A stretch of DNA of 62,830 nt from Candidatus Omnitrophota bacterium (GTDB lineage Bacteria; Omnitrophota; Gorgyraeia; Zapsychrales; Zapsychraceae): contig JADFYJ010000004.1 in the NCBI GenBank assembly GCA_015233115.1, positions 1-62,830 on the forward strand. Reading direction: 5' to 3'. The notes below the pieces were generated by a model that was not told the origin of the DNA, made no database searches, and saw only the letters and a program-made list of their open reading frames with translations. Of the stretch, positions 1 to 62,830 are shown piece after piece (within the stretch, counting starts at the first letter, position 1; each line of letters starts with the position of its first letter). The translations under genes were made by a program, and so were the position numbers.

Positions 1-81
1 TCGCCTTTAGTGTAAAAGCCAGAAACTTAAAATACATACTTTTTTATGGTAAAAAATAAATATTTATGATATTGTTTTTTT

Positions 82-366
82 ATGACTACAGATTTCGAAT
101 GGGATCCTATAAAGAATGCCGCTAATCAGCAAAAACATCATGTCTCTTTTGAAGAAGCCCAGTATGCCTTTGCTGATCCTAAGCGTATCTTTGCGGAGGA
201 CCTTGCGCATAAGTCATCAGAAACCCGTTATTATTGTTTCGGTGATGTTGGCGGGGAAATCATAACGGTTCGTTTTACTTATAGAAATAATAAAATCCGT
301 ATATTTGGCGCTGGTTATTGGCGGAAAGGAAAGAAAATTTATGAAGAAACACATTCAATACACTGA
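82..366 (+). CDS. brnT: BrnT-family (DUF497) ribonuclease toxin, type II TA system
   Basis: 94-aa ORF with FEWDPIKNxxNxxKHxVSFEEA start and IRIFGAGYW end, typical of BrnT/DUF497. It overlaps the downstream antitoxin gene. Confidence 0.8.
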   Translation: MTTDFEWDPIKNAANQQKHHVSFEEAQYAFADPKRIFAEDLAHKSSETRYYCFGDVGGEIITVRFTYRNNKIRIFGAGYWRKGKKIYEETHSIH

Positions 367-577
367 TGAACCGATAGGTGACATTAAAATAATTAAAGAT
401 TTTTTACCGTCGCCGGAAAAGCTTGTTTTCAAAAGAAAAAGCGTAAAAATAACCATGGCTCTCGACGTTGAGTCAGTTGATTTTTTTAAAAAAATTGCTC
501 ATCGTAATCATGTCCCTTATCAAACCATGCTTCGTAATCTGATAAATGCTTACGTTGCCCAGCATCAAATTAATTAG
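341..577 (+). CDS. brnA: BrnA-family antitoxin (RHH/CopG-like)
   Basis: ATG at 341 (MKKHIQYTDEP...) overlaps the brnT end by 26 nt. The C-terminal VPYQTMLRNLINAYV pattern is typical of BrnA. The track start at 305 is probably too early. Confidence 0.7.
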   Translation: MKKHIQYTDEPIGDIKIIKDFLPSPEKLVFKRKSVKITMALDVESVDFFKKIAHRNHVPYQTMLRNLINAYVAQHQIN

Positions 578-604
578 CTCAATTGGATAAATAAGGAGGA
601 TGTT

Positions 605-732
605 ATGATTCCTAAATTTAGAATTCCATCGTACTTTTGTCTCGAGTTTTAGGAACTACGCCTGAGTTTTGGATGAATATCCAGACCGGGCATGATCTGG
701 CTTTGTCACAAAAACATTTGGCTGTGGTATAA
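605..732 (+). pseudogene. Decayed HigA-type (XRE/HTH) antitoxin remnant
   Basis: AAGGAGGA RBS plus ATG at 605, then a stop after 15 codons. A second frame (646-732) reads VLGTTPEFWMNIQTGHDLALSQKHLAVV*, the conserved C-terminus of HigA antitoxins. Most of the HTH is missing. Confidence 0.5.
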
Positions 733-755
733 GTTTTCGCGGTAGGGTTTGTAAA

Positions 756-803
756 TAATTGCCCTTCCCTTCGTACATATGTTACACTTGTAACAGATAT
801 GAA
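756..803 (+). promoter_or_regulatory. Leader with inverted repeat TGTTACA-N2-TGTAACA overlapping the start codon; duplicated at 4241-4288
   Basis: TAATTGCCCTTC...CATATGTTACACTTGTAACAGATATGAA is nearly identical at 756-803 and 4241-4288. The ATG of each kinase gene lies in the right arm. Confidence 0.5.
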
Positions 804-2034
804 CCCATTATATTTTTATCCTCTTTTATTGGTTTATGCGTTACTCCTCAGCCTTCTTTATATTAATTCTCATCTTAAACGAGGCACGGAAAACCGGCTT
901 TTGGCTGAACAACGACGGTATCAACGGCATTTGTTTAAGATTTCTAAAGAATTGTCGTTTATTAAAGAGCAGGGGAAGCTGGTTTTGTTTGTGGGGGACA
1001 CGGTTTATCAGTTAATGCGCGTTTCCTGGCTGTTGATTTATACCGTAGATAGCGACGGGGATGTTTATCGTTTAGCTCGTCAATTGGGAAAAGAAGCGCG
1101 GGTTAAAAAAATTGATTTATCTTTTGATGCGGCAGCCGCAGAAGAATGCGCGGTGCTGCTTCCCATGAACCGGAGCAACCGGTTGATTGGTTTTTTTATG
1201 CTAGGTCCGAAACAGGATGGCTCAGTTTTTAGCGACGATGATATGTCGGTTCTAAAAATTATCGCGGATCAAACTGCTGTGGCATTGGAAAACGCGTTGT
1301 ATTGGGAAAAAGAAAAGCAAAGGATCATTCGGCAGGAAGCTGTGGCTCGCGCGAAATCATTAGATATTATGACCGGGTCTTTGGCCCATGAAATTCAAAA
1401 TCCTTTGACTGGCGCGATGGGGAATTTAGAGGTGCTGAGGGAAATGGTTAATAAATATGAGATGACTCAGGATGACCGGGAAGTTGTCGAGGAGAGTTTT
1501 AAATATACCTTAGAGCCGTTGCATCGCGTGTCAAAAATGGTGCAGGTTTTAAATAATTATTCCAAAGGATATTCAGTCGCGGATTTTAAAGTGTTCAACG
1601 CTCTTGACGCGGTTAATGATTTTAAGGTTTTAGTGCAGAGTAAATTAAAGCATGCTGATGTTCAATTGACGTATGAAGTCGATGACGATTTGCCTCAGGT
1701 CATGGGCGTGCCGGTTTGGCTGCAGGAAGCTTTAATGAATTTCGTCTCTAACGCTTTGCACGCGTTAAGAAAAACCAAAGATAAACGGATCGTGATCCGG
1801 GTTTTACGGCATCAGAGGTGCGTGCGCCTTGAATGCGAAGATAACGGACAGGGCATCCCGGCAGATATGCTTAAGGAAATATTTCATCCTTTTGTTACCA
1901 CCAAATCCACTAGCGAAGGCACAGGTTTAGGGTTAAGTATAGTACGTCGCCATATCGAAGCGATGGGCGGTGATGTCTGGGCTGAAAGTTACGGAGTGGG
2001 ACATGGCGCGACGTTTGTGGTGCTTTTGAAATGA
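799..2034 (+). CDS. Membrane sensor histidine kinase (N-terminal TM, GAF-like region, HisKA, HATPase_c)
   Basis: H-box SLAHEIQNPL, N-box LMNFVSNALHA, G-boxes EDNGQGIP and GTGLGLSIV. Hydrophobic N-terminus. Confidence 0.85.
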   Translation: MNPLYFYPLLLVYALLLSLLYINSHLKRGTENRLLAEQRRYQRHLFKISKELSFIKEQGKLVLFVGDTVYQLMRVSWLLIYTVDSDGDVYRLARQLGKEARVKKIDLSFDAAAAEECAVLLPMNRSNRLIGFFMLGPKQDGSVFSDDDMSVLKIIADQTAVALENALYWEKEKQRIIRQEAVARAKSLDIMTGSLAHEIQNPLTGAMGNLEVLREMVNKYEMTQDDREVVEESFKYTLEPLHRVSKMVQVLNNYSKGYSVADFKVFNALDAVNDFKVLVQSKLKHADVQLTYEVDDDLPQVMGVPVWLQEALMNFVSNALHALRKTKDKRIVIRVLRHQRCVRLECEDNGQGIPADMLKEIFHPFVTTKSTSEGTGLGLSIVRRHIEAMGGDVWAESYGVGHGATFVVLLK

Positions 2035-2112
2035 TCCATAATTGGCATCGTTTGACCCCTTTTTTACCGGACAGCTGTGGGGTAAAATATTATGTTTGTT
2101 AGAAATTCTAAC

Positions 2113-2141
2113 TTGACGTTATGTTGTACTTATGGCATACT
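2113..2141 (+). promoter_or_regulatory. Sigma70-like promoter for the AbrB/RelE-like pair
   Basis: TTGACG (2113-2118), 17-nt spacer, CATACT (2136-2141), about 20 nt upstream of the GGAGGA RBS. Confidence 0.4.
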
Positions 2142-2161
2142 CCTTTGTGGAGGAAGGATAT

Positions 2162-2428
2162 ATGACAATTACCAAACTCAAAGCTAAAAATCAACTCACA
2201 ATTCCGACTAGCGTTATAAAGCGGATGGGTTTAAAGCCGCATGAATTATTCACCATAGATGTCGAAAAAGGATATATAAAATTAACGCCAGTGACTGTGG
2301 AGCCTCGTTATGCCCCGGATGAACTGCAAGCGATAGATGTTCTGGTCGAAGAGCAAAAATCTAAAGGTAAAAAATTCAAGGCGGGTAAAGAATTCGCGGA
2401 TTATCTCAAGCATATCGTTAAAGAATGA
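2162..2428 (+). CDS. AbrB/MazE/SpoVT-family antitoxin
   Basis: MTITKLKAKNQLTIPTSVIKRMGLKPHE matches the swapped-hairpin AbrB-type DNA-binding pattern (Q.tIP..v...gl). GGAGGA RBS before the ATG at 2162. 4-nt overlap with the downstream toxin. Confidence 0.7.
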   Translation: MTITKLKAKNQLTIPTSVIKRMGLKPHELFTIDVEKGYIKLTPVTVEPRYAPDELQAIDVLVEEQKSKGKKFKAGKEFADYLKHIVKE

Positions 2429-2712
2429 AAAATATTATAATTTTACCTTCTTTTGAGCGGGATTTAAAGAAATTACCGTCTGTTGATCGCGGTAAGGTGG
2501 TTAAGTCTTTAGGACAATTCAATGAATTTATTGCTTCCGGTAATTTTAGCCAGGGTCTTGGCTTAAAAAAAATCAATCACGATAAATATGAATTCCGCGT
2601 CGATATTCGCTTAAGAATTGTTTTTAAACAAATGGGCCAAGATATTTATTTGGTTCTGGTCGGCAGTCATGACGAAGTAAAAAAATATTTAAGGCAATAC
2701 AGACAAAAATAG
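2425..2712 (+). CDS. RelE/ParE-superfamily toxin
   Basis: 95 aa, ATGA overlap with the antitoxin. KYEFRVDIRLRIVFKQMGQDIYLVLVGSHDEV resembles the RelE/ParE-fold core (.R...yRiiy......i.l...g.H). Confidence 0.6.
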   Translation: MKNIIILPSFERDLKKLPSVDRGKVVKSLGQFNEFIASGNFSQGLGLKKINHDKYEFRVDIRLRIVFKQMGQDIYLVLVGSHDEVKKYLRQYRQK

Positions 2713-2798
2713 TGATAAAAAATTTCGAGGACACAATACTTAATTATTTGAATAAAAAATGACAGGCACGAATTAATTTATACGAGGAGAAACGCGCA

Positions 2799-3287
2799 AT
2801 GAAAAGAATTGTCTTAATAGTTATGAGCTGTTGTTTTTTTGCCGGATGCGCGCAGGCTGTTTATAAGACTTGCCTTGTGGATACTGGGATCAAGAATTCG
2901 CGACAGTTTGATGTCGGCAAAGACGATCTTTATAAATTTACAATGCAGACTTTGTTAACCAAAGGGTTCATCATTGAATCTGAAAATAAAGCTGACGGGG
3001 CTATTGCCGCGCGGAAATCTATCCAAAAGGGGAAGCGCACGTATGTCGTAGGCATTCAAGCCAGGATCTATAGTTTGACGGATAAAACCGCGTCTTTATT
3101 TTTAAATGGCGTTCAAACAACGGAAAAAACGTTTATTGCGGACAAGACCAGATTCTTGTTATTCATTATTCCTTTGCCCGGTGGAGGGGGAAAAGAAGCC
3201 ACCAAGGTTACGGAAGGGGTCAATACGATTGAAGATCAACAATTTTACGATGAGCTCTTTTCTTTAATCAAAAGTAATATTAAATAA
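2799..3287 (+). CDS. Lipoprotein, unknown function
   Basis: Signal peptide with lipobox (CCFFAGC). GAGGAGA RBS. Confidence 0.55.
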   Translation: MKRIVLIVMSCCFFAGCAQAVYKTCLVDTGIKNSRQFDVGKDDLYKFTMQTLLTKGFIIESENKADGAIAARKSIQKGKRTYVVGIQARIYSLTDKTASLFLNGVQTTEKTFIADKTRFLLFIIPLPGGGGKEATKVTEGVNTIEDQQFYDELFSLIKSNIK

Positions 3288-3412
3288 AAGGGAAGGCATG
3301 TAATGTCCTGGTTTGTCAGATATTATCGTATTGATTTTTTAAAAAATTTTAATATAATTAATTTTTATCAAAATATATTAAAAATTTTAAATAATCTTTT
3401 ATCTTTTGGAGA

Positions 3413-4156
3413 ATGGATTTCATGAAAAAAATACTAGGATCAATTTTATTTTGTTTATTTTTCCTTCAAGGAAATGCCAATGCTGTTCTTGTAAATTCTG
3501 TTAAAATACAAGATTATCACAGATCTAAAACGTATAGCTGGACTGAACCTGGAATTTCTACCTTTGGATCTCCCGTCACTCATAATTTGAGTGATGGCAC
3601 TTCATGGGATAGTGATGTTTCAGGTTACCGAGATGGTTCTTTCGCGACTTACAATCATTCTGAAATTAATGGAACCACAATAAAATATTATTTTGATTTG
3701 CAGCCTTCTGGTTATGGCCCTTCTACGACTATATTAAATGGCGAGTGGTCTGGCCCATGGAGTGAAGATCCTAATAAAATTTACTCATCAAAATTTGCGC
3801 TGGGAATGATAACCCCGCTGTACCTAGAGGCTGAAATAGGATCTACAACAGCATTTACGAGTGGGCTTGCAGAAATATTATATGTTGATCCATCTTATAG
3901 TAATTATGAAAATACCCCTATAAATGCAAAAATTGGGGATATTGTCCCATACGAACTTACCTATAACATTGATTCACCGCTATTTTTTGATGTTTGGGAT
4001 GAGGCGACATTTCAACGAAAGAATTATACTTTTACTTACAATATATCAGGATTGGTTGATTTTAATCCGGAGAGTAATTGCGTTCCAGAACCTGCCTCGT
4101 TAGCTTTAATCGGAACTGGTTTGTGCGGTATTTTTATGAGACGAAAGGTTAAATAA
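3413..4156 (+). CDS. PEP-CTERM sorting-domain secreted protein
   Basis: N-terminal signal peptide (alternative start ATG 3422). C-terminal VPEPASLALIGTGLCGIFMRRKVK is a PEP motif plus TM plus basic tail. Confidence 0.8.
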   Translation: MDFMKKILGSILFCLFFLQGNANAVLVNSVKIQDYHRSKTYSWTEPGISTFGSPVTHNLSDGTSWDSDVSGYRDGSFATYNHSEINGTTIKYYFDLQPSGYGPSTTILNGEWSGPWSEDPNKIYSSKFALGMITPLYLEAEIGSTTAFTSGLAEILYVDPSYSNYENTPINAKIGDIVPYELTYNIDSPLFFDVWDEATFQRKNYTFTYNISGLVDFNPESNCVPEPASLALIGTGLCGIFMRRKVK

Positions 4157-4283
4157 TTTCGGCGACACATCTTTAATCACACGTAATATTCTAAAATTGT
4201 AATACGTTGTCATAAGATAAATTTTATCCCCAATAGCGCCTAATTGCCCTTCTTACCGCCCATATGTTACACTTGTAACAGAT

Positions 4284-5026
4284 ATGAAATCTCCTAATTT
4301 TTCGTCCTTTTTAGCGGCTTATGTTCTTATCCTCAGCCTGCCTTTTCTCGTTGGCTGTTTTGTCACTCCTCATTGGTTGGTTCCGACTACGCTGATGTTT
4401 TTATTTGCTTCATTGGGTTTGTTCATCTATTCCCGGCTGAAACATCGTGCGGAGATCCAATTATTGGCTCAGCAAAAGTTGTAGCGGAGAGTTTCGAGTA
4501 TACATTAGAGCCGCTGCACCGGGTATCGAAAATGGTGCAGGTTTTGAATAATTATTCCAAAGGTTATTCTACCGATGATTTCAAAATGTTCAGCGCATTG
4601 GATGCGGTCAATGATTTTAAAGTTTTAGTGCAGGGCAAATTGAAACATGAAGATGTATAATTAACGTATGAAATCGACGATGATTTGCCGAAGGTGGCCG
4701 GCGTGCCGGTATGGGTGCAGGAGGCATTAATGAATTTTGTCACTAATGCTTTGCATTCGTTAAGAGAATCCAAAGGCAAACGGATTGTGATCCGGGTTTT
4801 ACGCCATGACAGGCGCGTTAGGATGGAATGCGAAGACAGCGGCCACGGGATTGCCCCGGAGATGCTTAAAGAAATATTCCATCCTTTTGTAACCACAAAA
4901 TCCACCAGTGAAGGCACGGGCTTAGGTCTCAGCATTGTCCGACGGCACATTGAATCCATGGGCGGAGAAGTCTGGGCGGAAAGTCATGGTATCGGACATG
5001 GCGCGACGTTTGTGGTGATGCTGTAA
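4284..5026 (+). pseudogene. Decayed paralogue of the 799-2034 histidine kinase (internal deletion, frame change, nonsense codon)
   Basis: Three ORF fragments (4284-4484, 4373-4660, 4685-5026). The N-terminal part joins directly to the ESFEYTLEPLHRV region, so the GAF-like and H-box segments are lost. CAA (Gln) of copy 1 is TAA at 4658-4660. The HATPase part is about 85% identical to copy 1. Confidence 0.75.
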
Positions 5027-5034
5027 AATAGTTC

Positions 5035-5063
5035 TTGCATTTTTGAAATTCCTATATTATACT
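5035..5063 (+). promoter_or_regulatory. Sigma70-like promoter ahead of the pilus/secretin operon
   Basis: TTGCAT (5035-5040), 17-nt spacer, TATACT (5058-5063). Confidence 0.4.
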
Positions 5064-5184
5064 TTCACTAACAATTAAAAAAATTGTAAATAAATCAAAA
5101 CCCCCTTTCAGCATTCCCTAGGGTTTAGTTCTTAAACCAACGTCTGGCACGGTGCCTTGCCGCGCCCAGCAAATGAGGGAATGT

Positions 5185-6978
5185 ATGAAAAAAATTATCT
5201 ACTCTATCCTATTCTTATTATTTGTTTCATCCAGTTACGCGGGCGTCCTCAATGTGGCATATAAAGGAGAAGAGATAGATATCAATGTCTATCCCCGCAA
5301 GCTCACCTCAATTATTTTCCCGGAAAAAGTGGTTAAAGTGGTGCGATCGGAAAATATGGCGCATTATGAGATCATGCATGATAAGCCCAATATTTTGACC
5401 ATTGTTCCCTATATTGATAAGCCGGCGGATTGCCGGGTGTATGGGCAAAAAGGGGAGATTTATGTATTAAATTTTCATATTAATGAAAAGGATAGCCAAT
5501 CTAAAGTTTTTATTGAGGATGAAGGCAAGAAAGTGATTGGACAGGATACGGTTATTGATTTTGTGAACAATAATCCGCCGGATATTTTAGTTTCGAATAA
5601 AGCTCGAGAAAAAAAATTACCCACACCGCAAAAGCCAGTTACTGAAAATGATTTGCCTAAAGAGATGGATCAGAAAATTACTTTAAAAGGCGATAATCTA
5701 CCGTTGAAAATTTATTTAAGTACCATCGGGCAAGCCACCGGATATAACGTCATTATGGGTAAAGATGTGGAAGAGGCACGGGCGTCGATCAATGTTACGG
5801 ATATTGAAATTTGGCGTGGACTTAAGTCTTTGCTTTATCCATTGTCCTTTGGCTTTAAGGTTGTGAACAAAGATTTAATTGTCATGTCTAAAGAAACCCG
5901 GGTGTATGAGATCAGTATTCCTGCCATTGAACAGGCGTTTAATAATGTCACGTCGAATGAATCGTTTTCCAGCACGGAAAATTCGTCCAAAGATAATACT
6001 TCCGGACAAACGATTAATGTGGGATCCAAGATCCTGATGGAAAATAAGACCCGGTTATTATCGCTGTGGGATGATTTGGATAAAAATATGCAGACTATTG
6101 TAACGCCGCAAACCGGTTCCTTCTCTATTAATAGATCAACGGGTGTGGTCTTGATTAATGATTTTCCAGGGATATTGGACAAAGCGGGGGCATTTATTGA
6201 TGAATTAAATCGGAATCTAACCCTTCAGCAAGCGTTTGAAATTCAAATTGTGGAAGTAACATTGAAAAATGAATTTGAAAGCGGTGTAGATTGGAACGCT
6301 TTAGCCGGAAATTTGAAAGGTTTGAGCGCTCTGGCCGGTGCCGCAAGTTTCACAGGTGATGGTTTTGCTGGTGGACAATTATTGAAATTAACCGGACTGG
6401 GGCCCAATGATGACAGCGGCACAGGGTCGTCAGGAGTGTCCGCGGTTTTAAAAGCTTTGGAAGATGTGGGCAAGGTTGAAGTGAAATCGCGGCCGCATAT
6501 TACCTCACGGAATATGTCGGGTAGTATTATTCAAGAGGGGAAGACTTTAACCTATATTGCTGAGAATGGGCAAGTCCTTAATGATAATTCGTCAAGCACT
6601 TTGGTCAAAACTAACCAGGTGCATGAAGGTTTGACCATGTTGATTTTTCCTAAGATTGCGGGAAAAGGAAGAGAAACATATTTAAATATTGCGGCCACCT
6701 TAACGACTGTTGACAGTATTGTCAATATCAAAACCGGGAATATTGTCCTGCAAACACCGAAGGTTAGTTCGAAAAGTATCACGACCAGCGTCGGAGTTAC
6801 GGAAAATCAAAGTTTAATTTTGGGCGGATTGATTTCAACGACAGTCAGTGATTCTCGTCAAGGAGTGCCTGTGCTTGGGGCTATTCCGGTCATCAAGTAT
6901 CTGTTTTCGCATAAAATTCGTCAAAATAACAAAAAAGAATTAGTCATTATAATCACGCCTAAAGAGGTGAATACGTAA
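5185..6978 (+). CDS. Secretin (PilQ/GspD family outer-membrane channel)
   Basis: Signal peptide from ATG 5185 (GAGGGA RBS). The C-terminal secretin core GGLISTTVSDSRQGVPVLGAIPVIKYLFSHK...LVIIITPK is diagnostic. Confidence 0.85.
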   Translation: MKKIIYSILFLLFVSSSYAGVLNVAYKGEEIDINVYPRKLTSIIFPEKVVKVVRSENMAHYEIMHDKPNILTIVPYIDKPADCRVYGQKGEIYVLNFHINEKDSQSKVFIEDEGKKVIGQDTVIDFVNNNPPDILVSNKAREKKLPTPQKPVTENDLPKEMDQKITLKGDNLPLKIYLSTIGQATGYNVIMGKDVEEARASINVTDIEIWRGLKSLLYPLSFGFKVVNKDLIVMSKETRVYEISIPAIEQAFNNVTSNESFSSTENSSKDNTSGQTINVGSKILMENKTRLLSLWDDLDKNMQTIVTPQTGSFSINRSTGVVLINDFPGILDKAGAFIDELNRNLTLQQAFEIQIVEVTLKNEFESGVDWNALAGNLKGLSALAGAASFTGDGFAGGQLLKLTGLGPNDDSGTGSSGVSAVLKALEDVGKVEVKSRPHITSRNMSGSIIQEGKTLTYIAENGQVLNDNSSSTLVKTNQVHEGLTMLIFPKIAGKGRETYLNIAATLTTVDSIVNIKTGNIVLQTPKVSSKSITTSVGVTENQSLILGGLISTTVSDSRQGVPVLGAIPVIKYLFSHKIRQNNKKELVIIITPKEVNT

Positions 6979-8180
6979 TGAAATATTATTTGCTCAATAA
7001 TAAGCTTTATGCTTTTGTCGACAGCGGAATCAAGGCTTTGGATAAGGAAGACGCGGTTGATGAATGGTCAGGGATAACTGGAGAGGTGACTGTCGCGGTC
7101 GTTGATATGGAACCACTCATGGTCAGTGTATCGGATGCTTCACCAGATAAGTTAGACCAAATTTTGGCGCTGGATTTTAGACAGAAATTCGGTAATGAAT
7201 ATTTATTGCAGACCGAAACCCTCAAAAAAAATTCTTACCAGGTCATGGGGATACATCAAGACCGAGTGAGGGAAATTTACGCTTTATTTGGTAATCGGCC
7301 GGGAATTACGATTGTTCCCTACAGCCTTTTGTTGCGGTCAGTGTTAATTAAGAGCGGACTGCTGCAGGATCAAAAACCTATTCTATTTATTGATCATTTT
7401 GAAGATGAAGTATTCTTTACGGCTTTTAATGGGACGATCATCGGCAAAACCAGAAAGATGAATTCGTTAAGCGAGCAAGTTTTTATTCTGCAGGAAATCA
7501 AACGTAATGAAAAAAATTATCAAAAATTATGGGCCAAGAGTTTGATTCCGGGCAGTGACGAGTTTATATATGTCAGTAATTGGAAAATTTTGACAGATTA
7601 TTTAGCGGAGTACGCGGACATCGAAAAAGAGCAGGTGGTGTTTTTGGATATAGGGTGTCCGGCGCTGGAGGGGTTAAAGCTGGAGAATTTAAATATAAAT
7701 TATTGCCCTCCTGAATTTTTAATTAAAAAAGTCAGGATGAAGGAAGTAAAAAATTGGCTGTCATGGTCAGCGTCTGCCGGAATTGTCGTTTTGCTAGCCG
7801 TAGGGATCAATATATTTTTAGGGATGATGGTGTCTCGTTCACAAAGTCAATGTTCAGATTTAATCGCCGCTAAAACAGTGTTGTTAAAACAATTAAAAAA
7901 TCTGAATAAAGGGACGTATAGAAATTACTTAAAAAATAGCCGGGGGAATTGGGAATCCATATATTTTGAATTTTTAAATATTATGCCCGATGGATACCAA
8001 GTGAATGTCATGGAAATGAATCGTACAGGCTCAAACATTGATTTTGACGTTTTTTTAAATTTGAACAACAAAGACGCGTTTTACGAAGATATTAAACCAT
8101 CATCCAAGTTTAAACATCTACAAGTGCAGGACGTCATGCTGGAGCATCAGCCGGGGAAAAGGATAAAAGTGCGGCTTTGA
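6978..8180 (+). CDS. Pilus assembly membrane protein (PilM/PilN-like architecture: cytoplasmic domain, single TM, periplasmic tail)
   Basis: Start overlaps the secretin stop. One TM (WLSWSASAGIVVLLAVGINIFLGMMV) at about aa 260. Called from position and architecture only. Confidence 0.35.
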   Translation: MKYYLLNNKLYAFVDSGIKALDKEDAVDEWSGITGEVTVAVVDMEPLMVSVSDASPDKLDQILALDFRQKFGNEYLLQTETLKKNSYQVMGIHQDRVREIYALFGNRPGITIVPYSLLLRSVLIKSGLLQDQKPILFIDHFEDEVFFTAFNGTIIGKTRKMNSLSEQVFILQEIKRNEKNYQKLWAKSLIPGSDEFIYVSNWKILTDYLAEYADIEKEQVVFLDIGCPALEGLKLENLNINYCPPEFLIKKVRMKEVKNWLSWSASAGIVVLLAVGINIFLGMMVSRSQSQCSDLIAAKTVLLKQLKNLNKGTYRNYLKNSRGNWESIYFEFLNIMPDGYQVNVMEMNRTGSNIDFDVFLNLNNKDAFYEDIKPSSKFKHLQVQDVMLEHQPGKRIKVRL

Positions 8181-8273
8181 AAACGTTCGCGGAGAAGGGA
8201 TAAGCGAAATGTAAGATAATTGCACCTCTCCCCTCGGGGGAGAGGGAGGGGTGAGGGGTAAAAAAGGGGAAAT

Positions 8274-8783
8274 ATGAAAAAAATAATTACGGTGATCGTA
8301 GGTGTAGTTGTGCTATGGACGGGGTTTGACAGTTGCAGGGTTTGGGGGAAGTTGGGTGATATTCGAAAGCAGGAACAAGTTTTGAAACAGGAGAATTCTC
8401 AAATTACGCAGACTATTCAGCGGATGTCGCGATATCCTTCGCGGAAAGCTTATTCGCTCAATCAAGCGTTTAAGCGGCTGGTTGATCATAGAAATATCAT
8501 CGCTATGTATAGCGAAGGAGAAATAGAACTGAGCATTCCTCATGTTAAAGACAAGCAAGATATCCACGCGTTTTCTGTTGAATCCGAATTAGCGGGAGTC
8601 AGCCGGATTCCGTTTGAATTGAATTTTTCTGGAATTAAAAATGAAGTGGATTTAGGGTTCGCTTTGCAAACGATATCAAGTCTGGAAAAAACTTTAGATG
8701 TCAAAATTCAAAGCGTTAAACAATCGATTAAAAACGGCCTGACCGTTGAGGGGTCGATTTACGGTATCGACGAGGAGAGTTAA
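8274..8783 (+). CDS. Bitopic membrane protein, PilO-like by position
   Basis: N-terminal TM then a coiled-coil segment (KQEQVLKQENSQITQTIQ). Lies between the assembly gene and the ATPase. Confidence 0.3.
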   Translation: MKKIITVIVGVVVLWTGFDSCRVWGKLGDIRKQEQVLKQENSQITQTIQRMSRYPSRKAYSLNQAFKRLVDHRNIIAMYSEGEIELSIPHVKDKQDIHAFSVESELAGVSRIPFELNFSGIKNEVDLGFALQTISSLEKTLDVKIQSVKQSIKNGLTVEGSIYGIDEES

Positions 8784-8784
8784 T

Positions 8785-9366
8785 ATGAAGAAAACCGGAT
8801 TTTTGATCAGCTTTTGGGTGTTTGTCTGCGCAGTGGCATGGGGTCAGGCCGCGCCAGACCATCTTAAATTTTCCCCTGAGCCGGAGGCAAACCAGGCTAA
8901 TAAACCAGCCATGGAGTCGTTAATGACCAAGCCTGCTCCGGCTCAGGATTCTAACTTGGGGGAAGATGACGCTGACGGAGAAACGACTGCACTTATACAG
9001 ATGGAGCAAAATCGGAGGCGGCAAATTAAATTGTTGAACATGGAATTAGAACAATTAAAACTTCAACTGGAAAGGGAAAAAACTCTAAAGGAAATGGGTG
9101 AGTTGCGTAAAGAAAACCGGACAATGATTCAGGATCCGTTGAAATCTGGTGATCCGGAAATGCCGGAAATGAAAGCCGTTTATATTGCGCATGCGAAACA
9201 TGATTTTGAGGCGATTGTTACGATCAACGGTCGCAATTATTCAGTGAAACCGGGTGACTGTCCTTACGCGGGGGTGTGCGTGCGGGATATAACGATCGAT
9301 CATGTTGCGATCAGACTCAAAGATTCAGCTAATCTTACATTAAACGTTGATCATCTGGTGAATTAA
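8785..9366 (+). CDS. Secreted coiled-coil protein, PilP-like by position
   Basis: ATG 8785 (MKKTGFLISFWVFVCAVAWGQA signal peptide), low-complexity linker, coiled coil, C-terminal beta-rich domain. Confidence 0.3.
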   Translation: MKKTGFLISFWVFVCAVAWGQAAPDHLKFSPEPEANQANKPAMESLMTKPAPAQDSNLGEDDADGETTALIQMEQNRRRQIKLLNMELEQLKLQLEREKTLKEMGELRKENRTMIQDPLKSGDPEMPEMKAVYIAHAKHDFEAIVTINGRNYSVKPGDCPYAGVCVRDITIDHVAIRLKDSANLTLNVDHLVN

Positions 9367-9368
9367 TT

Positions 9369-11006
9369 ATGAATAAAAATAAAATGGGTGACATTCTGGT
9401 TAATCGGCACGACATAAATGCGGAAGAATTGAATTTATGTTTGGATATTCAAAATATTGAGAAAAAGGAAAAAATTGGCGCGATTTTACGGCATTTTAAT
9501 TTTGTGACGGATGATGAAATCGGTGAAGTGATTGCAGAGCAGAGCGGGTGGAAATTTTTTAGAGGAACGTATGCTCCTGATAAAGAGGTGTTAAAAGTTA
9601 TTGATTTAAGCGTGCTGGTGAAACATCAGGTTTTTCCTTTGAAAACGGTCAACGGGCGAAAAACATTTGTGTGCGCTCGGATTGATGATATGGAAATCAC
9701 GGATATTGTCAGTGATAGTTTTCCGTTTGTCGAAGTGGAATTTATGGTAGGGGTAGAAAAAGATGTGTGTTTCGCGTTAGAAAGTTTGATGCAGGAAGAG
9801 CTGAATAAAAAGGTTAAAGAACACGCGGGCCGGATTAATGAACAAAAAAATGTGGATGGTGTGGCGGAATTTTTAGATGAGCTGCTGCATTTAGCTGTGG
9901 TGCATCATGGGACGGATATCCATTTTGAACCTTCGGAAAAAGCCGTGGAAATCAGCCTGCGCGTCGATGGGATAAAATTTTCATTCTGCTGTTTACGGAA
10001 ATATTTTATTTATACGATCGTCAACCGGATTCTAACGTTATGTGAACTCAATACCGGGGAATATTTTAAGATTAAAGATGGAGGTTTCAAATTCAAATAT
10101 TTTGACCGGCAGGTGGATATCCGGGTTTCCATTATTCCATCAATATTCGGACCGTCTATGGTTCTGAGAATTTTGGACCGCGCGAAAGTATCTTATGATC
10201 TCAAGCGGTTGGGATACTCGTTTCACAACTGGAAAAAAATTCAAAATTTAATTTCGCGTCCGTATGGCTTGGTATTGATTACCGGCCCCACCGGAAGCGG
10301 AAAATCTACCACGCTTTACAGTCTGTTGAATCACTTGAAATCACCAGAGAAAAAAATTGTAACAGTAGAAAATCCGGTGGAAATGCCGCAATCCTTAATG
10401 GTGCAGATCCAGGTCAATGAGATTCAAAATTTAAATTTTGCGTCTGCGATCCGGGCGTTTTTGCGACATGATCCAGATGTTATTTTAATCGGAGAGATCC
10501 GGGACGCGGAAACCGCGCAGGAAGCTTTTCGCGCAGCCGAGACGGGGCATCAGGTCTTTTCCACCTTGCATACCAATGATGTTGTCAGTTCAATGCTCAG
10601 GCTCAAAGACTTGGGTGTGGATGTGGTGAATATATCAAATAGTTTAGCCGGGGTGGTCGCGCAGAGGCTTATAAGAAAATTATGCCCGTTTTGTAAACAA
10701 AAAATAAAAATCTTCATGGAAAACGACAATGTCGCGCAAACAAAATATCTGGATGAGGATGTTACTGAGGCATTTGTCCCAGTGGGTTGTCCGAAATGTG
10801 TAAATGGATATTTGGGGCGTACTGTGGTCGCTGAAGTTTTAAGCATGGATGACGAGATTAGAGATTTAATTGAAAAACAAAATCTTAACATGATCCGGCA
10901 ATTGCTTCGCGGTAGAAAAGATCATAAAGATATTTTTGCGGACGCGAAGGCATTGTTTTTAAGCGGTGAAACTTCATTAGATGAACTGATTCGGGTTTTA
11001 GGATAA
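9369..11006 (+). CDS. pilB: Type IV pilus / T2SS assembly ATPase (PilB/GspE family)
   Basis: GspE N-terminal domain pattern. Walker A GPTGSGKSTT, Asp box, Walker B VILIGEIRD, His box TGHQVFSTLHTND. Tetracysteine CPFC...CPKC. Confidence 0.9.
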   Translation: MNKNKMGDILVNRHDINAEELNLCLDIQNIEKKEKIGAILRHFNFVTDDEIGEVIAEQSGWKFFRGTYAPDKEVLKVIDLSVLVKHQVFPLKTVNGRKTFVCARIDDMEITDIVSDSFPFVEVEFMVGVEKDVCFALESLMQEELNKKVKEHAGRINEQKNVDGVAEFLDELLHLAVVHHGTDIHFEPSEKAVEISLRVDGIKFSFCCLRKYFIYTIVNRILTLCELNTGEYFKIKDGGFKFKYFDRQVDIRVSIIPSIFGPSMVLRILDRAKVSYDLKRLGYSFHNWKKIQNLISRPYGLVLITGPTGSGKSTTLYSLLNHLKSPEKKIVTVENPVEMPQSLMVQIQVNEIQNLNFASAIRAFLRHDPDVILIGEIRDAETAQEAFRAAETGHQVFSTLHTNDVVSSMLRLKDLGVDVVNISNSLAGVVAQRLIRKLCPFCKQKIKIFMENDNVAQTKYLDEDVTEAFVPVGCPKCVNGYLGRTVVAEVLSMDDEIRDLIEKQNLNMIRQLLRGRKDHKDIFADAKALFLSGETSLDELIRVLG

Positions 11007-11009
11007 ATC

Positions 11010-12206
11010 ATGTATTGGCAATATGTGGCGTTAAATAATTTCGGGAAGGAAGTAGCCGGTTCATTCCATGGCACTAGGAAGGACGCGCGGGCCCTGATGC
11101 AGGATCAGGGCTGGATCGTTATTAAGCTCTTCCCTGAGTGGGACGTGTTTTGGAAAGAATTGTTTTATCGACAGAAAATTGATCATAAAATCTTAGCGGA
11201 TATGTTGAAAAATCTAGCCGGAATGCTGGAAGTGGGATTATCTATGAATGAAATTTTAGAAAATTTAACCGAAACTACCGGACATAATTCAGTAAGAATG
11301 GCGTTGGCACGAATGCGGAATGATTTAAATAAAGGATATTTATTGTGGGAAGCGATGAAGAGATGCGGCGCGTTTGGGCCTATGGCGATTTCTTGTGTGT
11401 CCGCCGGGGAAGAAAGCGGGAATTTGCCGGAAGTCCTTCGATCATTAGCATCTACATTTGAATTCACGGATGAAGTTAAGAAAAAAATTTGGGGCGCGGT
11501 TGCGTATCCGTTGGGGTTATGTGGGTTGATATCAGCCGCGTCTGTCATTATATCCGTGAAATTAGTCCCGGCTTTGCGGGATTTTTTACCAGCAGCATCC
11601 ATGGACAAGATGTCAGTTAAGTTGTTTTTATGGTACTGCCATTTGGTTCAATACCATTGGTATGTATTCGCTGTTGTTCCGTTAATAGCTGTAATGTTTT
11701 TTTGGTATTGGCACCGGTTTCATGCCGATATTTTTTTTAAATGTTTATATAAAATTCCTGTCTTAGGCCCTCTTGTTAAAGAAATGCAGTTGTCGTTGTA
11801 TTTTTTGAACCTGTATACCTACCAAAAAAGCGGGATCACGATCAAGGATTCCATCGGATACATTCACGCCCACCAAAGCAATTATATCAGCCGGATGTTT
11901 TTAAAGTGCCTTAACGGGATCGACCATGGTTTATGTTTTTGGGAAGCGGTTAAGCAGGAACAAGAAATCCCTAAAGTTGTTTACCAAAATATCCGGCGGG
12001 GAGAAATCCAGGGCAAATATGAGGAGTATTTCCGGCATATTCACGGTTATTTTAAAACCAGAACCGAAGAAGCCACGCGGACGCTGATTCCTATTCTTCA
12101 GCCGGCCTTTATTTTGATAGGAGGTGTGATGATTATGTTTTTAATAGGGACGTTTATCGTGCCGATTTATACGAATTTAAATTCCATGATGAATGGCATG
12201 TTCTAA
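11010..12206 (+). CDS. pilC: Type IV pilus / T2SS platform protein (PilC/GspF family)
   Basis: 398 aa with duplicated GspF-type domains and three TM segments. Immediately follows the ATPase. Confidence 0.85.
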   Translation: MYWQYVALNNFGKEVAGSFHGTRKDARALMQDQGWIVIKLFPEWDVFWKELFYRQKIDHKILADMLKNLAGMLEVGLSMNEILENLTETTGHNSVRMALARMRNDLNKGYLLWEAMKRCGAFGPMAISCVSAGEESGNLPEVLRSLASTFEFTDEVKKKIWGAVAYPLGLCGLISAASVIISVKLVPALRDFLPAASMDKMSVKLFLWYCHLVQYHWYVFAVVPLIAVMFFWYWHRFHADIFFKCLYKIPVLGPLVKEMQLSLYFLNLYTYQKSGITIKDSIGYIHAHQSNYISRMFLKCLNGIDHGLCFWEAVKQEQEIPKVVYQNIRRGEIQGKYEEYFRHIHGYFKTRTEEATRTLIPILQPAFILIGGVMIMFLIGTFIVPIYTNLNSMMNGMF

Positions 12207-12256
12207 TTTTGTATAACCAAAGGCCTTGGGCCTGATTAACAAGAAAGGATAAAGTG

Positions 12257-12697
12257 ATGAAAAAATTAAACAACAAAAGCGGTTTTACGATGGTGGAGTT
12301 GGTGATGGTCATTGTGATCATTGCTGTTTTGGCCAGCGGCGTTATCAGCGCGAACAAAGCTATTGAAAATAGCCGGGTGGTTCAGCAGATTCAAAATATC
12401 AAAGTCGTGCATTCGGCGGCCGTGCAATGGTATGGAGACAAAATGGCTTATTCCGGCATTTCGGTAGATGAATTAAAAAATAACGGATATCTGAAAAATA
12501 ATTTTGATTCAACCAAAGCAAATCAATTCGGCGGAGATCTGACTGTGGCTGTGGATCCGGCTGACCAGGAAAAATATATATTTACGCTGACCAAGGTGTC
12601 GGACAGCGCGCGGACAAAATTGGAAAACGGTTTATCAAATTCAACGGACAATTTTTCTTATGACGACAAAAATCAGACGTGGACAGCCACGTTTTAA
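12257..12697 (+). CDS. Prepilin-type N-terminal cleavage/methylation domain protein (major pilin candidate)
   Basis: MKKLNNKSG|FTMVELVMVIVIIAVLA: Gly-1, Phe+1, Glu+5, hydrophobic helix. Confidence 0.8.
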   Translation: MKKLNNKSGFTMVELVMVIVIIAVLASGVISANKAIENSRVVQQIQNIKVVHSAAVQWYGDKMAYSGISVDELKNNGYLKNNFDSTKANQFGGDLTVAVDPADQEKYIFTLTKVSDSARTKLENGLSNSTDNFSYDDKNQTWTATF

Positions 12698-13145
12698 TCA
12701 AGGTTTCAGCATCGTAGAAATGGCCGTGGTCATGACCGTGATTATGGTGTTGTTAAGTGTCATGTTGAGATCCGTCAACGTGCAAGTGAATGACGCGAAA
12801 GTAAAGCGGACGTTCAAAGAAATGATTTCTATCGCGCAGGCCGTGGTCCGGTTTTATCAGGAAAAAGGGGCATGGCCTGCGGACTTGGAGGAGCTTAAGC
12901 CGGATTTTATCGACGTCAATATCGGGTTAAACCCTTTTCAGGTGCGGTATGTGGTGACCGCTGACGCGGGATTAGTTAAAGTTTCGACAGATTTGCCCAA
13001 AGGAAAAATTCAGGGAAATTTTTGGGGGCCGATGGTCGAAGTGGAAGATGAAGGATCAACAGAAAAAGTTACAATCGCGATCAGGGATAATTTAAACAGC
13101 ACAGACTGGTTAGAGTATGAAAAGAAATATACCTATAAATCATAG
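12660..13145 (+). CDS. Prepilin-type protein (minor pilin)
   Basis: ...RFNQG|FSIVEMAVVMTVIMVLL class III signal. Overlaps the previous pilin gene by 38 nt. Confidence 0.7.
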   Translation: MTTKIRRGQPRFNQGFSIVEMAVVMTVIMVLLSVMLRSVNVQVNDAKVKRTFKEMISIAQAVVRFYQEKGAWPADLEELKPDFIDVNIGLNPFQVRYVVTADAGLVKVSTDLPKGKIQGNFWGPMVEVEDEGSTEKVTIAIRDNLNSTDWLEYEKKYTYKS

Positions 13146-13866
13146 GGGTTATTCCCTGGTGGAAATGTGTGTGGTAATCATTGTCATGGCCATAACTTTA
13201 TCCGCAGTAGTCCCAAATTTGCTTAAAGATATTTATGCCCGGTACGGAGAAGCTGTGGCTATGGATATGGCCGTAATCGAGGGCGCGGCCAGGGCGTATT
13301 ATATCGACAACCGCGCTTGGCCAGCTGATATAGCGGCGTTAAAAGAAAACAAATATTTATCACCAACCTGGAGCGGTCAAAATCCGCTAGGTAAGGATTA
13401 TATTATTACATCAACGCCGGATATGTTGACTGTTCAGTCAGATGTGAAAAAAACGCAAGTGGCTCCATATGCGTCTAGAAAATTACCCCAGGGTGAGGCT
13501 GACGGTTCTGTGGTCAAAAGTTCGATAGCTGTTCCTGGCGGCGCAGGTAATTTGAACAGCTATGACAGCGGCTGGTTTAGCGCATCAGCCAATGTGACAT
13601 ACACCAAAAGTCACAATTTAGGGACAACCAAAGTGCTATCGATTTTGTATTTTTCGGATACATCCGATGGGTCTGGCCGGGTCAATTACGCTGTATGCAC
13701 GCATTTTGACGCGGCTAATGCTGAGAGGGGGACCAACATTGTTGCTTTGACAAATACGGATGTCTCAGTCAGGGCTAATGGGTATTTAGCCGTGACGTTT
13801 GATCGTAACGGCTCAGTTAATCCGTATTCCAATGGATATTTAAGAATCGTGATGGCGGCGCTATAA
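13117..13866 (+). CDS. Large prepilin-type protein (tip/adhesin-like pilin candidate)
   Basis: ...INHRG|YSLVEMCVVIIVMAITL class III signal followed by a domain of about 200 aa. Confidence 0.65.
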   Translation: MKRNIPINHRGYSLVEMCVVIIVMAITLSAVVPNLLKDIYARYGEAVAMDMAVIEGAARAYYIDNRAWPADIAALKENKYLSPTWSGQNPLGKDYIITSTPDMLTVQSDVKKTQVAPYASRKLPQGEADGSVVKSSIAVPGGAGNLNSYDSGWFSASANVTYTKSHNLGTTKVLSILYFSDTSDGSGRVNYAVCTHFDAANAERGTNIVALTNTDVSVRANGYLAVTFDRNGSVNPYSNGYLRIVMAAL

Positions 13867-13882
13867 AAGGGATAAAGGTGGT

Positions 13883-13909
13883 CCCGTAAAATCGCTGCGC
13901 GATCACGGG
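13883..13909 (+). terminator. Nested hairpin between the pilin genes and trbC (weak terminator candidate)
   Basis: CCCGT...ACGGG enclosing ATCGC-TGC-GCGAT. No T-tract follows. Preceded by the word GATAAAGGTGGT, also seen at 30805 and 32397. Confidence 0.35.
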
Positions 13910-13950
13910 ATTTAAATGACGAAGATATAAAGTTAGAGACAGGAGAAAAA

Positions 13951-14259
13951 ATGAAAAGAATTAAATACTTAATTAGTTTTGTTTTATCAGAAGGGATAGC
14001 TGTAGGTACGGCGTTCGCAAACACGACTAGCACAACTATGCCTTGGGAGCAGCCTTTGATGAAGATCGCGAATAGCCTGCAAGGTCCGGTGGCAACCGCG
14101 ATCGCGCTGGTGTGTATTTGCGCGTGCGGGTTTCGATTTTTCATGGGAGAGAGTTCCGGCGGGATGCGGGTTTTTCTTTCCGTCGTGTTTGGTTTATCCA
14201 TGATCGTGTTCGCGGTGAATATTTTTAATACCCTTGGTATAACTACGGCGACGTTTTAA
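13951..14259 (+). CDS. trbC: T4SS pilin TrbC/VirB2 family
   Basis: 102 aa with a signal peptide and two hydrophobic helices (GPVATAIALVCICACGF..., VFLSVVFGLSMIVFAV). First gene of the trb block. Confidence 0.7.
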   Translation: MKRIKYLISFVLSEGIAVGTAFANTTSTTMPWEQPLMKIANSLQGPVATAIALVCICACGFRFFMGESSGGMRVFLSVVFGLSMIVFAVNIFNTLGITTATF

Positions 14260-14304
14260 AAGTGATCCAGTAAGAGGCCCATAGCGCAAAGAGGATTTAC
14301 ACCT

Positions 14305-14592
14305 ATGAAAAACAATGAAGAGAACGGATCCGAATATCTTAGTATCCCTGCTGAAATCGTTGCAAAAAGGATATTTGTGCTGCGTTGCGAAAAAGTGATG
14401 ATTGATAGGGATTTGGCTGAGTTATACGGAGTAACAACGAAGCGGCTAAACCAACAAGTCAAACGTAATCTTTCACGTTTTCCTTCCAATTTTATGTTTC
14501 AACTATGTGATAAGGAGAAGGCAGAGGTGGTCACAATTTGTGACCACCTCAATACCAAGAATAGGATTTCATCGCGACCCGTGATGAATTAA
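14305..14592 (+). pseudogene. Truncated ORF6N (KilA-N-like) domain gene
   Basis: N-terminal 70 aa align with the full-length ORF6N protein at 22965 (VMIDRDLAELYGVTTKRLNQQVKRNLSRFPSNFMFQL). Downstream of the shared hairpin the frame differs from the full copy and the ORF ends early. Confidence 0.6.
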
Positions 14593-14598
14593 AACAAA

Positions 14599-14910
14599 AT
14601 GAAAAATCAGCATTCCACACCTTTACACCAGTCTTTAACGCGTGAAGTACTTTATGCCGGTGCTGAACGGGAAATTTTTATTTTCGCGTGTTTTGGGTCT
14701 TTGATGGTCTGGTTCGCGGGGAAAGATTTGTTCGCTTTTTTGCTGGCAGTGACGCTATGGACCGTCGGCATTACGACCGGGCGTTTATTGGCTAAAAAAG
14801 ATGCCTGCTGGACCAAAATCTATTTGCGCCATATTAAACTTCAAAAATTTTATCCTGCTGGTGAAAAAATAGATAATCCAGAAGCGGAGATAAAATTGTT
14901 CAAGGCATAA
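14599..14910 (+). CDS. trbD: T4SS protein TrbD/VirB3
   Basis: 103 aa with two TM helices. Immediately precedes the VirB4 ATPase. Confidence 0.7.
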   Translation: MKNQHSTPLHQSLTREVLYAGAEREIFIFACFGSLMVWFAGKDLFAFLLAVTLWTVGITTGRLLAKKDACWTKIYLRHIKLQKFYPAGEKIDNPEAEIKLFKA

Positions 14911-14912
14911 TT

Positions 14913-17273
14913 ATGATTTTAATGAAAGAATACAAGCAAGGTCTAACCAGCTTTTCCAGTCTGATCCATTATTTTGGATTCGTGTCCGACGGAATTATGT
15001 TAAATAAAGACGGCAGTCTTTCTTCTTCCTTATATTATTCCGGCCCGGATATGGATTCATCCCTGGATGAAGAGTTGAGCCTTTTAGCAAATCATGTTAA
15101 TTACGCGTTTGCTAAATTAGGCTCGGGATGGACTATTCATATTGATGCAATAAGGATGCCATCGGTTAGTTATCCGGCAGTGAATGAATTCACACACCCA
15201 ACTTTGCTGTTAATTGAAAATTATCGACGGAAGAAATATGAAGCGGAAGGGTTTCATTTTGAAAGCGCGTTTGCTATGACCTTAACGTTCAGGCCTTCCT
15301 GGGCGGAACATAAGCAAAAATTAGAGCAAATATTGGAATATTATCAAAAAATGCTCAAAGAATTTTACGACGCCTTATCCGGCCGGTTATCGGTCAAGTT
15401 CATGGGTTCACAAGATATGTTTGATTATTTGGGATATTGCCTGACCGGTAAAAAAATCCATAGGCGCGTTCCTGAACCTGCCGTTTATTTAGCGCATAGT
15501 TTGGGCGCGTATGATTTTGTGGGAGGGATGTCTCCGAAAATTGATGACATGTGGATATATACGGTCGCCTTAATTGGTTTTCCGTCAAGCACTTATACTG
15601 GAATTTTGGATTTGATTAACCGTTTGCCGTTTGAATATCGTTTCAACTGCCGGTTTATCATGATGGATCAGTTGGATGCCGAGGCTCAACTAAAAAAAGT
15701 CCGCCGGAATTTTTATAATAAACATTTTGATGTGTCCCAGATCGCTAATCAACTGCTTTTTAATGAACAATCCAGCCATTATGTAAATAATGATGCCTTG
15801 TCGAGCGCGGATGATGCGGATTTGGCCATTACTGAGGCTCAATCCGGAAAAGTAAAATACGGGTATTTTACGGCTGTTACAGTGATTTTTGATAAAGACC
15901 GAGGTGAAGGTAGAAAAAAAGCTGAACAGGTCAGAAAAATTCTTGATAATAATGGTTTTCCTTCGCGGATAGAAGAAGCGAACGCGGTCGAGGCCTATTT
16001 AGGAAGTCTTCCGGGGCAAGAATATCCGAATGTGCGTAAACCATTAATCAATACTTTAAATTTGTCGCATCTGGTCTCATTAACTTCGATATGGGCAGGC
16101 TTGGAGCACAATCCTAATCATTATTATCCTGAAAAATCTGCGCCATTGTTTTTTTCAGCCACTTCCGGATTTACCCCATTCCGTTTTAATATTCACGTGT
16201 CGGATGTGGGGCATACTTTGGTGATCGGCCCGACCGGAAGCGGGAAAAGTACATTGTTGTCTTTAATGGCCGCGTCCTTTTTCCGTTATAAAAACGCGCA
16301 AGTTTTTTTATTTGATAAAGGGTTTAGCCAATACGCGTTGGTCAAGGCGTGCGGTGGGGATCATTATAATATTTTTAATGATGGCAAAGAATTGACCTTT
16401 TGTCCTCTAGCAGGAATCAATCAGGAAAATGAATTAGTGTGGGCTTTGACTTGGGTAGAAGAAATTTTGCGTTTGCAGGGATTAGATATTGATCCCCGGA
16501 TAAGAAATGATATCGCGGACGGATTGCGATCATTAGTCCATGATCAGAAACGCACGATATCCAATTTATACACGAATATACAAAACAGTTCAGTTAAAGA
16601 AGCGCTACGGCCATTTGTTATGATTTTCGACGGGATTATGGGCGGCTTGCTCGACGCGGAAGTAGACGGACTGCGGAACAACGCGTTTCAAGTGTTTGAA
16701 ATGGAAAATTTGCTCAATAAAGATGAAAAGTATGTGGTGCCGGTTTTGACGTATTTATTTCATCGTATTGACGGCAGGTTAAATGGTCGGCCGACCTTAA
16801 TTATTTTGGATGAAGCTTGGCTGGTTTTAAAGCATGAGATATTTCGGGAAAAATTTGAATCTTGGTTGCGGGAATTGCGGAAGAAAAACGCAGCGGTGGT
16901 GTTTGCAACTAATAGTATTTCTGATGTTATTAATTCGCCTCTGCGGAATGTGATTGATGAATCTTGTCCGACCAAAATTTTCCTGCCTAATGCGACAGCG
17001 TCTAATCCTGCTAACCGGTCGGTATATCATGCGTATGGACTCAACGATAAACAGATTGACATGATCCAGCAGGCTATTCCTAAGAAACATTACTATTATA
17101 CTTCCGTGCTTGGGCAACGATTGATTGATCTGGGGTTGGATGGTCTGGAATTAAGTTTTATGGGAATTAATTCAGCGGAAGATTTAAAAGCCATTAGAAA
17201 ATTAGAACAAATGCATGGGGCAGACTGGGTAGCGCATTGGCTTAAAATACGGGGAATGGAAAACAATGATTGA
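14913..17273 (+). CDS. trbE: T4SS ATPase TrbE/VirB4
   Basis: 786 aa. Walker A GPTGSGKST, Walker B LIILDEAW, typical VirB4 length. Confidence 0.9.
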   Translation: MILMKEYKQGLTSFSSLIHYFGFVSDGIMLNKDGSLSSSLYYSGPDMDSSLDEELSLLANHVNYAFAKLGSGWTIHIDAIRMPSVSYPAVNEFTHPTLLLIENYRRKKYEAEGFHFESAFAMTLTFRPSWAEHKQKLEQILEYYQKMLKEFYDALSGRLSVKFMGSQDMFDYLGYCLTGKKIHRRVPEPAVYLAHSLGAYDFVGGMSPKIDDMWIYTVALIGFPSSTYTGILDLINRLPFEYRFNCRFIMMDQLDAEAQLKKVRRNFYNKHFDVSQIANQLLFNEQSSHYVNNDALSSADDADLAITEAQSGKVKYGYFTAVTVIFDKDRGEGRKKAEQVRKILDNNGFPSRIEEANAVEAYLGSLPGQEYPNVRKPLINTLNLSHLVSLTSIWAGLEHNPNHYYPEKSAPLFFSATSGFTPFRFNIHVSDVGHTLVIGPTGSGKSTLLSLMAASFFRYKNAQVFLFDKGFSQYALVKACGGDHYNIFNDGKELTFCPLAGINQENELVWALTWVEEILRLQGLDIDPRIRNDIADGLRSLVHDQKRTISNLYTNIQNSSVKEALRPFVMIFDGIMGGLLDAEVDGLRNNAFQVFEMENLLNKDEKYVVPVLTYLFHRIDGRLNGRPTLIILDEAWLVLKHEIFREKFESWLRELRKKNAAVVFATNSISDVINSPLRNVIDESCPTKIFLPNATASNPANRSVYHAYGLNDKQIDMIQQAIPKKHYYYTSVLGQRLIDLGLDGLELSFMGINSAEDLKAIRKLEQMHGADWVAHWLKIRGMENND

Positions 17274-17985
17274 TAAACTAAAAAATTGGCATAGCGCCTT
17301 AGTTGTTATGGGATTTGTGTTAGTGATATTTTTATCCTTCAGAGATGAGGTTTTCGCTTCGGATATTACCGGAACAATTATTGCCGAAGAATTGGCACAA
17401 CAGACGGTTATATTGAGTCAGATATTGACCCGCCAAGTGGGTATAGCCACCCAGCTTGACGGATTATTGAAAAGCGTGAAAACGTATTATAACCTTTCTT
17501 TTCATGATGTGACCGAAGAGTTAAAAGCATATCATGAGGCGGCGCATGAAGGTCAGGCTATCTCTTACGCGATGCAGAATTTGGATACAAAATTTAAAGA
17601 AACCTATAAAGGTTATCAGCCACCGGATGATTTTCAGAATGAATATAAAAATTGGGCAGGCGCGACTATGGATACCTTAATCGCGTCTTTAGATTCCGCC
17701 CAAAAACAAAAAGAAGAATTTTCTCATGAGAAAGATTATTACCGGCAATGGCAGAACCGATCGAACAACGCGCAGGGTCAGACGCAAGCTTTGCAAGTGA
17801 CGAATATGATCGCTTTGGAGCTTGCCACGCAGCTGCAAAAACTTCGTCAATTGGTTATGTTGCAAATTCAATCACAAAACGCGTATATGGCCGCGCAAAT
17901 GCAAAAAGATTCAGCTGTTGAAGCGGCGGCAAAAAATTCTATATATCTGCTCAATGACAGTGAAGATCATCGGGGATATAAATAA
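17266..17985 (+). CDS. trbJ: T4SS protein TrbJ (VirB5-like)
   Basis: Signal peptide plus a helical protein of about 210 aa, Q-rich. Positioned between trbE and trbL as in Ti-type trb operons. Confidence 0.6.
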   Translation: MIDKLKNWHSALVVMGFVLVIFLSFRDEVFASDITGTIIAEELAQQTVILSQILTRQVGIATQLDGLLKSVKTYYNLSFHDVTEELKAYHEAAHEGQAISYAMQNLDTKFKETYKGYQPPDDFQNEYKNWAGATMDTLIASLDSAQKQKEEFSHEKDYYRQWQNRSNNAQGQTQALQVTNMIALELATQLQKLRQLVMLQIQSQNAYMAAQMQKDSAVEAAAKNSIYLLNDSEDHRGYK

Positions 17986-18998
17986 TGGACCCAAATGTGG
18001 ATATTTTTAAAGGGATTGAAGATATCGTTGGCACCTATGGCGGGCTGGCAGACCAGCTCGGCGCAGTAGGAACAGGGATTGGTTTAAAAATATTCAGCGT
18101 CTTGGCGTTGTTGAATTTTCTTTGGAGCGGTATTTTGTGGATTTTGCATCGGGAAGATATGGCCGGAATTATGGGGGAACTGATCAAAAAAGTGTTTTTT
18201 ATTTTCTTTTTTTACTGGCTCGTATCGCAATATGAGAGTTGGTTTATTCCGTTAAAAAGTTCTTTTAATTATATTGCCGGGCAAATGGTTCATGCTTCAA
18301 ATGTCAGTGGTGCCATGTCATTAAAACCTGGACGAATTATGGGCAGAGGCATGCAGTTATTTTCATATATTTTTATGAAAGGATCAAATGGCCCCTGGTT
18401 TAACCACACCGCGTTAGCCCTGCTGCTCATTATATTTGGTTGTTTAACATTTTATGTGTTTGTGCGGGTGGGAATAGAGATGATGCTGATCATTATCGGC
18501 GGCAATATTATTTTAGCCGGCGGTACTTTTTTGTTGGGGTTTGCCGGAAATCCATTAACAATCAAATACGCCCAGCAGTATATCAACGCGGCCATTAACC
18601 TGGGAATCAAATTTTTGTTTTTAGTGATCATTGTCAGTTCGGGAGACGGTATCACGGAGCAATGGGTGGCGAGGTTAGAGGCGAGCACCTATCAAACATT
18701 GTTTCGCGATGGAGTATTTATCAGCACAGGGTCTTTGATCTTTTATTTTATGTCTATTCATGTCCCGACTATGGCAGCAAATATGTTGGGGAATGGATTT
18801 GTGATAAAAGGCAATGATTTTGGTTTTAACGCGGCACAAAACACTGTTATTCGAGCACGTGAAGGTGAGCCGCGGATTAAAACAGAAAAAATGATAATTC
18901 GGGAAAATACTCAGACGGAAACAATTAAATGTTATGGGATGGATAAAATAGGATCGGTGAATACTTTGTTTGGAATGAATAAAACAAACGATTTGTGA
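17985..18998 (+). CDS. trbL: T4SS inner-membrane protein TrbL/VirB6
   Basis: 337 aa, polytopic with at least 5 TM segments. Position after trbJ. Confidence 0.7.
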   Translation: MDPNVDIFKGIEDIVGTYGGLADQLGAVGTGIGLKIFSVLALLNFLWSGILWILHREDMAGIMGELIKKVFFIFFFYWLVSQYESWFIPLKSSFNYIAGQMVHASNVSGAMSLKPGRIMGRGMQLFSYIFMKGSNGPWFNHTALALLLIIFGCLTFYVFVRVGIEMMLIIIGGNIILAGGTFLLGFAGNPLTIKYAQQYINAAINLGIKFLFLVIIVSSGDGITEQWVARLEASTYQTLFRDGVFISTGSLIFYFMSIHVPTMAANMLGNGFVIKGNDFGFNAAQNTVIRAREGEPRIKTEKMIIRENTQTETIKCYGMDKIGSVNTLFGMNKTNDL

Positions 18999-19033
18999 TT
19001 TGTCCTTTAATGCGCGCGGTAGGGCGGTTTGCA

Positions 19034-19129
19034 TTTAAACCAAATCATTCGCTCAAACAGCAGCTCCGAAGCGGAGCTGAACTCGCTCGGTGATTCGGTT
19101 TAAACACTAACCTTGTGTTTGGGCACGCG
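19034..19129. repeat. Structured intergenic element: nested hairpin plus a conserved tail, tail repeated at 37955-37992
   Basis: TTTAAACCAAATCA...TGATTCGGTTTAAA encloses CAGCTCCGAAGCGGAGCTG. The tail GATTCGGTTTAAACACTAACCTTGTGTTTGGGCACGCG matches GATTCAGTTTAAACGCTAACCTTTTGTATGGGCGCACG at 37955. Confidence 0.6.
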
Positions 19130-19243
19130 GTTTGAAGATGTACATGAAAAATTGGGAAGTTTTTGGGGTTCAGTTTTTTACTTTGTTACTCGGTTACTCG
19201 GTTACTTTGTCACTTTAAAATAAAATAGATAAAGGATAATATT

Positions 19244-19897
19244 ATGTATCAACAAGTTAAACGTGAATGGTTGGAGCAGTTTGCTGATCCCGTGATCGCG
19301 AAACGTAATTGGCAGATTATAGCTGGTGTTTTGGGTGTGGTCGCGATTGTGCTATCGGTCAGTAATTACACGTTAGTCCATAAAGCGCAGGTGATTCCTT
19401 ATATAGTCGAAGTGGATCATTTAGGCCGGGCCCAGTTTGTAGAAAAGATCCAAGCTTCGAATACGTTTGATGAATCGGTGATCCGCGCGTTTTTGTATCG
19501 TTTTATTGATCAGTCCCGGTCTGTGATTACAGATGATCTGGTCATGAAAAAAAACTTTTCTGAAGTGTATAGTGTCTCGAGTTTGGATGTGCAAAATAAT
19601 TTTTTAAACGCGTATTATAAAGATCATGATCCGTTTAAGGCTGGACAGGAATTTACGACCCAAATTACGCCGTTGACGTTTTTAAAACAGTCAGAAAAGT
19701 CTTTTTTAATGGAGTGGAAAGAAGTTCGCCGGGATTTAGCCGGAAAAATTGTGCGGCAGGAACAATGGCAGGCATTGTTCGAAATAACAATTATTCCTCC
19801 GAAAGATACGCGGGTGTTAGAGGAAAATCCGTTAAACCCGTTAGGCATATTTATTACCCGTTTATCCTGGTCGCAAATTGATAATGGAACAACATAG
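19244..19897 (+). CDS. trbF: T4SS protein TrbF/VirB8
   Basis: 217 aa with an N-terminal TM. REWLEQFADPVIAKRNWQ...VIPYIVEVDHLGRA is the TrbF/VirB8 pattern. Confidence 0.75.
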   Translation: MYQQVKREWLEQFADPVIAKRNWQIIAGVLGVVAIVLSVSNYTLVHKAQVIPYIVEVDHLGRAQFVEKIQASNTFDESVIRAFLYRFIDQSRSVITDDLVMKKNFSEVYSVSSLDVQNNFLNAYYKDHDPFKAGQEFTTQITPLTFLKQSEKSFLMEWKEVRRDLAGKIVRQEQWQALFEITIIPPKDTRVLEENPLNPLGIFITRLSWSQIDNGTT

Positions 19898-19909
19898 TGG
19901 GAGATTGGT

Positions 19910-20797
19910 ATGAACATAATATTTTACTGTATGAGTTTAGTTTTTTTATGCGGAGTGGGGTACGCGGATGTTACGACGGCAGCCGAATCCGGTAACGACG
20001 ACGCTGGATTTGAAGACATCACCCTGCAAACCAAACCGATTAAATTGAAGTTGGATAATTCAGCAACCATTGGGTCTCCTGAAAGCCTTCCAGAGAGCAA
20101 TAGCCGGAGTGAAACGATTGTGACTGCGGATAACATGGTGAAATTTCCTTACGGCTTATCCCAGCCAAAGTTGATCTGCGGAAAAATGCGGGCTTGTATG
20201 ATTGAGCTGGCAGAAGGAGAAGAAATTTTGGACGCGTCACCAGGAGATACGGAACGCTGGACCTATAAGGTTTCATACCAGGTCACCAATGACGCTTCCC
20301 GGCCAGTCATTACAGTAAAACCGTTTTTCGGAAATAATATTGAAACAAACATTGTGATTGTCACCAATAAACGAATTTATGATGTTCAGCTCAAATCGAT
20401 TGACAGCGGTGATTATACGCCGCGCATTGGGTTTTATTACCCTGAACAGAATGCGTCTGTCCTATTGCCCCATAAAGAGCATAAAGACCAAACAGATAGC
20501 TCGTCGATAAAAGTGGAACAAATGAATTTTGATTATCGGCTCATGGGGAATAAAAAATTAGAATGGTTTCCAGTTATGGTGTTTGATGATGGTAAAAAAG
20601 TTTATATTAAAATGAGCGAGCGGGTTAAATATATGGAATTGCCAGTGTTTGTCGGCGTCACCGAAAAAGGGGTTAAAGAAATAGTTAATTACCGTTACCG
20701 GGAACCTTTTATGATTATCGATAAGATTTTTAATGAAGGGATGTTGATTTTAAACAATGACAATCAAAAAATCGTGAAAATATCGCGGAGCAAGTGA
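19910..20797 (+). CDS. trbG: T4SS outer-membrane core protein TrbG/VirB9
   Basis: Signal peptide. VirB9/CagX-type pattern (MIELAEGEEILDASPGDTERW...VITVKP...TNIVIVTNKRIYDVQL). Confidence 0.8.
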   Translation: MNIIFYCMSLVFLCGVGYADVTTAAESGNDDAGFEDITLQTKPIKLKLDNSATIGSPESLPESNSRSETIVTADNMVKFPYGLSQPKLICGKMRACMIELAEGEEILDASPGDTERWTYKVSYQVTNDASRPVITVKPFFGNNIETNIVIVTNKRIYDVQLKSIDSGDYTPRIGFYYPEQNASVLLPHKEHKDQTDSSSIKVEQMNFDYRLMGNKKLEWFPVMVFDDGKKVYIKMSERVKYMELPVFVGVTEKGVKEIVNYRYREPFMIIDKIFNEGMLILNNDNQKIVKISRSK

Positions 20798-20800
20798 AAT

Positions 20801-21994
20801 ATGGATGATTCCAGTCAAAAATCTTCGAAAATTTCTTTCCAGATTTTACCCCGCGGTATCGTGAGTTATGGCAAGTTGCCTTTGATTATTTTTTTTATCG
20901 CGTTTGCGGGGTTGATGTTGTATTTGATCTTTAGCTCTGAACATCAAAAGAAAAGCGGGGGCTTAAAAACGGCAGGAAAGACAGTGTCAGCGAAGAATGT
21001 TGAAGTAAAACAGCTAGATAAACAGAGTTGGTTTAAAGACGCTCAAATCAATAAAAATAAACTCGCGGAAAATTTGCATAAAGACCGCCGCGCAGATAAA
21101 GTGGCGGTGAAAATTTTGTCTGAGCAAGAAATTAAATTGCGTAAAGCTGTGAGGGAAGAAGAGTTTGCGACCAAAGTTAAAATTCAAAAAATGAGAGAAC
21201 AAGCTGTTGCGGATTTTGAGTCCACAACTGCAGCTGCGGCCAAATCGCCCATGACAATAGATATTAAGAAACCACGAGATTTTCAGCCTAGCCAAAAATT
21301 AACCGCAGTTGGGTCTAAAATATTGAATGACGTGAAGGATCAGGTAACGGACAATAGACAAGAAAATTTTTTGAAAGGCAGCGGAGAGATAGGAGAATAT
21401 TTGCCGTATTTAAAACAAAAACCCTTGTCCGAATATGAATTAAAAGCCGGTGCTGTCATACCTATCGCCATGATCACGGGAATAAATTCGGATTTGCCTG
21501 GAGATATTACGGCCTTAGTTACAGAAAATGTATACGACACTGTGACCGGCCAATATTTGTTGATACCTCAAGGCTGTCGCTTGGTTGGGACTTATGACAG
21601 CCAGTTATCCTACGGACAAAATCGGGTTTTGGTCGTCTGGCTCAGACTACAATTTCCGAATGGCTCGACTATTAATTTGGATCGGATGCAAGGCGTGGAT
21701 GTCAGCGGGTATGCAGGTTTAAAAGACAAAGCGAACAATCATTATTTGCGAATTTATGGCAGTGCCTTGTTAATGAGCATGGTGGGAACGTCCTATGCGA
21801 TATTGGAGCCCCGCCGTAAGAACGGGTCGGTTTCTGATGACGCGGCAGGCAAGGTTGGACAACAGTTGGGCGATGTATTCACGCAGCAAACTCAAAAAAA
21901 TTTAGATATCCGTCCGACAGTAGAAATACGGCCAGGAACTAAATCTAAAGTGATGGTGATGAAAGACATGATCCTGGAGCCGTATGAGATATGA
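20801..21994 (+). CDS. trbI: T4SS core protein TrbI/VirB10
   Basis: N-terminal TM, K/E-rich linker, C-terminal TrbI domain (GAVIPIAMITGINSDLPG...VDVSGYAGLKDKANNH). Confidence 0.8.
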   Translation: MDDSSQKSSKISFQILPRGIVSYGKLPLIIFFIAFAGLMLYLIFSSEHQKKSGGLKTAGKTVSAKNVEVKQLDKQSWFKDAQINKNKLAENLHKDRRADKVAVKILSEQEIKLRKAVREEEFATKVKIQKMREQAVADFESTTAAAAKSPMTIDIKKPRDFQPSQKLTAVGSKILNDVKDQVTDNRQENFLKGSGEIGEYLPYLKQKPLSEYELKAGAVIPIAMITGINSDLPGDITALVTENVYDTVTGQYLLIPQGCRLVGTYDSQLSYGQNRVLVVWLRLQFPNGSTINLDRMQGVDVSGYAGLKDKANNHYLRIYGSALLMSMVGTSYAILEPRRKNGSVSDDAAGKVGQQLGDVFTQQTQKNLDIRPTVEIRPGTKSKVMVMKDMILEPYEI

Positions 21995-22965
21995 TCCAGC
22001 ATCAACGCATTAATGAAAAGATTAGTTACGATCTTGGTGAAGAAATCTTTGGAGCGATCCGTGATCCACAAGTCATTGAGATCATGCTGAATGAAGATTC
22101 GCAAGTATGGATTGATACTTATACCGGCATGAGGAAATTTTGTGAATTGTCGCCGGAAAAGGCAAAAAATTTTATCAATACCATTGCCAGCATTAATGAA
22201 ACTGAAGTCAATAAAGATTGTCCTAATTTATCCACAGAGATTCGTTTTAAATTGGAAGACGGGTATCAAGTGTGCCGTTTTCAGGCATTGGTTCCGCCTG
22301 TGGTTTCTTATCCAGTTTTTTCCATCCGTAAACCAGCCCGTAAGGTTATTACTTTACAAAAATATTGTCAGGACCAAGTGATCACGTTGGAACAGTACCA
22401 AGCCATAGTGAAGGCCGTTGAGGCACGTAAGTCAATCTTAGTGGCAGGGTCAACCGGCAGCGGGAAAACTACGCTGTGTAACGCGATTCTTGATCAAATC
22501 GCTCAAACTTTTCCTGAAGACCGTATAGCTATAATCGAAGACACATTAGAGCTGCAATGTAATGTTAAAAATAGAGTTTCATTAAAGACCTCGGATAATC
22601 GTAGTATGGATGATTTGTTGCGGTATTGCATGCGGCTGCGTCCAGACCGAATTATCGTCGGTGAAGTAAGAGGAAAAGAGGCGCATACTTTGATTAAAGC
22701 CTTGAACACCGGACATCCTGGCGGATTATCGACGATCCACGCTAATAACGCCGCGCGGGCATTGATGCGGCTGGAGCAATTGATTTTGGAAGCGAATGTT
22801 GCGCCGGTTCCGGATACGATCGCGGAAGCCATTAATATGGTGGTGAATATTACGCGGTCCAATAAAAATTCTGCGGGTCGATTGGTCAATGAGATTCTGG
22901 AAGTGAAAGCGTTCGATAAAAAAGAAGGGCAGTATGTTTTGGAACCTGTGATAAGGAGCAGATAA
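21991..22965 (+). CDS. trbB: T4SS ATPase TrbB/VirB11
   Basis: Walker A GSTGSGKTT, Asp box IEDTLEL, Walker B RIIVGEVRG, His box TGHPGGLSTIHAN. Confidence 0.85.
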   Translation: MIQHQRINEKISYDLGEEIFGAIRDPQVIEIMLNEDSQVWIDTYTGMRKFCELSPEKAKNFINTIASINETEVNKDCPNLSTEIRFKLEDGYQVCRFQALVPPVVSYPVFSIRKPARKVITLQKYCQDQVITLEQYQAIVKAVEARKSILVAGSTGSGKTTLCNAILDQIAQTFPEDRIAIIEDTLELQCNVKNRVSLKTSDNRSMDDLLRYCMRLRPDRIIVGEVRGKEAHTLIKALNTGHPGGLSTIHANNAARALMRLEQLILEANVAPVPDTIAEAINMVVNITRSNKNSAGRLVNEILEVKAFDKKEGQYVLEPVIRSR

Positions 22966-23486
22966 TGAAAAGAGTTAGCAGAGACATTAAAGGTGTGGAT
23001 GTTGAGGTCATTGAAACTATGATTTATATATTACGCGGGCAGAAGGTCATGCTTGATTCGGATTTAGCAATGTTGTATGGGGTAGAGACCAAAGTTCTTA
23101 TACAATCCGTTAAGAGAAATATCGATAGGTTTCCAGAAGATTTTATGTTTTTGTTGACGGAAAAAGAATTTAAAATCTTGAGGTCACAATTTGTGACCTC
23201 AAGTTGGGGCGGCCGAAGAAATCTACCAGTTGTTTTTACCGAGCAGGGCGTTGCTATGCTCTCCAGTATTTTAAACAGCAAACGCGCTATTCACGTTAAT
23301 ATCTCCATCATGCGGACATTTACCAAAATCCGGCAAATGATGTCAACACACAAAGAGCTGAGGCAAAAGATCGAGGAGTTGGAAAAGAAGTATGACAAAC
23401 AGTTTCACGTTGTGTTTGCGGCCTTAAAAAAGATTTTTGTGCCGGAAGATAAACCTAAACTTAAAATTGGTTTTTCGCAGAAATAA
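22965..23486 (+). CDS. ORF6N domain protein (KilA-N-like DNA-binding), full length
   Basis: VMLDSDLAMLYGVETKVLIQSVKRNIDRFPEDFMFLLT...WGGRRNLPVVFTEQGVAMLSSILNSKRA is the ORF6N signature. C-terminal coiled coil. Confidence 0.8.
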   Translation: MKRVSRDIKGVDVEVIETMIYILRGQKVMLDSDLAMLYGVETKVLIQSVKRNIDRFPEDFMFLLTEKEFKILRSQFVTSSWGGRRNLPVVFTEQGVAMLSSILNSKRAIHVNISIMRTFTKIRQMMSTHKELRQKIEELEKKYDKQFHVVFAALKKIFVPEDKPKLKIGFSQK

Positions 23487-23520
23487 CGTAGTAATCACAA
23501 AAATTAGTGGAAGTTTTATA

Positions 23521-24009
23521 ATGTTCAAAAAATTTTTTTGGTTTACGGTCATTGTGCTGAGTTTGTTCGGTTGGTTAAAATGGAATGGTTATTACGTGAG
23601 TTGTTTGTCTGATAGTTTACCCCCCGGAGTTTATAAGCGGATTTCAAAATTACCTTCCGTCGGAGATTATGCCGCTTTTCAGCTAGACCCCGCGTTAATC
23701 CGCTATGGCCTTAAGCGTGGATATCTTAAACCTCATGTGTTACTCATGAAAAAAATATTTGCCGAGCAGGGAGACGGCATTGAGCGCAAAAATAATCAAA
23801 TTCAGGTCGATGGCCGGGTGATTGATCGCGTTTTGATCGCGCCGCAGGATTCCCAACACCGTTCTCTGGATATTTTTTATCCTAAAAAAATAATTTTAAA
23901 GCCAGGCGAATATTGGATGATGTCGGATTATAATCCGCGCAGTTGGGATTCTAGATATTTTGGGGCCGTGACGATAAAATTTATTTTAAGACCCATTTGG
24001 ATCTGGTGA
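23521..24009 (+). CDS. traF: S26-family conjugative signal peptidase TraF (TrbC-pilin maturation type)
   Basis: ATG 23521 with an N-terminal TM. The SDSLPPGVY and SWDSRYFG motifs are typical of TraF/LepB-like peptidases. Confidence 0.7.
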   Translation: MFKKFFWFTVIVLSLFGWLKWNGYYVSCLSDSLPPGVYKRISKLPSVGDYAAFQLDPALIRYGLKRGYLKPHVLLMKKIFAEQGDGIERKNNQIQVDGRVIDRVLIAPQDSQHRSLDIFYPKKIILKPGEYWMMSDYNPRSWDSRYFGAVTIKFILRPIWIW

Positions 24010-24087
24010 AAAAATATTAAAAAATGGCCAGCCGAAGGCGCGCGATTGTGTTAATATGCGTATATATAAAAATATTGGAGATCTGAT

Positions 24088-24525
24088 ATGCGAAAAATTT
24101 TATTAGCGTTATTGGGTTTGTTTCTCATGGGCTGTGCGCCTACTGCGCGGCTGTATGAACCGATGAGCTTAAATACGACATCTCAAGACACAGGATTCAA
24201 GTTTGAGTGTGTGCGGTTTTTAGGCCAGACGGAAGTGGTGGGTCATATAATCAAGGTGGATGATCAGGAATTTCCGGTAGATGCCATGGCGACATTACGG
24301 GTGTTTGTCAATCCGGGCTATCATACTGTCAGGATTTCATCAACGGCGGAGAAGATTAAAAAGCAGGATGATTTTGGGGAAGAGCAAAAAATTTCCACGC
24401 GGTCGTATTATGTCTACGGCAATCCAGTAGAGTTTAAAATATATTTGAAAGGAGGAGATTTTAAAACAGTCGATTACAAGTCTCCTTTTTGGTCGAATAT
24501 GGCAGGTCATATGGAAATAAAATAA
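24088..24525 (+). CDS. Lipoprotein, unknown function
   Basis: Signal peptide plus lipobox LFLMGC. Confidence 0.5.
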   Translation: MRKILLALLGLFLMGCAPTARLYEPMSLNTTSQDTGFKFECVRFLGQTEVVGHIIKVDDQEFPVDAMATLRVFVNPGYHTVRISSTAEKIKKQDDFGEEQKISTRSYYVYGNPVEFKIYLKGGDFKTVDYKSPFWSNMAGHMEIK

Positions 24526-24575
24526 TGGAACCGTTGGACCACCGCGTCGGTGGACCATCGGTCCAGCTTTAGGGC

Positions 24576-24604
24576 TTGACAAAAGGTATTTCGGGTTTTA
24601 TAAT
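24576..24604 (+). promoter_or_regulatory. Consensus sigma70 promoter upstream of the amtB leader
   Basis: TTGACA (24576-24581), exactly 17 nt, TATAAT (24599-24604). Confidence 0.7.
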
Positions 24605-24656
24605 TAACACAGATTTGAAAGCATTGTAGCTTTCGATAATAAATTTGAAGACAATG

Positions 24657-24700
24657 AAGTCCTTCTTTGGCCGGCGACGGCTGGGGAAGGACTTTTTTTT
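24657..24700 (+). terminator. Intrinsic terminator/attenuator inside the amtB leader
   Basis: AAGTCCTTC...GAAGGACTT stem enclosing GCCG-GCGA-CGGC, followed by T8. Confidence 0.65.
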
Positions 24701-24707
24701 GCGATCC

Positions 24708-24766
24708 GCGACCGAGGACGCAATGTCCGAAGTAGTGCAGAGAGCTCCTGCGAACAGTGCGGTCGC
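24708..24766 (+). ncRNA. Copy of the recurring GACCRAGGACGNAATGTCC...GAGCTCC motif (amtB leader copy, closed by a 7-bp helix)
   Basis: GCGACCG...CGGTCGC closing helix, GGAC-GCAAT-GTCC hairpin, then the second conserved arm. Homologous copies at 29537 and 49608/49658. Confidence 0.5.
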
Positions 24767-24806
24767 AAGGGGAAAAAGTAGACCAACATTAACTAAGGAG
24801 GAAGAC

Positions 24807-26153
24807 ATGAGAAGGTTTTTAAAGGGGAGCGCGCTCACCTTGCTTTGCGCTTTTGGCGTTTTGTGGGCGAAAAGTGCTGGAGCACAGGCTGCAGCAGCGG
24901 CTCCGGTTTCAGATACCGGGATCACCGCATGGATGTTAACATCCACCGCATTAGTGCTTTTAATGGTGCCAGGCTTGGCTTTATTTTATGGCGGCCTCGT
25001 TAGGGCAAAAAATGTTTTGTCATCCATGATGCACAGTTTTGCCGCTATGGCCCTTATTGGGGTATTATGGGCTGTTTGCGGGTATTCCTTAAGTTTTGGG
25101 CCGGGCATATTAGGCGGATGGATTGGCTGGGATCCAAAATTATTTTGTCTTCTTGGTATCGACGAAAAAATTATGTCTGCCGGAACCCCGGAATATGTTT
25201 TCGCGATGTTTCAAGGGAAGTTCGCGATTATCACTCCGGCTTTGATCGCGGGTGCATTCGCGGAACGCATCAAATTTAAAACTTATTGTGTCTTTATTGT
25301 TTTATGGAGCATTTTGGTCTATTCCCCCTTATGTCATTGGGTATGGGCCGCAGATGGTTTCCTTTTCAAATTAGGCGCAAAGGGTGCTATTGATTTCGCT
25401 GGCGGTACAGTGGTTCATATTTCTTCAGGTGTCAGCGCTTTGGTTTTGGCTTTATTCATCGGACGCCGCCGCGGATATCCTAAGACCGCTATGCATCCGA
25501 ATAATTTAACCATGACTTTGTTAGGCGCAGGATTGTTATGGGTAGGCTGGTTTGGTTTTAACGCCGGTTCTGCTGTTAACAGCAATTTAGACAGCGCTCG
25601 CGCTTTAACAGTCACTCAGGTAGCCGCCGCAGCCGGTGCCATTATGTGGATGCTGCTTGAAGCTTTCCATCATAAGAAGGCAACCTCCTTGGGTATGGGC
25701 AGTGGTATTTTAGCTGGTTTAGTTGCGATTACACCTGCTGCTGGGGTTGTTAAAGTTCCAGGAGCTTTAGCGTTAGGCTGTATTGCGTCGATCATTTGTT
25801 ATTTAGCTATTCAAATTAAGGCTAAGGTAGGATATGATGATTCTCTGGATGTATTTGGTGTTCACGGCGTTGGTGGTATAACTGGCGCATTGTGTTTAAC
25901 TTTCTTCATCCGTGAGACGTGGTGGGCTGACGCTGCCAAAGCGGCAGGCGGAAGCTGGACAGTTGGACAGCAATTTGCGGTTCAAGCCACAGCTGTAGGT
26001 TGTACTATTCTTTACGCGGCAGTTGTGACACTTATCTTGGCTTTTATATTGGATAAAACACTTGGGTTGCGTGCATCTGTCAAAGATGAAGTGACAGGGT
26101 TAGATCAGAGTATGCATGGCGAACAAGGGTATGGCATGCTAAATTTGAACTAA
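24807..26153 (+). CDS. amtB: Ammonium transporter AmtB
   Basis: AAGGAGG RBS before ATG 24807, signal peptide. Amt signatures (DFAGGTVVHISSG, GVHGVGGITG) and about 11 TM segments. The upstream TTG extension in the track crosses a terminator and is unlikely. Confidence 0.9.
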   Translation: MRRFLKGSALTLLCAFGVLWAKSAGAQAAAAAPVSDTGITAWMLTSTALVLLMVPGLALFYGGLVRAKNVLSSMMHSFAAMALIGVLWAVCGYSLSFGPGILGGWIGWDPKLFCLLGIDEKIMSAGTPEYVFAMFQGKFAIITPALIAGAFAERIKFKTYCVFIVLWSILVYSPLCHWVWAADGFLFKLGAKGAIDFAGGTVVHISSGVSALVLALFIGRRRGYPKTAMHPNNLTMTLLGAGLLWVGWFGFNAGSAVNSNLDSARALTVTQVAAAAGAIMWMLLEAFHHKKATSLGMGSGILAGLVAITPAAGVVKVPGALALGCIASIICYLAIQIKAKVGYDDSLDVFGVHGVGGITGALCLTFFIRETWWADAAKAAGGSWTVGQQFAVQATAVGCTILYAAVVTLILAFILDKTLGLRASVKDEVTGLDQSMHGEQGYGMLNLN

Positions 26154-26188
26154 AGATTTTATTCCAATAAAGAGGATAGGAGATAAAT

Positions 26189-26530
26189 ATGAAATTAATT
26201 ACAGCAATTATACAACCGGATAAACTAGATGAAGTGCGTGAGGCTCTGATCGCGAAACAGATTGGACGCGTCACAGTCAGCCGTGTTTCCGGGCGCGGAC
26301 AATCGATTGAAGAACAAATCTACCGGGGGCAGGATGTCGGGTTGGATTTGATTTCTAAAATTCGTATTGATATCGCGTGTGATGAAAAAATGGTGGAAGT
26401 GATTTGTGAAACCATTATGAAGGCCGCACGGCATGAAGACGGCAAAATAGGCGACGGAAAAATTTTCGTAACGCCGCTGGATGAATGTATCCGTATTCGT
26501 ACGGGTGAAAGAGGAATGAGGGCGCTTTAA
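26189..26530 (+). CDS. glnK: P-II nitrogen regulatory protein
   Basis: MKLITAIIQPDKLDEVREAL..., T-loop with YRG, GDGKIFV, RIRTGE. Adjacent to amtB. Confidence 0.9.
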   Translation: MKLITAIIQPDKLDEVREALIAKQIGRVTVSRVSGRGQSIEEQIYRGQDVGLDLISKIRIDIACDEKMVEVICETIMKAARHEDGKIGDGKIFVTPLDECIRIRTGERGMRAL

Positions 26531-26533
26531 AAG

Positions 26534-26698
26534 CAGTATGTGGTACGTGGTATGTGGTATGTAGAAAAAAAAGAACAGGTAAGAAAAATTTAAAAGCAAG
26601 AAATGCATGATCATAAATAATTATTTAATTTTATGATATATTGTGCGTAAGATTTTCATTAATTTTTGCTACATACCACATACTACGCACGACATACG
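26534..26698. repeat. Long inverted element with GTATGTGG-word arms (family A, copy 1)
   Basis: Left arm CAGTATGTGGTACGTGGTATGTGGTATGTAG, right arm CTACATACCACATACTACGCACGACATACG, AT-rich core of about 100 nt with inner hairpins. Confidence 0.7.
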
Positions 26699-26706
26699 AT
26701 TTTATT

Positions 26707-27405
26707 ATGAGCAAATTATACTTGATTCCCAGCAGTTTGGTTGATGACGATGTTTCCGCATTGCCTCAATATGTGATCGAGGCGGTGCGGAACCTTCGTT
26801 GTTTTATGGTGGAAGACGAAAAAACTGTCCGCCGTTTTTTACGGAAACTTTTACCGGATTTTCCCCTGCAGGAATGTGAATGGTTTAATTTGAATGAACA
26901 TACGGACCGGATTGAAACCCAGAAATTTTTTGAAGCATCGTGCCATAAAGATATTGGCATTATTTCTGAAGCCGGCTGTCCGTGCGTGGCAGATCCAGGC
27001 GCGGATGTTGTTTTATCCGCCCATAAGAAAGGTATTGATGTTGTGCCTTTGGTCGGACCGTCATCGATTTTGCTGGCATTAATGGCTTCAGGCTTGGGCG
27101 GACAAAATTTCGCGTTTGTTGGGTATTTGCCAAAAGATAAGGCAGAACGGGCGCGTATGATGAAAATGCTGGAAAAACGCTCTGCCGCAGAAAAGCAAAC
27201 GCAGATATTCATGGAAACGCCTTATCGCAATTTGAGTTTGTTTCAGGAAATTGTGGCAACTTTCGCGCCGAGTACAATGCTGTGCGTGGCCGCTAATTTA
27301 ACGTCTCCTGATCAATACATTAAGACCCAAAATATTCACGCGTGGAAAAAATTTCAGCCTCCTATTGATAAGAAACCCGCGTTATTTTTGATATTTGCAT
27401 TTTAG
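26707..27405 (+). CDS. SAM-dependent methyltransferase, tetrapyrrole-methylase superfamily (RsmI/YraL-like)
   Basis: ATG 26707 (MSKLYLIPSSL...). VEDEKTVRRFLRKL and ISEAGCPCVADPG match the family pattern. Confidence 0.6.
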   Translation: MSKLYLIPSSLVDDDVSALPQYVIEAVRNLRCFMVEDEKTVRRFLRKLLPDFPLQECEWFNLNEHTDRIETQKFFEASCHKDIGIISEAGCPCVADPGADVVLSAHKKGIDVVPLVGPSSILLALMASGLGGQNFAFVGYLPKDKAERARMMKMLEKRSAAEKQTQIFMETPYRNLSLFQEIVATFAPSTMLCVAANLTSPDQYIKTQNIHAWKKFQPPIDKKPALFLIFAF

Positions 27406-27423
27406 CTGTAAAACATGTATAGT
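27395..27423 (+). promoter_or_regulatory. Sigma70-like promoter overlapping the methyltransferase stop codon
   Basis: TTGCAT (27395-27400), 17 nt, TATAGT (27418-27423). Confidence 0.45.
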
Positions 27424-27494
27424 AATTATAGCTTTCTAAGAGCAAGGATTTGCTGAGCTCAAGGATTGGAAAAATTTTAAGTATAAAAAATTTC

Positions 27495-27529
27495 GACCAG
27501 TCCGTTCAAAAAGCGGACTGGTCTTTTTT
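27495..27529 (+). terminator. Intrinsic terminator
   Basis: GACCAGTCCG-N9-CGGACTGGTC perfect 10-bp stem followed by T6. Confidence 0.75.
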
Positions 27530-27543
27530 ATTTACTGTAAAAA

Positions 27544-27708
27544 GGTCACAAAGCCACAAAGTCACAAGGTCACAAAGGGCAATAAAGATTAAAAATCAAG
27601 AACAAAAAAAGAACAACACTTTACCATTCGTTTTTTGTTCCGTTTTTTATAAAATTTTCTCTTTGTGACGTTGTGACTTTGGGCAATCTTGTGTGTGACC
27701 TTGTGACC
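27544..27708. repeat. Long inverted element with GTCACAAAG-word arms (family B)
   Basis: Left arm GGTCACAAAGCCACAAAGTCACAAGGTCACAAAGGG, right arm CTTTGTGACGTTGTGACTTTGGGC...GTGACCTTGTGACC. The core contains GAACAAAAAA/TTTTTTGTTC. Confidence 0.7.
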
Positions 27709-27732
27709 AAACAATCAAGAAAGGATATGTGT

Positions 27733-27978
27733 ATGGACAAACGTTTAGGCTTCGTAGGAATTATTATTGAACACCGGGAAACTTGCGCGGAAGAAGTGAA
27801 CAAAATTCTTTCCAAATTTGGGGATTCCATTGTCGCGCGGGTAGGAATTCCATATAGAGAACGGCATTGCAGTGTTATTACGCTGGTTGTGGATATTACT
27901 TTGGATGATTTAGGCGCTTTGACCGGAAAATTAGGCGCAGTGCCAGGAGTAACCGTGAAATCAGGAATGGCGAAATAA
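27733..27978 (+). CDS. TM1266-family putative iron-only hydrogenase system regulator (ACT-like)
   Basis: MDKRLGFVGIIIEHRE...VARVGIPYRERHCSVITLVVD...LTGKLGAVPGVTVKS matches the family pattern. Sits beside hydEFG. ATG 27727 is an alternative start. Confidence 0.7.
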   Translation: MDKRLGFVGIIIEHRETCAEEVNKILSKFGDSIVARVGIPYRERHCSVITLVVDITLDDLGALTGKLGAVPGVTVKSGMAK

Positions 27979-27983
27979 AAGCG

Positions 27984-28063
27984 GGTTAATGGTTTTTGGT
28001 TGATGGTTGTTGGTAAAAAACATCTTGCTGTTACCAAAAACCAAAAACTAAAAACCATCAACC
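27984..28063. repeat. Hairpin element with GGTTTTTGG / CCAAAAACC word arms (family C)
   Basis: GGTTAATGGTTTTTGGTTGATGGTTGTTGGTAA ... TTACCAAAAACCAAAAACTAAAAACCATCAACC. A half-copy lies at 51708-51742. Confidence 0.65.
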
Positions 28064-28075
28064 AGATAGGTTATT

Positions 28076-29449
28076 ATGTCATATCGTATCGAAACAGACT
28101 TATTGGGTGAGAAAAAAATTTTTGCGAATGTGTATTGGGGTATCCATACGCAGCGTGCGTTGGAAAATTTTTCGATAAGCGGCAAAGTGGTTGCTCTGGA
28201 ATTAGTTAGAGCGATGGCTTTGGTTAAAAAAGCAGCTTGCCTGACGAATCAAAAACTGGGATTTTTAGAATCTCAAAAATCCGCGGCGATTGTTCAGGCT
28301 TGCGGCGAAATTATTGAAGGAAAACTTGACCAATATTTTCCTTTAGATGCTTTACAAGGCGGGGCAGGAACCTCAACCAATATGAACGTGAATGAAGTGA
28401 TTGCCAATCGCGCTATAGAAATTTTGGGTGGAACGAAAGGTGAGTATTCTCTAGTACATCCGATTGAAGAGGTGAACAAACATCAGTCGACCAATGATGT
28501 TTATCCCACGGCTTTAAAAATTGCAGTTTTGTTTTTGTTAAAAGATTTGAGTGGCGCTGTGGCAGAATTGCAAGGCGCTTTTCAGTCAAAAGAAAAAGAA
28601 TTTCATGCTGTGGTTAAAATTGGCCGGACTGAAATGCAGGATGCGGTGCCCATGACTTTGGGTCAGGAATTTTCCGCTTTTGCTGAGGCGTTTAGCCGGG
28701 ACCGTTGGCGAGTGTTTAAGTGCGAAGAGCGGATTCGCACGGTTAATATCGGCGGGTCAGCGATTGGAACAGGATTAACAGCACCCAAGGAATACATTTT
28801 TGGGGTGATTGAGCAAATACAGCAATTAAGCGGGTTGGGAATTTGCCGGGCTGAAAACGTGGTGGACGCGACGGCCAATATGGACGCGTTTGTAGAGGTG
28901 TTTGCGATCCTTAAAGCCCACGCGGTCAATTTGGTTAAAGTGGCAGATGATTTGCGTTTATTATCTATGCTTGGGGAAATCCATTTGCCGCAATTACAAG
29001 CTGGATCGTCGATCATGCCGGGCAAAGTCAATCCGGTTATGCTGGAAGCGGTCATTCAAGTTGGAATCAAAGTGATGGTAGATGAACAAGTTGTGTCTCA
29101 AGCGGCTTCTCGGGGAACATTGCAGATTAATGAATTTTTGCCGCTTTTGGCAGATGTGATTTTAAATGATTTAAAAGTTTTGCACAGTATCAACAAGTTA
29201 TTCACAGCCCACGTCCAGGAAATCAAAGCGGATGCGGTTAAGTGCCGGGAAAATTTGGACCGTTCAACGTCGATTGTAACCGCCTTTATTCCGCAAATCG
29301 GATATGAAAAGTGTGAACAATTGATCAAACAATATGACCCGGCGAACGGAACCGTGAGGGATTTTTTGATTGTCCATTTGGGTCAAGAGTTAGTCGATAA
29401 AATTTTATCAGTCCAAAATTTAACAGCGTTAGGTTATCGTGTTTCGTAG
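28076..29449 (+). CDS. aspA: Aspartate ammonia-lyase / class II fumarase family
   Basis: Fumarate-lyase signature GSSIMPGKVNP. TNMNVNEV and HQSTNDVYPT motifs. 457 aa. Confidence 0.85.
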   Translation: MSYRIETDLLGEKKIFANVYWGIHTQRALENFSISGKVVALELVRAMALVKKAACLTNQKLGFLESQKSAAIVQACGEIIEGKLDQYFPLDALQGGAGTSTNMNVNEVIANRAIEILGGTKGEYSLVHPIEEVNKHQSTNDVYPTALKIAVLFLLKDLSGAVAELQGAFQSKEKEFHAVVKIGRTEMQDAVPMTLGQEFSAFAEAFSRDRWRVFKCEERIRTVNIGGSAIGTGLTAPKEYIFGVIEQIQQLSGLGICRAENVVDATANMDAFVEVFAILKAHAVNLVKVADDLRLLSMLGEIHLPQLQAGSSIMPGKVNPVMLEAVIQVGIKVMVDEQVVSQAASRGTLQINEFLPLLADVILNDLKVLHSINKLFTAHVQEIKADAVKCRENLDRSTSIVTAFIPQIGYEKCEQLIKQYDPANGTVRDFLIVHLGQELVDKILSVQNLTALGYRVS

Positions 29450-29537
29450 GGGCGATCTCCTGATCGCCCGCATCAATCGTTTTTTAAAAAACAAAAACCG
29501 ATAATTTTGTAACGGGCGATCAGGAGATCGCCCCTAC
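29446..29537. repeat. REP-like palindromic element, inverted pair
   Basis: GTAGGGGCGATCTCCTGATCGCCCG (29446-29470) and its complement CGGGCGATCAGGAGATCGCCCCTAC (29513-29537). The aspA TAG stop lies inside the first copy. Confidence 0.85.
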
Positions 29538-29586
29538 GACCAAGGACGTAATGTCCGCATAGTACCAGGAGCTCCGCGAGTGGTGC
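29537..29586 (+). ncRNA. Copy of the recurring motif (hydF leader copy)
   Basis: CGACCAAGGACGTAATGTCCGCATAGTACCAGGAGCTCCGCGAGTGGTGC. It ends 13 nt before the hydF ATG, which has no obvious RBS. Confidence 0.45.
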
Positions 29587-29599
29587 AACAAATAAATCT

Positions 29600-30808
29600 A
29601 TGAATACACCAAAAAGCTTACGTTTACAAATTGGAATTTTCGGCCGGACCAATGTCGGCAAGTCAAGTTTTTTGAATTTGGCGGCAGGCCAGGATGTGGC
29701 GATCACCTCCAGTGTTCCGGGTACTACGACGGATGTGGTTGAAAAAACCATGGAGCTTTTACCGATCGGGCCAGTGGTGTTTTTGGATACAGCCGGATTG
29801 GATGACACTTCAGTTTTGTCCGGCGAACGGATTCGTAAAACCAAAAAAATATTCGGTCGGGCGGATGTGATGGTTTTACTGGTCGAACCGAATGTATGGA
29901 CCGGATTTGAAGATGATATTTGTGAACAAGCAAAAGTTCATCAAACGCCATTAGTTGTGGTTATTAATAAAGCAGATCAAGCCGAGCCTACGGAAGTATT
30001 TTTAAACGCAGTTAGAGAATTAACGCCTCAGGTGATGACCTGCGTCAGCATAGATCTTTCGCGCCGCGATTATTTTTTGAACCAGTTCAAACAAATACTC
30101 ATTAAAGTCTGCCCTGAAGATTTTTTACAACCGTTGAGTTTGATTGGGGATTTAGTGCCTGCCGGCGGTTTGGCGGTTTTGGTTGTCCCTATTGATTTAG
30201 CCGCTCCGAAAGGCCGGTTGATTCTGCCTCAGGTTCAGACGATTAGAGACGCTTTAGATAATGATGCGGCTGTGTTGGTGGTCAAAGAACGGGAATACCG
30301 CGCGGTTTTAGATAACTTGAAAAAACTTCCGGATGTGGTGATTTGTGATTCGCAGGTCGTACAGAAAATGGTGGCTGATACACCGAAAAATATTAAATGC
30401 ACCACATTTTCGATTATTTTTGCCCGGTTTAAAGGCGAGCTGAATGAATTAGTGAAGGGTGCACAGATGATTGACCGTTTGAAAGACGGCGATAAAGTTT
30501 TGATTGCCGAAGCCTGTTCTCATCATGCGGTCGAAGATGATATTGGCCGCGTAAAAATTCCGCGTTGGCTCAGGCAATATACCGGGGCGGATTTGGTGAT
30601 TGATGTGTGCGCTGGACGGGATTATCCGGAAAATTTGGCACAGTATAAATTGATCATTCATTGTGGCGCGTGCATGCTGACCAGACGGGAAATGTTAGCC
30701 CGCATGCATTATGCCGGAAATCAAAAAGTCGCAGTGACCAATTATGGAGTATGTATTTCCATGCTCCAGGGAGTGCTGAATAGGGTATTGGAGCCATTTT
30801 TAAAGTGA
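29600..30808 (+). CDS. hydF: [FeFe]-hydrogenase maturation GTPase HydF
   Basis: G1 GRTNVGKSS, G3 DTAG, G4 NKAD. C-terminal FeS ligands CSHH...HCGAC. Confidence 0.85.
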   Translation: MNTPKSLRLQIGIFGRTNVGKSSFLNLAAGQDVAITSSVPGTTTDVVEKTMELLPIGPVVFLDTAGLDDTSVLSGERIRKTKKIFGRADVMVLLVEPNVWTGFEDDICEQAKVHQTPLVVVINKADQAEPTEVFLNAVRELTPQVMTCVSIDLSRRDYFLNQFKQILIKVCPEDFLQPLSLIGDLVPAGGLAVLVVPIDLAAPKGRLILPQVQTIRDALDNDAAVLVVKEREYRAVLDNLKKLPDVVICDSQVVQKMVADTPKNIKCTTFSIIFARFKGELNELVKGAQMIDRLKDGDKVLIAEACSHHAVEDDIGRVKIPRWLRQYTGADLVIDVCAGRDYPENLAQYKLIIHCGACMLTRREMLARMHYAGNQKVAVTNYGVCISMLQGVLNRVLEPFLK

Positions 30809-30885
30809 TAAAGGTGGTAAAGGTTAGCCATCGTTTTTAAACCATTCGCTTTTACCTTTATCACCTTTACCACGTTTACCACTTA
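30805..30885. repeat. Inverted element with GTGATAAAGGTGGTAAAGG word arms (family E)
   Basis: GTGATAAAGGTGGTAAAGG (contains the hydF TGA stop) ... ACCTTTATCACCTTTACCAC. The same word recurs at 32397-32415 and partly at 13871-13882. Confidence 0.65.
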
Positions 30886-30899
30886 ACAAAAGGATATAT

Positions 30900-32396
30900 A
30901 TGCTTTCCGATTTAAATGAAAATAAAAGTTGGATCGATCGCCGTATCAAACAGGACGAGATCGACAAATATTTGGTTGATGGCAAAGATTTTATTCCTGA
31001 ACAAGAAATTTGGGATCAGTTAAATAGAAATCAGCATCCGGAAAAACAGCAGGTGCGCGATATATTGAAAAAATCCATGGCGATCCAGAATTTAACGCCG
31101 GATGAAGTCGCGGCATTGATTCATGTGACTGATCCGGAATTGCTTCAGGAAATGAAAGACGCAGCGTTGAAAATTAAAAAGATGGTTTATGACAACCGTA
31201 TCGTGACGTTCGCTCCTTTATATTTAGGCAATTATTGCGTAAACAATTGCACCTATTGTGGTTTTAAGTCTGTTAACGGGGAAGCACAGCGCAAAGTTTT
31301 AAATATGGATGAGATCCGTAAAGAAGTAGAAATTTTAGCCGGCCAAATCGGGCATAAACGGGTGATCGCGGTTTATGGTGAGCATCCCAAAAATGATATT
31401 GATTATATTATTGAAAGCATTAAAGCGATTTACAGCGTTAAGGTTCCGACCAAACACGGATTTGGCAACATCCGCCGGGTTAATGCCAATGCGCCCGCGT
31501 TTTCGATTGAAGACTTGAAAAAATTGTATACGGTTGGTTTAGGGACTTATCAAGTGTTTCAGGAAACTTATCATCGCCCGACGTATGAAAGGGTGCATCC
31601 AGCCAACACTATTAAGGGTAATTATCAATGGCGCTTGTACTGTATGCACCGGGCTTTGGAAGCCGGGTTTGATGATGTGGGTATCGGAGTGCTGTTTGGT
31701 TTGTTTGACTGGAAATTTGAAGTGATGAGTTTAGTCCATCATGCCGCGGAGCTGGAAAATAAATTAGGCATTGGGCCGCATACGATTTCTTTCCCTAGAA
31801 TAGAACCGGCTTTAAACGCGGATTTAGCAAGATTTGATAAGTATCGCGTCTCAGACCAGGATTTTTTGAAATTGATTTTGGTTCTGCGTTTAGCTGTGCC
31901 ATTTACCGGCTTGATTATTACATGCAGGGAAAGCGCGGCCATGAAAAGTGAAGCTTTGTATTTGGGCGTGACCCAAACTGACGCGTCGAGTAAAATTGAC
32001 ATCGGCGGTTATCAATTGGCAGCTCATGAGCAGGAAGAAGATAAACAGCAATTTATTTTAGGTGATACGAGGACGCTGGATGAGCTGATCCGTGATTTCG
32101 CGCAAAAAGGCCATATCACGTCGTTCTGCACAGCTGGTTACAGATGCGGGCGGACTGGAAAATGTATTATGGATTTATTACGTTCCGGGCAAGAAGGCAA
32201 ATTCTGCAAACTGAATGCGGTTTTGACTTTCAAAGAATGGATCGACGATTTTGCCAGCGAAGAAACCAAAAAAGTAGCCGAGCCTCTATTAGAAAAAGAA
32301 ATCGGAGAGATTCAAGAACGCATGCCAAATCTGTATCCGAAGTTTAAAGAATTGTATGACCGAATAGTGAGGGGGGAACGGGACCTTTACATATAA
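30900..32396 (+). CDS. hydG: [FeFe]-hydrogenase maturase HydG (radical SAM tyrosine lyase)
   Basis: CVNNCTYCGF radical-SAM cluster, C-terminal CTAGYRCGRTGKC cluster, 498 aa. Confidence 0.9.
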   Translation: MLSDLNENKSWIDRRIKQDEIDKYLVDGKDFIPEQEIWDQLNRNQHPEKQQVRDILKKSMAIQNLTPDEVAALIHVTDPELLQEMKDAALKIKKMVYDNRIVTFAPLYLGNYCVNNCTYCGFKSVNGEAQRKVLNMDEIRKEVEILAGQIGHKRVIAVYGEHPKNDIDYIIESIKAIYSVKVPTKHGFGNIRRVNANAPAFSIEDLKKLYTVGLGTYQVFQETYHRPTYERVHPANTIKGNYQWRLYCMHRALEAGFDDVGIGVLFGLFDWKFEVMSLVHHAAELENKLGIGPHTISFPRIEPALNADLARFDKYRVSDQDFLKLILVLRLAVPFTGLIITCRESAAMKSEALYLGVTQTDASSKIDIGGYQLAAHEQEEDKQQFILGDTRTLDELIRDFAQKGHITSFCTAGYRCGRTGKCIMDLLRSGQEGKFCKLNAVLTFKEWIDDFASEETKKVAEPLLEKEIGEIQERMPNLYPKFKELYDRIVRGERDLYI

Positions 32397-32420
32397 GTGA
32401 TAAAGGTGGTAAAGGTTTTC

Positions 32421-32445
32421 GTAGGGGCGATCACCTGATCGCCCG
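32421..32445. repeat. REP-like palindromic element, single copy
   Basis: GTAGGGGCGATCACCTGATCGCCCG followed by the TAACAAAATAATCG tail. Confidence 0.85.
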
Positions 32446-32470
32446 TAACAAAATAATCGCTTTTAAAAAT

Positions 32471-33517
32471 ATGAAAAGAATCGATTTAATAAATTGGTTA
32501 AGTGAAACTGATCCGAATAAAGTGCAGGATCTGTATTCGCGCGCCTATGCCATGAAGGTCAAGCACGTCGGAAAAATTGTCTATTTCCGCGGCATTATTG
32601 AGCTGAGCAACATTTGTGCTAAAAATTGTTTTTATTGCGGCATACGAAAAGACAATGATCATGTAGAGCGTTTTCAAATGACGGATGAAGAAGTTTTGGA
32701 ATCAGCCAAGTTGGCTTTTGATTCGGGCTATGGTTCGATTGTATTGCAATCCGGCGAGCGTTCAGATGAAAATTTTGTAGCTTGGATCGAGCAACTGATT
32801 GGTCAGATAAAAAAAATGTCTAACAGCCAATTGGGATTGACCCTGTCCTTGGGCGAGCAGACCAGAGAAACCTATCGCCGCTGGTTTAAAGCCGGCGCGC
32901 ACAGATATTTATTGCGGATTGAGACTTCGAATCCGGAACTTTACCAAAAATTGCATCCCGCAGATCACTCTCATGAAAAACGTTTAGATTGTTTAAAAAT
33001 TTTAAGACAAGAAGGCTTTCAGGTCGGTACAGGGGTCATGATTGGACTGCCTCATCAGACATTAAGCGATTTAGCGGATGATATTTTATTCTTTAAAAAT
33101 TTCGATGTCGACATGATCGGCATGGGCCCGTATATCAGCCACCATGATACTCCGTTAGTCGGATTAACAGATAAAACGGATAAAGCCAATAATTTTGATT
33201 TAAGCCTAAAAATGATTGCCCTGACCCGTTTAGTTTTAGAAGATGTCAATATTGCCTCAACTACTGCCTTACAAGCCATTGACCCCGCAGGCCGCGAGAA
33301 AGGTTTACTCGCCGGCGCCAACATCATCATGCCCAACATCACCCACACCAAATACCGCCGTTTCTACCAATTATACGACGACAAACCCTGCTTAGACGAA
33401 AATGCCTTAGTCTGTAAAAGTTGCCTGGAAACAAGAATCAAAAACATAGGAGAAGAAATCGGTTATGGTAAATGGGGAGATTCAAAGCATTTTAAGCATT
33501 CCATTCAAGAAAAATAA
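32471..33517 (+). CDS. hydE: [FeFe]-hydrogenase maturase HydE (radical SAM)
   Basis: CAKNCFYCGIRKDN cluster motif. BioB-like fold length of 348 aa. Adjacent to hydG/hydF. Confidence 0.9.
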   Translation: MKRIDLINWLSETDPNKVQDLYSRAYAMKVKHVGKIVYFRGIIELSNICAKNCFYCGIRKDNDHVERFQMTDEEVLESAKLAFDSGYGSIVLQSGERSDENFVAWIEQLIGQIKKMSNSQLGLTLSLGEQTRETYRRWFKAGAHRYLLRIETSNPELYQKLHPADHSHEKRLDCLKILRQEGFQVGTGVMIGLPHQTLSDLADDILFFKNFDVDMIGMGPYISHHDTPLVGLTDKTDKANNFDLSLKMIALTRLVLEDVNIASTTALQAIDPAGREKGLLAGANIIMPNITHTKYRRFYQLYDDKPCLDENALVCKSCLETRIKNIGEEIGYGKWGDSKHFKHSIQEK

Positions 33518-33592
33518 ATTTTTTTCGCGACATGACGTTGTCGTGATGGCTATTTGTTTTTTGATTTTTTTGCTGCGTTGAATGTATTTCTG

Positions 33593-33652
33593 TTCGAAAA
33601 TCGTACAAAACAATTCGAAAGTATTGACAAATTGTTCGAAAAATGGTATTCT
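33593..33652 (+). promoter_or_regulatory. Promoter interleaved with three TTCGAA palindromes at exact 21-bp spacing
   Basis: TTCGAA at 33593, 33614 and 33635. TTGACA (33624-33629), 17 nt, TATTCT (33647-33652). Confidence 0.55.
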
Positions 33653-33673
33653 TTTTTTGAGGTTACGAAAGAA

Positions 33674-33970
33674 ATGAAATCGATAAGCAGTGGTGACCAC
33701 AATTTGGATGAAGTTAAGATTGACGCGAACCGGCCGGTTTTTACAACAGGCGTGGTTTGTGATCTTTTAGGTGTGCCGGTGTGGGTGCTAAAACGTTTGG
33801 ATTCCGAGGGCATTGTTTCTCCTCCCAGAGAAAGAGAAGGGACTGCCCGGTTATATTCGATGCGTCAATTAAAAGTGGTGCGTCATTGTTGGAATTTTAT
33901 TAGTGTGCATAAAGTCAAGATCACGGGCTTAAAGGTAATTTTAAAAATTGAGCAAGGTCATTTAAGGTAG
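33674..33970 (+). CDS. MerR-family regulator, HspR-like
   Basis: ATG 33674. The HTH FTTGVVCDLLGVPVWVLKRLDSEGIVSPPRE..GTARLYS is the MerR/HspR pattern. Located upstream of hsp20-clpB. Confidence 0.65.
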   Translation: MKSISSGDHNLDEVKIDANRPVFTTGVVCDLLGVPVWVLKRLDSEGIVSPPREREGTARLYSMRQLKVVRHCWNFISVHKVKITGLKVILKIEQGHLR

Positions 33971-33992
33971 GTTAAATTTTTTTAACAAAAAA

Positions 33993-34019
33993 TTAGCAGT
34001 CAATTTAACGGAGTGCCAA
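33993..34019 (+). promoter_or_regulatory. CIRCE-like inverted repeat upstream of hsp20
   Basis: TTAGCAGTC-N9-GAGTGCCAA versus the CIRCE consensus TTAGCACTC-N9-GAGTGCTAA (16/18). Ends 17 nt before the hsp20 ATG. Confidence 0.5.
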
Positions 34020-34035
34020 ATGAAAGGAGGGCGTT

Positions 34036-34500
34036 ATGAAAATCGTAGCAAGACAAAATCAAAACTGGTGGGAAAACCCGTTCTCTGATCTAGAGAATAT
34101 CCAAAGGGAAATGAACAAAATGTTTAATGTGTCTTTAGGCCGCAATGATCAGGAGCAGGCATTGAATTTATCCTGGGTACCTGCGGTTGATGTTCTAGAA
34201 TCCAAAGATGATATAGTGGTCAGAGCAGATTTGCCGGGAATCAGCAAGGAGGATATTCAAATCTCTCTTGAAGATAGTATCTTAACTATTAAGGGAGAAA
34301 AAAAATTTGCACATGAAGAAAAAGACAAGAATTATTATAAAATAGAAAGATCCTATGGGGCTTTTTTCAGGAGCGTGCCATTACCTATTAGTGTGGATGC
34401 CAACAAAGTCGACGCGAAGTATAATAATGGCGTGCTGGAAATTAAATTACTTAAAAGAGAAGAAGCCAAGCCCAAGCAGATAAAAATAAATGTGAATTAA
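34036..34500 (+). CDS. Small heat-shock protein (Hsp20/alpha-crystallin)
   Basis: WVPAVDVLESKDDIVVRADLPG...YNNGVLEIKL alpha-crystallin domain. Confidence 0.9.
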   Translation: MKIVARQNQNWWENPFSDLENIQREMNKMFNVSLGRNDQEQALNLSWVPAVDVLESKDDIVVRADLPGISKEDIQISLEDSILTIKGEKKFAHEEKDKNYYKIERSYGAFFRSVPLPISVDANKVDAKYNNGVLEIKLLKREEAKPKQIKINVN

Positions 34501-34533
34501 GAAGAGTTAGCTTTGGGATAGAAAAGAGGCAAC

Positions 34534-37110
34534 ATGAATTTAGACAAATTTACCCAAAAAAGCCAAGAAGCGGTACAATCGGCGTATGCTTTGGCCATGG
34601 AATTACATCAACAGCAAATTGAACCTGATCATATCGCGCAAGCGATACTCTCGGATAAAGACGGGTTGATTCCGTCTTTATGCGAGAAACTAGGTTTATC
34701 CTCATCAGATTTGCTGTTAAAAGTTGATGAAGAGATTAAACACTTTCCAAAGGTGGAAGGTGCAGGCCAGCCTTTTCTGTCCCAAGCGTCATTCCGCATA
34801 TTGAAGGAAGCAAACAAAATCGCGGAACGCATGAAAGATGAATTTACGGCCTTGGAACATATTTTCATGGCTTTACAAAAAAGTCATGACAACGTGATCA
34901 GCCGGGAATTGAAGAAAAACGGTTGGGACGAAGCCGGGATTTTAGATATTGTAAAAAAATTACGCGGAGGGCAAAGAGTCATGGACAATAATCCGGAAGA
35001 AAAATATCAGGCTTTGGATAAATATGGGAAAGACCTGACCGCATTAGCCCAACAAGGCAAATTAGATCCGGTGATCGGCCGTGATGCTGAAATCCGCCGC
35101 GTTATTCAGGTGTTATCCCGTCGGACAAAAAATAATCCGGTTGTGATCGGTGAACCCGGCGTAGGGAAAACCGCGATTGTGGAAGGTTTGGCTCTTCGGA
35201 TATATTCCGGTGATGTTCCTGAAGGGTTGAAGAATAAAAAAGTCATAGCCCTGGATATGGGCGCGCTCGTTGCTGGAGCGAAATTCCGCGGTGAATTTGA
35301 GGACCGGTTAAAAGCCGTTCTCAAAGAGGTAGAAAACCGCGCCGGCCAGATCATTTTATTTATCGATGAATTGCATTTGATTGTCGGCGCGGGAAAAACC
35401 GACGGGGCTATGGACGCGTCCAATATGTTAAAACCGGCTTTGGCGCGCGGCATGCTGCGCTGTATCGGAGCCACTACGCTCGATGAATACCGTAAATACA
35501 TTGAAAAAGACGCGGCTTTGGAACGCAGGTTTCAGCCGGTTATGGTTGAAGAGCCGACGGTCGAGGATACGATCGGTATTTTGCGCGGGCTTAAAGAAAA
35601 ATATGAGATCCATCACGGCGTGCGCATTCAGGATGCCGCGATTGTGGCTGCCGCGACAATGTCCCAGCGTTATATTACGGATCGTTTTTTGCCGGATAAA
35701 GCCATTGATCTCATTGATGAAGCAGCGTCTCGTTTGCGCATTGAAATCGACAGTATGCCTCAAGAGTTGGATGTCATTACTCGGCGTATGCGTCAGCTGG
35801 AAATTGAAAAACAGGCGCTTAAGAAAGAAAATGATCCGGAATCAAAAGCGCGGTCCCAAAAAATCAGCGAAGAATGGCAGACGCTGGATGAGCAGAATAA
35901 AAAACTGCGTTTGCGCTGGGAATCGGAAAAAGAAGTCATCAAACGAATCCGCGAGATTAAAGCTGAGATCGAACAGAAAAAGATCGAAGAGGCTAAAGCG
36001 GAAAAAGTGGGTGACCTTAACCGCGTGGCAGAAATCCGCTATGGTGTTTTGGTTAATTTGAATAAAGAATTGGAATTGAAAAATAAAGAATTAACCAAAA
36101 TTCAGAAAAACGGGGCATTGCTTAAAGAAGAAGTCGACGATCAGGATATTGCCGAGATCGTCGCGCATTGGACGAAAATTCCGCTTTCTAAATTAATGGA
36201 AGCGGAAACGCAGAAACTGGTGCACATTGAATCCAGTTTGTCGTCCAGAGTGGTGGGTCAGAAAGACGCGATTGATATGATCGCTTCCTGTATTCGCAGG
36301 TCCAGAACCGGTTTAAGTGATCCGAACCGTCCTGTAGGCTCATTTATTTTTGTGGGACCTACTGGTGTCGGAAAAACCGAATTGGCCCGATCTTTGGCCT
36401 GGTTTTTATTCGACGATGAAAATGCCATGGTGCGCATTGACATGAGCGAATATATGGAAAAGCACAGCGTGTCCCGGTTGATCGGCGCGCCTCCCGGATA
36501 TGTGGGTTATGAAGAAGGCGGGCAATTAACTGAAGCTGTGCGACGCAGGCCGTATTGCGTGATATTACTCGATGAAGTCGAGAAAGCGCACAGTGATGTA
36601 TTCAATACACTGCTGCAGATTCTCGATGACGGCCGGTTGACGGATGGACAGGGACGCACTGTTAATTTTAAAAATACCATCATTATCATGACCTCTAATA
36701 TCGGGTCAGACCTGATTGCTGAGGTGAATGATAAAAATGAAATCGAGCGCATGATCAAAGACGCGCTAAAAGGGCATTTCCGTCCGGAATTTTTAAACCG
36801 GGTGGATGAGATCATTGTGTTCCACCGTTTGCAACAAGAGGATATCCGGAAGATTGTGGATATTCAGATCAGTCTTTTGCAGCACAGGCTGGAAGATAAG
36901 AAAATTTCTTTGGAATTAACGGACCAAGCCAAGGATCTTTTGGCAGAACAAGGGTACGACGCTGTTTATGGCGCGCGGCCGTTAAAACGTTTAATTCAGA
37001 AAGCAGTTCAGGACCAGATTGCGTTAAAAATGTTAAACAGTGACATAAAGTCCGGCAGTAAGATCAAAGTCGATATTGACCCAAAAACAAAAGCGATTAT
37101 AATAAAATAA
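34534..37110 (+). CDS. clpB: Chaperone disaggregase ClpB
   Basis: 858 aa. Two AAA+ modules ([18 protein letters not shown]), a long middle coiled coil and a Clp N-domain. Confidence 0.95.
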
Positions 37111-37133
37111 TTCATTTAACAAGGAGGGGATAT

Positions 37134-37907
37134 ATGAAATCAAAAATTTTAACATTATTAATGGTTACTGCGGTTTTTGCGGGTATTGGCGCGATAACCA
37201 GTTTTGCCCAGGATGAAAAACAATACATTGTCGGTAAGGTCGTCGCTTTGGATGCTGAGGGGAATAAAGTCACGGTGAAGGACATGAATACCGGCGAACG
37301 TAAAACTTTTACTTTTGCCGCTGATAAGATGTTGTCTTTAGGATTAGGGGAAGATGTGGTGGTGACTGTGCCCAAAGGCGGAACAGGGATTGATTCTATC
37401 AAATCCATGCAGGATCGTCCGATTCCTAACCGTCCTCCTGAACCAAATGCCAATGTTGCCCGTGACCCTTATGGGATACCTGACCCGACTATGAATGAAG
37501 TGGATCCATTCGCGGAGATGACTCAATTGCAAAGAAAGATGAATCAATTATTCAATACGACCATTGATCGCAATATGGGCTACACTAAAACGGGCTTGGG
37601 TATGAATGTGGGATTTAATGATATTCATGAAACAGATAAGGGATATTCCGTTGAAATTGAAGCCCCGGGAATGGATAAAAACAGCATGAATGTGGAAGTC
37701 AAAGGCAATATGCTGGTCGTTTCTGGAAAAAAAGAAGCTCAGCAAGAGGATAAAAAACAAGGCGGCATACAAAAACAATATAGTTATGGCAGTTTTTCAA
37801 GAGCCATGACAATTCCAGAAGACGCGGATATGACCAAGATGGACGTCAAATACGATAATGGAGTATTAAAAATCCAATTTCCGAAAAAGGCTCCAGCAAA
37901 AAAGTGA
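37134..37907 (+). CDS. Signal-peptide-bearing Hsp20-domain protein
   Basis: MKSKILTLLMVTAVFAGIGAITSFAQD signal, a linker of about 110 aa, then an alpha-crystallin domain (DIHETDKGYSVEIEAPG...YDNGVLKIQFPK). Confidence 0.7.
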   Translation: MKSKILTLLMVTAVFAGIGAITSFAQDEKQYIVGKVVALDAEGNKVTVKDMNTGERKTFTFAADKMLSLGLGEDVVVTVPKGGTGIDSIKSMQDRPIPNRPPEPNANVARDPYGIPDPTMNEVDPFAEMTQLQRKMNQLFNTTIDRNMGYTKTGLGMNVGFNDIHETDKGYSVEIEAPGMDKNSMNVEVKGNMLVVSGKKEAQQEDKKQGGIQKQYSYGSFSRAMTIPEDADMTKMDVKYDNGVLKIQFPKKAPAKK

Positions 37908-37926
37908 CAAGCGCGCGGGGGAAACT

Positions 37927-37946
37927 CCTGCCTGCCGGCAGGCAGG
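37927..37946 (+). terminator. Perfect 20-bp palindrome after the hsp operon
   Basis: CCTGCCTGCCGGCAGGCAGG. No clear T-tract. Followed by the conserved tail motif at 37955-37992. Confidence 0.45.
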
Positions 37947-38095
37947 CGCTCTGGGATTCAGTTTAAACGCTAACCTTTTGTATGGGCGCACGTTTTTATA
38001 ATTATTCAGTCATTATGAGCCATGAAATAACCCTTGCTCAAAATGATATATTATATAAAATAAGAATTCCTACCAACCTAATAAAGTGAGGCGCT

Positions 38096-38257
38096 ATGAA
38101 AAAATATGAATGCACAGTCTGTGGTTACATTTATGATCCAGCCATTGGCGACCCAGATCACGGTATTAAACCCGGCACAGCTTTCGAGAATATTCCCAAT
38201 GATTGGGTCTGCCCCGATTGCGGCGTAGGAAAAAGCGATTTTAAAGTGTTGAATTAA
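38096..38257 (+). CDS. rub: Rubredoxin (53 aa; absent from the ORF track because it is under 60 aa)
   Basis: [15 protein letters not shown]...[16 protein letters not shown], with two CxxCG knuckles. Confidence 0.85.
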
Positions 38258-38265
38258 TTATCGTA

Positions 38266-38381
38266 TTAGGGGCGATCACCTGATCGCCCGCTTACAAACA
38301 AATCGTTTTTTTTATAACTATATTTTATCATGAAATCAAAAGCGTCAATTTTGACGCGGGCGATCAGGAGATCGCCCCTAC
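38266..38381. repeat. REP-like palindromic element, inverted pair
   Basis: TTAGGGGCGATCACCTGATCGCCCG (38266-38290) and CGGGCGATCAGGAGATCGCCCCTAC (38357-38381). The inner palindrome GCGTCAATTTTGACGC is at 38342-38357. Confidence 0.85.
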
Positions 38382-38399
38382 GAACGTAATGGAGTTCAT

Positions 38400-39581
38400 A
38401 TGCGCAAAATCAAAAATGACGTCTATTGGGTGGGTTATATTGATTGGGATCTCCGCAATTTTCATGGCTATGATACCCCGCATGGCTCCACATATAATGC
38501 CTATCTTATTCTGGATGAGAAACCGACCTTAATTGATTCTGTCAAACATTACGGCGCGGATGAAATGATCCGCAGGATCAAACAAGTCATTGACCCGTCA
38601 AAGATACAATACATCATTTCCAACCACACGGAAATGGATCACTCAGGATCAATTGATGTGTTATTAAAACACTGTCCCAACGCCCAAGTGGTTTGCTCGC
38701 CAAAGGGAGAAGAAGGTTTGTCTCGTCATTTCAAAAAAAATTGGAACTTCAAAGTCGTCAACACCGGCGACACCTTGGATATTGGTAAACGTAAATTGAC
38801 ATTTATGTTAATGCCGATGGTGCATTGGCCGGATTCGATGGCGACATATTCGGCGGAAGATAAAATTCTATTTCCGAACGATGCTTTTGGACAGCATTAC
38901 GCGTCGACCGAAAGGTTCGCGGATGAGATTGGCGTGGGTCTGGCTTATGATGAAGCCGCGAAGTATTACGCGAATATTGTTTTACCGTTTGGGTCACAAG
39001 TGTTAAAAGCTTTGGAAGGCGCGTCGAAAATGGATTTTGACATGATTTGTCCGTCGCATGGCATGATCTGGCGGGGCAAAGAGCAAATTACCGGACTGGT
39101 TCAACGCTATGTCAAATGGGCGAATTATGAGAGTGACGCGCAAGTGTGCATTACCTATGATTCCATGTGGCACTCGACGGAAGCCATGGCTAAGCGTTTT
39201 TATGAAGTGATTGATATGGCGGGTATTCCGGTCAAATTAATGAATCTGCAAACGAGCCACATGTCGGACGTAGTCACGGATGTTTTAAAATCCAAGGTTG
39301 TGCTATTCGGTACTTCGATGTTGAATAACCGTATGCTTCCGACGGTGGGAGCGTTGATGATGTATTTAAAAGGTTTAAAACCTAAAAACCGTTTTGCTTT
39401 AAGTTTTGGTTCTTATGGATGGTCTATGGTCGGCTTTAAAGAATTGGAGACCTCTATTCAGGACGCAGGGTTTGAATTATTAGGTGAAGGGAAATATATC
39501 CGCTTTATTCCTGATCAGGATGAGTTGGCAAAATTGGACAGTATTCTTCCATTAATACAGGCGAAGCTGGCTGCCAAATAG
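38400..39581 (+). CDS. fprA: Flavodiiron protein (rubredoxin:oxygen/NO oxidoreductase type)
   Basis: Metallo-beta-lactamase-like diiron motif HTEMDHSG plus a C-terminal flavodoxin domain. 393 aa. Follows rubredoxin. Confidence 0.9.
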   Translation: MRKIKNDVYWVGYIDWDLRNFHGYDTPHGSTYNAYLILDEKPTLIDSVKHYGADEMIRRIKQVIDPSKIQYIISNHTEMDHSGSIDVLLKHCPNAQVVCSPKGEEGLSRHFKKNWNFKVVNTGDTLDIGKRKLTFMLMPMVHWPDSMATYSAEDKILFPNDAFGQHYASTERFADEIGVGLAYDEAAKYYANIVLPFGSQVLKALEGASKMDFDMICPSHGMIWRGKEQITGLVQRYVKWANYESDAQVCITYDSMWHSTEAMAKRFYEVIDMAGIPVKLMNLQTSHMSDVVTDVLKSKVVLFGTSMLNNRMLPTVGALMMYLKGLKPKNRFALSFGSYGWSMVGFKELETSIQDAGFELLGEGKYIRFIPDQDELAKLDSILPLIQAKLAAK

Positions 39582-39592
39582 AACGGAGTTTT

Positions 39593-40063
39593 ATGGTTCT
39601 TTCTGACGAGGTTATCCGTTTTTTAAGCAAACAAGGTGTTGTCATTGTTTCTACGATTGATGAGCATGGCCGGATCCATTGTTCCGCGAAAGGAATTGTT
39701 GGAGTTGTTCCTGAAGGCGTGGTTTTTGTCATTGATCTATATTTGCACAAGACGTTCCAGAATTTGGAAAATAATTCTACAGTCAGTATAACTGTTTTGG
39801 ATGAAAAAAATTTTAAAGGTTATACCCTGCAGGGAAAAGCCACTGTGGTCCGTCGGGAAGATATTGCTGAGCATATAATTGAGGAATGGGAACGCCGTAT
39901 TATTGACCGGATATCGAGGCGGGTCATATCCGGCGTGCAGGCAGAATCACAAAAATTTAAACACACGGAAGCGAGCCTTCCTGCCCATCCGAAATATTTA
40001 ATCGAAATTGATGTGGAAAATGTCATTGATCTCTCTCCGATAAGGGTGAGTATCGATGCGTAG
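39593..40063 (+). CDS. Pyridoxamine 5-phosphate oxidase-like FMN-binding protein
   Basis: LSDEVIRFLSKQGVVIVSTIDEHGRIHCSAKG split-barrel N-terminal pattern. Confidence 0.55.
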   Translation: MVLSDEVIRFLSKQGVVIVSTIDEHGRIHCSAKGIVGVVPEGVVFVIDLYLHKTFQNLENNSTVSITVLDEKNFKGYTLQGKATVVRREDIAEHIIEEWERRIIDRISRRVISGVQAESQKFKHTEASLPAHPKYLIEIDVENVIDLSPIRVSIDA

Positions 40064-40083
40064 GGGCGATTCCTGATCGCCCG
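40060..40083. repeat. REP-like palindromic element, single copy (1-nt deletion)
   Basis: GTAGGGGCGATTCCTGATCGCCCG. The TAG stop of the preceding gene (40061-40063) lies inside it. Confidence 0.8.
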
Positions 40084-40135
40084 TAACAAAATGATCGTAT
40101 TTTTATATGCTACATGCGTTTAAAATAGGAGCCTT

Positions 40136-40846
40136 ATGCAAGAAATTCGCGCGAAATTTGTGGAGTCTGTAGTAAGAACCAAAGATGTGACGAGTTTTCG
40201 GTTTGTGCCGGAAAATAAAATTGATTTTACCCCGGGCCAGTTTGCGCAGGTTATTTTTGATGAGCAAAATCGGCAGAATAAAGATTTAAACAAGTATTTA
40301 TCCTTTTCGTGTGATACGGGCAAATCTTATTTTGAAGTGACCAAAAAATTGTCAGCCAGCGCGTTTTCAGACCGTCTGCGGAAACTTCTGGAAGCGGATT
40401 CGGTTCTGTTTAAATTACCGTTAGGCAATTGTGTGCTGGGCAAGGACACGTCCAAAGTCCTTTTTATTGCCGGAGGCATAGGCATCACGCCGGTTATTTC
40501 CATATTAGAGCATACAGTTAATACGCAGCAGAGTATAGATATAAAACTCATTTATTCAAACTGGACCGAGGCTGATATCGCTTTTCGAAAAGAGTTGGAT
40601 GATTGGTCTAAAGCCGCGAAAAATATTGAGATTATCCATACGCTGGTTAATGAAAAACCTGTTACCAAAGGTTTCAAGTTTGGGATGATTGATAAGAATT
40701 TTTTGAACGAATACAAAGATGATTTATTCAAGCGCGAAATTTATATTTTTGGGCCGCCGGGCATGGTGAACGCGATGAAAAAATTATGCACGGAGCTGGG
40801 TGTAGAAGAATCGAAGATTAAAGCGGAAAGTTTTTTAGGTTATTAA
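40136..40846 (+). CDS. FNR-family FAD/NAD(P)H oxidoreductase (candidate rubredoxin/FDP reductase)
   Basis: FAD-binding KYLSFS (RxYS-like), NAD-binding FIAGGIGITP, terminal aromatic residue. Confidence 0.7.
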   Translation: MQEIRAKFVESVVRTKDVTSFRFVPENKIDFTPGQFAQVIFDEQNRQNKDLNKYLSFSCDTGKSYFEVTKKLSASAFSDRLRKLLEADSVLFKLPLGNCVLGKDTSKVLFIAGGIGITPVISILEHTVNTQQSIDIKLIYSNWTEADIAFRKELDDWSKAAKNIEIIHTLVNEKPVTKGFKFGMIDKNFLNEYKDDLFKREIYIFGPPGMVNAMKKLCTELGVEESKIKAESFLGY

Positions 40847-40852
40847 CAAAAA

Positions 40853-41025
40853 CAGTATGTAGTATGTGGCATGTGGTATGTAGTTAAAACGATTGTTAAT
40901 AAAAGCGTAAATTGATTTAAGATTTTATAAAAATGTTTTCTGTGGATTTAAGTTTAATTGTTTTGTGTTATTGATGATTTTTATTTTCGTTTTTGCGACA
41001 TACTACATACTACGAACCACATACT
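40853..41025. repeat. Long inverted element with GTATGTGG-word arms (family A, copy 2)
   Basis: CAGTATGTAGTATGTGGCATGTGGTATGTAG ... GACATACTACATACTACGAACCACATACT. Same architecture as 26534-26698. Confidence 0.7.
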
Positions 41026-41043
41026 TAATAAGGAGCAAGAATC

Positions 41044-41547
41044 ATGCATGAAATGACAAAAAAAAATCTGGAAGCCGCATTCGCGGGTGAATCAATGGCA
41101 CATATTAAATATCTAGCTTTTGCCGATAAAGCGGAAAAAGACGGTAAAGTTAATATTGCGAAAATGTTTCGGGCCATAGCTTATGCGGAGCAAGTTCACG
41201 CTACTAATCACCTTAAAGTTTTGATGGGCGTCGGAACAACTCCGGAAAATTTGCAAAAGGCTATTGATGGCGAAAATTTTGAAGTAGCCGAGATGTACGC
41301 GGTTTATGATGTGGACGCGAAATTTCAAGGCGAAAAAGACGCGGAGAAGTCAATTCATTACGCGATCGAAGCGGAGAAAATTCACTCAGCTATGTATACC
41401 AAAGCCAAGAAATCAGCTGACGCTAATAAGGACATAGAACTGGGTTCAATGTATATTTGTCCGATTTGCGGCTATACCCACGAAGGTGAACCGCATGATA
41501 ATTGTCCGGTATGCAAAGCTAAAAAAGAAATTTTTAAAAAATTTTAG
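41044..41547 (+). CDS. rbr: Rubrerythrin
   Basis: Ferritin-like diiron domain (NLEAAFAGESMAHIKY, EAEKIH) plus a C-terminal rubredoxin-like CPICG...CPVCKA. Confidence 0.9.
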   Translation: MHEMTKKNLEAAFAGESMAHIKYLAFADKAEKDGKVNIAKMFRAIAYAEQVHATNHLKVLMGVGTTPENLQKAIDGENFEVAEMYAVYDVDAKFQGEKDAEKSIHYAIEAEKIHSAMYTKAKKSADANKDIELGSMYICPICGYTHEGEPHDNCPVCKAKKEIFKKF

Positions 41548-41556
41548 GAGGTTATT

Positions 41557-41949
41557 ATGGCTATTAAAGATCTATATCAATCAGGCGATTGGAAAGCGGA
41601 AAAGCATGTTCCAGTCATTGAAGCTCCGGAAAAAATAAAAAAAGGCGAAGCGCTTAAGATTGAGGTTTCTGTCGGAAAACAGATCGCTCATCCGAATACA
41701 ACTGAACATCATATCGTTTGGATTGACGTTTATTTTCATGCTGATGGAGCGAAATTCCCGGTGCAAATCGGCCGTTTTGATTTTTCATCTCACGGCGCGT
41801 CCGCAGAAGGTCCGAATACCAGTACGATTTATTCGATGCCGCAAGCTGTTATAAGTTTCAAGACGGATAAAAGCGGTAAAATTTTAGCAACATCATATTG
41901 CAATATCCACGGCCTCTGGGAAAATTCTAAAGCTGTGATCGTTGAATAA
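41557..41949 (+). CDS. Superoxide reductase (1Fe-SOR/neelaredoxin type)
   Basis: EKHVPVIE, HPNTTEHHIVWI and CNIHGLWE are the SOR iron ligand motifs. Confidence 0.85.
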   Translation: MAIKDLYQSGDWKAEKHVPVIEAPEKIKKGEALKIEVSVGKQIAHPNTTEHHIVWIDVYFHADGAKFPVQIGRFDFSSHGASAEGPNTSTIYSMPQAVISFKTDKSGKILATSYCNIHGLWENSKAVIVE

Positions 41950-41961
41950 AGGAAGGATTTT

Positions 41962-42447
41962 ATGGATAACAAAGTATCATCATTGTTGAATGACCAAGTC
42001 ACCAAAGAATTTGACTCGGCTTACGTTTACTTGGCTATGGCCGCTTATTTTGAAAGTAAAGGGTTATCCGGCATGGCGTCCTGGATGCAAGTTCAGTATG
42101 GCGAAGAAATGAAGCATGGCATGAAATTTTTTGGTTATCTCAACGCCCGCGGAATTAAAGTGTCATTAGGGGCGCTTCCTAAGCCGGTTGCGGATTTTGG
42201 TTCGGTGAGAGAAGTTTTTGAAAAAAGTTTAGCCCATGAAAAATTGATTACAGCGAGCATTAATAAAATTTATGAAACGGCTATGGAAGTCAATGATCAC
42301 GCGACGACTACGTTTTTACAGTGGTTCATTTCAGAACAAGTGGAAGAGGAAAAAACCGCGAAGGATATCCTCGTTAAACTTGATCAGATCAATGATAGTT
42401 CTATGGGTTTAATATTTTTGGATAAAGAATTGGGAAGTCGTAAATAA
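41962..42447 (+). CDS. ftnA: Non-haem ferritin
   Basis: LNDQVTKEFDSAYVYLAMAAYF...EEMKHGMKF...SEQVEEE ferroxidase-centre pattern. Confidence 0.9.
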   Translation: MDNKVSSLLNDQVTKEFDSAYVYLAMAAYFESKGLSGMASWMQVQYGEEMKHGMKFFGYLNARGIKVSLGALPKPVADFGSVREVFEKSLAHEKLITASINKIYETAMEVNDHATTTFLQWFISEQVEEEKTAKDILVKLDQINDSSMGLIFLDKELGSRK

Positions 42448-42522
42448 AATTTTTCCTGCTTTTCACATTTTCTTCATGATCTGTTGATAAATGTGCCGTA
42501 TGCTTGTGTTGAGGAGAGTTCA

Positions 42523-43107
42523 GTGTTAGACAAAGTATTAGTGTGTGTTATTATGTTGTTGCTCGATTTTGCACCCGTGGTTTATGCTCAAAATACCCGT
42601 TTGCTGAGTACGGATAAGAATATCGCAACGTCCAACACAATTGATGGATCTTCCACCACAGATATATCCTCAACGGCGCCTGGTGAAACCATGCAATCGT
42701 GCTCTGACGAGGGGCTGGGAGTAGAATTTCCTTGCATGCTGGCCTGGCCCATGAAAAATACTGTCGATGCCCTGGAAATTCAGATTGCGACAGATCCGCA
42801 GGTGAACATGGTTATCAAGAAAAGTGAATCAGATGGATTTGTTCTTTCCAAGATTACCAAAGATTATTTGAATAAAACCAATTTATACGCGGACGGTTTT
42901 GTTTTAACGCCTGTTTCTATAAATTCAGCGGATATGATAAGAGTGACCGGGACTTCGAAAAATTTTCCCTATCGGCAGATTGAAGATTTTTATATGATGA
43001 ATGGCAATGAATTGATAAGTGTGATGTTTTCTGTCGAGCCAAATATTTTATGGGGAAAATATGCCGAAGTATTCCAATATATTATTGATAATTTAAACTT
43101 CCGATAG
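42523..43107 (+). CDS. Secreted hypothetical protein
   Basis: GTG 42523 six nt after GAGGAG. Signal-like N-terminus VLDKVLVCVIMLLLDFAPVVYAQ. Confidence 0.4.
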   Translation: MLDKVLVCVIMLLLDFAPVVYAQNTRLLSTDKNIATSNTIDGSSTTDISSTAPGETMQSCSDEGLGVEFPCMLAWPMKNTVDALEIQIATDPQVNMVIKKSESDGFVLSKITKDYLNKTNLYADGFVLTPVSINSADMIRVTGTSKNFPYRQIEDFYMMNGNELISVMFSVEPNILWGKYAEVFQYIIDNLNFR

Positions 43108-43115
43108 GACAACTT

Positions 43116-44363
43116 ATGCTCCACAATAAAGTTTTAGCGATTATTTTAGGGGGAGGAAAAGGCTCCAGGCTTTATCCATTAACCAAACACCGTTGTAAGC
43201 CGGCGATTTCTTTCGGCGGTAAATACCGTTTGATTGATATTCCCATCAGCAATTGTCTGAATTCCCAAATTAACCAGATTTATGTGTTAACGCAATTTTT
43301 AACCTCCAGCATCCACCGTCATATTTTTGAAACTTACCGGATGGACATGCTGACCCGCGGGTTTGTGGAAATTTTACCAGCTGAACAGACCTTGACCAGC
43401 AGTGACTGGTATCAGGGAACGGCAGACGCGGTTCGCCGGTCTATCAAATATTTCCGTGAGCTTCCGGTCGAGGATATTTTAATTTTATCCGGGGATCAAT
43501 TGTGCGCGATGAATTATATGCCGATTTATGAATTTCATAAATCAGCCGGAGCCAATTTGACGATTATTGGACATCCGGTTTCCGCTGAAGAGGCGCCGCG
43601 CATGGGTGTGATTCAGGTTAACCGTGATCAGCGGATATTAAAAATGATTGAGAAACCAAAAGACCTCAATCTGGTCAAGGGGTTTGAGATGCCGGACGGA
43701 AAATATATCGCATCCACCGGCAATTATTTTTTTAAAAAGAATTTTCTGCTCGAGCTGTTGACAAAAAATTATGAACAGGATTTTGGCAAAGAGATAATTC
43801 CTAAGGCTCTGGATTCCGGAAAAGTCTTTATGTACCTTTATAATGATTACTGGGAAGATATTGGAACAATCAAATCTTTTTTTGAGGCGAATTTGGATTT
43901 AGCTCAGCTTGAGCCGAAATTTAATCTTTATAATGAAGACCGCCGTATTTTTACTCACCCGCGTTTTATTCCCGCGGCTAAAATCCAGAATTCTCAAATT
44001 ATTACCTCACTCATTTCCGAAGGGAGCTTGATTGATAATGCGTATATTAATCACGCGGTGATTGGAATCCGGGGTGTCATCCGGTCGAACACCAAGATTA
44101 TTGAGAGTATTATTTTGGGTAATGATTTTTATGAACGGGATATGGAAAAAGAACATCAGGAACCGTATATCGGTAGTAATGTGCATATTGAACAAGCTAT
44201 CATTGATAAGAATGTAGTTGTCGAGGATGGCGTAGTCATCCGCGGCAGCAAAAACAGCGGCCAAAGTTTTGACGGCGACCTGTTCTCCGTGCGCGACGGC
44301 ATTGTCGTTGTTAGCAAAGGCACGCATATACCAAAAGGCACAGTGATTGAAGTTGGAAAATGA
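43116..44363 (+). CDS. glgC: Glucose-1-phosphate adenylyltransferase
   Basis: ILGGGKGSRLYPLT..RCKPAISFGGKYRLIDIPISNC, WYQGTADAV, C-terminal left-handed beta-helix repeats. Confidence 0.9.
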   Translation: MLHNKVLAIILGGGKGSRLYPLTKHRCKPAISFGGKYRLIDIPISNCLNSQINQIYVLTQFLTSSIHRHIFETYRMDMLTRGFVEILPAEQTLTSSDWYQGTADAVRRSIKYFRELPVEDILILSGDQLCAMNYMPIYEFHKSAGANLTIIGHPVSAEEAPRMGVIQVNRDQRILKMIEKPKDLNLVKGFEMPDGKYIASTGNYFFKKNFLLELLTKNYEQDFGKEIIPKALDSGKVFMYLYNDYWEDIGTIKSFFEANLDLAQLEPKFNLYNEDRRIFTHPRFIPAAKIQNSQIITSLISEGSLIDNAYINHAVIGIRGVIRSNTKIIESIILGNDFYERDMEKEHQEPYIGSNVHIEQAIIDKNVVVEDGVVIRGSKNSGQSFDGDLFSVRDGIVVVSKGTHIPKGTVIEVGK

Positions 44364-44375
44364 AAATACGCTGTT

Positions 44376-44400
44376 GTAGGGGCGATCTCCTGATCGCCCG
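44376..44400. repeat. REP-like palindromic element, single copy
   Basis: CGCTGTTGTAGGGGCGATCTCCTGATCGCCCGTAACAAAATTATCG. The extended unit is shared with 49725-49775. Confidence 0.85.
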
Positions 44401-44433
44401 TAACAAAATTATCGTTTTTTAATAATAAATATT

Positions 44434-45126
44434 ATGAAAAAAAATAAGATCTTAATCGTCGAAGATGAAGTGAATATTAACCGCTTGATTCAATATAATT
44501 TGGAAAAAGCGGGGTATTTTGTTTTGTCTTCTGAAAACGGCGCTGGAGCTTTAAAAATTTTAGCTTCTGAGGCCGTTGATCTTATTATGTTAGACGTTAT
44601 GCTCCCGGATATCGATGGGTTTGAGGTGTGTAAAGCCATAAAAAAAGAATCTCGTCTTGCGACTATTCCCATCATTTTTTTGACCGCGCGCGGTGAAGAG
44701 ATCGATCGAATTGTCGGTTTGGAATTAGGAGCGGAAGATTACATTGTCAAACCTTTTAGCCCCCGTGAGCTGATATTACGGGTCAAGACGGTTCTAAAAC
44801 GCGGCCAGCCGGAAGAGGAAGAAAAAGAAATCATGGCTGTGGGTGATCTGAAAGTTGATATTGGGCGGCACAAAGTTTTTGTGGGAAAGGAAGAAGTAGA
44901 ATTAACCTCCATGGAATTCAATTTGCTATTGACTTTGCTCAAACGCCGCGGTCGGGTTCAGTCACGGGATCGTTTATTAAATGATGTTTGGGATATGAAT
45001 TCCGAAGTAACTACCCGTACTGTCGATACCCATATTAAATGCTTACGTAAAAAATTAGGAAGCATGGGCGAATTGATTGAAACCGTACGTGGAGTAGGTT
45101 ATCGGTTAAGTGAAGATGACACTTAA
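44434..45126 (+). CDS. phoB: OmpR/PhoB-family response regulator
   Basis: Receiver domain (ILIVEDE, LDVMLPDIDG, KPF) plus a winged-helix output domain (LTSMEFNLLLTL...VRGVGYRL). Part of a Pho gene context. Confidence 0.85.
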   Translation: MKKNKILIVEDEVNINRLIQYNLEKAGYFVLSSENGAGALKILASEAVDLIMLDVMLPDIDGFEVCKAIKKESRLATIPIIFLTARGEEIDRIVGLELGAEDYIVKPFSPRELILRVKTVLKRGQPEEEEKEIMAVGDLKVDIGRHKVFVGKEEVELTSMEFNLLLTLLKRRGRVQSRDRLLNDVWDMNSEVTTRTVDTHIKCLRKKLGSMGELIETVRGVGYRLSEDDT

Positions 45127-46543
45127 GGAGCATTCATTGAAGTTTTATTCCTATCTTAAAATCACCTGTTTTGTTTTTCTCGCCTTTTTGATTTTTATTT
45201 TTTCTTTTGATTTAGGCCTTCAGTATATTTATCAATACAATAATTTACAAGTCAATATTGGCTATATGCTGATCTGGTCAGTTTTGTTAGCTTTTGTATT
45301 AAGCGCGTTAATCGGTTTTGCCGCGTTTCTTTTAATTACCCGTCCGGTGGAATGGTTGACGCAGGTCATTAAATCTGTTACCGCCAATGAATTTGATAAG
45401 AAAATATTTTTACGCAGTAATGATGAATTGCAGGCCCTAGCTGAGGCGGCCGATGAATTAGCCGGCAAGATTAAATATTCCGTCCATTCCGAGGCAGTGG
45501 AACGCTCCCGGCTCGAAGCGGTGTTTTTAAACATGTTTGAAGGCGTGATGATCGTTGATCAGGATGGCTTAGTCGTGTTGATGAATCAAAAATTAAAAGA
45601 ACTCATTAACGTGCGTGAGGATTTTAAGAACCGCAGTTCCATTGAAGTCGTCCGTAATAGTGAGATACAGGAATTAATTTCAAACGCGTTAAAAACCGGA
45701 CAAGGGGTGGAAACCAAAGAATTGAAAATTTTATTTCCGCTTCATGAAAAAATACTTTTGGTCAGCGCGGCTCCGGTTTATTGGGGACAGCAAATACAAG
45801 GTGTAGTTCTGGTATTTCATGATATTTCTGAAGTCCGCAAGCTGGAAAAAGTGAGAAGGGATTTTGTCGCCAATGTGTCGCATGAATTGCGGACACCGAT
45901 CGCGAATATTCATGGCTACGCGGAAACCTTGCTCGACGGGGCCATCAATGATCCAAAACATAACCGGGAATTTTTAAATGTGATTTATCATGATTCCGGC
46001 CGTTTATCCAAACTGGTTGCGGATCTATTGAATCTTTCTCGGATTGAATCCGGAAAATGGGAAATGAATATTAAGGAATGTTCGATCCATAAAATTATTG
46101 ACCGTGTTTTAGCTTCGCTCCGTCCGGTTATTCAGCAGAAAGGGGCGAAAGTGCAAGTTAATATTTCTGAACAACTTCCAACCGTAAAAGTGGATGAGGT
46201 CGGTTTAGAACAAGTATTATTTAATATCACAGAAAATGCATTGAAGTATGGCCAGCCGGATGGTTTAGTTAAAATTGATGTAACAGACGCGGCTCAAAAT
46301 TTTTGTATTAAGATTACTGATAACGGCATGGGCATTTCCCGTGAAGACCAGCCCCGTATTTTTGAACGTTTTTACCGTGTAGACAAAGCGCGCTCCCTCC
46401 ATGAAGGCGGAACCGGCCTTGGCCTTGCCATTGTTAAACATATCGTCGAGCTTATGCACGGCCGCATTCAGGTGGAAAGCGAATTAGGCCAAGGTTCGTC
46501 ATTTTTCATTGAACTTCCCCGAATAAGAGGAAAAATTTTATAA
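45110..46543 (+). CDS. phoR: PhoR-type sensor histidine kinase (TM-HAMP-PAS-HisKA-HATPase)
   Basis: H-box FVANVSHELRTP, N-box NITENALKY, G-boxes DNGMGI and GGTGLGLAIV. The start is uncertain: GTG 45110, ATG 45116, or TTG 45137 after AAGGAG. Confidence 0.8.
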   Translation: MKMTLKEHSLKFYSYLKITCFVFLAFLIFIFSFDLGLQYIYQYNNLQVNIGYMLIWSVLLAFVLSALIGFAAFLLITRPVEWLTQVIKSVTANEFDKKIFLRSNDELQALAEAADELAGKIKYSVHSEAVERSRLEAVFLNMFEGVMIVDQDGLVVLMNQKLKELINVREDFKNRSSIEVVRNSEIQELISNALKTGQGVETKELKILFPLHEKILLVSAAPVYWGQQIQGVVLVFHDISEVRKLEKVRRDFVANVSHELRTPIANIHGYAETLLDGAINDPKHNREFLNVIYHDSGRLSKLVADLLNLSRIESGKWEMNIKECSIHKIIDRVLASLRPVIQQKGAKVQVNISEQLPTVKVDEVGLEQVLFNITENALKYGQPDGLVKIDVTDAAQNFCIKITDNGMGISREDQPRIFERFYRVDKARSLHEGGTGLGLAIVKHIVELMHGRIQVESELGQGSSFFIELPRIRGKIL

Positions 46544-46661
46544 TTTTCCGAGCTTTATTTTTTCTGCATCTTTTTCCCGACGGATTTACCTTGAGAAGTA
46601 TACCCATTATTTTTTACATTATGTATTGAAATTAACTATTAAATAAACTATACTTCATAAT

Positions 46662-47450
46662 ATGAATACTCAAATTTATACGTCATTTCAAATCAGGGAA
46701 GTTTTTCATTTGGAATTCCTCCGTTGGTTTAGCCGGAAGATGACCTCCGCGCAGTATGTGTTAAAAGGGGGCGTGAACTTAAGGCTTTTTTTTAAAAGTA
46801 TCCGTTATTCCGAAGATATGGATATTGACGTGAGTCGAGTAAGCGTTGAAAAACTTAAAATAGTCACTTTGGATATTTTAATGAGCCGTGGTTTTTCTGA
46901 TAGCCTTAGATCGTTTGGGATTGAGAAAATTGTACCACCTGATATTGCAAAAGCCAAGCAGACCGATACGACGCAACGGTTTAAAGTTCATGTTTTTACA
47001 ACAGCAGGCCAGGATCTTTTTACAAAGATAGAATTTTCTAGACGCGGGCTCAAAGGCAAGCTTGTTGTTGAGCCAGTAGATATTCAGATTTTGCGTTCTT
47101 ACAAAATGGCGCCTTTATTGGTCCCGCATTATGATACTCCGTCGGCTGTTCTACAAAAAATTCAGGCATTGGCGCAGAGAACAGTGGTACAGGCGAGGGA
47201 CATTTTCGATTTGTTCCTTTTAAATTCTCAACTTGATCTAGCTGAATATAAAATGGCGATGAGTGAACCAGATATTCTTACAATAGCCATGGACAATGTT
47301 TTTTTAGTGGATTTTCCGCAATTTCGGGATTCTGTTGTTGCCTATCTTCAACTGGAAGATCAAAAGACCTATGCTTCACCTATGGTATGGGATGAAATTA
47401 AATTAAAGGTATCTCATTTTTTAGAGGAGATAAGAGATGCGGCCGCCTAA
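46662..47450 (+). CDS. AbiEii/AbiGii-family nucleotidyltransferase toxin (type IV TA)
   Basis: LKGGVNLRLFFKSIRYSEDMDIDV nucleotidyltransferase pattern. 262 aa. Confidence 0.7.
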   Translation: MNTQIYTSFQIREVFHLEFLRWFSRKMTSAQYVLKGGVNLRLFFKSIRYSEDMDIDVSRVSVEKLKIVTLDILMSRGFSDSLRSFGIEKIVPPDIAKAKQTDTTQRFKVHVFTTAGQDLFTKIEFSRRGLKGKLVVEPVDIQILRSYKMAPLLVPHYDTPSAVLQKIQALAQRTVVQARDIFDLFLLNSQLDLAEYKMAMSEPDILTIAMDNVFLVDFPQFRDSVVAYLQLEDQKTYASPMVWDEIKLKVSHFLEEIRDAAA

Positions 47451-48069
47451 TCCAACGCGTATCATGGTTTTTATCAGGAAGTTTGGCCGTCCGGTATTTA
47501 CGACTCATGAGTTAACAGCGATTTCTGGCCGTTCTTCGTCAACGGTCATTCAATGTCTCAACCGCCTGACACAGCAAGGCTTGCTCATCAAATTATATCG
47601 TGGAGTCTGGGCAGATCCCGGATTGCATGGGGTTTCGCCGTTTGATATTATTCCCTATTTATTTCCGCGGCAACGGGTTTATGTTTCGTTTATCACTGCC
47701 CTTCATTTGCACGGGATCGTGGAACAGATCCCGCAAGTGATAACACTGGTATCTTTATCACACTCAAGGGTTATCCATGCCAGGACGGGAGTCTATTCAG
47801 TGCATCAGATCGCGCCCGTCCTTTTTGACGGATTTGATTGGTATAAAGGGGAAGGCAGTTTTCTTATTGCGGAGCCGGAGAAGGCGTTAATCGATAGTTT
47901 GTACATGTCGAGCCGAAAAAAGAAGCAATTCGGTCATTTTCCAGAATTGCATTTTCAGCCGACATTTAGTTTTAAGAAAGCCGCTGAATGGGTCAATCAC
48001 ATCCCTGAGCCTAATATCCGCCTTTATGTTTTAAATAAATTGGAAATATTGAGAAAAAATTTTATATAA
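47437..48069 (+). CDS. AbiEi-family antitoxin/transcriptional regulator
   Basis: N-terminal wHTH (FTTHELTAISGRSSSTVIQCLNRLTQQGLLIKLYRGVWA) and C-terminal AEPEKALIDSLY pattern. 14-nt overlap with the toxin gene. Confidence 0.6.
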   Translation: MRPPNPTRIMVFIRKFGRPVFTTHELTAISGRSSSTVIQCLNRLTQQGLLIKLYRGVWADPGLHGVSPFDIIPYLFPRQRVYVSFITALHLHGIVEQIPQVITLVSLSHSRVIHARTGVYSVHQIAPVLFDGFDWYKGEGSFLIAEPEKALIDSLYMSSRKKKQFGHFPELHFQPTFSFKKAAEWVNHIPEPNIRLYVLNKLEILRKNFI

Positions 48070-48083
48070 AAATTTTTTCGCTA

Positions 48084-48123
48084 TTTTACATTCTTTTCAC
48101 AAAACCCACCTCATTTGTTCATT
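48084..48123 (+). promoter_or_regulatory. Pho-box-like direct repeats upstream of the porin gene
   Basis: TTTTACA(48084)-N4-TTTCACA(48095)-N15-GTTCATT(48117), with 11-bp phasing. TATATT at 48133. Confidence 0.5.
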
Positions 48124-48178
48124 TTTATCCCGTATATTTGTGTTGACATATATCAACCATATATAACAGGAGGTAAAG

Positions 48179-49483
48179 ATGCGGAAAAAAATTGGGGTAA
48201 TCATGGCCATGTTCCTATGCTTTTTAGCAATATATAAAGCAGAAGCCGGGGAAATTGACCTTTTGGTCAATAAATTAGTAGAAAAGGGAGTTTTGAATCC
48301 GACTGAGGCTCAAATTTTAGTCGATGAAACTCAGGCGGATGTGGCGAAACAAAACGCGCAAGGGATTAATACCAGCTTGCCGTCGTGGGTTCAGAATCTG
48401 CAGTTAAAAGGGGATGCCCGGGTCAGATATCAGTGGCAAAAAAAAGATACAGATTCAACCAGCCGCAACCGGGGCCGTGTCCGTTTTCGTTTAGGTTTGG
48501 CAGACCAAATTAATAGTAAATGGTTAATGGAAGCAGGGATGGCAACCGGTGAATCACGGTCCAGTAACCTAACCGGGAATGATCCCCGTTCGACCAACGC
48601 GTCTTTCTTAAACTTTTTTGAACGTCCGGAAATCCGGCTGGATTACGCGGATATTAAATATAAACCTAATTCTAATTTTAGTCTTGTCGCCGGTAAATTT
48701 GTGCCGACTGACTATTTGTACAAAACTTCGGAATTGGTTTGGGACGATGACATTAATCCGGCTGGCGCGTCATTGGCGTATGTGCATCCGACAGGTATAG
48801 GAGACTCAGATGTGTTTTTTAATACCGGCGCGTGGGTTTTAGACGAATATCGTAATAAAGGTATTGTGAGTTCGGATAACACCAATGCGTTTGGCCAGTG
48901 GCTTCAATATGGACAATTGGGGTTAAAGGGAACTCACGGGAAGTTTGATGGTAAAGTCGCAGGAACATATTACAATTTCAATAAATTCAAAGGCCATAAT
49001 TTGGATTTTAGCGGCGGTGGTAATACCAAAGATGGAAGCAGTAATTTAGTTTATGATTACGATGCCGTCGGAGCTTCTGGAGAGTTGGGAGTTGCTAACT
49101 TATTCGGAGGCTTGCCGTTTCATATTGATGAACGGATCGGGATTTTTGGCGATTATATTCGTAATATTTCAGCGCTAGTTCCAGCTAAAAACCGTGATGG
49201 GTTTCAAGTGGGAATGATTGTGGGGAGTAAAACCGTATCTGAAAAGAAAAGTTGGAATTTCCGTTATATGTACGCGCGTTTAAAATCTGATGCGTTTCCG
49301 GATTGTTTTACGGATTCTGACCGTTACAGCGGCGCGACAAATATCTGGGCGCATAAGTTTAGCGTCAATTACGCGATAGCTAAAAATGTTATTTTAGGAT
49401 CAAATTGGTATCAATCCGACACAATCAAAGGCGTGCATAATACAGAAAATTTGTTGCAAGCCGATTTATTGGTTAAGTTTTAA
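48179..49483 (+). CDS. Outer-membrane porin, possibly phosphate-selective (OprO/P-like)
   Basis: Signal peptide, N-terminal helical segment, alternating beta-strand pattern and a C-terminal ...LLVKF. Located between phoBR and pstS behind a Pho-box-like site. Confidence 0.5.
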   Translation: MRKKIGVIMAMFLCFLAIYKAEAGEIDLLVNKLVEKGVLNPTEAQILVDETQADVAKQNAQGINTSLPSWVQNLQLKGDARVRYQWQKKDTDSTSRNRGRVRFRLGLADQINSKWLMEAGMATGESRSSNLTGNDPRSTNASFLNFFERPEIRLDYADIKYKPNSNFSLVAGKFVPTDYLYKTSELVWDDDINPAGASLAYVHPTGIGDSDVFFNTGAWVLDEYRNKGIVSSDNTNAFGQWLQYGQLGLKGTHGKFDGKVAGTYYNFNKFKGHNLDFSGGGNTKDGSSNLVYDYDAVGASGELGVANLFGGLPFHIDERIGIFGDYIRNISALVPAKNRDGFQVGMIVGSKTVSEKKSWNFRYMYARLKSDAFPDCFTDSDRYSGATNIWAHKFSVNYAIAKNVILGSNWYQSDTIKGVHNTENLLQADLLVKF

Positions 49484-49487
49484 AAGA

Positions 49488-49527
49488 TTTCACACGGATT
49501 TCACAATTGCTTTGCAAAATGTTCATT
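49488..49527 (+). promoter_or_regulatory. Pho-box-like direct repeats upstream of pstS
   Basis: TTTCACA(49488)-N4-TTTCACA(49499)-N15-GTTCATT(49521), the same spacing as the porin site. TATATA/TATAAA at 49543-49550. Confidence 0.55.
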
Positions 49528-49568
49528 GTTAAAAGGTAAAGTTATATAAACAAAAAAAGCGATTGATC

Positions 49569-49592
49569 CGGGCGATCAGGAGATCGCCCTAC
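49569..49592. repeat. REP-like palindromic element, reverse orientation
   Basis: CGGGCGATCAGGAGATCGCCCTAC. Confidence 0.8.
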
Positions 49593-49607
49593 GAACAATT
49601 TTGTAAT

Positions 49608-49707
49608 GCGACCAAGGACGAAATGTCCGCGTAGTGCTGGAAGCTCCCGCGAGCAGCGCGACCAAGGACGAAATGTCCGCGTAGTGCTGGAAGCTCCCGC
49701 GAGCAGT
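49608..49707 (+). ncRNA. Two tandem 50-nt copies of the recurring motif in the pstS leader
   Basis: GCGACCAAGGACGAAATGTCCGCGTAGTGCTGGAAGCTCCCGCGAGCAGC occurs twice (49608-49657 and 49658-49707), followed by the hairpin GCGAAAA-N7-TTTTCGC (49708-49728). Confidence 0.5.
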
Positions 49708-49732
49708 GCGAAAAAAATATGTTTTCGCTGTT

Positions 49733-49757
49733 GTAGGGGCGATCACCTGATCGCCCG
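49733..49757. repeat. REP-like palindromic element, single copy
   Basis: GTAGGGGCGATCACCTGATCGCCCG. Confidence 0.85.
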
Positions 49758-49795
49758 GAACAAAATTATTGTTTTTAAAAAAAGGAGATATTTGT

Positions 49796-50659
49796 ATGAA
49801 GAAGATTTTAAGTTTGGTGATGTTGTGTCTATTCCTCGCCGCGAATTCCTTCGCGGCAGGGATGCTTCAGGTCAAGGGTTCTGATACCTTGATAAACATG
49901 GTCCAGAAATTAGCCGAAGATTATATGCAGGCTAATCCCGGTAAAATGGTTTCTGTAACCGGTGGTGGTTCAGGTACCGGCATTTCCGCTTTGATCAACA
50001 AAAAATGCGACATTGCGGATGCGTCCCGAACCATGAGCAATACCGAGATTAAAAATGCCCTGGTTAACGGCGTAGACGCTAAACGCGTTATTATTGCTTT
50101 AGATGGCGTGGCGATTCTTGTTAACGGAGAAAACCCGGTTAAGAAATTATCTGTGGAAGAGCTCGGGAAAATATATAAAGGAGAAGTGAACAATTGGAAA
50201 CAGGTTGGCGGAAATGATACACCGATTACTTTGTATGGCCGCCAATCCAATTCAGGGACATATTCTTTTATTTTGGAAATGGTAGTCAAGGGCGAATATG
50301 CCGGTACGATGCGGCAGATGAACGGAAATTCCCAAATTGTGGAATCTGTGAAAAGCGATATAGGCGGCATTGGTTATGTGGGTGCTGGTTATTTAAAGGA
50401 AGCGACTGGTGTGAATGTCGTTGAAATGGCGAAAAAATCCGGTGAAAAATATTATCTACCTGATTCTGAAAATGTTAAAACCAGTAAATATCCATTATCT
50501 CGTCCATTAAACCAATATGTGAATGGTGTTCCGACAGGCGAGGCGAAAGAATTCATCACTTATGAATTAAGCGCGGCAGGACAAAAAGTGGTCGAGGAGC
50601 AGGGATTTTTCGCTATCACAGATGAACATAAACAATATAACAAAGCACTTGGATTATAA
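49796..50659 (+). CDS. pstS: Phosphate ABC transporter substrate-binding protein
   Basis: AGGAGA RBS, ATG 49796, signal peptide. The pattern LQVKGSDTL...TGGGSGTG...SRTM is typical of PstS-family PBPs. Confidence 0.9.
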   Translation: MKKILSLVMLCLFLAANSFAAGMLQVKGSDTLINMVQKLAEDYMQANPGKMVSVTGGGSGTGISALINKKCDIADASRTMSNTEIKNALVNGVDAKRVIIALDGVAILVNGENPVKKLSVEELGKIYKGEVNNWKQVGGNDTPITLYGRQSNSGTYSFILEMVVKGEYAGTMRQMNGNSQIVESVKSDIGGIGYVGAGYLKEATGVNVVEMAKKSGEKYYLPDSENVKTSKYPLSRPLNQYVNGVPTGEAKEFITYELSAAGQKVVEEQGFFAITDEHKQYNKALGL

Positions 50660-50666
50660 TAAGTCA

Positions 50667-50711
50667 CCCCGCATGCTTAAATCTCGGCGAGATTTAATCA
50701 AAGCTGCGGGG
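50667..50711 (+). promoter_or_regulatory. Nested hairpin between pstS and pstC
   Basis: CCCCGCA...TGCGGGG enclosing AAATCTC-GGC-GAGATTT. Confidence 0.5.
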
Positions 50712-50789
50712 TTGCTCACGTATCGGAGATTAAACAGTTTAGTCTTGGGAGTAAACCGAAATTTTCGTTAAATAACGATACAGGAGTTT

Positions 50790-51665
50790 ATGGTTCGCAA
50801 AGAAAAATTCATTGAAGGTTTTTTCTTTATTAACGGAATGGCAGTCATTATTGTGTTATTGGGCATCTTTGTCCTCTTGATAGTGAATGCCATTCCGGCA
50901 TTTAGAGACATTAGTGTTTGGGATTTCCTGACCGGAAAAGTTTGGAATCCGGAAGCGTACGGAAAACCCTCTTTTGGCATTGTGTCCATGGTGGTGAGCA
51001 CTTTGATGGTGACCGCTGGCTCGCTGATTGTCGCCATTCCCTTGGGAATTGGAACCGCCGCGTATTTAACGGATGTGGCTTCTCCCCGGGTGCGGGAAAT
51101 TGCCAAGCCGGTGGTGGAAATTTTAGCAGGCATCCCGTCTGTAGTGATTGGATTTTTAGGGATTGTTTTAGTAGGTCCTATTATCGCGAAATTGACTCAC
51201 CAGACTAGCGGCTTAAATGCGATCAATGGATCTATTTTGCTGGCGGTTATGGCTCTTCCGACGATAATCAGTTTATCAGAAGATGCTTTAAGCAGTGTTC
51301 CGAAATCTTATACCGAAGCATCATGGGCTTTAGGCGCTAATAAATGGCAAACTTTGATCACTGTAAAAATTCCTGCCGCGAGTTCTGGAATTTTAGCGGC
51401 ATGTATGTTGGGAATGGGGCGGGCGATTGGCGAAACAATGACAGTGCTGATGGCGTGCGGTAATGCCTCGGCCTTTCCGCATTCATTTATCGATCCAGTC
51501 AAGACTATGACTGCGACTATTGCTATTGAGTTAGGGGAAGTCCCGTATAATACCACGCATTATTATTCTTTATTTGCCGTCGGATTAGTGTTGTTCATCT
51601 TTACTTTTTTTGTAAATTTAGTATCAGACACATTTTTGCATAAATATGAGAAAGTGAATAGATGA
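50790..51665 (+). CDS. pstC: Phosphate ABC transporter permease PstC
   Basis: 6-TM permease. EAA-like loop SYTEASWALGANKWQTLITVKIPAA. Confidence 0.9.
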   Translation: MVRKEKFIEGFFFINGMAVIIVLLGIFVLLIVNAIPAFRDISVWDFLTGKVWNPEAYGKPSFGIVSMVVSTLMVTAGSLIVAIPLGIGTAAYLTDVASPRVREIAKPVVEILAGIPSVVIGFLGIVLVGPIIAKLTHQTSGLNAINGSILLAVMALPTIISLSEDALSSVPKSYTEASWALGANKWQTLITVKIPAASSGILAACMLGMGRAIGETMTVLMACGNASAFPHSFIDPVKTMTATIAIELGEVPYNTTHYYSLFAVGLVLFIFTFFVNLVSDTFLHKYEKVNR

Positions 51666-51670
51666 GAAAA

Positions 51671-51742
51671 GGTCAGAAGGTCAGACGTCAGAAGTCAGAA
51701 GAAAAATAAAAACCAATAACTAAAAACTAAAAACTATCAACC
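51671..51742. repeat. Word-repeat block (GGTCAGAA words, then a family C half-copy)
   Basis: GGTCAGAAGGTCAGACGTCAGAAGTCAGAAG followed by AAAAACCAATAACTAAAAACTAAAAACTATCAACC. Confidence 0.6.
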
Positions 51743-51745
51743 ATA

Positions 51746-52600
51746 ATGAAATCATCCGATATAAAACAATTTTTAGGTCTTAACGCATTACGCCTCTGCA
51801 TGGCTGTCGTGCTTTTGATTTTGTTTGTGATTTTTTATGACATCATTTCCAAAGGCGCAGGAAAGATTTCTTGGGCATTTCTGTCTCAGCCTCCCCGTAA
51901 TGGCATGACTGAGGGTGGAATATTTCCCGCGATTGTTGGAACATTTTGCGTGACTGTGATCACCGCGGTTTTCGCGATTCCGTTTGGCGTAGGCTGCGCG
52001 ATTTATTTAAACGAATATGCCAAAGATTCATGGATTACCCGGGCGATTCGTATGGCGATACGGAATTTGTCTGGAGTACCGTCTATTGTGTACGGATTAT
52101 TTGGGGTAGTTTTGTTTGTTAATATGATGCAATTCGGAACCTGCATTTTATCAGCCGGGCTGACTTTAGGATTAATGACTTTGCCCTGGACTATAACAGC
52201 TTCTGAAGAAGCTTTAAAAAGTATTCCGAACGCGTATCGGGAAGGTTCTTTGGCCCTAGGCGCGACGAAATGGCAAGCCATACGGACGAATGTTCTGCCC
52301 TATGCTGTCCCAGGTATGCTGACTGGTTCAATTTTGGGGTTGGCGCGCGCGGCAGGAGAGACAGCTCCGATTCTTTTTACCGGTGCGGCGTTTTCTCTGC
52401 CTATATTACCGTCATCGGTTAAAGATCAATTTATGGCTTTGCCATATCATTTGTATATTATGTCGACGCAACATCAAGCTATTGTCAAAGTCCGGCCGAT
52501 AGCTTATGGAACAGCGCTCGTGTTGATTGCTTTGGTGTTTTTCATGAACTTTGGCGCAGTGGTTCTGCGCTATCATTTACGTAAACAGAAAAAGGATTAA
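51746..52600 (+). CDS. pstA: Phosphate ABC transporter permease PstA
   Basis: 6-TM permease. [24 protein letters not shown] loop. Confidence 0.9.
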
Positions 52601-52602
52601 TT

Positions 52603-53364
52603 ATGGAGCAGGGTCGCAAAATGGTCGAGGTCATGAATTTTAATTTTTTTTATGGCCATGCCCAATGTCTGAAAAATATTTCTTTTGATATCGCCGCACA
52701 TCAGGTGACAAGTATTATCGGCCCGTCTGGCTGTGGGAAGTCAACATTTTTGAGATGTTTGAATCGCATGAATGATTTGATTCCCTCTGCGCGTATGGAG
52801 GGTTCAATAAAAATTGACGGTCAGGATATTAGCGCTCCGGGGTTGGATGTCGTGAGTTTACGCAAAAAAGTCGGAATGGTTTTTCAAAAACCTAATCCTT
52901 TTCCAAAATCTATTTTTGACAATGTGGCTTATGGTTTGCGCATCAATGGGACAGTCGATAAGCACATTGGCGATAAAGTGGAAGAAAGTTTAAAAAATGC
53001 TGTTTTATGGGATGAAGTTAAAAGCCGGCTTCACGAGAGTGCTTTGTCTCTTTCTGGAGGACAGCAGCAGCGTTTGTGCGTGGCCAGAGCTTTAGCGATT
53101 GCGCCGGAAATCGTTTTAATGGATGAGCCGGCCTCCGCGCTTGATCCAGTCGCGACCGCGAAATTGGAAGAATTAATTATCCGGCTTAAACAAAAATATA
53201 CCATTATCATTGTCACGCATAATATGCAGCAGGCGGCGCGTATTTCGGATATGACCGCGTTTTTTATGCAAGGCGATCTGGTCGAATTTGGATTAACCAA
53301 TCAAATTTTTACCCGTCCCAAAAAACAAATCACGGAAGAATATATAACAGGAAGGTTTGGATAA
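52603..53364 (+). CDS. pstB: Phosphate ABC transporter ATPase PstB
   Basis: Walker [10 protein letters not shown], signature LSGGQQQR, Walker [12 protein letters not shown]. Confidence 0.95.
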
Positions 53365-53367
53365 TCT

Positions 53368-54048
53368 ATGGACCGACATTTAGATGATGAGTTAAAAAAA
53401 TTGAATGAAGATCTTTTGACCATGGCTACATTGACGGAAGAGGCGATCCATAAAGCCATGGAAGCGCTCAAAGCACTGGATAAAGATTTGGCGCGGGATG
53501 TGATTATTGGCGATGAACGTATCGACGAATATGAGATTTCGATCGAAGAGCATGCGATTGAATTACTGGCACTCTTTCAGCCTATGGCCATTGATTTACG
53601 TTTTATTACGACAGCAGGCATGCGTATGAATTCAGAATTAGAAATGATCGCTGATTTGGTTGTCAATATTTGCCAGCGAACTGTTCAATTATCTGATATG
53701 CCTCAATTAAAAGTTTTAGTCAATATTCCTAAACTGGGCGATAATGCCAAATGGATGGTGAAAAGCGCGATTGACGCGTTTGTAAACCGCGATGAAGAAT
53801 TGGCCAAAAAAGTAATTTTATCGGATAAAGAAGTCGATGAGCTACGAACCATCATTGTGCATGAGCTTATCAACAATTATATTGTAAATGATGGAACAAC
53901 AGCGCCGAGAGCCATTCCATTAATTTTAATCGCCCGTGATTTAGAGCGCATGTGCGATCACGCTGTGGCGATCGCGCAAGACGTGATTTATATGCTCCGC
54001 GCCAAAATGGTGCGGCATCATCCGGAGAGGTTGGAAAGCCAAGATTAA
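53368..54048 (+). CDS. phoU: Phosphate signalling protein PhoU
   Basis: Duplicated PhoU helical repeats (D.RIDE..., ARDLERMCDHA). Confidence 0.9.
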   Translation: MDRHLDDELKKLNEDLLTMATLTEEAIHKAMEALKALDKDLARDVIIGDERIDEYEISIEEHAIELLALFQPMAIDLRFITTAGMRMNSELEMIADLVVNICQRTVQLSDMPQLKVLVNIPKLGDNAKWMVKSAIDAFVNRDEELAKKVILSDKEVDELRTIIVHELINNYIVNDGTTAPRAIPLILIARDLERMCDHAVAIAQDVIYMLRAKMVRHHPERLESQD

Positions 54049-54050
54049 GT

Positions 54051-54518
54051 ATGAGAACTTTATTAAATATTATAATTATTTTAGTTATATCCAGTGCTGT
54101 TTTGATTTTTGGTATACAACGAGAGAAAAAAACATCAGCCGTTTATAGTTTGGGACTTAATGAACAACAGCAAAAAATTGTTCTCTTAGAAAAGGACGTT
54201 CGATTTTTAAAACAACAGTTTGATGAACAAAAAAATATTTTAGCAGGCGAAAAAAATAAGCGTCAACAGTTGGAAAAAGAAAATAAAATTTTTAAGAGCG
54301 CGGTTTTTGATATCAATACCAGAATGGATGTGATCAATCAAGATATGAAAGGCTGGCTCAAGGATTATATAGCTGTCTTAGCCGGAATTGATAAACGGAC
54401 TGCCGTTTCCGAAAAACAATTAAAAGACCTTTGGGAAAAATTAAATTCTGAAAACATTGCCGATCTTAATTATAAAATACTTACCCTACAAGCCGCTGTT
54501 GATAAAATAATAAAATAA
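54051..54518 (+). CDS. Membrane-anchored coiled-coil protein
   Basis: ATG 54051 (MRTLLNIIIILVISSAVLIFG TM), then a Q/K/E-rich coiled coil. Confidence 0.4.
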   Translation: MRTLLNIIIILVISSAVLIFGIQREKKTSAVYSLGLNEQQQKIVLLEKDVRFLKQQFDEQKNILAGEKNKRQQLEKENKIFKSAVFDINTRMDVINQDMKGWLKDYIAVLAGIDKRTAVSEKQLKDLWEKLNSENIADLNYKILTLQAAVDKIIK

Positions 54519-54639
54519 TGGGCACCATTTATTTTATTCACAAATAATTTACTCGGACATAACCAATAAATCATAATTCCCCGATATACTTGCATTATTA
54601 GTACCAATTTATTAATCAAAATTCCAAAAGGGGGGAACA

Positions 54640-54906
54640 ATGATTAAGTCAACTCATGATGATTTTCTTAAGGAGATTCAAAAAATTTCGCGTAAGATGG
54701 AGTGCCGCTGGGAAAAGAACGAAGAAATTATGACAAAATTTAATGAAGATTCCATTAAAGATTATTTGAAAGACCGGAAACATCCCTGGTGTTCGGTAGA
54801 TGACTCTTGGCCTATCGGAGACATGAATTTTTATTATATATTAGGAATTAATAGTCTGTTGGATAGTGAAAAAAGAGGAGGGGAGAAATGTCAAAATTCA
54901 TGTTAA
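54640..54906 (+). CDS. Hypothetical protein
   Basis: 88-aa ORF with a GGGGGG RBS-like tract. No recognisable motif. Confidence 0.3.
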   Translation: MIKSTHDDFLKEIQKISRKMECRWEKNEEIMTKFNEDSIKDYLKDRKHPWCSVDDSWPIGDMNFYYILGINSLLDSEKRGGEKCQNSC

Positions 54907-55049
54907 CCAGCGAAGAAGCCGATATCATGTCAAGCGATGAAAGTGGGCTTTTTTTAACCCCTGATAAGGTTGTTGACGGATTAAGATTGGATAGAATCAC
55001 ACAATACCTAATCCAAGAACAAAAGTTTAGTGCCAGTTATCTAGAATAA
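54888..55049 (+). CDS. Hypothetical small protein (53 aa, not in track)
   Basis: GAGGAGGGGA RBS, ATG 54888, TAA 55047-55049. Overlaps the previous ORF by 19 nt. Confidence 0.25.
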   Translation: MSKFMLTSEEADIMSSDESGLFLTPDKVVDGLRLDRITQYLIQEQKFSASYLE

Positions 55050-55127
55050 TTGGCGCAGGAGGGGACTTCACACAGAATTTACATCCGCATAACTATTTAT
55101 TCATATCTGTCGTCTATACTTTACTAC

Positions 55128-58100
55128 ATGAATCTATATCGGTGTCTGATTTCGACTGTGAGTTGGCGCCCGGCATTTGTCCGTCGGGGTTTGGTCGTTT
55201 GTAATAAATTATTTCGGGGTCGAGATCTGACACCATTTATGCGTGTTTTGTGTTGTTTTGTTTTAATGGCTTATGCCACTAACATCATAGGGGCAGATTT
55301 GATTGGTTTACAATCTGCCAATGCTCAAACGACTCTCGTGATCCCACAGGTTGCGTTACTTTCACCCTCGGTGTCTTTTTCTCTTCCGACTTTAAAAGGC
55401 ATTGCTTTAGACGCGGCTGATCCGTTTAAAATGAATTTTATCGTTGAAGCGGGGAATAATTCGCTGGTCCAACAAGACCAGATTAAACAACTCACCCAAT
55501 ATTTTTTGACGTTTTTGACCATTCCAGAAAAAGATTTGTGGGTTAATTTATCTCCGCATGAATCGAACCGCATTATTACGGCTGATTTGGAGTCTACCAG
55601 CGTCGGGCGAGATATGTTGGTGCAAGATTATATTTTAAAGCAACTGGCTGCATCATTGACATACCCTGATCAGGATACCGGGGAAAAATTTTGGGAACAG
55701 GTGTCAGAAAAGATTAAGAAAAAATATGGAGATATTAATATTCCAGGGAACACCTTCAGCAAAGTTTGGGTGGTCCCGGAAAAGGCTGTAGTGTATGAAG
55801 AAAAAGGTTCCGCGTTTATTGGTGAAAGCCGTTTAAAAGTTATGCTCAAAGAGGAGGATACAGCACAAATTAATCAGTTGTACTCTGGGATCGCGCGTGA
55901 AGTGATTATTCCCGAGCTGGAACGTGAGGTAAATGAAGGCCGTCATTTCGCTCAATTACGTCAGATGTTCAATTCTCTTATTTTAGCTGTTTGGTTTAAA
56001 CGCCACCTTGAGAAAAATATTGTTAATGTGGTTTATTCAGACCAAAAAAAAATATCCGGCATTGAATTGGATGAGAAAAAAATTGGAGAGAAAGTTTACG
56101 CGCAATATATGAATGCGATAAAAAAAGGGGTTTATAATATTGTCCGGGAGGATTATGATCCCAATACGCAGAAAATCATTCCGAAAAAATATTATTCCGG
56201 CGGGTTTTCTTTTGGCAATTCAGAACAATGGGAACAAGTAGAGCCTTCGTCGTCTTTTAAAGGCAGACTTTACAGCTTATTTCATAAATGGGGCAAAAGT
56301 CTTTATCGCTTTACTGTTTCATTGATTCCGAAAGGTATTTCAAAGAAAAGCCTTTTGACCGCAGTCATCGCCGCTGGTTTAATGGCAGCCTCGATGAGTA
56401 TTCAGGCGAAAGCGGTAGAGACGGGGACACGGTTTTCAAATCTTCCAAACAGCGCTCATGTTGTGAAGGCCGATCATGTTTCGTTCAGTGAGCGTTTCGC
56501 ACAGTTTAAAGCTGAACATGGGGAAGATATCCAGAAAGCTTCAGAAAACCTTGATCAAAATTATGTGCGTCACTTAGAGCAGGGCGATTATGACGTTGTC
56601 ACAGATAACGGCGTTCAGGAAACAGAGTTAAAAGCCAATCTGGAAACATTAGGTGAGTCCTGGAATAAAGTAAAAAGTGACGCGACAGAGGTTGTTGCGT
56701 TGCAGGAATTCTTGGGAGTAAAAGCGGATGGGAAAATCGGTTCTCTTCAGACGGATCCAAGATTAAAACAGGCAGCGGAAGAAGTAAGAAATGCGCCAAC
56801 CGCAGAGGCATCAGAGTCTCGGGTGATACCTGCTCTAGAAAATATAGCTAACGTTCACCAAACAGTTCAGGAACAAATACCAACACCAGAAATCACATCA
56901 ACGCCGACAGCCATGCCAACGCCAGAAGTCAAGCAGGCACCAAGGGTTGCTCCAGCGCCCCAAATTACACGGGCACCCCAAGTGACTTTGGCTCCAATTT
57001 TTACTCCCGTACCAAAAGTTGCGCAGGTAACAAACGTATTACCCACATCTGTGCCCACACCAGTAGATACAGTAACTACTATCAGCCAGATAAGTAAACA
57101 AACGAACATTGTGGGAAGTCCTTGTACATCACCAGAATGCAAACCTGATAGGGACTCAACAGTATTGCCGTTCGCTTTTAATCAACCCTATGTTTTTTTC
57201 GGCGGCGTTCACGCCATTTTAGATGACGGCATTATTAAATCACCGGCAGGGGGAATTATAAGGGGCTTGGATGGACGTAAAACATATTACAATAATGGGA
57301 GTCGTGTATTATTGATAGTCCCAGAAAAAATGGATAAAGAAAGAGAAGCGTTATTACAACAAAAAATCGTTGAAGAAAGAAGGCTTAATGATTTAAAACA
57401 ATTAAGAGTTTCCGGTTCTGCCACAGACGCGGAAATCAACCCGGTGCAGACTAGAATTAATGAGCTTGAGCAAAAATTAGCTCAAATGGATCAGGAAATA
57501 TTCGCGATAGACGCTCCTTGTGCTTTGGGAGTAAACGGAGAAATTTTAGTTTCAGAAGGAATGACGATAAGGAAGGGGACCGAGGTCTTTAAATATCTTA
57601 ATCATGAAAGAATTCGGATTACTTTAAAAGAAAATCTTCCTTCTAATATCACCTATTTGGGAAATATGAAATTGAGGATTAACACAGAGCCGGTCAAAAA
57701 TATTGATGAAGTGCGGCTTCAACCGAATCCGGAGAAAAACGGAACTATTGCTTCTTTTGTCGTCATTCCTGCTTCACCCATTTCGGCAGGTGAGGTGCAA
57801 ATGCATCTTGAAATTTTACCTCCCAATATTTCAGATAATAATTTTGCTTCTGTTCAGGAACAGTACCGAGGATTAAGTTCAATTCATCATTTGACGGAGC
57901 GGAGGGTTCCTGTTTCAGCTGACGGGACGGCCAAACGTTTTGTGAATCCGGGTGATTCTGTTAAAGCAGGTCAAGTCATAGGAAGAATCGAACTTGAAAA
58001 ATATCAAGAGCAATTAAAAACAGCCATTTCAACTTATAATAGTATACAAAAAGATTTAAATTTAGCTTCTCAGGATGCCATAGGAATTGTGCATATTACC

Positions 58101-61100
58101 CGAGATAAAAGCGCGGATTTAGAGGCTAAAAAAGCTTCTGTCCTAGGCGAAATCAAAGCTTTTCAAACTCAAATTTCTAGACTCACAATTGTCTCCCCCA
58201 TAAACGGAATAGTTTCAGATGTTTCGTGGGCAAGTTCATTTAAAGAAGGCGATGAATTTGTGCGCATAAAAACTGGTGAGGCAATTGTCGGAGATATGGA
58301 TAAAGGTTCTTCTTGGGTTATTTTGCCAAAAAGTTTAAACCTTAAAGAGGGAGATCCGGTTTTATTTGAAACGCTTTCCGGACAGCGATTACCTGGAAAA
58401 ATAATGACTGCCCCCGACCAAACACCTCAAAGTATAGAGATGAATTTGGGGAATGATGTTCAGGCCGTTCAGATTACGATCTACGATGAAGATTTAATTA
58501 ATAATGGAAAAAGTTCGTTAGGCGAAAATTTGCCGGGGTCAATTATTGTTCCAGCCGAAAATGATAAAGAAAAAATTAAATCAGCGCTTAAAAGAATAGA
58601 CGAAAAAATCCAGGAAAATGACCGCCAATATAATGAAAGTTTGAAAAGACAACAGCCGGAAGCTTTGGTTTATTGGGAAGATTCAGCACATAGCGAGACG
58701 CCTGTCAATCAGCCGGCTATTACACATAGCACATTGGTTCCTCAAGGACAAAGGGTTACAGTTGAAGATGTGGCAAAGGGTGTTGGGGGCAATTTTTTGC
58801 AGATCGGCGATCTAACTCTGGAAGTGCTGCAAAAACAATCAGCCGAGAAATTGCCGGATGCCGTGAGTGTGGCTTTGCAAGGCAATATCATTTTTCAGAA
58901 TGGCAAATTAACTTATAGCGGTGGATTGAACGCGGTTTACCAAGGCGTTACAGCAGGTATTTCAACCGGTAATGCTTATGCGGCGGCACTGCCTATTATT
59001 TACCAAGTCGAAGGAAATCTGGTTAGTCTTATTTCCGGACAAAAAGTTAAAGAAAAAGAATTGGCCTTGTTAAGGACCGAGATTGCTCAGCATCATATGG
59101 AAAAAGAAGTCGCTTCGCTTATCAATAAAGCAACCGCGTTGTTGATAGATATAGGTCGTGAAGAGCAACAGATTAACATTCTAAAGGATTTGGTTTCAGA
59201 TTTAGAAAAAGCTTTAGGCGTAAGTACAGCGAGAGAAGCAGGTGGTTTTTCGAGCAGTGCCAATACCAATGCCATCAGGCAACAAATTGAAAATACTCAT
59301 TCACAAATTCTGGAATTAGAAAAAAATAACCGGCAATCGGCAATCGAACTTAACAATATGATCGGTTCTGGTTTGAAAACAGAAATTTCTCCTGTTTTAC
59401 ATTGGGATGGACAATTTCCGGTTTTGGGAGCTGATTTGGAACAAAAATGGCAAGATTGGTTGATGAGTGATCATAGCGCGAATTATACCTTGCGGGAAGC
59501 GCAAGCGTTGTTGAGGGCGATTTTAAAAACCTGTGAATTGCAAAGACAAGGGGATTTGCCTTCAGCGGATTTATTGGCTCTTTATCTTTCAGGCAGCGCT
59601 TCCAATCCTCAGCAAAATATTGTCAGCGGAGAAATGCTAAAAGTGCCTTCCGCGGGCGGCAATACGGTTTTTGGCGTTAGAATTCCAATTCCCAAGCTAC
59701 CTTTTTTTACAACCAAAGAACAAATAAATGAACAAATTATCAGTCAGGAGGAACAGCGGGCTCGTCTGCATTTAGATTCTATCAAACAAGAACTTCAGAA
59801 ACAATTTGTAGAAACAATATCGGAATTAAGGGATTTAAGCCGGCAGATTATTGATGCGCAGTCGGCCTATCAAACGGCCTATGAATCTTGGAGACAAAAG
59901 GCTATCCGCACGGAAGGAATGGGGGCCAGTGGAGAGAGTATTTATACCCAAGACGCGTTATATAATGAACGCGTCCACATCGCGCAAATGTTACAAAAAG
60001 GGGTAGATCTTAAGGCCCAATATTTAAAAGCAGAAGAAAAAATAAGAGAAATGGGACTTTTAAAGCCTGATCAGACTATCGTGAAGCCATCCGCCGGTAA
60101 ATCTGGCTTGGAAACAGTTCCTTCTCGATCTTACCAGAATAAAGAAAAGTTATTAGCTATGCCGTCCAGCCCTAATCGATTATCGTCCGGCGGGAAAAAT
60201 CATGGCCCCAGTGAGTTCCTGTCAGCAGGGGTGGTTATCCTTCCGGCGGATCATGAATATTGGCTCACGGTAATGGCTCAAACCGCGCCTGGCGCTGATG
60301 ATTCGCGATATAACGCGATTGAGCAAATCCTTATGAGTCAACCCGATATAAGAATGCGTAACCAGGCCTTGGATTCTTTTTTGGAATTCCAGAATGATTC
60401 GACCTTTGCGAATGAAGTAGCAAAAATTGTTTTGAAATCTCCTTATCCCGACGTGACCCAAAAACTTCTTTTATTTATGGTGGATCGTGAAGATCATGAT
60501 GTCCGTTTTTTTATGAGCGTTATTAATCAATCCATAAAAGATAAAAAATTTGTTCTGGCTAATTTAGGGTTTCAGATAATGAGTGATATGTTGACCCAGG
60601 ACGCGACCATTTTTGATAAATTAAGTGAATTAAACATCCATAATCGTTCAACGGTCAGCAGGCCAATTTCAGTCGAAGATTCCAGAAAAATTTGGCTGAA
60701 CTTTATGTCGCGTTTACCGGATGATTCATTAGCTAAAATGCGGTTATTACAAGGCAATTATTGGAATGACGATCAGCTGGCAAATATTTATAATACCCTC
60801 AAATTAAGTCAAGAACCACAGGCAGAATCATTGGCCAAGTTGATCGATGCTGAAATTTTACGGCGGCAGAAACTACAAAATATTGTTGAAGTTTTTAGAT
60901 TGGGACCTTTTCAGTCTCCGGAATCCATTGATGTGACCCCACATTATTTGTATCAAAAATTTGCTGAAGAAAACCGGGCTTTTTTAAGCACTTCGCCACA
61001 ATGGAACGAACCAGGTGATTGGACTTTTACTGATTTGAACCGGCGAGCTAAAACGGCCAGAGATAATTTAATTTCTGGCAATCCGGCGCCGGAGTCTTCG

Positions 61101-62830
61101 GGCGAACTTCTATATCATTTTGCGGTTCCTCATGGTGAAGCAGGAGATCCGTTAACTTACTTTAAAAATTTAGGTTTAGACGCCCAAAAAGAATATATCG
61201 CGCGGACAAAAAATTCATCTGAACTGATGAGGATAGCTGTTTTTTCTTCGTCATTGAGGGGCAAGGCCCTGGAGCGTTTAATGAAAACTCCAGCTGACCG
61301 CATATTGGTATTACAAGCTTATGCGGATTCAAAAGATGATGAACTTTGTAAATTAATTGAACAAAACCGCAATTGGCGGGATGTTATAAAAGCAGATATA
61401 GAAAAATTAGCTAGCCCGGTAGTTACGGATATAATACGACGATCAATGGAAAAAATGTATGGCAGGATTCATGAAGATTGGCCTTTAAATTTGCGTTTAG
61501 CAACGTTTACCTATCCCGAAATACATGCCTTGACGGATCCTCGCGGTGAAAGCCTGCGACAAGACCGGGCGAATCAAATGGCTACCATGATGGCATTAGA
61601 CTTGATTGGAGAACGTCAGGACCATCAATTATTACCTTGGGTCAGATGGTTTGGACAATTGTCAGCCAAAGAGGTGAGAGTGATCGAAGAAGTAAGAAAG
61701 ATAATTAAATTGTCCGATGATCCACAGAATGCCGGCCGTTATTTGGAAAGTCAAAGTCAAAGTGCGGATCAGGACATCAGAAAAATAACCGGAAAAATTA
61801 TCAACCAGCGAGATAAATTGGCTCAAAGGATCGTCAACAATGATCAGAGGCTGCCTAGGGTGCCTTGGTGGACAGGGATGGTGGTGGGGACTTTGGCTGT
61901 GGGAACATTCGGGTTTTTCGGATGGAAAAATATCCGCCGCTCACAAATTAAACACGCCAAAACTAAAAATAAAATTATAGAATTAAGGAATGAATTACTA
62001 CCGGAAGGCCCTTTAAAATATGGGGCGGTTGATGAAAAATGCGGCATCAACTTAAAAAATTGGGAAGAAATTGTGGCGCAATGGGGAGGGCCAATATCGC
62101 TTCCTCCTCGGGAATTTGTTCATAGTCTCAATACGGTTATGGTTCTGGCCGAGGAAATTCTTCGTTGGAATCCCTATACGGAAAAATTGATGTGGGACGA
62201 GGAAGATCTTGATGGGCATGTCCCCAATGAAAAATATGATAAAATTTATAAATATTTTATTTGGCTTGCCGTTAAGACTAAAGACAACATGAATTTGCAG
62301 TTGGTCAATAATAATTTTGACGGGTATCAGAAGAAAGAAATACAAAACGCCATTGATAAATTAACGTGTATGATTGAACACGCGAGGAAATTCGCGGTCA
62401 TTTTAGAAGCCCGTTGGATTTTTGATAATGATGCAAGTTATAAATTCCGTGAAGGCGACATTCAAGAAAAAATTTATTGGCTGCCTCGAAAAATTCTTGG
62501 GTATAGTTATAAATGGACCAAAGCCAAAGAAATATTGAATAGAGAGGTTCCGCTATTATTGGATCAGGGAGAGAGTTTAATGCCCGGGCTTTATGGCGAT
62601 AAACGCCCTAAAATTATTGAAGATAGCGAGCTTTTATTAGAGAAAGTTATTCGCGAAGCAAAGAAATTTGTTTCTTTTGGTTCAAAAACCATGCAGGAAG
62701 CACCTAAGAAACGCAGATTTCGCAGCCGTGCTTTGACGATTTTAGGTTTTTCTTTACCATTCATTGGCGCTATAGCGGGTTCTTTTTTTGGTGTTCCTTT
62801 AGTCATTTCTTTCAGTATTCTATCTCTGCC
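55128..62830 (+). CDS. Giant multidomain envelope protein, 3-prime partial (at least 2,567 codons; continues beyond the window)
   Basis: Uninterrupted frame from ATG 55128 (upstream in-frame TAA at 55047) to the last base. The frame was verified at five checkpoints. Signal-like N-terminus, Pro/Thr linker, MFP-like lipoyl/hairpin module, TolC-like repeats, helical repeats and TM helices. Only short alternative-frame ORFs are listed here in the track. Confidence 0.8.
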   Translation, partial: MNLYRCLISTVSWRPAFVRRGLVVCNKLFRGRDLTPFMRVLCCFVLMAYATNIIGADLIGLQSANAQTTLVIPQVALLSPSVSFSLPTLKGIALDAADPFKMNFIVEAGNNSLVQQDQIKQLTQYFLTFLTIPEKDLWVNLSPHESNRIITADLESTSVGRDMLVQDYILKQLAASLTYPDQDTGEKFWEQVSEKIKKKYGDINIPGNTFSKVWVVPEKAVVYEEKGSAFIGESRLKVMLKEEDTAQINQLYSGIAREVIIPELEREVNEGRHFAQLRQMFNSLILAVWFKRHLEKNIVNVVYSDQKKISGIELDEKKIGEKVYAQYMNAIKKGVYNIVREDYDPNTQKIIPKKYYSGGFSFGNSEQWEQVEPSSSFKGRLYSLFHKWGKSLYRFTVSLIPKGISKKSLLTAVIAAGLMAASMSIQAKAVETGTRFSNLPNSAHVVKADHVSFSERFAQFKAEHGEDIQKASENLDQNYVRHLEQGDYDVVTDNGVQETELKANLETLGESWNKVKSDATEVVALQEFLGVKADGKIGSLQTDPRLKQAAEEVRNAPTAEASESRVIPALENIANVHQTVQEQIPTPEITSTPTAMPTPEVKQAPRVAPAPQITRAPQVTLAPIFTPVPKVAQVTNVLPTSVPTPVDTVTTISQISKQTNIVGSPCTSPECKPDRDSTVLPFAFNQPYVFFGGVHAILDDGIIKSPAGGIIRGLDGRKTYYNNGSRVLLIVPEKMDKEREALLQQKIVEERRLNDLKQLRVSGSATDAEINPVQTRINELEQKLAQMDQEIFAIDAPCALGVNGEILVSEGMTIRKGTEVFKYLNHERIRITLKENLPSNITYLGNMKLRINTEPVKNIDEVRLQPNPEKNGTIASFVVIPASPISAGEVQMHLEILPPNISDNNFASVQEQYRGLSSIHHLTERRVPVSADGTAKRFVNPGDSVKAGQVIGRIELEKYQEQLKTAISTYNSIQKDLNLASQDAIGIVHITRDKSADLEAKKASVLGEIKAFQTQISRLTIVSPINGIVSDVSWASSFKEGDEFVRIKTGEAIVGDMDKGSSWVILPKSLNLKEGDPVLFETLSGQRLPGKIMTAPDQTPQSIEMNLGNDVQAVQITIYDEDLINNGKSSLGENLPGSIIVPAENDKEKIKSALKRIDEKIQENDRQYNESLKRQQPEALVYWEDSAHSETPVNQPAITHSTLVPQGQRVTVEDVAKGVGGNFLQIGDLTLEVLQKQSAEKLPDAVSVALQGNIIFQNGKLTYSGGLNAVYQGVTAGISTGNAYAAALPIIYQVEGNLVSLISGQKVKEKELALLRTEIAQHHMEKEVASLINKATALLIDIGREEQQINILKDLVSDLEKALGVSTAREAGGFSSSANTNAIRQQIENTHSQILELEKNNRQSAIELNNMIGSGLKTEISPVLHWDGQFPVLGADLEQKWQDWLMSDHSANYTLREAQALLRAILKTCELQRQGDLPSADLLALYLSGSASNPQQNIVSGEMLKVPSAGGNTVFGVRIPIPKLPFFTTKEQINEQIISQEEQRARLHLDSIKQELQKQFVETISELRDLSRQIIDAQSAYQTAYESWRQKAIRTEGMGASGESIYTQDALYNERVHIAQMLQKGVDLKAQYLKAEEKIREMGLLKPDQTIVKPSAGKSGLETVPSRSYQNKEKLLAMPSSPNRLSSGGKNHGPSEFLSAGVVILPADHEYWLTVMAQTAPGADDSRYNAIEQILMSQPDIRMRNQALDSFLEFQNDSTFANEVAKIVLKSPYPDVTQKLLLFMVDREDHDVRFFMSVINQSIKDKKFVLANLGFQIMSDMLTQDATIFDKLSELNIHNRSTVSRPISVEDSRKIWLNFMSRLPDDSLAKMRLLQGNYWNDDQLANIYNTLKLSQEPQAESLAKLIDAEILRRQKLQNIVEVFRLGPFQSPESIDVTPHYLYQKFAEENRAFLSTSPQWNEPGDWTFTDLNRRAKTARDNLISGNPAPESSGELLYHFAVPHGEAGDPLTYFKNLGLDAQKEYIARTKNSSELMRIAVFSSSLRGKALERLMKTPADRILVLQAYADSKDDELCKLIEQNRNWRDVIKADIEKLASPVVTDIIRRSMEKMYGRIHEDWPLNLRLATFTYPEIHALTDPRGESLRQDRANQMATMMALDLIGERQDHQLLPWVRWFGQLSAKEVRVIEEVRKIIKLSDDPQNAGRYLESQSQSADQDIRKITGKIINQRDKLAQRIVNNDQRLPRVPWWTGMVVGTLAVGTFGFFGWKNIRRSQIKHAKTKNKIIELRNELLPEGPLKYGAVDEKCGINLKNWEEIVAQWGGPISLPPREFVHSLNTVMVLAEEILRWNPYTEKLMWDEEDLDGHVPNEKYDKIYKYFIWLAVKTKDNMNLQLVNNNFDGYQKKEIQNAIDKLTCMIEHARKFAVILEARWIFDNDASYKFREGDIQEKIYWLPRKILGYSYKWTKAKEILNREVPLLLDQGESLMPGLYGDKRPKIIEDSELLLEKVIREAKKFVSFGSKTMQEAPKKRRFRSRALTILGFSLPFIGAIAGSFFGVPLVISFSILSL

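Follow-up and report, generated by a model that had tools for sequence, protein, structure and literature searches.

The locus described here joins a type IV pilus-like module to a Trb-type T4SS on an Omnitrophota chromosome, and we propose, with a probability of roughly 0.45, that it encodes a composite surface machine, fixed in the chromosome, that derives from a conjugative element, is no longer self-transmissible and has been reused for cell-to-cell contact. The DNA analysed (the window) is a 62.8-kb stretch of a 153-kb contig. Gene content was established from the ORF listing and from Pfam and NCBIfam profile searches, and the principal comparison is with L001, the corresponding locus of a second Omnitrophota MAG.

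Gene content and setting of the array

The array comprises 22 co-directional genes between 5035 and 24525 (Table 1): nine pilus genes (secretin, PilM/GspL-like protein, two small bitopic proteins, PilB, PilC and three prepilins), ten genes forming a complete P-type set (TrbC-D-E-J-L-F-G-I-B plus TraF), two ORF6N genes and one lipoprotein gene. The module order and gene content given in a preliminary description match the ORF, Pfam and NCBIfam results, and its head-to-tail joining of the two modules, the 84-nt gap between them (13866 to 13951) and the P/Ti (Trb) type of the T4SS are likewise supported. The co-directional array that it reported stands, while its count of 21 genes gives way to a larger unit (~5035-24525), with the lipoprotein gene and an upstream block added; the two genes that it counted without naming encode ORF6N (KilA-N-like DNA-binding) proteins (14305-14592 and 22965-23486).

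The GC content and codon usage of the array match those of the remainder of the window, i.e. the array is compositionally ameliorated, in good agreement with the chromosomal setting proposed earlier. The flanks are housekeeping genes, which differ between the window and L001, and the window shows neither an integrase or replication gene nor the borders of an element. Walker motifs are intact in PilB (Walker A, GPTGSGKS), TrbE and TrbB. The filament module and the mating-pair apparatus are probably co-transcribed as one array.

Table 1. Features of the composite array, with positions in the window
Feature	Position	Strand	Evidence
Conserved upstream non-coding block	5035-5087	+	~78% identical to region upstream of L001 secretin gene
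Outer-membrane secretin	5185-6978	+	PF00263 100.6 bits; Secretin_N_2 26.5 bits
PilM/GspL-like assembly protein	6978-8180	+	Structure prediction and Foldseek
Small bitopic protein	8274-8783	+	TM scan: N-terminal TM helix, ~145 periplasmic residues
Small bitopic or secreted protein, 193 aa from M14	8785-9366	+	TM scan
PilB/GspE-type extension ATPase	9369-11006	+	T2SSE 344 bits; N-terminal MshEN-like domain, MshEN 24.2 bits
PilC/GspF platform protein	11010-12206	+	T2SSF in two stretches, 121 bits
Prepilin 1, 147 aa	12254-12697	+	N_methyl 29.3 bits; short leader, G|FTMVE
Prepilin 2, 161 aa	12660-13145	+	N_methyl 23.1 bits; G|FSIVE
Prepilin 3, 249 aa	13117-13866	+	N_methyl 18.3 bits; G|YSLVE
Inter-module junction, 84 nt	13867-13950	+	Degenerate host intergenic repeat copy: GATAAAGGTGGT plus hairpin
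TrbC/VirB2 pilin precursor	13951-14259	+	PF04956 64.2 bits; signal peptide, two TM helices
Truncated ORF6N paralogue, 95 aa	14305-14592	+	PF10543 72.8 bits, 60/86 profile positions
TrbD/VirB3	14599-14910	+	PF05101; NF010395 61.5 bits, above 60-bit cut-off
TrbE/VirB4 ATPase	14913-17273	+	NCBIfam TrbE models 761-768 bits; Walker A and B present
TrbJ, VirB5 analogue	17266-17985	+	TIGR02780 82 bits, below 100.55 cut-off
TrbL/VirB6	17985-18998	+	PF04610 60 bits; TIGR02783 113 bits
Intergenic insert, 245 nt	18999-19243		Long hairpin and tail shared with 37955
TrbF/VirB8	19244-19897	+	PF04335 115 bits
TrbG/VirB9	19910-20797	+	PF03524 143 bits
TrbI/VirB10	20801-21994	+	PF03743 189 bits
TrbB/VirB11 ATPase	21991-22965	+	TIGR02782 356.5 bits, above 304.55 cut-off
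Full-length ORF6N DNA-binding protein	22965-23486	+	PF10543 123 bits
TraF-type S26 peptidase, for TrbC maturation	23521-24009	+	PF10502 54.6 bits
Small lipoprotein, 145 aa, lipobox LMGC	24088-24525	+	Same position in L001, 58% identity

The non-coding stretch ahead of the secretin gene has been retained relative to L001 although synonymous sites are saturated. It contains promoter-like hexamers (TTGCAT-17-TATACT, 5035-5063) and the palindrome ACAATTAAAAAAATTGT (5071-5087), and may act as a promoter; the hexamers were not among the predictions of a generic promoter scan. No terminator-like site was predicted at 13867-13950, and the junction in L001 is short (36-48 nt, varying with the trbC start chosen) and AT-rich. 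The repeats reported in the preliminary description could be confirmed in part: the word GATAAAGGTGGT recurs, with exactly three copies in the window (13871, 30807 and 32399; 0.37 expected by chance), every one at, or a few bases from, a stop codon, and the 19092 tail resembles the sequence at 37955 (88% identity over 33 nt). The TrbL-TrbF gap that holds this tail is 245 nt in the window and 12 nt in L001. Host repeats inside the array were counted for chromosomal fixation, alongside the host-like GC content and codon usage.

The pilus module is of the PilM/GspL class

The secretin ORF opens at 5152, the likely start being the MKK at 5185. The best NCBIfam models of the protein, which is 81% identical to its L001 counterpart, are MshL (161 bits) and R64 PilN (124 bits), both below their cut-offs. 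The product of 6978-8180 had no match in Pfam, NCBIfam or PDB sequence searches; in it, a single TM helix (261-288) links a cytoplasmic actin-like domain to a periplasmic one, and Foldseek matched its AF2 model (pLDDT 89) to PilM (5EOU, E 1.6e-9) and to the GspL cytoplasmic domain (4PHT_Y, TM 0.64). This family is small, with 78 clusters among 1.84 billion representatives. The TM scan found one TM each in this protein and in the next two. Kept in L001, L015 and L097, the 8274-8783 product has no significant family (its sole Pfam match, E2F_CC-MB, is below cut-off at 23.7 bits), and the L001 orthologue of the 8785-9366 product is 193 aa long; judging from gene position, the two would be the PilO/GspM and PilP/GspC counterparts, respectively. 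The extension ATPase scores 375 bits with the NCBIfam GspE model and 366 bits with PilB, both below the equivalog cut-offs. Prepilin 3, whose pilin helix matches GspG (5WDA), has an extra C-terminal domain of ~140 aa, in place of which the equivalent protein of relatives carries a phage tail Collar domain; we consider it a candidate tip adhesin.

The preliminary description had compared the pilus with that of R64. This likeness had to be abandoned: the prepilins have short leaders, a PilM/GspL-fold protein is present (Foldseek), and there is no homology to PilO2 (hhalign probability 0.4%), so that an R64-like, type IVb identity was rejected. Since the Omnitrophota pilus is of the PilM/GspL class, it was recruited independently of the R64-type T4b pilus.

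The Trb module has lost its DNA-processing genes

The TraF ORF spans 23437-24009, with a likely start at 23521. Its best NCBIfam model is TraF_Ti (68 bits, below the 100.25 cut-off), and the S-L-P and MKK..GD motifs align with those of the L006 TraF. The lipoprotein at 24088-24525 had no family match in the Pfam and NCBIfam profile searches and is a candidate VirB7/TrbH analogue. The truncated ORF6N gene, placed between trbC and trbD, is missing at the same site in L001; its product is 54% identical to the full-length ORF6N protein. The latter is probably a regulator (72% identity to L001, pN/pS ~0.25), and its gene sits in the slot between trbB and traF that holds the relaxase and coupling protein (T4CP) genes in relatives.

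Pfam searches across 82-54518, taking every large ORF (at least 90 aa) except those nested in or antisense to annotated genes, detected no relaxase, T4CP, SLT, integrase, Peptidase_A24 or third T2SSE ATPase. Similarly, tblastn with the relatives' relaxase and T4CP found nothing in either the window (62.8 kb) or the L001 locus (22 kb). The absences listed in the preliminary description, prepilin peptidase and PilT among them, therefore hold within the window. In L006 the relaxase and T4CP genes lie directly after trbB and before traF; in L008 the T4CP gene directly follows trbB, and the contig ends soon after. As these closest other Trb clusters keep the genes in that place, their loss is real at the level of the locus.

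Conservation and relatives

A synteny comparison across MAGs, as suggested in the preliminary description, showed L001 to be fully collinear, with all 21 shared genes intact. Amino-acid identities of 45-81%, pS of 0.62-0.93 (saturated) and pN of 0.11-0.33 indicate, from sequence comparison, purifying selection on the array in two diverged genomes, which favours a working machine over a decaying integrated conjugative element; with dS saturated, these values bound the strength of selection without dating it relative to gene loss. The fused form was seen in these two genomes only. The nearest other TrbE relatives (48-54% identical) have the same trb order, and a VirB4-type phylogeny, likewise suggested earlier and run as an NJ tree of TrbE, places the window and L001 as sister to the relaxase/T4CP-bearing L006/L008 clade. 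These two metagenome conjugative Trb clusters (TrbE 48-52% identical) share the order trbC-D-E-J-L-F-G-I-B with the window, and L006 also has the TraF peptidase at the 3' end, plus a serine recombinase; the pilus module, ORF6N and the terminal lipoprotein, all present in the window, are missing from both.

The pilus family adjoins conjugation genes in five of six loci: Trb in the window and L001, a T4CP directly downstream in L096 (PF02534, 67 bits), and a TraF-like peptidase in L097 and L015. Trb without the pilus occurs in L006-L008 and L012, whereas L015, L016 and L097 have the pilus but no Trb; in the organism of L015 and L012, the Trb cluster has no nearby T4CP or TraF, and a TraF-like gene is at the pilus locus instead. 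Among 80 metagenome loci around PilB/GspE homologues (79 generic, 30-40% identical), none contains trb genes. The modules are separable in relatives, but the recurrent linkage argues against the accidental adjacency that the preliminary description had considered.

As such, the combination of type IV pilus and P-type T4SS has precedents. Methylovorus plasmid pMsip01 (NC_012970.1; MOBP, MPF_T) and two proteobacterial MAGs (L002 and L003; Methylococcales, Gallionellaceae) also have a P-type trb cluster beside a secretin-containing, R64-type pilus cluster. However, their two clusters are divergently transcribed rather than co-directional, the pilus is true T4b (TcpQ, PilN, PilO2, PilP, PilV shufflon), their TrbE forms a clade apart from that of the window, and the typing of pMsip01 as a conjugative plasmid includes a MOBP relaxase, which the window lacks. 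A dedicated pilus also lies beside a conjugation-type T4SS in IncI plasmids (R64 and TP114, thin pilus) and PAPI-1 (type IVb pilus), with a core order like the window's: secretin, large bitopic protein, small protein(s), ATPase, platform, pilins (L098). There, too, the last pilin has a variable C-terminal domain; the R64 and TP114 version is the PilV adhesin, which selects target cells and through which conjugative type IV pili stabilise mating pairs (PMC9045228, PMC5297154). The IncI and PAPI-1 T4SSs are of the I and G types and keep T4CP and relaxase, whereas the window's is P-type and has neither. The window pilus further differs in its short leaders, G|F/Y...E5, in the PilM/GspL-fold protein in place of PilO2, and in lacking PilL/TcpQ, shufflon, prepilin peptidase and PilT-like ATPase.

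Discussion

In the mechanism that we propose, the pilus would find and grip a target cell via the third prepilin, and the Trb envelope complex with the TraF-matured TrbC pilus would make a tight junction or channel. In the slot between trbB and traF, the relaxase and coupling protein of the nearest relatives have given way to the ORF6N DNA-binding protein, and the machine has thus most likely been reused for cell-to-cell contact; instead of transferring its own DNA, it may also perform export or uptake that needs no coupling protein. Contact, effector-delivery and DNA-uptake roles had been put forward as conjectures in the preliminary description. A comparable system is the Trw T4SS of Bartonella, which functions in adhesion and has no coupling protein (PMC2883598). 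Like the window system, Trw descends from conjugation, is chromosomal, and has lost the coupling protein while conserving the remainder (PMC2883598); target-cell adhesion, demonstrated for Trw (PMC2883598), is what we propose here. The two differ in that Trw is VirB/Trw-type, collinear with R388, has tandemly amplified pilus-subunit genes and lacks a type IV pilus module, whereas the window system is Trb-type with single-copy TrbC and TrbJ; no effector, substrate or Trw-like duplicated pilus-subunit genes were found.

The array could instead still be a conjugation or mobilisation apparatus, served in trans by a T4CP, relaxase and oriT from another genomic site or from a mobilisable element, with the pilus as a mating-pair stabiliser, as for IncI plasmids and PAPI-1. 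The tra and trb regions of the RP4 and Ti plasmids are normally separate, with T4CP and relaxase at a long distance from trb, and a set acting in trans is therefore possible for the window's Trb. Selection has retained the MPF set in full, TrbB and TraF included; the related pilus locus L096 has a T4CP directly after it; and both the relatives L006 and L008 and the proteobacterial Trb plus T4b-pilus elements (pMsip01 being typed MOBP/MPF_T) are conjugative. We nevertheless regard this explanation as possible but rather doubtful: T4CP and relaxase are gone from exactly the nearest relatives' slot, the host-like composition argues against recent mobility, integrase, replication gene and element borders are missing from the window, and the housekeeping flanks differ from those of L001.

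It seems improbable that the modules are independent neighbours, an ordinary Omnitrophota type IV pilus/T2SS-like machine beside a separately landed Trb relic. Against such an origin, a conjugation gene lies immediately downstream in five of the six loci of this pilus family, two genomes share the adjacency, the short junction and the gene order despite saturated synonymous divergence, and a TraF-like peptidase remains with the pilus module where Trb is elsewhere; what fits it is that each module is found alone in relatives and that trb genes are absent from all 80 PilB/GspE-homologue loci. That the array is the decaying, now functionless residue of an integrated conjugative element is very improbable, despite the missing relaxase, T4CP and integrase and the truncated ORF6N copy and repeat insertions within the array, because every core gene has its full length in the two genomes and pN is much lower than pS, the ATPase motifs are intact and the TraF catalytic motifs are conserved.

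A reused contact machine would sit in a phylum inferred to be host-dependent, in which pili are listed among symbiosis genes (PMC10066038). The accessible part of West-Roberts et al. 2023 (bioRxiv 10.1101/2023.11.21.568195) describes T2SS/T4SS-like loci upstream of giant genes in Omnitrophota. Like the window, these loci have secretin, GspE and GspF-type genes, and some T4SS-like subunits are mentioned; the full Trb set of the window is not reported in that part of the preprint. As described there, rcpC and Rotamase_2 directly precede the giant gene, whereas the giant ORF that the window also contains lies 30 kb from the array. In L012, a homologue of this giant ORF is separated from the Trb cluster by ~2 kb.

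Results

A type IV pilus module and a P-type Trb module lie head-to-tail in one array

Pfam and NCBIfam searches bear out the gene list of the preliminary description, in which a pilus module is followed by a Trb module. Both ORF6N (KilA-N-like DNA-binding) genes had gone unnamed there, and the terminal lipoprotein gene and the non-coding block upstream of the secretin gene had been missed.

Features of the pilus–Trb array in the window
Feature	Position	Strand	Evidence or remark
Conserved non-coding block	5035-5087		upstream of secretin gene
Secretin	5185-6978	+	Secretin match, Secretin_N_2
Single-pass membrane protein (400 aa)	6978-8180	+	TM scan
Single-pass membrane protein	8274-8783	+	TM scan
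Single-pass membrane protein	8785-9366	+	TM scan
PilB/GspE ATPase	9369-11006	+	T2SSE; MshEN-like N-terminal domain
PilC/GspF platform	11010-12206	+	T2SSF
Three prepilins (147, 161, 249 aa)		+	after PilC/GspF; N_methyl matches
Gap between modules			84 nt
TrbC, TrbD, TrbE, TrbJ, TrbL, TrbF, TrbG, TrbI, TrbB, TraF-type S26 peptidase		+	after the gap
Truncated ORF6N gene	14305-14592	+	between trbC and trbD
Full-length ORF6N gene	22965-23486	+	between trbB and traF
Lipoprotein gene (145 aa, conserved)	24088-24525	+	3' of traF; lipobox LMGC

The array carries the core set of a P-type (Trb, MPF_T) apparatus: TrbE/VirB4 together with TrbB, C, D, F, G, I, L and J. TrbE is matched over its full length by NCBIfam TrbE models at 761-768 bits, scores that lie below the strict equivalog cut-offs and are by far the best matches, and it also matches CagE_TrbE_VirB. 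TrbB (TIGR02782, 356.5 against a cut-off of 304.55) and TrbD (NF010395, 61.5 against 60) exceed their thresholds, as do the Pfam matches to TrbC, VirB8, CagX, TrbI and TrbL, each above its gathering score. For TrbJ the one match is TIGR02780, whose 82 bits fall under the cut-off of 100.55. The traF product scores above the cut-off for Peptidase_S26, its best NCBIfam model being TraF_Ti (68 against a cut-off of 100.25), and its Ser and Lys motif positions align with those of TraF from L006, a metagenomic Trb cluster. Both trbC and trbJ are present as single copies in the window. As for the terminal 145-aa ORF, a NikA-like relaxosome protein, such as follows TraF in L006, was considered and rejected: there is no similarity, and the ORF encodes a lipoprotein. 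The two ORF6N genes share within their coding sequences an identical perfect palindrome core, GGTCACAAATTGTGACC (14524-14550 and 23177-23203), which sits where the truncated copy begins to diverge.

The pilus is of the T4aP/T2SS class

The 400-aa membrane protein encoded next to the secretin has no Pfam, NCBIfam or PDB match by sequence search. Its family is small, with 78 clusters among 1.84 billion representative proteins, and a scan of 46 members gave no match to a credible Pfam family. An AlphaFold (AF2) model from a 46-sequence alignment reached a pLDDT of 89 (a model from a 2-sequence alignment, pLDDT 41, was discarded), and Foldseek matched it to PilM (5EOU, E 1.6e-9) and to the GspL cytoplasmic domain (4PHT and 1YF5, TM 0.60-0.64). 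These fold matches, the single TM helix and the periplasmic domain together mark it as a GspL-like (PilM-PilN fusion) protein. Prepilin leaders are short, at ~10-15 residues, with a G/F or G/Y junction and Glu5. Given the GspL-like protein and the short-leader prepilins, the pilus module belongs to the T4aP/T2SS class and not to the R64 T4b family. The core of that class is present, namely a PilM/GspL-type protein, PilB/GspE, PilC/GspF, a secretin and short-leader prepilins, with T2SSE, T2SSF, Secretin and N_methyl all matched. The canonical full T4aP or T2SS set is not: the window has no PilT or PilD and only three prepilins (a T2SS has five pseudopilins, GspG-K, plus GspC), and all T4aP/T2SS equivalog models score under their cut-offs.

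Assignment of the pilus to the R64 family is ruled out by the short leader peptides and the PilM/GspL-like fold. Neither PilO2 (PF06864) nor PilL/TcpQ was found, the 400-aa protein and 45 relatives being without a Pfam match, and hhalign comparison of this protein with PilO2 from two proteobacterial loci (L002 and L003) gave a probability of 0.4%. Long-leader prepilins, a PilV shufflon and a dedicated prepilin peptidase are likewise missing, with no recombinase and no Peptidase_A24 in the window. The secretin scores 124 bits against the PilN family (TIGR02520, cut-off 287.65) and higher, 161, against MshL (cut-off 250).

PilB belongs to a group of ~543-aa proteins that are 41-52% identical to it, and the source-annotated matches are Omnitrophota MAGs. 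The C-terminal domain of the third prepilin differs between loci of this pilus family, which, by analogy with PilV (PMC9045228), fits a putative target-binding tip subunit. Two family members, L097 (6519-7508) and L016 (3715-4572), have a phage tail Collar domain (PF07484, 78 bits) on this prepilin, so that a pilin is fused to a phage receptor-binding-type domain.

The array lies in ordinary chromosome and lacks DNA-processing genes

The window comes from a 153-kb contig assigned to an uncultured Candidatus Omnitrophota bacterium, and nearly all of the window's large ORFs are on the + strand. GC content is flat across the cluster (~0.40-0.43), and both modules match the other genes of the window in GC, GC3 and codon usage (cosine 0.98). 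Upstream lie a BrnT/BrnA toxin-antitoxin pair, a histidine kinase, a PEP-CTERM protein and a broken second kinase copy; downstream lie an ammonium transporter with P-II, HydF, two radical-SAM genes consistent with the hydrogenase maturases HydE/G, ClpB, HSP20, rubrerythrin, ferritin, a phosphate ABC transporter and PhoU. The flanks of the array are ordinary chromosome. The kinase duplication (756-2034 and 4241-5026) spans 300 nt at 81% and 104 nt at 73% identity; the later copy, which immediately precedes the secretin promoter region, is broken across two frames (4373-4660 and 4685-5026) and is therefore probably a pseudogene. The BrnT/BrnA pair occupies the window start (82-577), and an AbiEii/AbiEi pair lies further downstream (46662-48069).

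The absences first noted from the sequence hold: by Pfam, the large ORFs of the window include no relaxase, type IV coupling protein (T4CP), lytic transglycosylase, integrase, prepilin peptidase or third T2SSE-family ATPase. In agreement with this, tblastn with the relaxase and T4CP proteins of L006, L008 (a further metagenomic Trb cluster) and L096 (a pilus-family locus) found no match in the window or in L001, the collinear locus of a second Omnitrophota MAG. A 569-aa gene downstream in L001, considered as a T4CP candidate, encodes a polytopic membrane protein. The window contains no integrase, recombinase, Rep domain or tRNA, no flanking direct repeats were detected at the array borders, and Rfam gave no match in the window. 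Within the window, then, the locus has neither the relaxase and T4CP nor the integrase, replication genes and borders of a self-transmissible element (ICE or plasmid).

The Trb module probably derives from a conjugation system and is under selection

An exact TrbE match is recorded for the contig of the window alone. The next-best TrbE match, at 79% identity, is annotated 'Candidatus Omnitrophica' and lies in L001 (JADFYE010000002.1, isolate nDJH6bin14). The next relatives, on the metagenome contigs L006, L007 and L008, are 48-54% identical and share the order trbC-D-E-J-L-F-G-I-B. In L006 the trb genes are followed by a relaxase (PF03432), a T4CP, a TraF peptidase and a NikA-like gene, with a serine recombinase upstream, and in L008 a T4CP follows trbB; the pilus module is absent from all three contigs as seen. 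A neighbour-joining TrbE tree places the window and L001 as sister to the L006/L007/L008 clade. From this placement and the position of relaxase and T4CP in the relatives, we infer that the DNA-processing genes were removed, and are not merely unseen, from the exact trbB-traF slot that an ORF6N gene now occupies.

L001 is collinear with the window over the whole array, secretin and lipoprotein genes included. The 21 genes shared by the two are all full length, with amino-acid identities of 45-81%, saturated synonymous differences (0.62-0.93) and non-synonymous differences of 0.11-0.33. Purifying selection has therefore acted since the lineages split, on the pilus and Trb modules as well as on the second ORF6N gene and the lipoprotein gene. 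The flanks of the array differ between the two genomes. The first ORF6N copy and a 245-nt insert between trbL and trbF, the tail of which recurs at 37955, are missing from L001 and are therefore recent additions in the lineage of the window.

The pilus family is repeatedly linked to conjugation genes

Downstream context is visible at six loci of this pilus family, and these were used to count linkage.

Genes following the third prepilin at six loci of the pilus family
Locus	PilB identity to window	Downstream of third prepilin
Window		Trb cluster
L001	78%	Trb cluster
L096	52%	T4CP gene (PF02534, 67 bits), then contig end
L097	49%	TraF-like S26 peptidase, then HlyIII and housekeeping genes
L015	47%	response regulator (opposite strand), TraF-like peptidase, AIM24, HlyIII
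L016	47%	GGDEF-EAL protein

The organism of L015 also carries a Trb cluster, L012; shared sample accessions, among other grounds, suggest that both lie on one 146-kb contig. The 13.9 kb of L012 seen contain no T4CP, relaxase or TraF, and the only TraF-like gene in the loci seen from this organism is the one at the pilus locus. When metagenomes were scanned with a PilB profile, nearly all loci recovered were generic PilB/GspE ones (30-40% identity), none of which has trb genes; L016 was the sole family member among the loci.

Independent distribution of the modules in relatives had been put forward as a sign that their adjacency is accidental. The modules are indeed separable, but the association recurs across loci and is not accidental. 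An ancestral pilus-Trb-relaxase-T4CP-TraF array that underwent different deletions or translocations in each lineage would fit all six arrangements.

In L015 (15084-16984) and L097 (7508-8672) the TraF-like S26 peptidase and the HlyIII-family membrane protein form a conserved pair after the pilus module; the HlyIII proteins share 79% identity, trb genes are absent from the vicinity and both pilus modules are chromosomal. A giant ORF (>2,593 aa, 55050-62828) runs off the window end, and Pfam recognises no domain within the first 2,530 residues. Over residues 102-386 it shares 46% identity with the start of a second giant ORF, located in L012 (11638-13920), ~2 kb downstream of the T4CP-less Trb cluster.

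Discussion

IncI plasmids and PAPI-1 are established cases of a type IV pilus paired with a conjugative T4SS (PMC9045228, PMC5297154). The preliminary description held that a P-type T4SS makes the pairing unusual, which proteobacterial loci contradict. In two of the four distant TrbE loci returned by a genome scan, L002 (Methylococcales) and L003 (Gallionellaceae), trb adjoins a divergently oriented T4b pilus cluster of R64 type (TcpQ, PilN-type secretin, PilO2, ATPase). The Methylovorus plasmid pMsip01 (L098) has the same layout plus PilV shufflon adhesins, and is typed as conjugative, MOBP, MPF_T. The divergent arrangements occupy 1314-7822 in L002, 709-7361 in L003 and 16797-29801 in L098. 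Our literature search found no discussion of this combination of Trb with an R64-type T4b pilus. The window differs from these loci in its pilus class, its single head-to-tail array, its chromosomal, ameliorated state and the loss of T4CP and relaxase at the locus. Type IV pili have thus been recruited to P-type T4SSs at least twice, as an R64-type T4b pilus in Proteobacteria and as a PilM/GspL-class pilus in Omnitrophota. The initial interpretation is supported in part: the two modules are joined, the T4SS is of P/Ti type, the setting is chromosomal and the window lacks DNA-processing genes.

We tentatively favour, at a probability of about 0.45, a docking machine derived from a conjugation system and no longer self-transmissible. 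On this reading the pilus would attach to a partner cell and the Trb complex, together with its TraF-matured pilus, would form the junction; the machine would now serve for contact and perhaps also for transport independent of a coupling protein. For the T4CP loss, the best functional parallel is Bartonella Trw, a conjugation-derived T4SS without a coupling protein that mediates adhesion (PMC2883598). Like Trw, the locus has lost the T4CP and kept collinear MPF genes; unlike Trw, the window has no amplified variant pilus-subunit genes. The main rival holds that T4CP and relaxase are encoded elsewhere in the genome and that the locus still serves DNA transfer. We consider this possible if rather doubtful: the absences in question concern the locus, where the trbB-traF slot appears to have been emptied, and the Trb core is retained. 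In that case the locus would be an unusual split conjugation system, of mainly evolutionary interest. That two modules merely happen to adjoin is improbable; the modules do occur apart, but the collinear second genome and the recurrent linkage across pilus-family loci speak against it. The missing DNA-processing genes could also mark a decaying ICE, now a dead remnant; this very improbable reading is rejected on the intact ORFs and pN far below pS, and is disfavoured by the conservation in L001 and the same recurrent linkage.

The locus also provides a clear, datable case in which relaxase and T4CP were lost from a known slot while selection kept the rest of the conjugation apparatus in a chromosome. 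It is a concrete candidate for the cell-contact machinery of Omnitrophota, given that members of this uncultured phylum are thought to be host-dependent. Surveys of the phylum list T4a and Tad pili as symbiosis-related and do not mention conjugation or VirB genes (PMC10066038). More speculatively, host-dependent Omnitrophota may have converted conjugation machinery into an organelle for contact with hosts or prey, in which a lineage-specific PilM/GspL-class pilus with an exchangeable tip, recruited independently of the proteobacterial T4b pili, would capture the partner and a T4CP-less Trb channel would carry out contact-dependent exchange. Through this channel the cell might export periplasmic or surface cargo, conceivably with a connection to the homologous giant proteins encoded close to Trb clusters, or might take up DNA of the host. 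A preprint on giant genes describes T2SS- and T4SS-like loci upstream of such genes (West-Roberts et al. 2023, bioRxiv 10.1101/2023.11.21.568195).

Regulatory sites and repeats

The window and L001 share 78% identity over the ~80 nt preceding the secretin gene, a stretch that contains TTGCAT-17-TATACT and a 17-nt palindrome; the block reads as one putative promoter/operator for a long operon. A generic promoter and terminator scan performed no better than shuffled sequence (46 promoter-like sites against 50 expected), and neither module junction (84 nt in the window, 36-48 nt in L001 depending on the trbC start) contains a terminator-like site. Host-type repeats had been reported inside the array and do occur there; GATAAAGGTGGT is present three times in the window, each copy coinciding with a stop codon or lying only a few bases from one, against a chance expectation of 0.37. 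An intergenic REP-like family consists of the hairpin GGGCGATC-N4-GATCGCCC followed by GTAACAAAAT, with copies at 29439, 32414, 38259, 40052, 44369 and 49726 and inverted copies at 29480, 38324 and 49554; the pilus-Trb junction (13871-13910) holds a degenerate relative. A 50-nt unit is repeated in tandem (98% identity, 49608-49707) upstream of the phosphate-binding protein gene, with a third copy at 29536-29585 (66%). Just past the cluster, before the ammonium transporter gene, lies a perfect consensus sigma-70 promoter (TTGACA-17-TATAAT, 24576-24604). The 18-bp hairpin with T-run 3' of it (24656-24695), inside the annotated start of the transporter ORF, may be a leader or attenuator, in which case the true amt start would lie further downstream.

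Follow-up and report, generated by a model that had tools for sequence, protein, structure and literature searches.

Throughout, the window denotes the whole 62,830-nt stretch of Candidatus Omnitrophota DNA that was analysed. Essentially all of its genes lie on the plus strand, and three of them, amtB, hydF and pstS, carry a recurring unit of about 50 nt in their 5′ regions, in four copies altogether. The amtB copy (24707-24766, + strand) lies 41 nt 5′ of the amtB ATG (24807), with a promoter and a terminator-like hairpin located farther upstream. The hydF copy (29535-29588, + strand) has its 3′ end 11 nt from the hydF ATG (29600). In the 5′ region of pstS, two units of 50 nt each directly abut as a head-to-tail pair (unit 1 at 49608-49657 and unit 2 at 49658-49707, both + strand) and are 98% identical. 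The identities given to these genes in the first-pass annotation of this DNA were backed by Pfam, which reported Ammonium_transp followed by P-II at the amtB site, HydF at the hydF site, and PBP_like_2 (PstS) together with pstCAB and phoU at the pstS site.

The four copies were recovered consistently, with coordinates, sequence and covariance model (CM) search in agreement. The amtB copy was placed by sequence and fold and matched the CM with 62.5 bits (E=2e-14); the hydF copy was placed by sequence and the REP census and matched with 58 bits; the pstS units were delimited by sequence, repeat search and CM. The hairpin pattern GGACGNAATGTCC has four matches in the window compared to 0.23 expected, and none of 100 shuffles reached four. 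A CM search of the whole window with filters off returned the four known copies and nothing further. Rfam gave no matches in the whole window at gathering score, and permissive E-value scans of the pstS and amtB copies and of five related loci yielded weak, unrelated matches only, in line with the initial impression that the motif belongs to no known Rfam family.

The single-stranded unit forms two hairpins side by side, H1 and H2. H1 is a rod that reads GC / GA.AA loop / CC:GG / tandem GA.AG / GGAC-GNAAU-GUCC: below the terminal GGAC/GUCC stem come a tandem G.A/A.G internal loop, then a CC:GG step, another small internal loop and finally a G.U/C-G step. The GNAAU loop varies at N only. H2 consists of a 5-7 bp stem and an 11-12-nt loop with AGCUCC. 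The unit measures 49-55 nt, and composite units reach 73-80 nt. In the amtB copy, H1 is GGAC-GCAAT-GTCC and is accompanied by H2, and an extra outer stem, GCGACCG/CGGTCGC, closes the copy. The three compensatory changes noticed earlier in the second helix, from GTGCTG/CAGCGC in the pstS units to GTACCA/TGGTGC in the hydF unit, are correct, as is the single mismatch in this helix of the amtB copy, which is an A.A. The box GAGCTCC, which was taken to be common to all copies, is present in the amtB and hydF copies and absent from the pstS copies (GAAGCTCC); the box common to all of them is AGCTCC.

The compensatory changes are not limited to the window. In 46 distinct copies, aligned by fitting to the model, 93.4% of pair cells contain standard pairs compared to about 32% in slid-partner controls, and 10 of the 13 pairs change on both sides; none of 500 shuffles attained these values. 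The MAFFT alignment A1 shows the same picture. In a sample that was not selected on H1, its stem also occurs as GAAC/GUUC, GGGC/GCCC and AGAC/GUCU besides GGAC/GUCC. The earlier claim of a conserved structure with compensatory changes is therefore borne out in a larger sample, including one not fixed on H1, and a conserved two-hairpin structure of the unit with true compensatory changes is supported. As to the strand on which this structure is formed, the motif strand gives the more stable fold in 36 of 44 copies, and G.U cells outnumber A.C cells by 43 to 6. Since a single outer pair accounts for 36 of the 43 G.U cells, and the ratio is 7 to 6 when it is left out, strand specificity is only weakly supported.

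The units of the window are accompanied by shorter palindromic repeats. We found 8-9 copies of GTAG-GGGCGATC-NCCT-GATCGCCC in the window, in both orientations. Two of these GTAG-tagged REP hairpins form a tail-to-tail dimer around the pstS units, with the left arm, GGGCGATC-AGGA-GATCGCCC plus TAC, at 49570-49592 (- strand) and the right arm, GTAG-GGGCGATC-ACCT-GATCGCCC, at 49733-49756 (+ strand). At hydF, a head-to-head GTAG REP dimer spans 29446-29537 (29446-29469 forward, 29514-29537 reverse), is 100% complementary over 27 nt and abuts the unit, the 5′ end of which overlaps the CTAC tag of the reverse-oriented REP by 3 nt. It had been noted at first sight that copies abut REP elements, and this holds for the hydF copy, which overlaps a REP tag, and for the pstS pair, which lies between two inverted REPs. 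The unit itself bears neither a GTAG nor a CGTC tag.

The pstS spacer could be compared with syntenic loci. The window PstS has no close relative, the best being 67% identical, and four Omnitrophota loci (L112-L115) share the gene order phoBR-porin-pstS-pstCAB-phoU. The porin-pstS spacer is 312 nt long in the window versus 76-154 nt in these four loci, and the CM detected no unit in any of the four spacers. One of them, L112, comes from the metagenome-assembled genome (MAG) nDJH6bin14, which has the unit elsewhere (L008 and L020). All five spacers have one conserved element in common, a direct repeat resembling a Pho box that immediately follows the porin gene (TTTCACA-cgga-TTTCACA at 49487-49505, + strand, in the window); it was recognized by comparison with the L112-L115 spacers. 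A scan for consensus sigma-70 promoters gave no match at this repeat, and its surroundings may be a Pho-regulated promoter region. The REP-unit-unit-REP block lies between the Pho-box-like repeat and the pstS ribosome-binding site (RBS). As the syntenic spacers are short and unit-free and share the Pho-box-like repeat, the window block looks like a lineage-specific insertion, judged here from distant orthologs of 39-67% identity.

Copies of the unit were then sought beyond the window. A two-anchor pattern scan with one genome per species gave 28 loci, about 22 of which come from Candidatus Omnitrophota MAGs, some labelled Planctomycetia; the remaining loci are chance matches within genes of unrelated bacteria. 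In 22 Omnitrophota genome loci, a CM trained on 23 copies identified 26 occurrences of the unit. A further scan, of metagenomes and with its anchors outside hairpin 1, yielded 83 loci, in which the CM marked 72 places at E<0.01, about 65 of them convincing. Altogether, about 100 further copies were found in Omnitrophota genomes and metagenomes, a count that rests on 8-14-kb loci and hence is not a per-genome copy number. The GC content of the units is 58-70% versus 37-50% for the host genomes, and the units are about 85% identical between genomes in which orthologous proteins are just 40-67% identical. Four contigs start or end within a copy, and a contig break inside a sequence is the usual sign of a multi-copy repeat in short-read assemblies. 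Viral contigs gave no match to the motif pattern, and there is therefore no sign of phage carriage.

Like the pstS pair, copies elsewhere form head-to-tail arrays, of up to about five units. L058 has 11 copies in 13.7 kb, with abutting arrays of 49-nt and 73-nt units. Its 73-nt unit has a truncated H1 and an inserted hairpin of another kind, TCCC...GGGA. More generally the unit is modular, with H1 either swapped for this different hairpin or placed in series with it, and array composition is variable. The unit lengths of 49, 50 and 73 nt are not multiples of 3.

In other MAGs, the tag associated with the unit is CGTC. A CGTCATTGCGAG head was found 15-61 nt upstream of the unit in 13 of 54 distinct copies, many copies end in GCC-AAT-C, and many units are enclosed in a CGTC-tagged scaffold, CGTC-ATTGC-GAG ... 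GCC-AAT-C. The same loci contain 17 stand-alone short elements of the form CGTC-ATTGC-GAG-[variable perfect hairpin]-CGAA-GCAAT-C. The frame of CGTC head and AAT-C tail and the interchangeable hairpin modules agree with a modular composition of the NIME/BIME type.

To judge orientation, we examined 49 unique sites after duplicate removal. Where flanking genes are co-directional, the unit is sense at 19 sites, 4 of which are intragenic, and antisense at 9; other sites lie between convergent genes or 3′ of genes. The antisense copy of L010 is unambiguous on inspection by eye, as the element is directly adjoined by the RBS and ATG, in reverse complement, of a Rossmann-fold gene. The first-pass annotation had described the motif as a leader RNA in sense orientation. 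With 9 of 28 co-directional sites antisense, copies occur in both orientations, and a sense-only leader does not agree with this distribution. All four window copies are indeed sense; this carries no weight as evidence because essentially every window gene is on the + strand. No protein family recurs near the copies, and homologs of AmtB, P-II, HydF, a HydG-like protein, PstS or the porin were not found in 108 motif-bearing loci elsewhere.

Some copies lie inside genes and are translated. The sense in-frame peptide DRGRNVRGSAESSANGQ is present in two homologous TPR proteins, with three copies in L087, inside coding repeats of 87-115 residues, two in coding repeats of its sister locus L053, and one in L081 (the L081/L038 pair). 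An OprB-type porin (L028) has DRGRNVRGSAESSANGQ in its N-terminal coiled coil as well, and the unit is missing from a homolog in L003 with 39% identity. These three independent sense intragenic occurrences share one reading frame. In L026, a complete 78-nt element including the CGTC head is antisense and translated as DWSLAGARDTSSDISSSVASSSLAMT within a full-length queuine tRNA-ribosyltransferase (TGT; Pfam E=4e-161). Compared with Z. mobilis TGT (PDB 1ozm), this protein gains a net 17 residues in a loop through the element. An antisense copy was also found in the N-terminal loop of a Wzy_C-family protein (L096). The antisense in-frame peptide of L026 and L096 differs from the sense peptide. 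All six frames of the consensus unit are free of stop codons; stops are present in some frames of the window and L058 units. Since copies are translated in frame within genes in both orientations, a leader RNA confined to the outside of genes, as first supposed, is contradicted.

Taken together, these data show the unit to be a discrete and structured repeat of modular build, which is found at unrelated sites in either orientation, in frame within genes too, and which multiplies locally head to tail. It is best read as a REP-associated mosaic repeat family, like NIME, BIME and RPE elements. We consider it likely that the window contains members of a dispersed, GC-rich, non-coding REP-like repeat family of Omnitrophota which would propagate by way of its ssDNA fold, and that its presence in the three leaders is incidental. 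A REP-linked composite mobile repeat had been named as the alternative to a regulatory RNA when the motif was first described, and it is this alternative that the evidence favours. Neither Rfam nor the literature searched describes the family: no paper on repetitive extragenic palindromic sequences in Omnitrophica was found, and a literature search with the string gtcattgcgag gave unrelated primer matches only. The kind of element is already known.

The hairpins would be conserved since the propagation machinery recognises the single-stranded fold. The likeliest agent would be an HUH tyrosine transposase of the RAYT / IS200-IS605 type, which would act on ssDNA hairpins beside a GTAG or CGTC tag. 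A search for RAYT/IS200 signatures in 835 kb of locus sequence, by a heuristic regular expression and on a sample too small to be informative, found none. Arrays may grow via slippage or unequal exchange, and within genes an insertion would survive only if it is stop-free, has a length of 3n and falls in a loop or linker. At the three window sites, the units were probably inserted in this lineage specifically and are probably co-transcribed as part of the amtB, hydF and pstS 5′ regions; if they affect these genes, this would be a by-product of position, with no shared regulatory logic. The RNA hairpins of transcribed copies may be tolerated or mildly useful.

Several properties of the family are known from the REP superfamily, which is characterized by a terminal unpaired tag, complementary stem variants and G.T pairs (PMC3733652). 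Stems of the CGTC family begin A-T, T-A, and some tagged REP families have large structured loops (PMC3733652). REP copies can be intragenic and can form mosaic clusters, as in Neisseria, where CGTC-1 elements are interspersed with repeats of other families, and Rickettsia RPE-4 and RPE-6 have been assigned to the CGTC REPs (PMC3733652). GTAG REPs are linked to RAYT transposases and CGTC REPs have no known dedicated transposase; REP hosts in the PVC group were already known, namely R. baltica and O. terrae (PMC3733652). Like the GTAG and CGTC REPs of that study, the Omnitrophota unit consists of GC-rich hairpins in many, mainly intergenic and sometimes intragenic, copies, and its stems show complementary changes as well as G.T pairs; its partner hairpins in the window are GTAG-tagged, and its scaffold in other MAGs is CGTC-tagged with a stem starting A-T, T-A. 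It differs in being an untagged unit of 49-55 nt with two hairpins, compared to a single palindrome of 20-40 nt in a REP, in multiplying head to tail, an arrangement that is rare among REP dimers, and in its identity of about 85% across many Omnitrophota MAGs. The missing tag and the head-to-tail arrays are awkward for a classical REP. A few other features would also fit a role at the RNA level, namely the 19:9 sense bias, the GNRA-like loop that varies at N, the tandem G.A pairs and the high identity of the units.

Longer mosaic elements offer a closer architectural parallel. In Neisseria, NIMEs are repeat units flanked by dRS3 inverted repeats, dRS3 being a CGTC-1 REP. The pstS block, with its order REP(reverse)-unit-unit-REP(forward), resembles NIME and BIME in that a longer unit is bracketed by short REP-type inverted repeats; the sequences are unrelated, however, the phylum is a different one, and the Omnitrophota unit also occurs without flanking REPs and in genes. 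With the Rickettsia RPE it shares palindromic, stop-free, in-frame inserts of about 20-30 residues in loops or linkers of intact genes, RNA-modification enzymes included. In contrast to RPE, the copies are mostly intergenic and form tandem arrays, and they are carried by environmental Omnitrophota, whereas the hosts of RPE are obligate intracellular alpha-proteobacteria. A further comparison is offered by MIRU, direct tandem repeats of 40-100 nt that are intergenic in operons, mostly sense and variable in unit number, and that contain short ORFs overlapping the flanking genes for translational coupling. The likeness lies in mostly sense, tandem intergenic repeats of variable number. Unlike the Omnitrophota unit, MIRUs are not two-hairpin modules, and the frames that start from the ATG in the H1 loop of the unit are inconsistent (3 aa, 6 aa or long).

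For the annotation of such genomes, the motif is a false lead if it is taken as a riboswitch-like leader of nitrogen, phosphate and hydrogenase genes. As the unit yields spurious ORFs, 5′ extensions and assembly breaks, masking or modelling it is advisable in RNA-motif screens and gene calling in Omnitrophota. As a repeat family of an uncultured phylum, it links GTAG and CGTC REPs to a larger two-hairpin module, and its in-frame insertion into conserved genes such as tgt is a behaviour best known from the Rickettsia RPEs. It is also a substrate for asking how CGTC REPs move and how repeats affect expression and protein evolution in Omnitrophota.

Among the alternatives, the one that survives best holds that the unit spread as DNA and is kept since its sense hairpins act on mRNA in the service of the host, by blocking 3′-5′ exonucleases or stabilising the transcript, by offering an RNase processing site through which operon genes are uncoupled, or by binding a conserved RNA-binding protein. 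This overlaps with the preferred REP-like repeat family, and as an explanation of its own we regard it as unlikely. The sense bias of 19:9 points in its direction, as do arrays that occupy successive intergenic spaces in one co-directional string of genes; this bias is, however, concentrated in one array-rich lineage that was sampled repeatedly, so that the sites are not independent, and one third of the co-directional sites are antisense and others intragenic. The excess of G.U over A.C cells and the better fold of the motif strand likewise speak for it, yet the G.U excess largely disappears with the one outer pair from which it stems. The restriction of loop variation to N, the tandem G.A pairs and the stronger conservation of the unit than of the surrounding proteins are also consistent with such a module, and the same argument, that they serve the host at the RNA level, has been made for many REPs (PMC3733652). 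Against it, the sequence 3′ of the hairpins shows neither a T-run nor any other known functional signal.

A more specific form of this idea is that the unit is a domesticated RNA module and not just selfish DNA, a phylum-wide two-hairpin element of conserved sequence, with the GNRA-like loop, the tandem G.A pairs and an AGCUCC loop similar to an anti-Shine-Dalgarno sequence, that would be read by a conserved Omnitrophota factor and would tune mRNA stability, processing or translation wherever it is sense. We consider this rather doubtful and slightly less probable than the generic role. If it were true, spread at the DNA level would have provided a ready-made post-transcriptional toolkit.

Very little remains in favour of a gene-specific cis-regulatory leader RNA, a riboswitch or attenuator controlling amtB, hydF and pstS, which we regard as highly improbable. 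It was suggested by four structured window copies, all sense and 5′ of start codons, and the covariation is real and the motif matches no Rfam family. The all-plus gene orientation of the window cancels the evidence from orientation, however, and a structured leader tied to genes of nitrogen, phosphate and hydrogenase-cofactor metabolism, as originally proposed, is at odds with the antisense sites, with copies in ORFs in both orientations, and with copies between convergent genes and 3′ of genes. It is equally at odds with the absence of AmtB, HydF and PstS homologs near the copies at the 108 loci elsewhere and with four syntenic pstS leaders without the unit, one of them from a genome in which the unit is present at other sites.

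It is just as improbable that the units are independent small-RNA genes or arrays of processed RNA, for instance a multi-copy sRNA or repeats resembling type III antitoxins. Structured 49-73-nt units arranged head to tail, including the pstS tandem pair, would fit this description, but no neighbour gene such as a toxin recurs, the downstream genes in the window being amtB, hydF and pstS; the units have no conserved flanking promoter or terminator, copies are translated within genes, and array composition is variable. A protein-coding repeat (peptide DRGRNVRGSAESSANGQ) as origin, with the intergenic copies as decayed gene fragments, is the least credible of all, as the one frame shared by the three independent sense intragenic occurrences is outweighed by the loss of any frame through unit lengths of 49, 50 and 73 nt and through indels of 1 nt between copies, stops in some frames of the window and L058 units, a different peptide from antisense copies, compensatory changes at the level of nucleotide pairs, and unrelated host proteins.

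Two functions of the hairpins themselves were considered and rejected. A terminator role does not fit, there being no T-run 3′ of H2. A conserved mini-ORF had seemed conceivable from an SD-like GAGGA and an invariant ATG in the H1 loop; it was dismissed because the frames from this ATG end after 3 aa (window pstS and hydF) or 6 aa (L058), or continue.

The 49–55-nt repeat unit in front of hydF and the repetitive extragenic palindromic (REP) dimer next to it abut the start codon, and as a consequence no Shine-Dalgarno sequence is present within about 15 nucleotides of the hydF ATG (position 29600; region 29564–29602). The sole AGGAG in this region lies 31 nucleotides 5′ of the start, in the loop of H2, the second hairpin of the unit. 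From this arrangement, the native ribosome-binding site of hydF may have been displaced or replaced by the insertion of the REP dimer and the unit.

The amtB leader contains a sigma-70 promoter that matches the consensus at 12 of 12 positions (TTGACA-17-TATAAT, 24576–24604). A strong terminator-like hairpin at 24656–24695 and a T8 run come next, and all three features are located 5′ of both the repeat unit and the amtB ribosome-binding site. As judged from the sequence, promoter and hairpin could form an attenuator or produce a short leader transcript. Comparison of the leader (24576–24703) with Rfam returned nothing convincing, the top match being Phe_leader, whose 21.5 bits fall short of the gathering score of 55. 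In the pstS spacer, a Pho-box-like direct repeat (TTTCACA n4 TTTCACA and variants) was detected at 49487–49505, directly 3′ of the Porin_5 gene. It occupies the same position in five Omnitrophota phoBR-porin-pstSCAB-phoU loci, namely the window and the porin-pstS spacers of the syntenic loci L112–L115.

The REP hairpins tagged by GTAG (GTAG-GGGCGATC-NCCT-GATCGCCC with an A/T-rich tail) are present in 8–9 copies and in both orientations between 29446 and 49756, so that every copy in the window is confined to its 29–50 kb part. They form head-to-head dimers at 29446–29537 and 38266–38381, and single copies are found near 32421, 40060 and 44376. Five other loci (L017, L002, L014, L023 and L040) frequently contain, at several positions, short CGTC-tagged elements with the form CGTC-ATTGC-GAG-(variable perfect hairpin)-CGAA-GCAAT-C, and the 6.4-kb L017 has as many as eight of them. 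The reverse strand of these elements encodes "...FARND"-type peptides, so that spurious small ORFs are likely to originate from them when MAGs are annotated.

The unit also occurs within a coding sequence. The same TPR-protein gene is present in two samples, with three copies of the motif in one (L087:7690–9456) and two in the other (L053:1251–2756); the two versions differ by a single motif-bearing coding repeat of 261 nt. By sequence comparison, this difference is an intragenic, repeat-driven length polymorphism.

A second and unrelated family of inverted repeats, built of GTATGTGGTA-like words, was found 3′ of the P-II gene (26529–26570/26663–26697) and near 40.9 kb (40848–40889/40990–41024), with one arm pair per locus and arms about 90–100 nucleotides apart. 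Two intergenic inverted repeats, composed of short reiterated GTCACAA-type (27557–27595/27643–27681) and GGTAAAGGT-type words (30794–30824/30863–30893), look like operator or binding-site arrays. A 300-nt direct repeat with 81% identity (1481–1780 and 4476–4775) probably derives from paralogous gene segments. Giant genes are typical of Omnitrophota. On the plus strand, an open reading frame (55050–62828) spans 2,592 codons or more and continues past the window end, which explains the apparent ORF desert there.

Follow-up and report, generated by a model that had tools for sequence, protein, structure and literature searches.

A gene cut by its contig end in an Omnitrophota bacterium probably encodes a single-chain TolC-adaptor duct across the cell envelope

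Here, we present the analysis of an open-ended gene at the downstream end of a 62,830-nt stretch of DNA (referred to as the window) from an Omnitrophota bacterium. Its product is a member of a protein family, ~3,000 aa in length, in which the order of modules is fixed: a signal-peptide-like N-terminus, an N-domain found throughout the phylum, a hydrophobic segment, a weak peptidoglycan-binding motif and a Pro-rich linker, then two tandem membrane fusion protein (MFP/PAP) units, one complete TolC-type protomer and another linker, and finally a ~515-aa domain, a transmembrane (TM) helix, a ~255-aa domain, a TM hairpin and, beyond the window, a ~450-aa domain. Our favored reading, which we consider probable, is that this truncated single gene encodes a TolC-adaptor trans-envelope duct, likely serving export, efflux or other substrate passage. 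The features, all located on the plus strand, are the following:

55128-62830, plus strand: open reading frame of 2,567 codons from ATG 55128, or 2,530 from ATG 55239, with no stop
55128-55325, plus strand: N-terminal region, a signal-like segment plus a possible N-extension
55326-56225, plus strand: N-domain of ~300 aa with the motifs WVNLSPxE, GRDxLxQDYxLKQLxAS, EREVNEG..F..LRQ and Y[FY]SGG
56352-56408, plus strand: second hydrophobic segment (LLTAVIAAGLMAASMSIQA), located behind a conserved PxG[IM]S[RK]K motif
56556-56795, plus strand: weak peptidoglycan-binding-like region (containing VVALQEFLGVKADGKIGSLQTD), with sub-cut-off matches in orthologues
about 56856-57083, plus strand: low-complexity linker rich in Pro, Thr, Ala and Val, seen in the translation and poorly conserved in alignment A1
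57207-57878, plus strand: MFP unit 1, with lipoyl-like strands, an alpha-hairpin (~57324-57488) and a beta-rich domain
57879-58568, plus strand: MFP unit 2, a tandem duplicate of unit 1, with its alpha-hairpin at ~57996-58178
58746-60068, plus strand: complete TolC/OprM-type outer-membrane-factor protomer, with two repeats and long helices of 67-68 residues
60297-61838, plus strand: C-module A, ~515 aa, predicted periplasmic, conserved across the family
61866-61925, plus strand: TM helix (WWTGMVVGTLAVGTFGFFGW), residues 2210-2229, with strongly hydrophobic segments at the equivalent position of homologues
61956-62723, plus strand: C-module B, a conserved domain of ~255 aa, predicted cytoplasmic
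62745-62830, plus strand: TM hairpin, represented by its first helix, which is interrupted by the end of the window; KKRRFRSR stands before it

Translation of positions 55047-62830 yields a TAA stop (55047-55049) followed by 2,593 sense codons through base 62830, the final one being CTG, with two bases (CC) remaining. Given a stop-trinucleotide frequency of 0.0515 in the window, ~133 stops are expected across this span versus none observed, and each of the remaining five frames contains 116-201 stops over the same span, with 104 codons as the longest open run. The open-ended ORF from ATG 55128 that had been proposed from a first reading of the sequence is thus confirmed. The listing of ORFs for this region contains only short antisense and alternative-frame ORFs (55325-55573, 56867-57142 and 62052-62345), and the large frame is absent from it because ORFs running off the source go unlisted, as the original prediction had supposed from the lack of a stop inside the window. 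No tandem repeats were found in the DNA. The first in-frame ATG is located at 55128 (MNLYRCL...) and the second at 55239 (MRVLCCFVLMAY...), the latter being the start chosen by the public gene call P0001; a clear Shine-Dalgarno sequence was looked for before both and found at neither. Since homologue residues still align upstream of Met-55239 ('GRDLTPFM' versus 'LRDLRQWTWF' in P0014), translation probably starts further upstream than this codon.

The C-terminus of P0001 ('...ILSLP') coincides exactly with the end of the window, and therefore the gene is cut by the end of the 153,047-bp contig. A search for further contigs encoding P0001 or the PhoU of the window gave no record. The original prediction had called for a search for homologues and their neighborhood, including the adjacent small ORFs. 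The relatives detected in this search, about 28 and in any case over 25, come from independent assemblies, are colinear with the window protein, measure about 2,680-3,470 aa and extend ~530 aa beyond the window end, and BLAST aligned P0003 over residues 1-2531 and P0005 over residues 15-2524, each in a single segment. Because of these single-segment, colinear alignments, the possibility of several separate genes was rejected. The orthologue P0005 comprises 3,050 aa, and its locus L002 shows the order pstSCAB-phoU-small ORF-[3,050 aa]-rpsB-tsf-pyrH-frr, with which the gene order in the window is syntenic. By this comparison, the visible part would amount to ~83% of a gene of about 3,050-3,100 codons. 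The adjacent 88-aa ORF (54640-54906) is not conserved at the syntenic locus. An apparently split gene at L004, from a MAG labeled 'Ca. Elulimicrobium sp.', was traced to an assembly gap (a run of N) in the Pro-rich linker. A scan of genome contigs with four sequences yielded two loci only, this one among them. The family occurs in many MAGs and is no orphan, its best existing annotation being 'TolC family protein, partial' or 'hypothetical'.

The upstream pstSCAB genes in the window encode a phosphate importer, and a secretin and a porin, which indicate a diderm host, are encoded in the window as well. A phage or mobile-element origin was rejected, as this is an ordinary stretch of chromosome with pst-phoU, ClpB, AmtB, fumarase and GlgC genes. 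The open frame represents a genuine coding gene from a diderm of Omnitrophota type, cut at the contig end.

From the window protein, searches against Pfam, NCBIfam and PDB sequences returned almost nothing, and no Pfam gathering threshold was reached. For this reason, the domain assignments are based on orthologues, profiles and an AF2 monomer model. For the channel module, Pfam OEP (PF02321) matches 12 of the 16 colinear orthologues with a best E-value of 1.2e-12 (in P0003, E 1.6e-12 and 48.1 bits versus a cut-off of 22), and no OEP match at E<=1 was obtained for the window protein itself. The AF2 monomer model of residues 640-1650 is of moderate confidence (pLDDT 71.9, pTM 0.44), and a Foldseek search with it retrieved the outer-membrane factors TolC, OprM, CmeC, CusC, ST50 and VceC with E-values of 5e-13 to 1e-9, a probability of 1.0 and target TM-scores of 0.54-0.71 over about 455-470 aligned columns. 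In this model the module is predicted to have the fold of a whole protomer, that is, two repeats each with a beta-hairpin (~58866-58967 and ~59562-59681) and long tunnel helices, the second hairpin being of low confidence (pLDDT <50). The second predicted outer-membrane hairpin carries an insertion of ~27 residues, located in the low-confidence region 802-852 of the model. Unlike a stand-alone protein of ~430-500 aa that brings along a signal peptide or lipobox, the module is embedded as residues ~1170-1610 in a chain of ~3,100 aa.

Upstream of the channel, several lines of evidence point to two adaptor units. Within the family profile, the range of unit 1 matches chains of EmrA, ZneB and MexJ, and that of unit 2 matches 4l8j, MacA and MexA (E 5e-10 to 6e-5). 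HlyD_D23 is matched by 14 of 16 family members, and TIGR01730 (RND_mfp) matches residues 899-996, assigned to unit 2, with an E-value of 1.5e-8, at 34 bits versus a cut-off of 94.9. Alignment of unit 1 with unit 2 by hhalign gave a probability of 95%, an E-value of 2.5e-8 and 11% identity. The AF2 model shows two hairpin-containing adaptor units, and Foldseek related this region to MexA, MacA and EmrA at E-values of about 1e-9. Each of the two units is thus predicted to possess the typical adaptor architecture of a lipoyl domain split by an alpha-hairpin and followed by a beta-barrel. The MFP-like and TolC-like modules suggested by the original prediction are therefore both borne out, the former as a tandem pair.

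At the N-terminus, positions 55239-55325 encode a segment resembling a Sec-type signal peptide (MRVLCCFVLMAYATNIIGADLIGLQSANA|Q), and positions 55128-55238 a possible basic N-extension of 37 residues. In more than 100 homologues, K/R residues are followed by a hydrophobic core 11-15 residues long and by AxA-Q, in agreement with the signal-like N-terminus described earlier. The globular region that had been noted behind it as conserved-looking (DLWVNLSP...) turned out to hold the central motif of a domain that the N-domain profile A2 detects in 8,325 protein clusters (50% identity); 6,760 of these clusters match at E<=1e-30, and the domain is always N-terminal. The window protein shows 46% identity in this domain to P0085 and others and 43-54% to 35 members, and matches the Ndom HMM with an E-value of 8.9e-150 (the HMM was derived from alignment A1, which includes the window protein). 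It consequently belongs to an unnamed Omnitrophota family characterized by the motifs WVNLSPxE to Y[FY]SGG after a signal-like N-terminus. No Pfam or NCBIfam match was found for the N-domain. Its AF2 model (pLDDT 74.7) shows an alpha/beta fold, for which Foldseek returned nothing at E<=0.001 from the PDB and BFVD.

Translation upheld the second hydrophobic segment and the Pro/Thr linker behind the N-domain and, further downstream, the TM helix as well as the hydrophobic stretch reaching the window edge. The second hydrophobic segment (residues 372-390), a putative TM segment, is located ~265 residues upstream of adaptor unit 1. It is conserved only within the MFP-TolC/C-module family and co-occurs with the later TM helix whenever the periplasmic block is present; it may represent a TM helix of the signal-anchor type or else what is left of an internal signal peptide. 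For the following stretch, the proposed peptidoglycan binding received weak support in orthologues, of which three of 16 match PG_binding_3 and one of 16 matches PG_binding_1, all below the Pfam gathering cut-offs (best in the homologous region of P0003, PG_binding_3 with E 0.002 and 18.7 bits versus a cut-off of 24.6), but the window protein itself matches neither family and is not counted as a member.

The C-terminal part comprises C-modules A and B, neither of which has a sequence match in Pfam, NCBIfam or the PDB. Weak matches to CofC and DUF2204 in the family may point to a nucleotidyltransferase-like fold at some place in these proteins. The original prediction had described about 550 residues of helical repeats here; no internal repeats were detected in residues 1680-2495 by profile-profile comparison, which gives this description no support. 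The TM helix at residues 2210-2229 has a K/R-rich flank on its C-side, and the final hairpin has one on its N-side. As the K/R-rich sequence KNIRRSQIKHAKTKNK follows the TM helix, its C-terminal side is predicted to be cytoplasmic, and the same charge bias would place C-module A in the periplasm. In the homologues, the position of the final hairpin is occupied by two adjacent TM helices, behind which comes a further conserved domain of ~450 aa with the motif VDMIxIxPE…GSGNxYxEAL. C-module B also occurs without the MFP/TolC block (P0028, P0034 and P0035), and a shortened or absent TolC module is seen in the variants P0009-11, P0014, P0021, P0024 and P0028, which makes the N-domain and the C-modules the conserved core and the duct an add-on. 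A Walker A motif was found neither in C-module B nor as a conserved element of the protein family.

To our knowledge, all outer-membrane factors trimerize. By analogy, the TolC module would form a trimer with a 12-stranded outer-membrane barrel and a periplasmic alpha-tunnel, and, as each chain contributes two adaptor units, this trimer would combine six adaptors with three channel protomers. Such a 3:6 ratio would equal that of AcrAB-TolC, MexAB-OprM and MacAB-TolC, with the adaptor pair acting as the functional unit, as for TriA/TriB. The charge bias around the TM helices would place residues ~391-2209 in the periplasm or outer membrane and the C-terminal modules that follow in the cytoplasm. 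The product of one gene would thereby build a duct without any break in the covalent chain between outer membrane and cytoplasm, anchored by nine inner-membrane helices per trimer, and the part of the usual ABC, RND or MFS engine would be taken over by C-modules A and B together with the C-terminal domain that is missing here. The central idea of the original prediction, an envelope-spanning machine encoded as one polypeptide, is supported.

No energizing or transporter domain was detected in the protein by Pfam, NCBIfam and PDB sequence searches or by the Walker A search. An adjoining ABC, RND or MFS transporter gene was found neither upstream within the window nor on either side of the family genes at L001 and L002; the neighborhoods covered comprise 62.8 kb of this genome, where the downstream side ends at the contig end, and 20-kb flanks in two relatives. 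Within these loci, the energized inner-membrane transporter that is fused or encoded in the operon in tripartite pumps and type I secretion systems is therefore lacking. This lack of an energizing module and of a partner transporter gene would also fit a structural trans-envelope tether without transport, by which a very small cell would staple its outer membrane, peptidoglycan and inner membrane to one another, or, in a variant of this explanation, a TolC/adaptor scaffold that positions the cytoplasmic C-terminal domains. The peptidoglycan-binding-like motif is in line with such a tether, and so are the variants that keep the N-domain and C-modules yet lose the MFP or TolC modules, because of which the conserved function need not be that of a channel. 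However, the complete protomer, including the two repeats and the long tunnel helices, is conserved in most members, and the pairing of two adaptors per protomer is kept, an arrangement of working ducts that goes beyond the needs of a tether. Taking both versions together, we regard this explanation as unlikely.

Less probable still is a conventional channel and adaptor docking onto an ABC, RND or MFS transporter encoded elsewhere, with the C-terminal modules only as anchor or regulator. All characterized tripartite systems use such an engine (PMC8277102), and the transporter gene could be situated outside the 62.8 kb of visible genome and the 20-kb flanks of the two relatives. Against this stand the absence of a corresponding gene upstream in the window and on either side in the two relatives, as well as the fact that each chain has three TM helices of its own and, at precisely the position expected for the transporter, ~1,200 aa of conserved domains, both periplasmic and cytoplasmic.

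A cell-cell interaction machine, as the original prediction had considered, would contact a host or prey cell. Two reports propose a host-dependent or predatory lifestyle and large surface proteins for Omnitrophota (10.1101/2023.11.21.568195; 10.64898/2026.06.07.730766), and the insertion in the second outer-membrane hairpin, in spite of the low confidence of the model in that region, might serve such contacts. Adhesin, lectin, dockerin or repeat domains were not found, and nothing beyond the barrel loops is predicted outside the outer membrane, so that an attachment function appears highly improbable. An artefact in the form of an assembly chimera, of separate genes fused by a frameshift or of a non-coding open frame could be suspected in a metagenome contig with a gene that runs off its end and with a homologous Pro-rich linker that is an assembly gap in L004, but its probability is negligible in view of the module order shared by at least 25 independent assemblies of various sources, whose alignments cover the whole length in a single segment, the 2,593 codons without any of the ~133 expected stops, and the synteny with L002.

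In the favored reading as a trans-envelope duct, the protein resembles AcrAB-TolC, MexAB-OprM, MacAB-TolC and EmrAB-TolC in the combination of an adaptor (lipoyl domain, alpha-hairpin and beta-barrel) with a full TolC/OprM-type protomer, and a trimer would give the three channel protomers and six adaptors of tripartite pumps. In contrast to these pumps, adaptors and channel are joined in one chain of ~3,100 aa with its own TM helices, an RND, ABC or MFS domain is lacking as is an adjacent transporter gene at the loci examined, and a large N-domain and ~1,200 aa of C-terminal modules without known family are added. For tripartite systems, a 3:6:3 ratio, the adaptor dimer as functional unit, the TriA/TriB pair and functional tandem fusions of AcrA have been described (PMC13328181, PMC8277102), and in TriABC-OpmH two non-identical adaptors pair per channel or transporter protomer (PMC13328181). 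The two adaptor units found here are likewise non-identical, as diverged duplicates with 11% identity by hhalign. However, TriA and TriB each have a gene of their own and the tandem AcrA fusions were engineered, whereas the tandem described here is natural and in addition fused to the channel. Neither a natural adaptor-channel fusion nor TolC in Omnitrophota was found described in the literature searched, including reviews of tripartite systems for the former.

[quoted passage not shown] HlyD consists of a cytoplasmic N-terminal part of ~60 residues, a TM helix and a periplasmic adaptor. If the second hydrophobic segment were a signal anchor, the succession of a cytoplasmic N-domain, a TM helix and adaptors would mirror this layout. 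Differences are the lack of an ABC exporter and of a C39 domain in the window protein, and the N-domain of ~300 aa, which exceeds the cytoplasmic portion of HlyD by far and follows a signal-peptide-like segment.

Recently, proteins of 10,000-147,000 aa have been described in Omnitrophota (10.1101/2023.11.21.568195; 10.64898/2026.06.07.730766). The window protein has in common with them, as far as described there, the phylum, a multi-domain composition, signal peptides and/or TM helices in most cases, and N-terminal regions without identifiable domains, but the proteins studied there have at least 10,000-30,000 aa versus ~3,100 aa here. With relatives of about 2,680-3,470 aa and an expected length of ~3,100 aa, the protein does not reach the >10,000 aa that define giant proteins in this phylum. 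The term 'giant' in the original prediction should thus be toned down, as the full length of ~3,100 codons is modest beside proteins of 10,000-147,000 aa. The accessible parts of West-Roberts et al. 2023 and Nielsen & Lui 2026 make no mention of HlyD, TolC or efflux and contain no description of the shared N-domain.

If the duct reading is true, a natural fusion of two adaptors with a TolC protomer would provide independent evolutionary evidence for the 3:6 stoichiometry and for the adaptor pair as the working unit in tripartite pumps and type I secretion, and would supply structural biologists with a single-gene construct of a whole envelope-spanning duct. The absence of a known engine points to an undescribed coupling of the duct to the inner membrane.

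A bolder version, which we consider doubtful, sees in the gene a self-sufficient export nanomachine with a novel driving or gating module and in the N-domain a sorting or anchoring hallmark of all Omnitrophota. The trimer would then hard-wire the 3:6 channel-to-adaptor ratio, the duct would be driven or gated by C-modules A and B together with the C-terminal domain missing here, and the sorting system might serve large proteins from over 8,000 clusters, many of them with normally cytoplasmic enzyme domains behind a canonical signal peptide.

The TPS domain of two-partner-secretion exoproteins is a conserved region of ~250-300 aa that directly follows the signal peptide in many large and otherwise unrelated proteins. 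The N-domain may be likened to it by position, being N-terminal, behind a signal-peptide-like segment and shared by many otherwise unrelated large proteins; in contrast to the TPS domain, its fold is predicted to be mixed alpha/beta and not a beta-helix, and it has no sequence or fold match in the PDB. With 8,325 clusters at 50% identity, always at the N-terminus, it constitutes a very large family lacking Pfam and NCBIfam annotation and bears on the question of where the large multi-enzyme proteins of Omnitrophota reside and by which route they reach that place. The domain recurs in thousands of further large proteins of the phylum, and many of the cargo domains attached to it are of cytoplasmic type.

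Translation of 55047-62830 (+) gave a TAA followed by 2,593 sense codons running to the window's final base, while about 133 stops are expected in the span of the large gene from the stop-trinucleotide frequency of the window (0.0515). This confirms the original prediction of an open-ended ORF. In the other five frames, the same stretch contains 116-201 stops and the longest open run is 104 codons. Since ORFs running off the source are omitted from the ORF listing, only short antisense and off-frame ORFs are listed over the large gene. Its public gene call, P0001, which is the source of the residue numbering used here, terminates with '...ILSLP' exactly at the window end (contig of 153,047 bp), and thus the gene is truncated where the contig stops. 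Two in-frame ATGs come first, at 55128 and 55239, and the second of them is the start of P0001. In the alignment, the N-termini of homologues extend upstream of Met-55239 ('GRDLTPFM-RVLCC' versus 'LRDLRQWTWF-RVLC'). Judged from the sequence, the true start probably lies upstream of this position, with ATG 55128, GTG 55158 and an in-frame TTG around 55191 as the candidates; no clear Shine-Dalgarno sequence precedes any of them.

A search of 5.8 billion proteins returned 1,203 matches to the window protein, and about 28 of the best 120 of these are colinear across the entire query. P0003 covers residues 1-2531 in a single segment and P0005 covers 15-2524. These colinear relatives, drawn from NCBI, ENA, JGI and Logan assemblies and labelled Omnitrophota or Omnitrophica where named, are 2,680-3,467 aa long and extend about 530 aa beyond the point of the window end. 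P0005 (3,050 aa) is encoded in a locus (L002) syntenic with the window, in the order Porin_5, pstS, pstC, pstA, pstB, phoU, small coiled-coil ORF, large gene, rpsB, tsf, pyrH and frr. Identity between the two loci is 63% for PstB and 54% for PhoU, but only about 35% for the large protein. On these sequence comparisons, we conclude that the large gene is a single real, conserved and fast-evolving gene with a predicted full size of about 3,050-3,100 codons. An apparently split homologous gene in a further locus (L004, about 4560-4610) proved to be a run of N inside the Pro-rich linker, which seems to be fragile in assembly. The genome containing L004 is labelled 'Candidatus Elulimicrobium sp.' and placed in Elulimicrobiota by NCBI, a label differing from Omnitrophota. 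Beside the large gene, the GTG start listed for the ORF at 53952-54518 overlaps the end of phoU; its start is likely ATG 54051 (MRTLLNIII…), which would yield a protein of about 155 aa with a membrane anchor. This protein is 28% identical to the ORF at the same position in L002, and is thus conserved beside the large gene. The 88-aa ORF at 54640-54906 is not conserved in L002.

Features of the large protein (residues of P0001; gene on the + strand)
1-29: Sec signal-peptide-like segment; K/R residues, hydrophobic core of 11-15 residues and AxA-Q, common to >100 homologues
30-329 (window 55326-56225): N-domain, unannotated
372-390: moderately hydrophobic, Ala/Gly-rich segment, PxG[IM]S[RK]K before and AxA after; conserved only in the large-gene family
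about 483-504: weak peptidoglycan-binding-like motif; matches in orthologues only, below Pfam cut-offs
540-615: Pro/Thr linker
657-880 and 881-1110: two periplasmic adaptor (MFP) units
about 1170-1610: complete TolC-type protomer
1687-2200: C-module A, conserved
2210-2229: TM helix
about 2240-2495: C-module B, conserved
from about 2503: TM hairpin; in relatives, another conserved domain (about 450 aa) comes next

The domain reading of the original prediction was largely right. The MFP region matches TIGR01730 (E 1.5e-8), HlyD_D23 was found in 14 of 16 family members, and the family profile picks up MacA, MexA, EmrA, ZneB and 4l8j chains over two distinct ranges. Units 1 and 2 match each other by hhalign (probability 95%, E 2.5e-8), and in both AF2 models lipoyl strands together with a hairpin and a beta-domain. 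OEP was detected in 12 of 16 orthologues (best E 1.2e-12). For the TolC module, AF2 modelling of the window sequence itself gave two repeats with beta-hairpins and with helices 67-68 residues long, and the model matches TolC, OprM, CmeC, CusC, ST50 and VceC across about 455-470 columns (E 5e-13 to 1e-9, probability 1.0, target TM-score 0.54-0.71). For C-modules A and B, no Pfam or PDB sequence match, internal repeats or Walker A motif was found, which leaves the earlier claim of helical repeats unsupported.

Two K/R-rich stretches, KNIRRSQIKHAKTKNK on the C-side of the TM helix at 2210-2229 and KKRRFRSR ahead of the hairpin, suggest that C-module B and the missing C-terminus are cytoplasmic. 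This would put residues 391-2209 in the periplasm or at the outer membrane, in keeping with the adaptor and TolC modules. Two diverged adaptor units and one complete outer-membrane channel (OMF) protomer share a single chain with three TM helices and with conserved domains on the periplasmic and cytoplasmic sides, in support of the idea of an envelope-spanning single polypeptide; a role in cell-cell interaction found no support.

OMFs are obligate trimers, and adaptors function in pairs, six per channel (PMC8277102; PMC13328181). If the chain forms a trimer, one gene would thus yield the 3:6 architecture, with covalent continuity from the outer-membrane barrel into the cytoplasm. After adaptor unit 2, the AF2 model shows a helix of 42 residues and then a gap of about 22 residues without regular structure, partly at low confidence. 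Helix and gap could bridge an estimated 100 angstroms or so between the inner-membrane-proximal end of the adaptor and the N-terminus of the channel module, so the geometry of such a duct appears feasible on these modelled, estimated distances. C-module A would stand where RND or MacB-type transporters have their periplasmic head. No known engine was detected in the large protein, and no transporter gene adjoins the large gene, whether on its upstream side in the window or on either flank in the loci of two relatives (L001, which carries the P0003 gene, and L002). The TolC module is shortened in P0009-P0011, P0014 and P0024 and missing in P0021, and P0028 has neither adaptor nor channel. Because of such variants, the N-domain and the C-modules are taken as the conserved core of the family and the duct as an elaboration; the same variants keep a tether and a separate pump in consideration.

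With parts of known kinds (MFP and OMF), the large protein would work like an assembly of OMF and adaptor, but the missing engine places it outside tripartite pumps and type 1 secretion systems as defined. It also falls outside the published length criteria for 'giant' Omnitrophota proteins. Natural fusions of adaptor and channel are not mentioned in the reviews on tripartite systems (PMC8277102, PMC13328181) or in a survey of outer-membrane pore fusions, nor are HlyD, TolC or efflux in the accessible text of the two Omnitrophota long-protein studies (10.1101/2023.11.21.568195; 10.64898/2026.06.07.730766). Literature searches for an arrangement of adaptor and TolC returned nothing relevant. 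The modules are known, but no description of their arrangement was found in the searched literature, an absence which is no proof.

The N-domain shows 43-54% identity to the N-terminal parts of Omnitrophota proteins that are otherwise unrelated and continue as UbiB kinases, methyltransferases, TIM, PGK, GAPDH, HEAT repeats, receiver domains, helicases or radical-SAM proteins. It has no match in Pfam or NCBIfam, and the accessible text of the long-protein studies contains no description of it. A profile of 36 sequences, run against 1.84 billion representatives, detected 8,325 clusters (50% identity), of which 6,760 reach E<=1e-30. In all of the 150 best listed of the 8,325, the domain is single-copy and starts within the first ~70 residues of proteins of 420-5,358 aa. 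Its AF2 model is mixed alpha/beta (pLDDT 74.7, pTM 0.64), with no Foldseek match at E<=0.001 in PDB or BFVD. This unannotated family behind a signal-peptide-like segment may outweigh the duct as a lead. The window holds one copy; the domain is multi-copy per genome, and in L001 a second N-domain gene (22020-26396, - strand) lies at a distance of 2.4 kb from that for P0003. The N-domain paralogues (P0034-P0120) pose a paradox. A canonical Sec-type signal peptide (AxA-Q) opens nearly all of those examined, but 67 of 87 lack any other strongly hydrophobic segment and carry cytoplasm-type domains (receiver, radical SAM, DEAD helicase, TIM, PGK, GAPDH, UbiB). Either these enzymes are exported or their 'signal peptide' is something else.

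These paralogues also bear on the side of the membrane on which the N-domain of the large protein lies. Their cytoplasm-type enzymes, in the 67 without a further hydrophobic segment, point to a cytoplasmic N-domain, as do the positive charges on the N-side of segment 372-390. A third observation in favour of the cytoplasmic side is that this segment and the TM helix at 2210 accompany the periplasmic block (P0001-P0033, P0028); in P0034 and P0035, which lack the block, both hydrophobic segments are gone or replaced by a weak Ala-rich stretch. A periplasmic N-domain would follow from the canonical signal peptide, provided that segment 372-390 does not span the membrane. The placement of the adaptor and channel block is the same in both cases.

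As an ordinary piece of chromosome from a diderm bacterium, the window also encodes a secretin, a T2SS/T4P ATPase, a porin, ClpB, AmtB and fumarase. Other envelope-spanning machinery comprises a cluster of secretin and T2SS/T4P-type ATPase and a VirB4/TraG-like ATPase (5152-11006, 14913-17273). An AbiEii toxin/AbiEi antitoxin pair (type IV toxin-antitoxin/abortive infection) is located at 46662-48069, directly upstream of the porin-pst operon. Gene orientation is unusually uniform over 63 kb, with 48 of 49 window ORFs of at least 150 aa on the + strand, and GC skew is positive in all 2-kb bins (+0.08 to +0.27).
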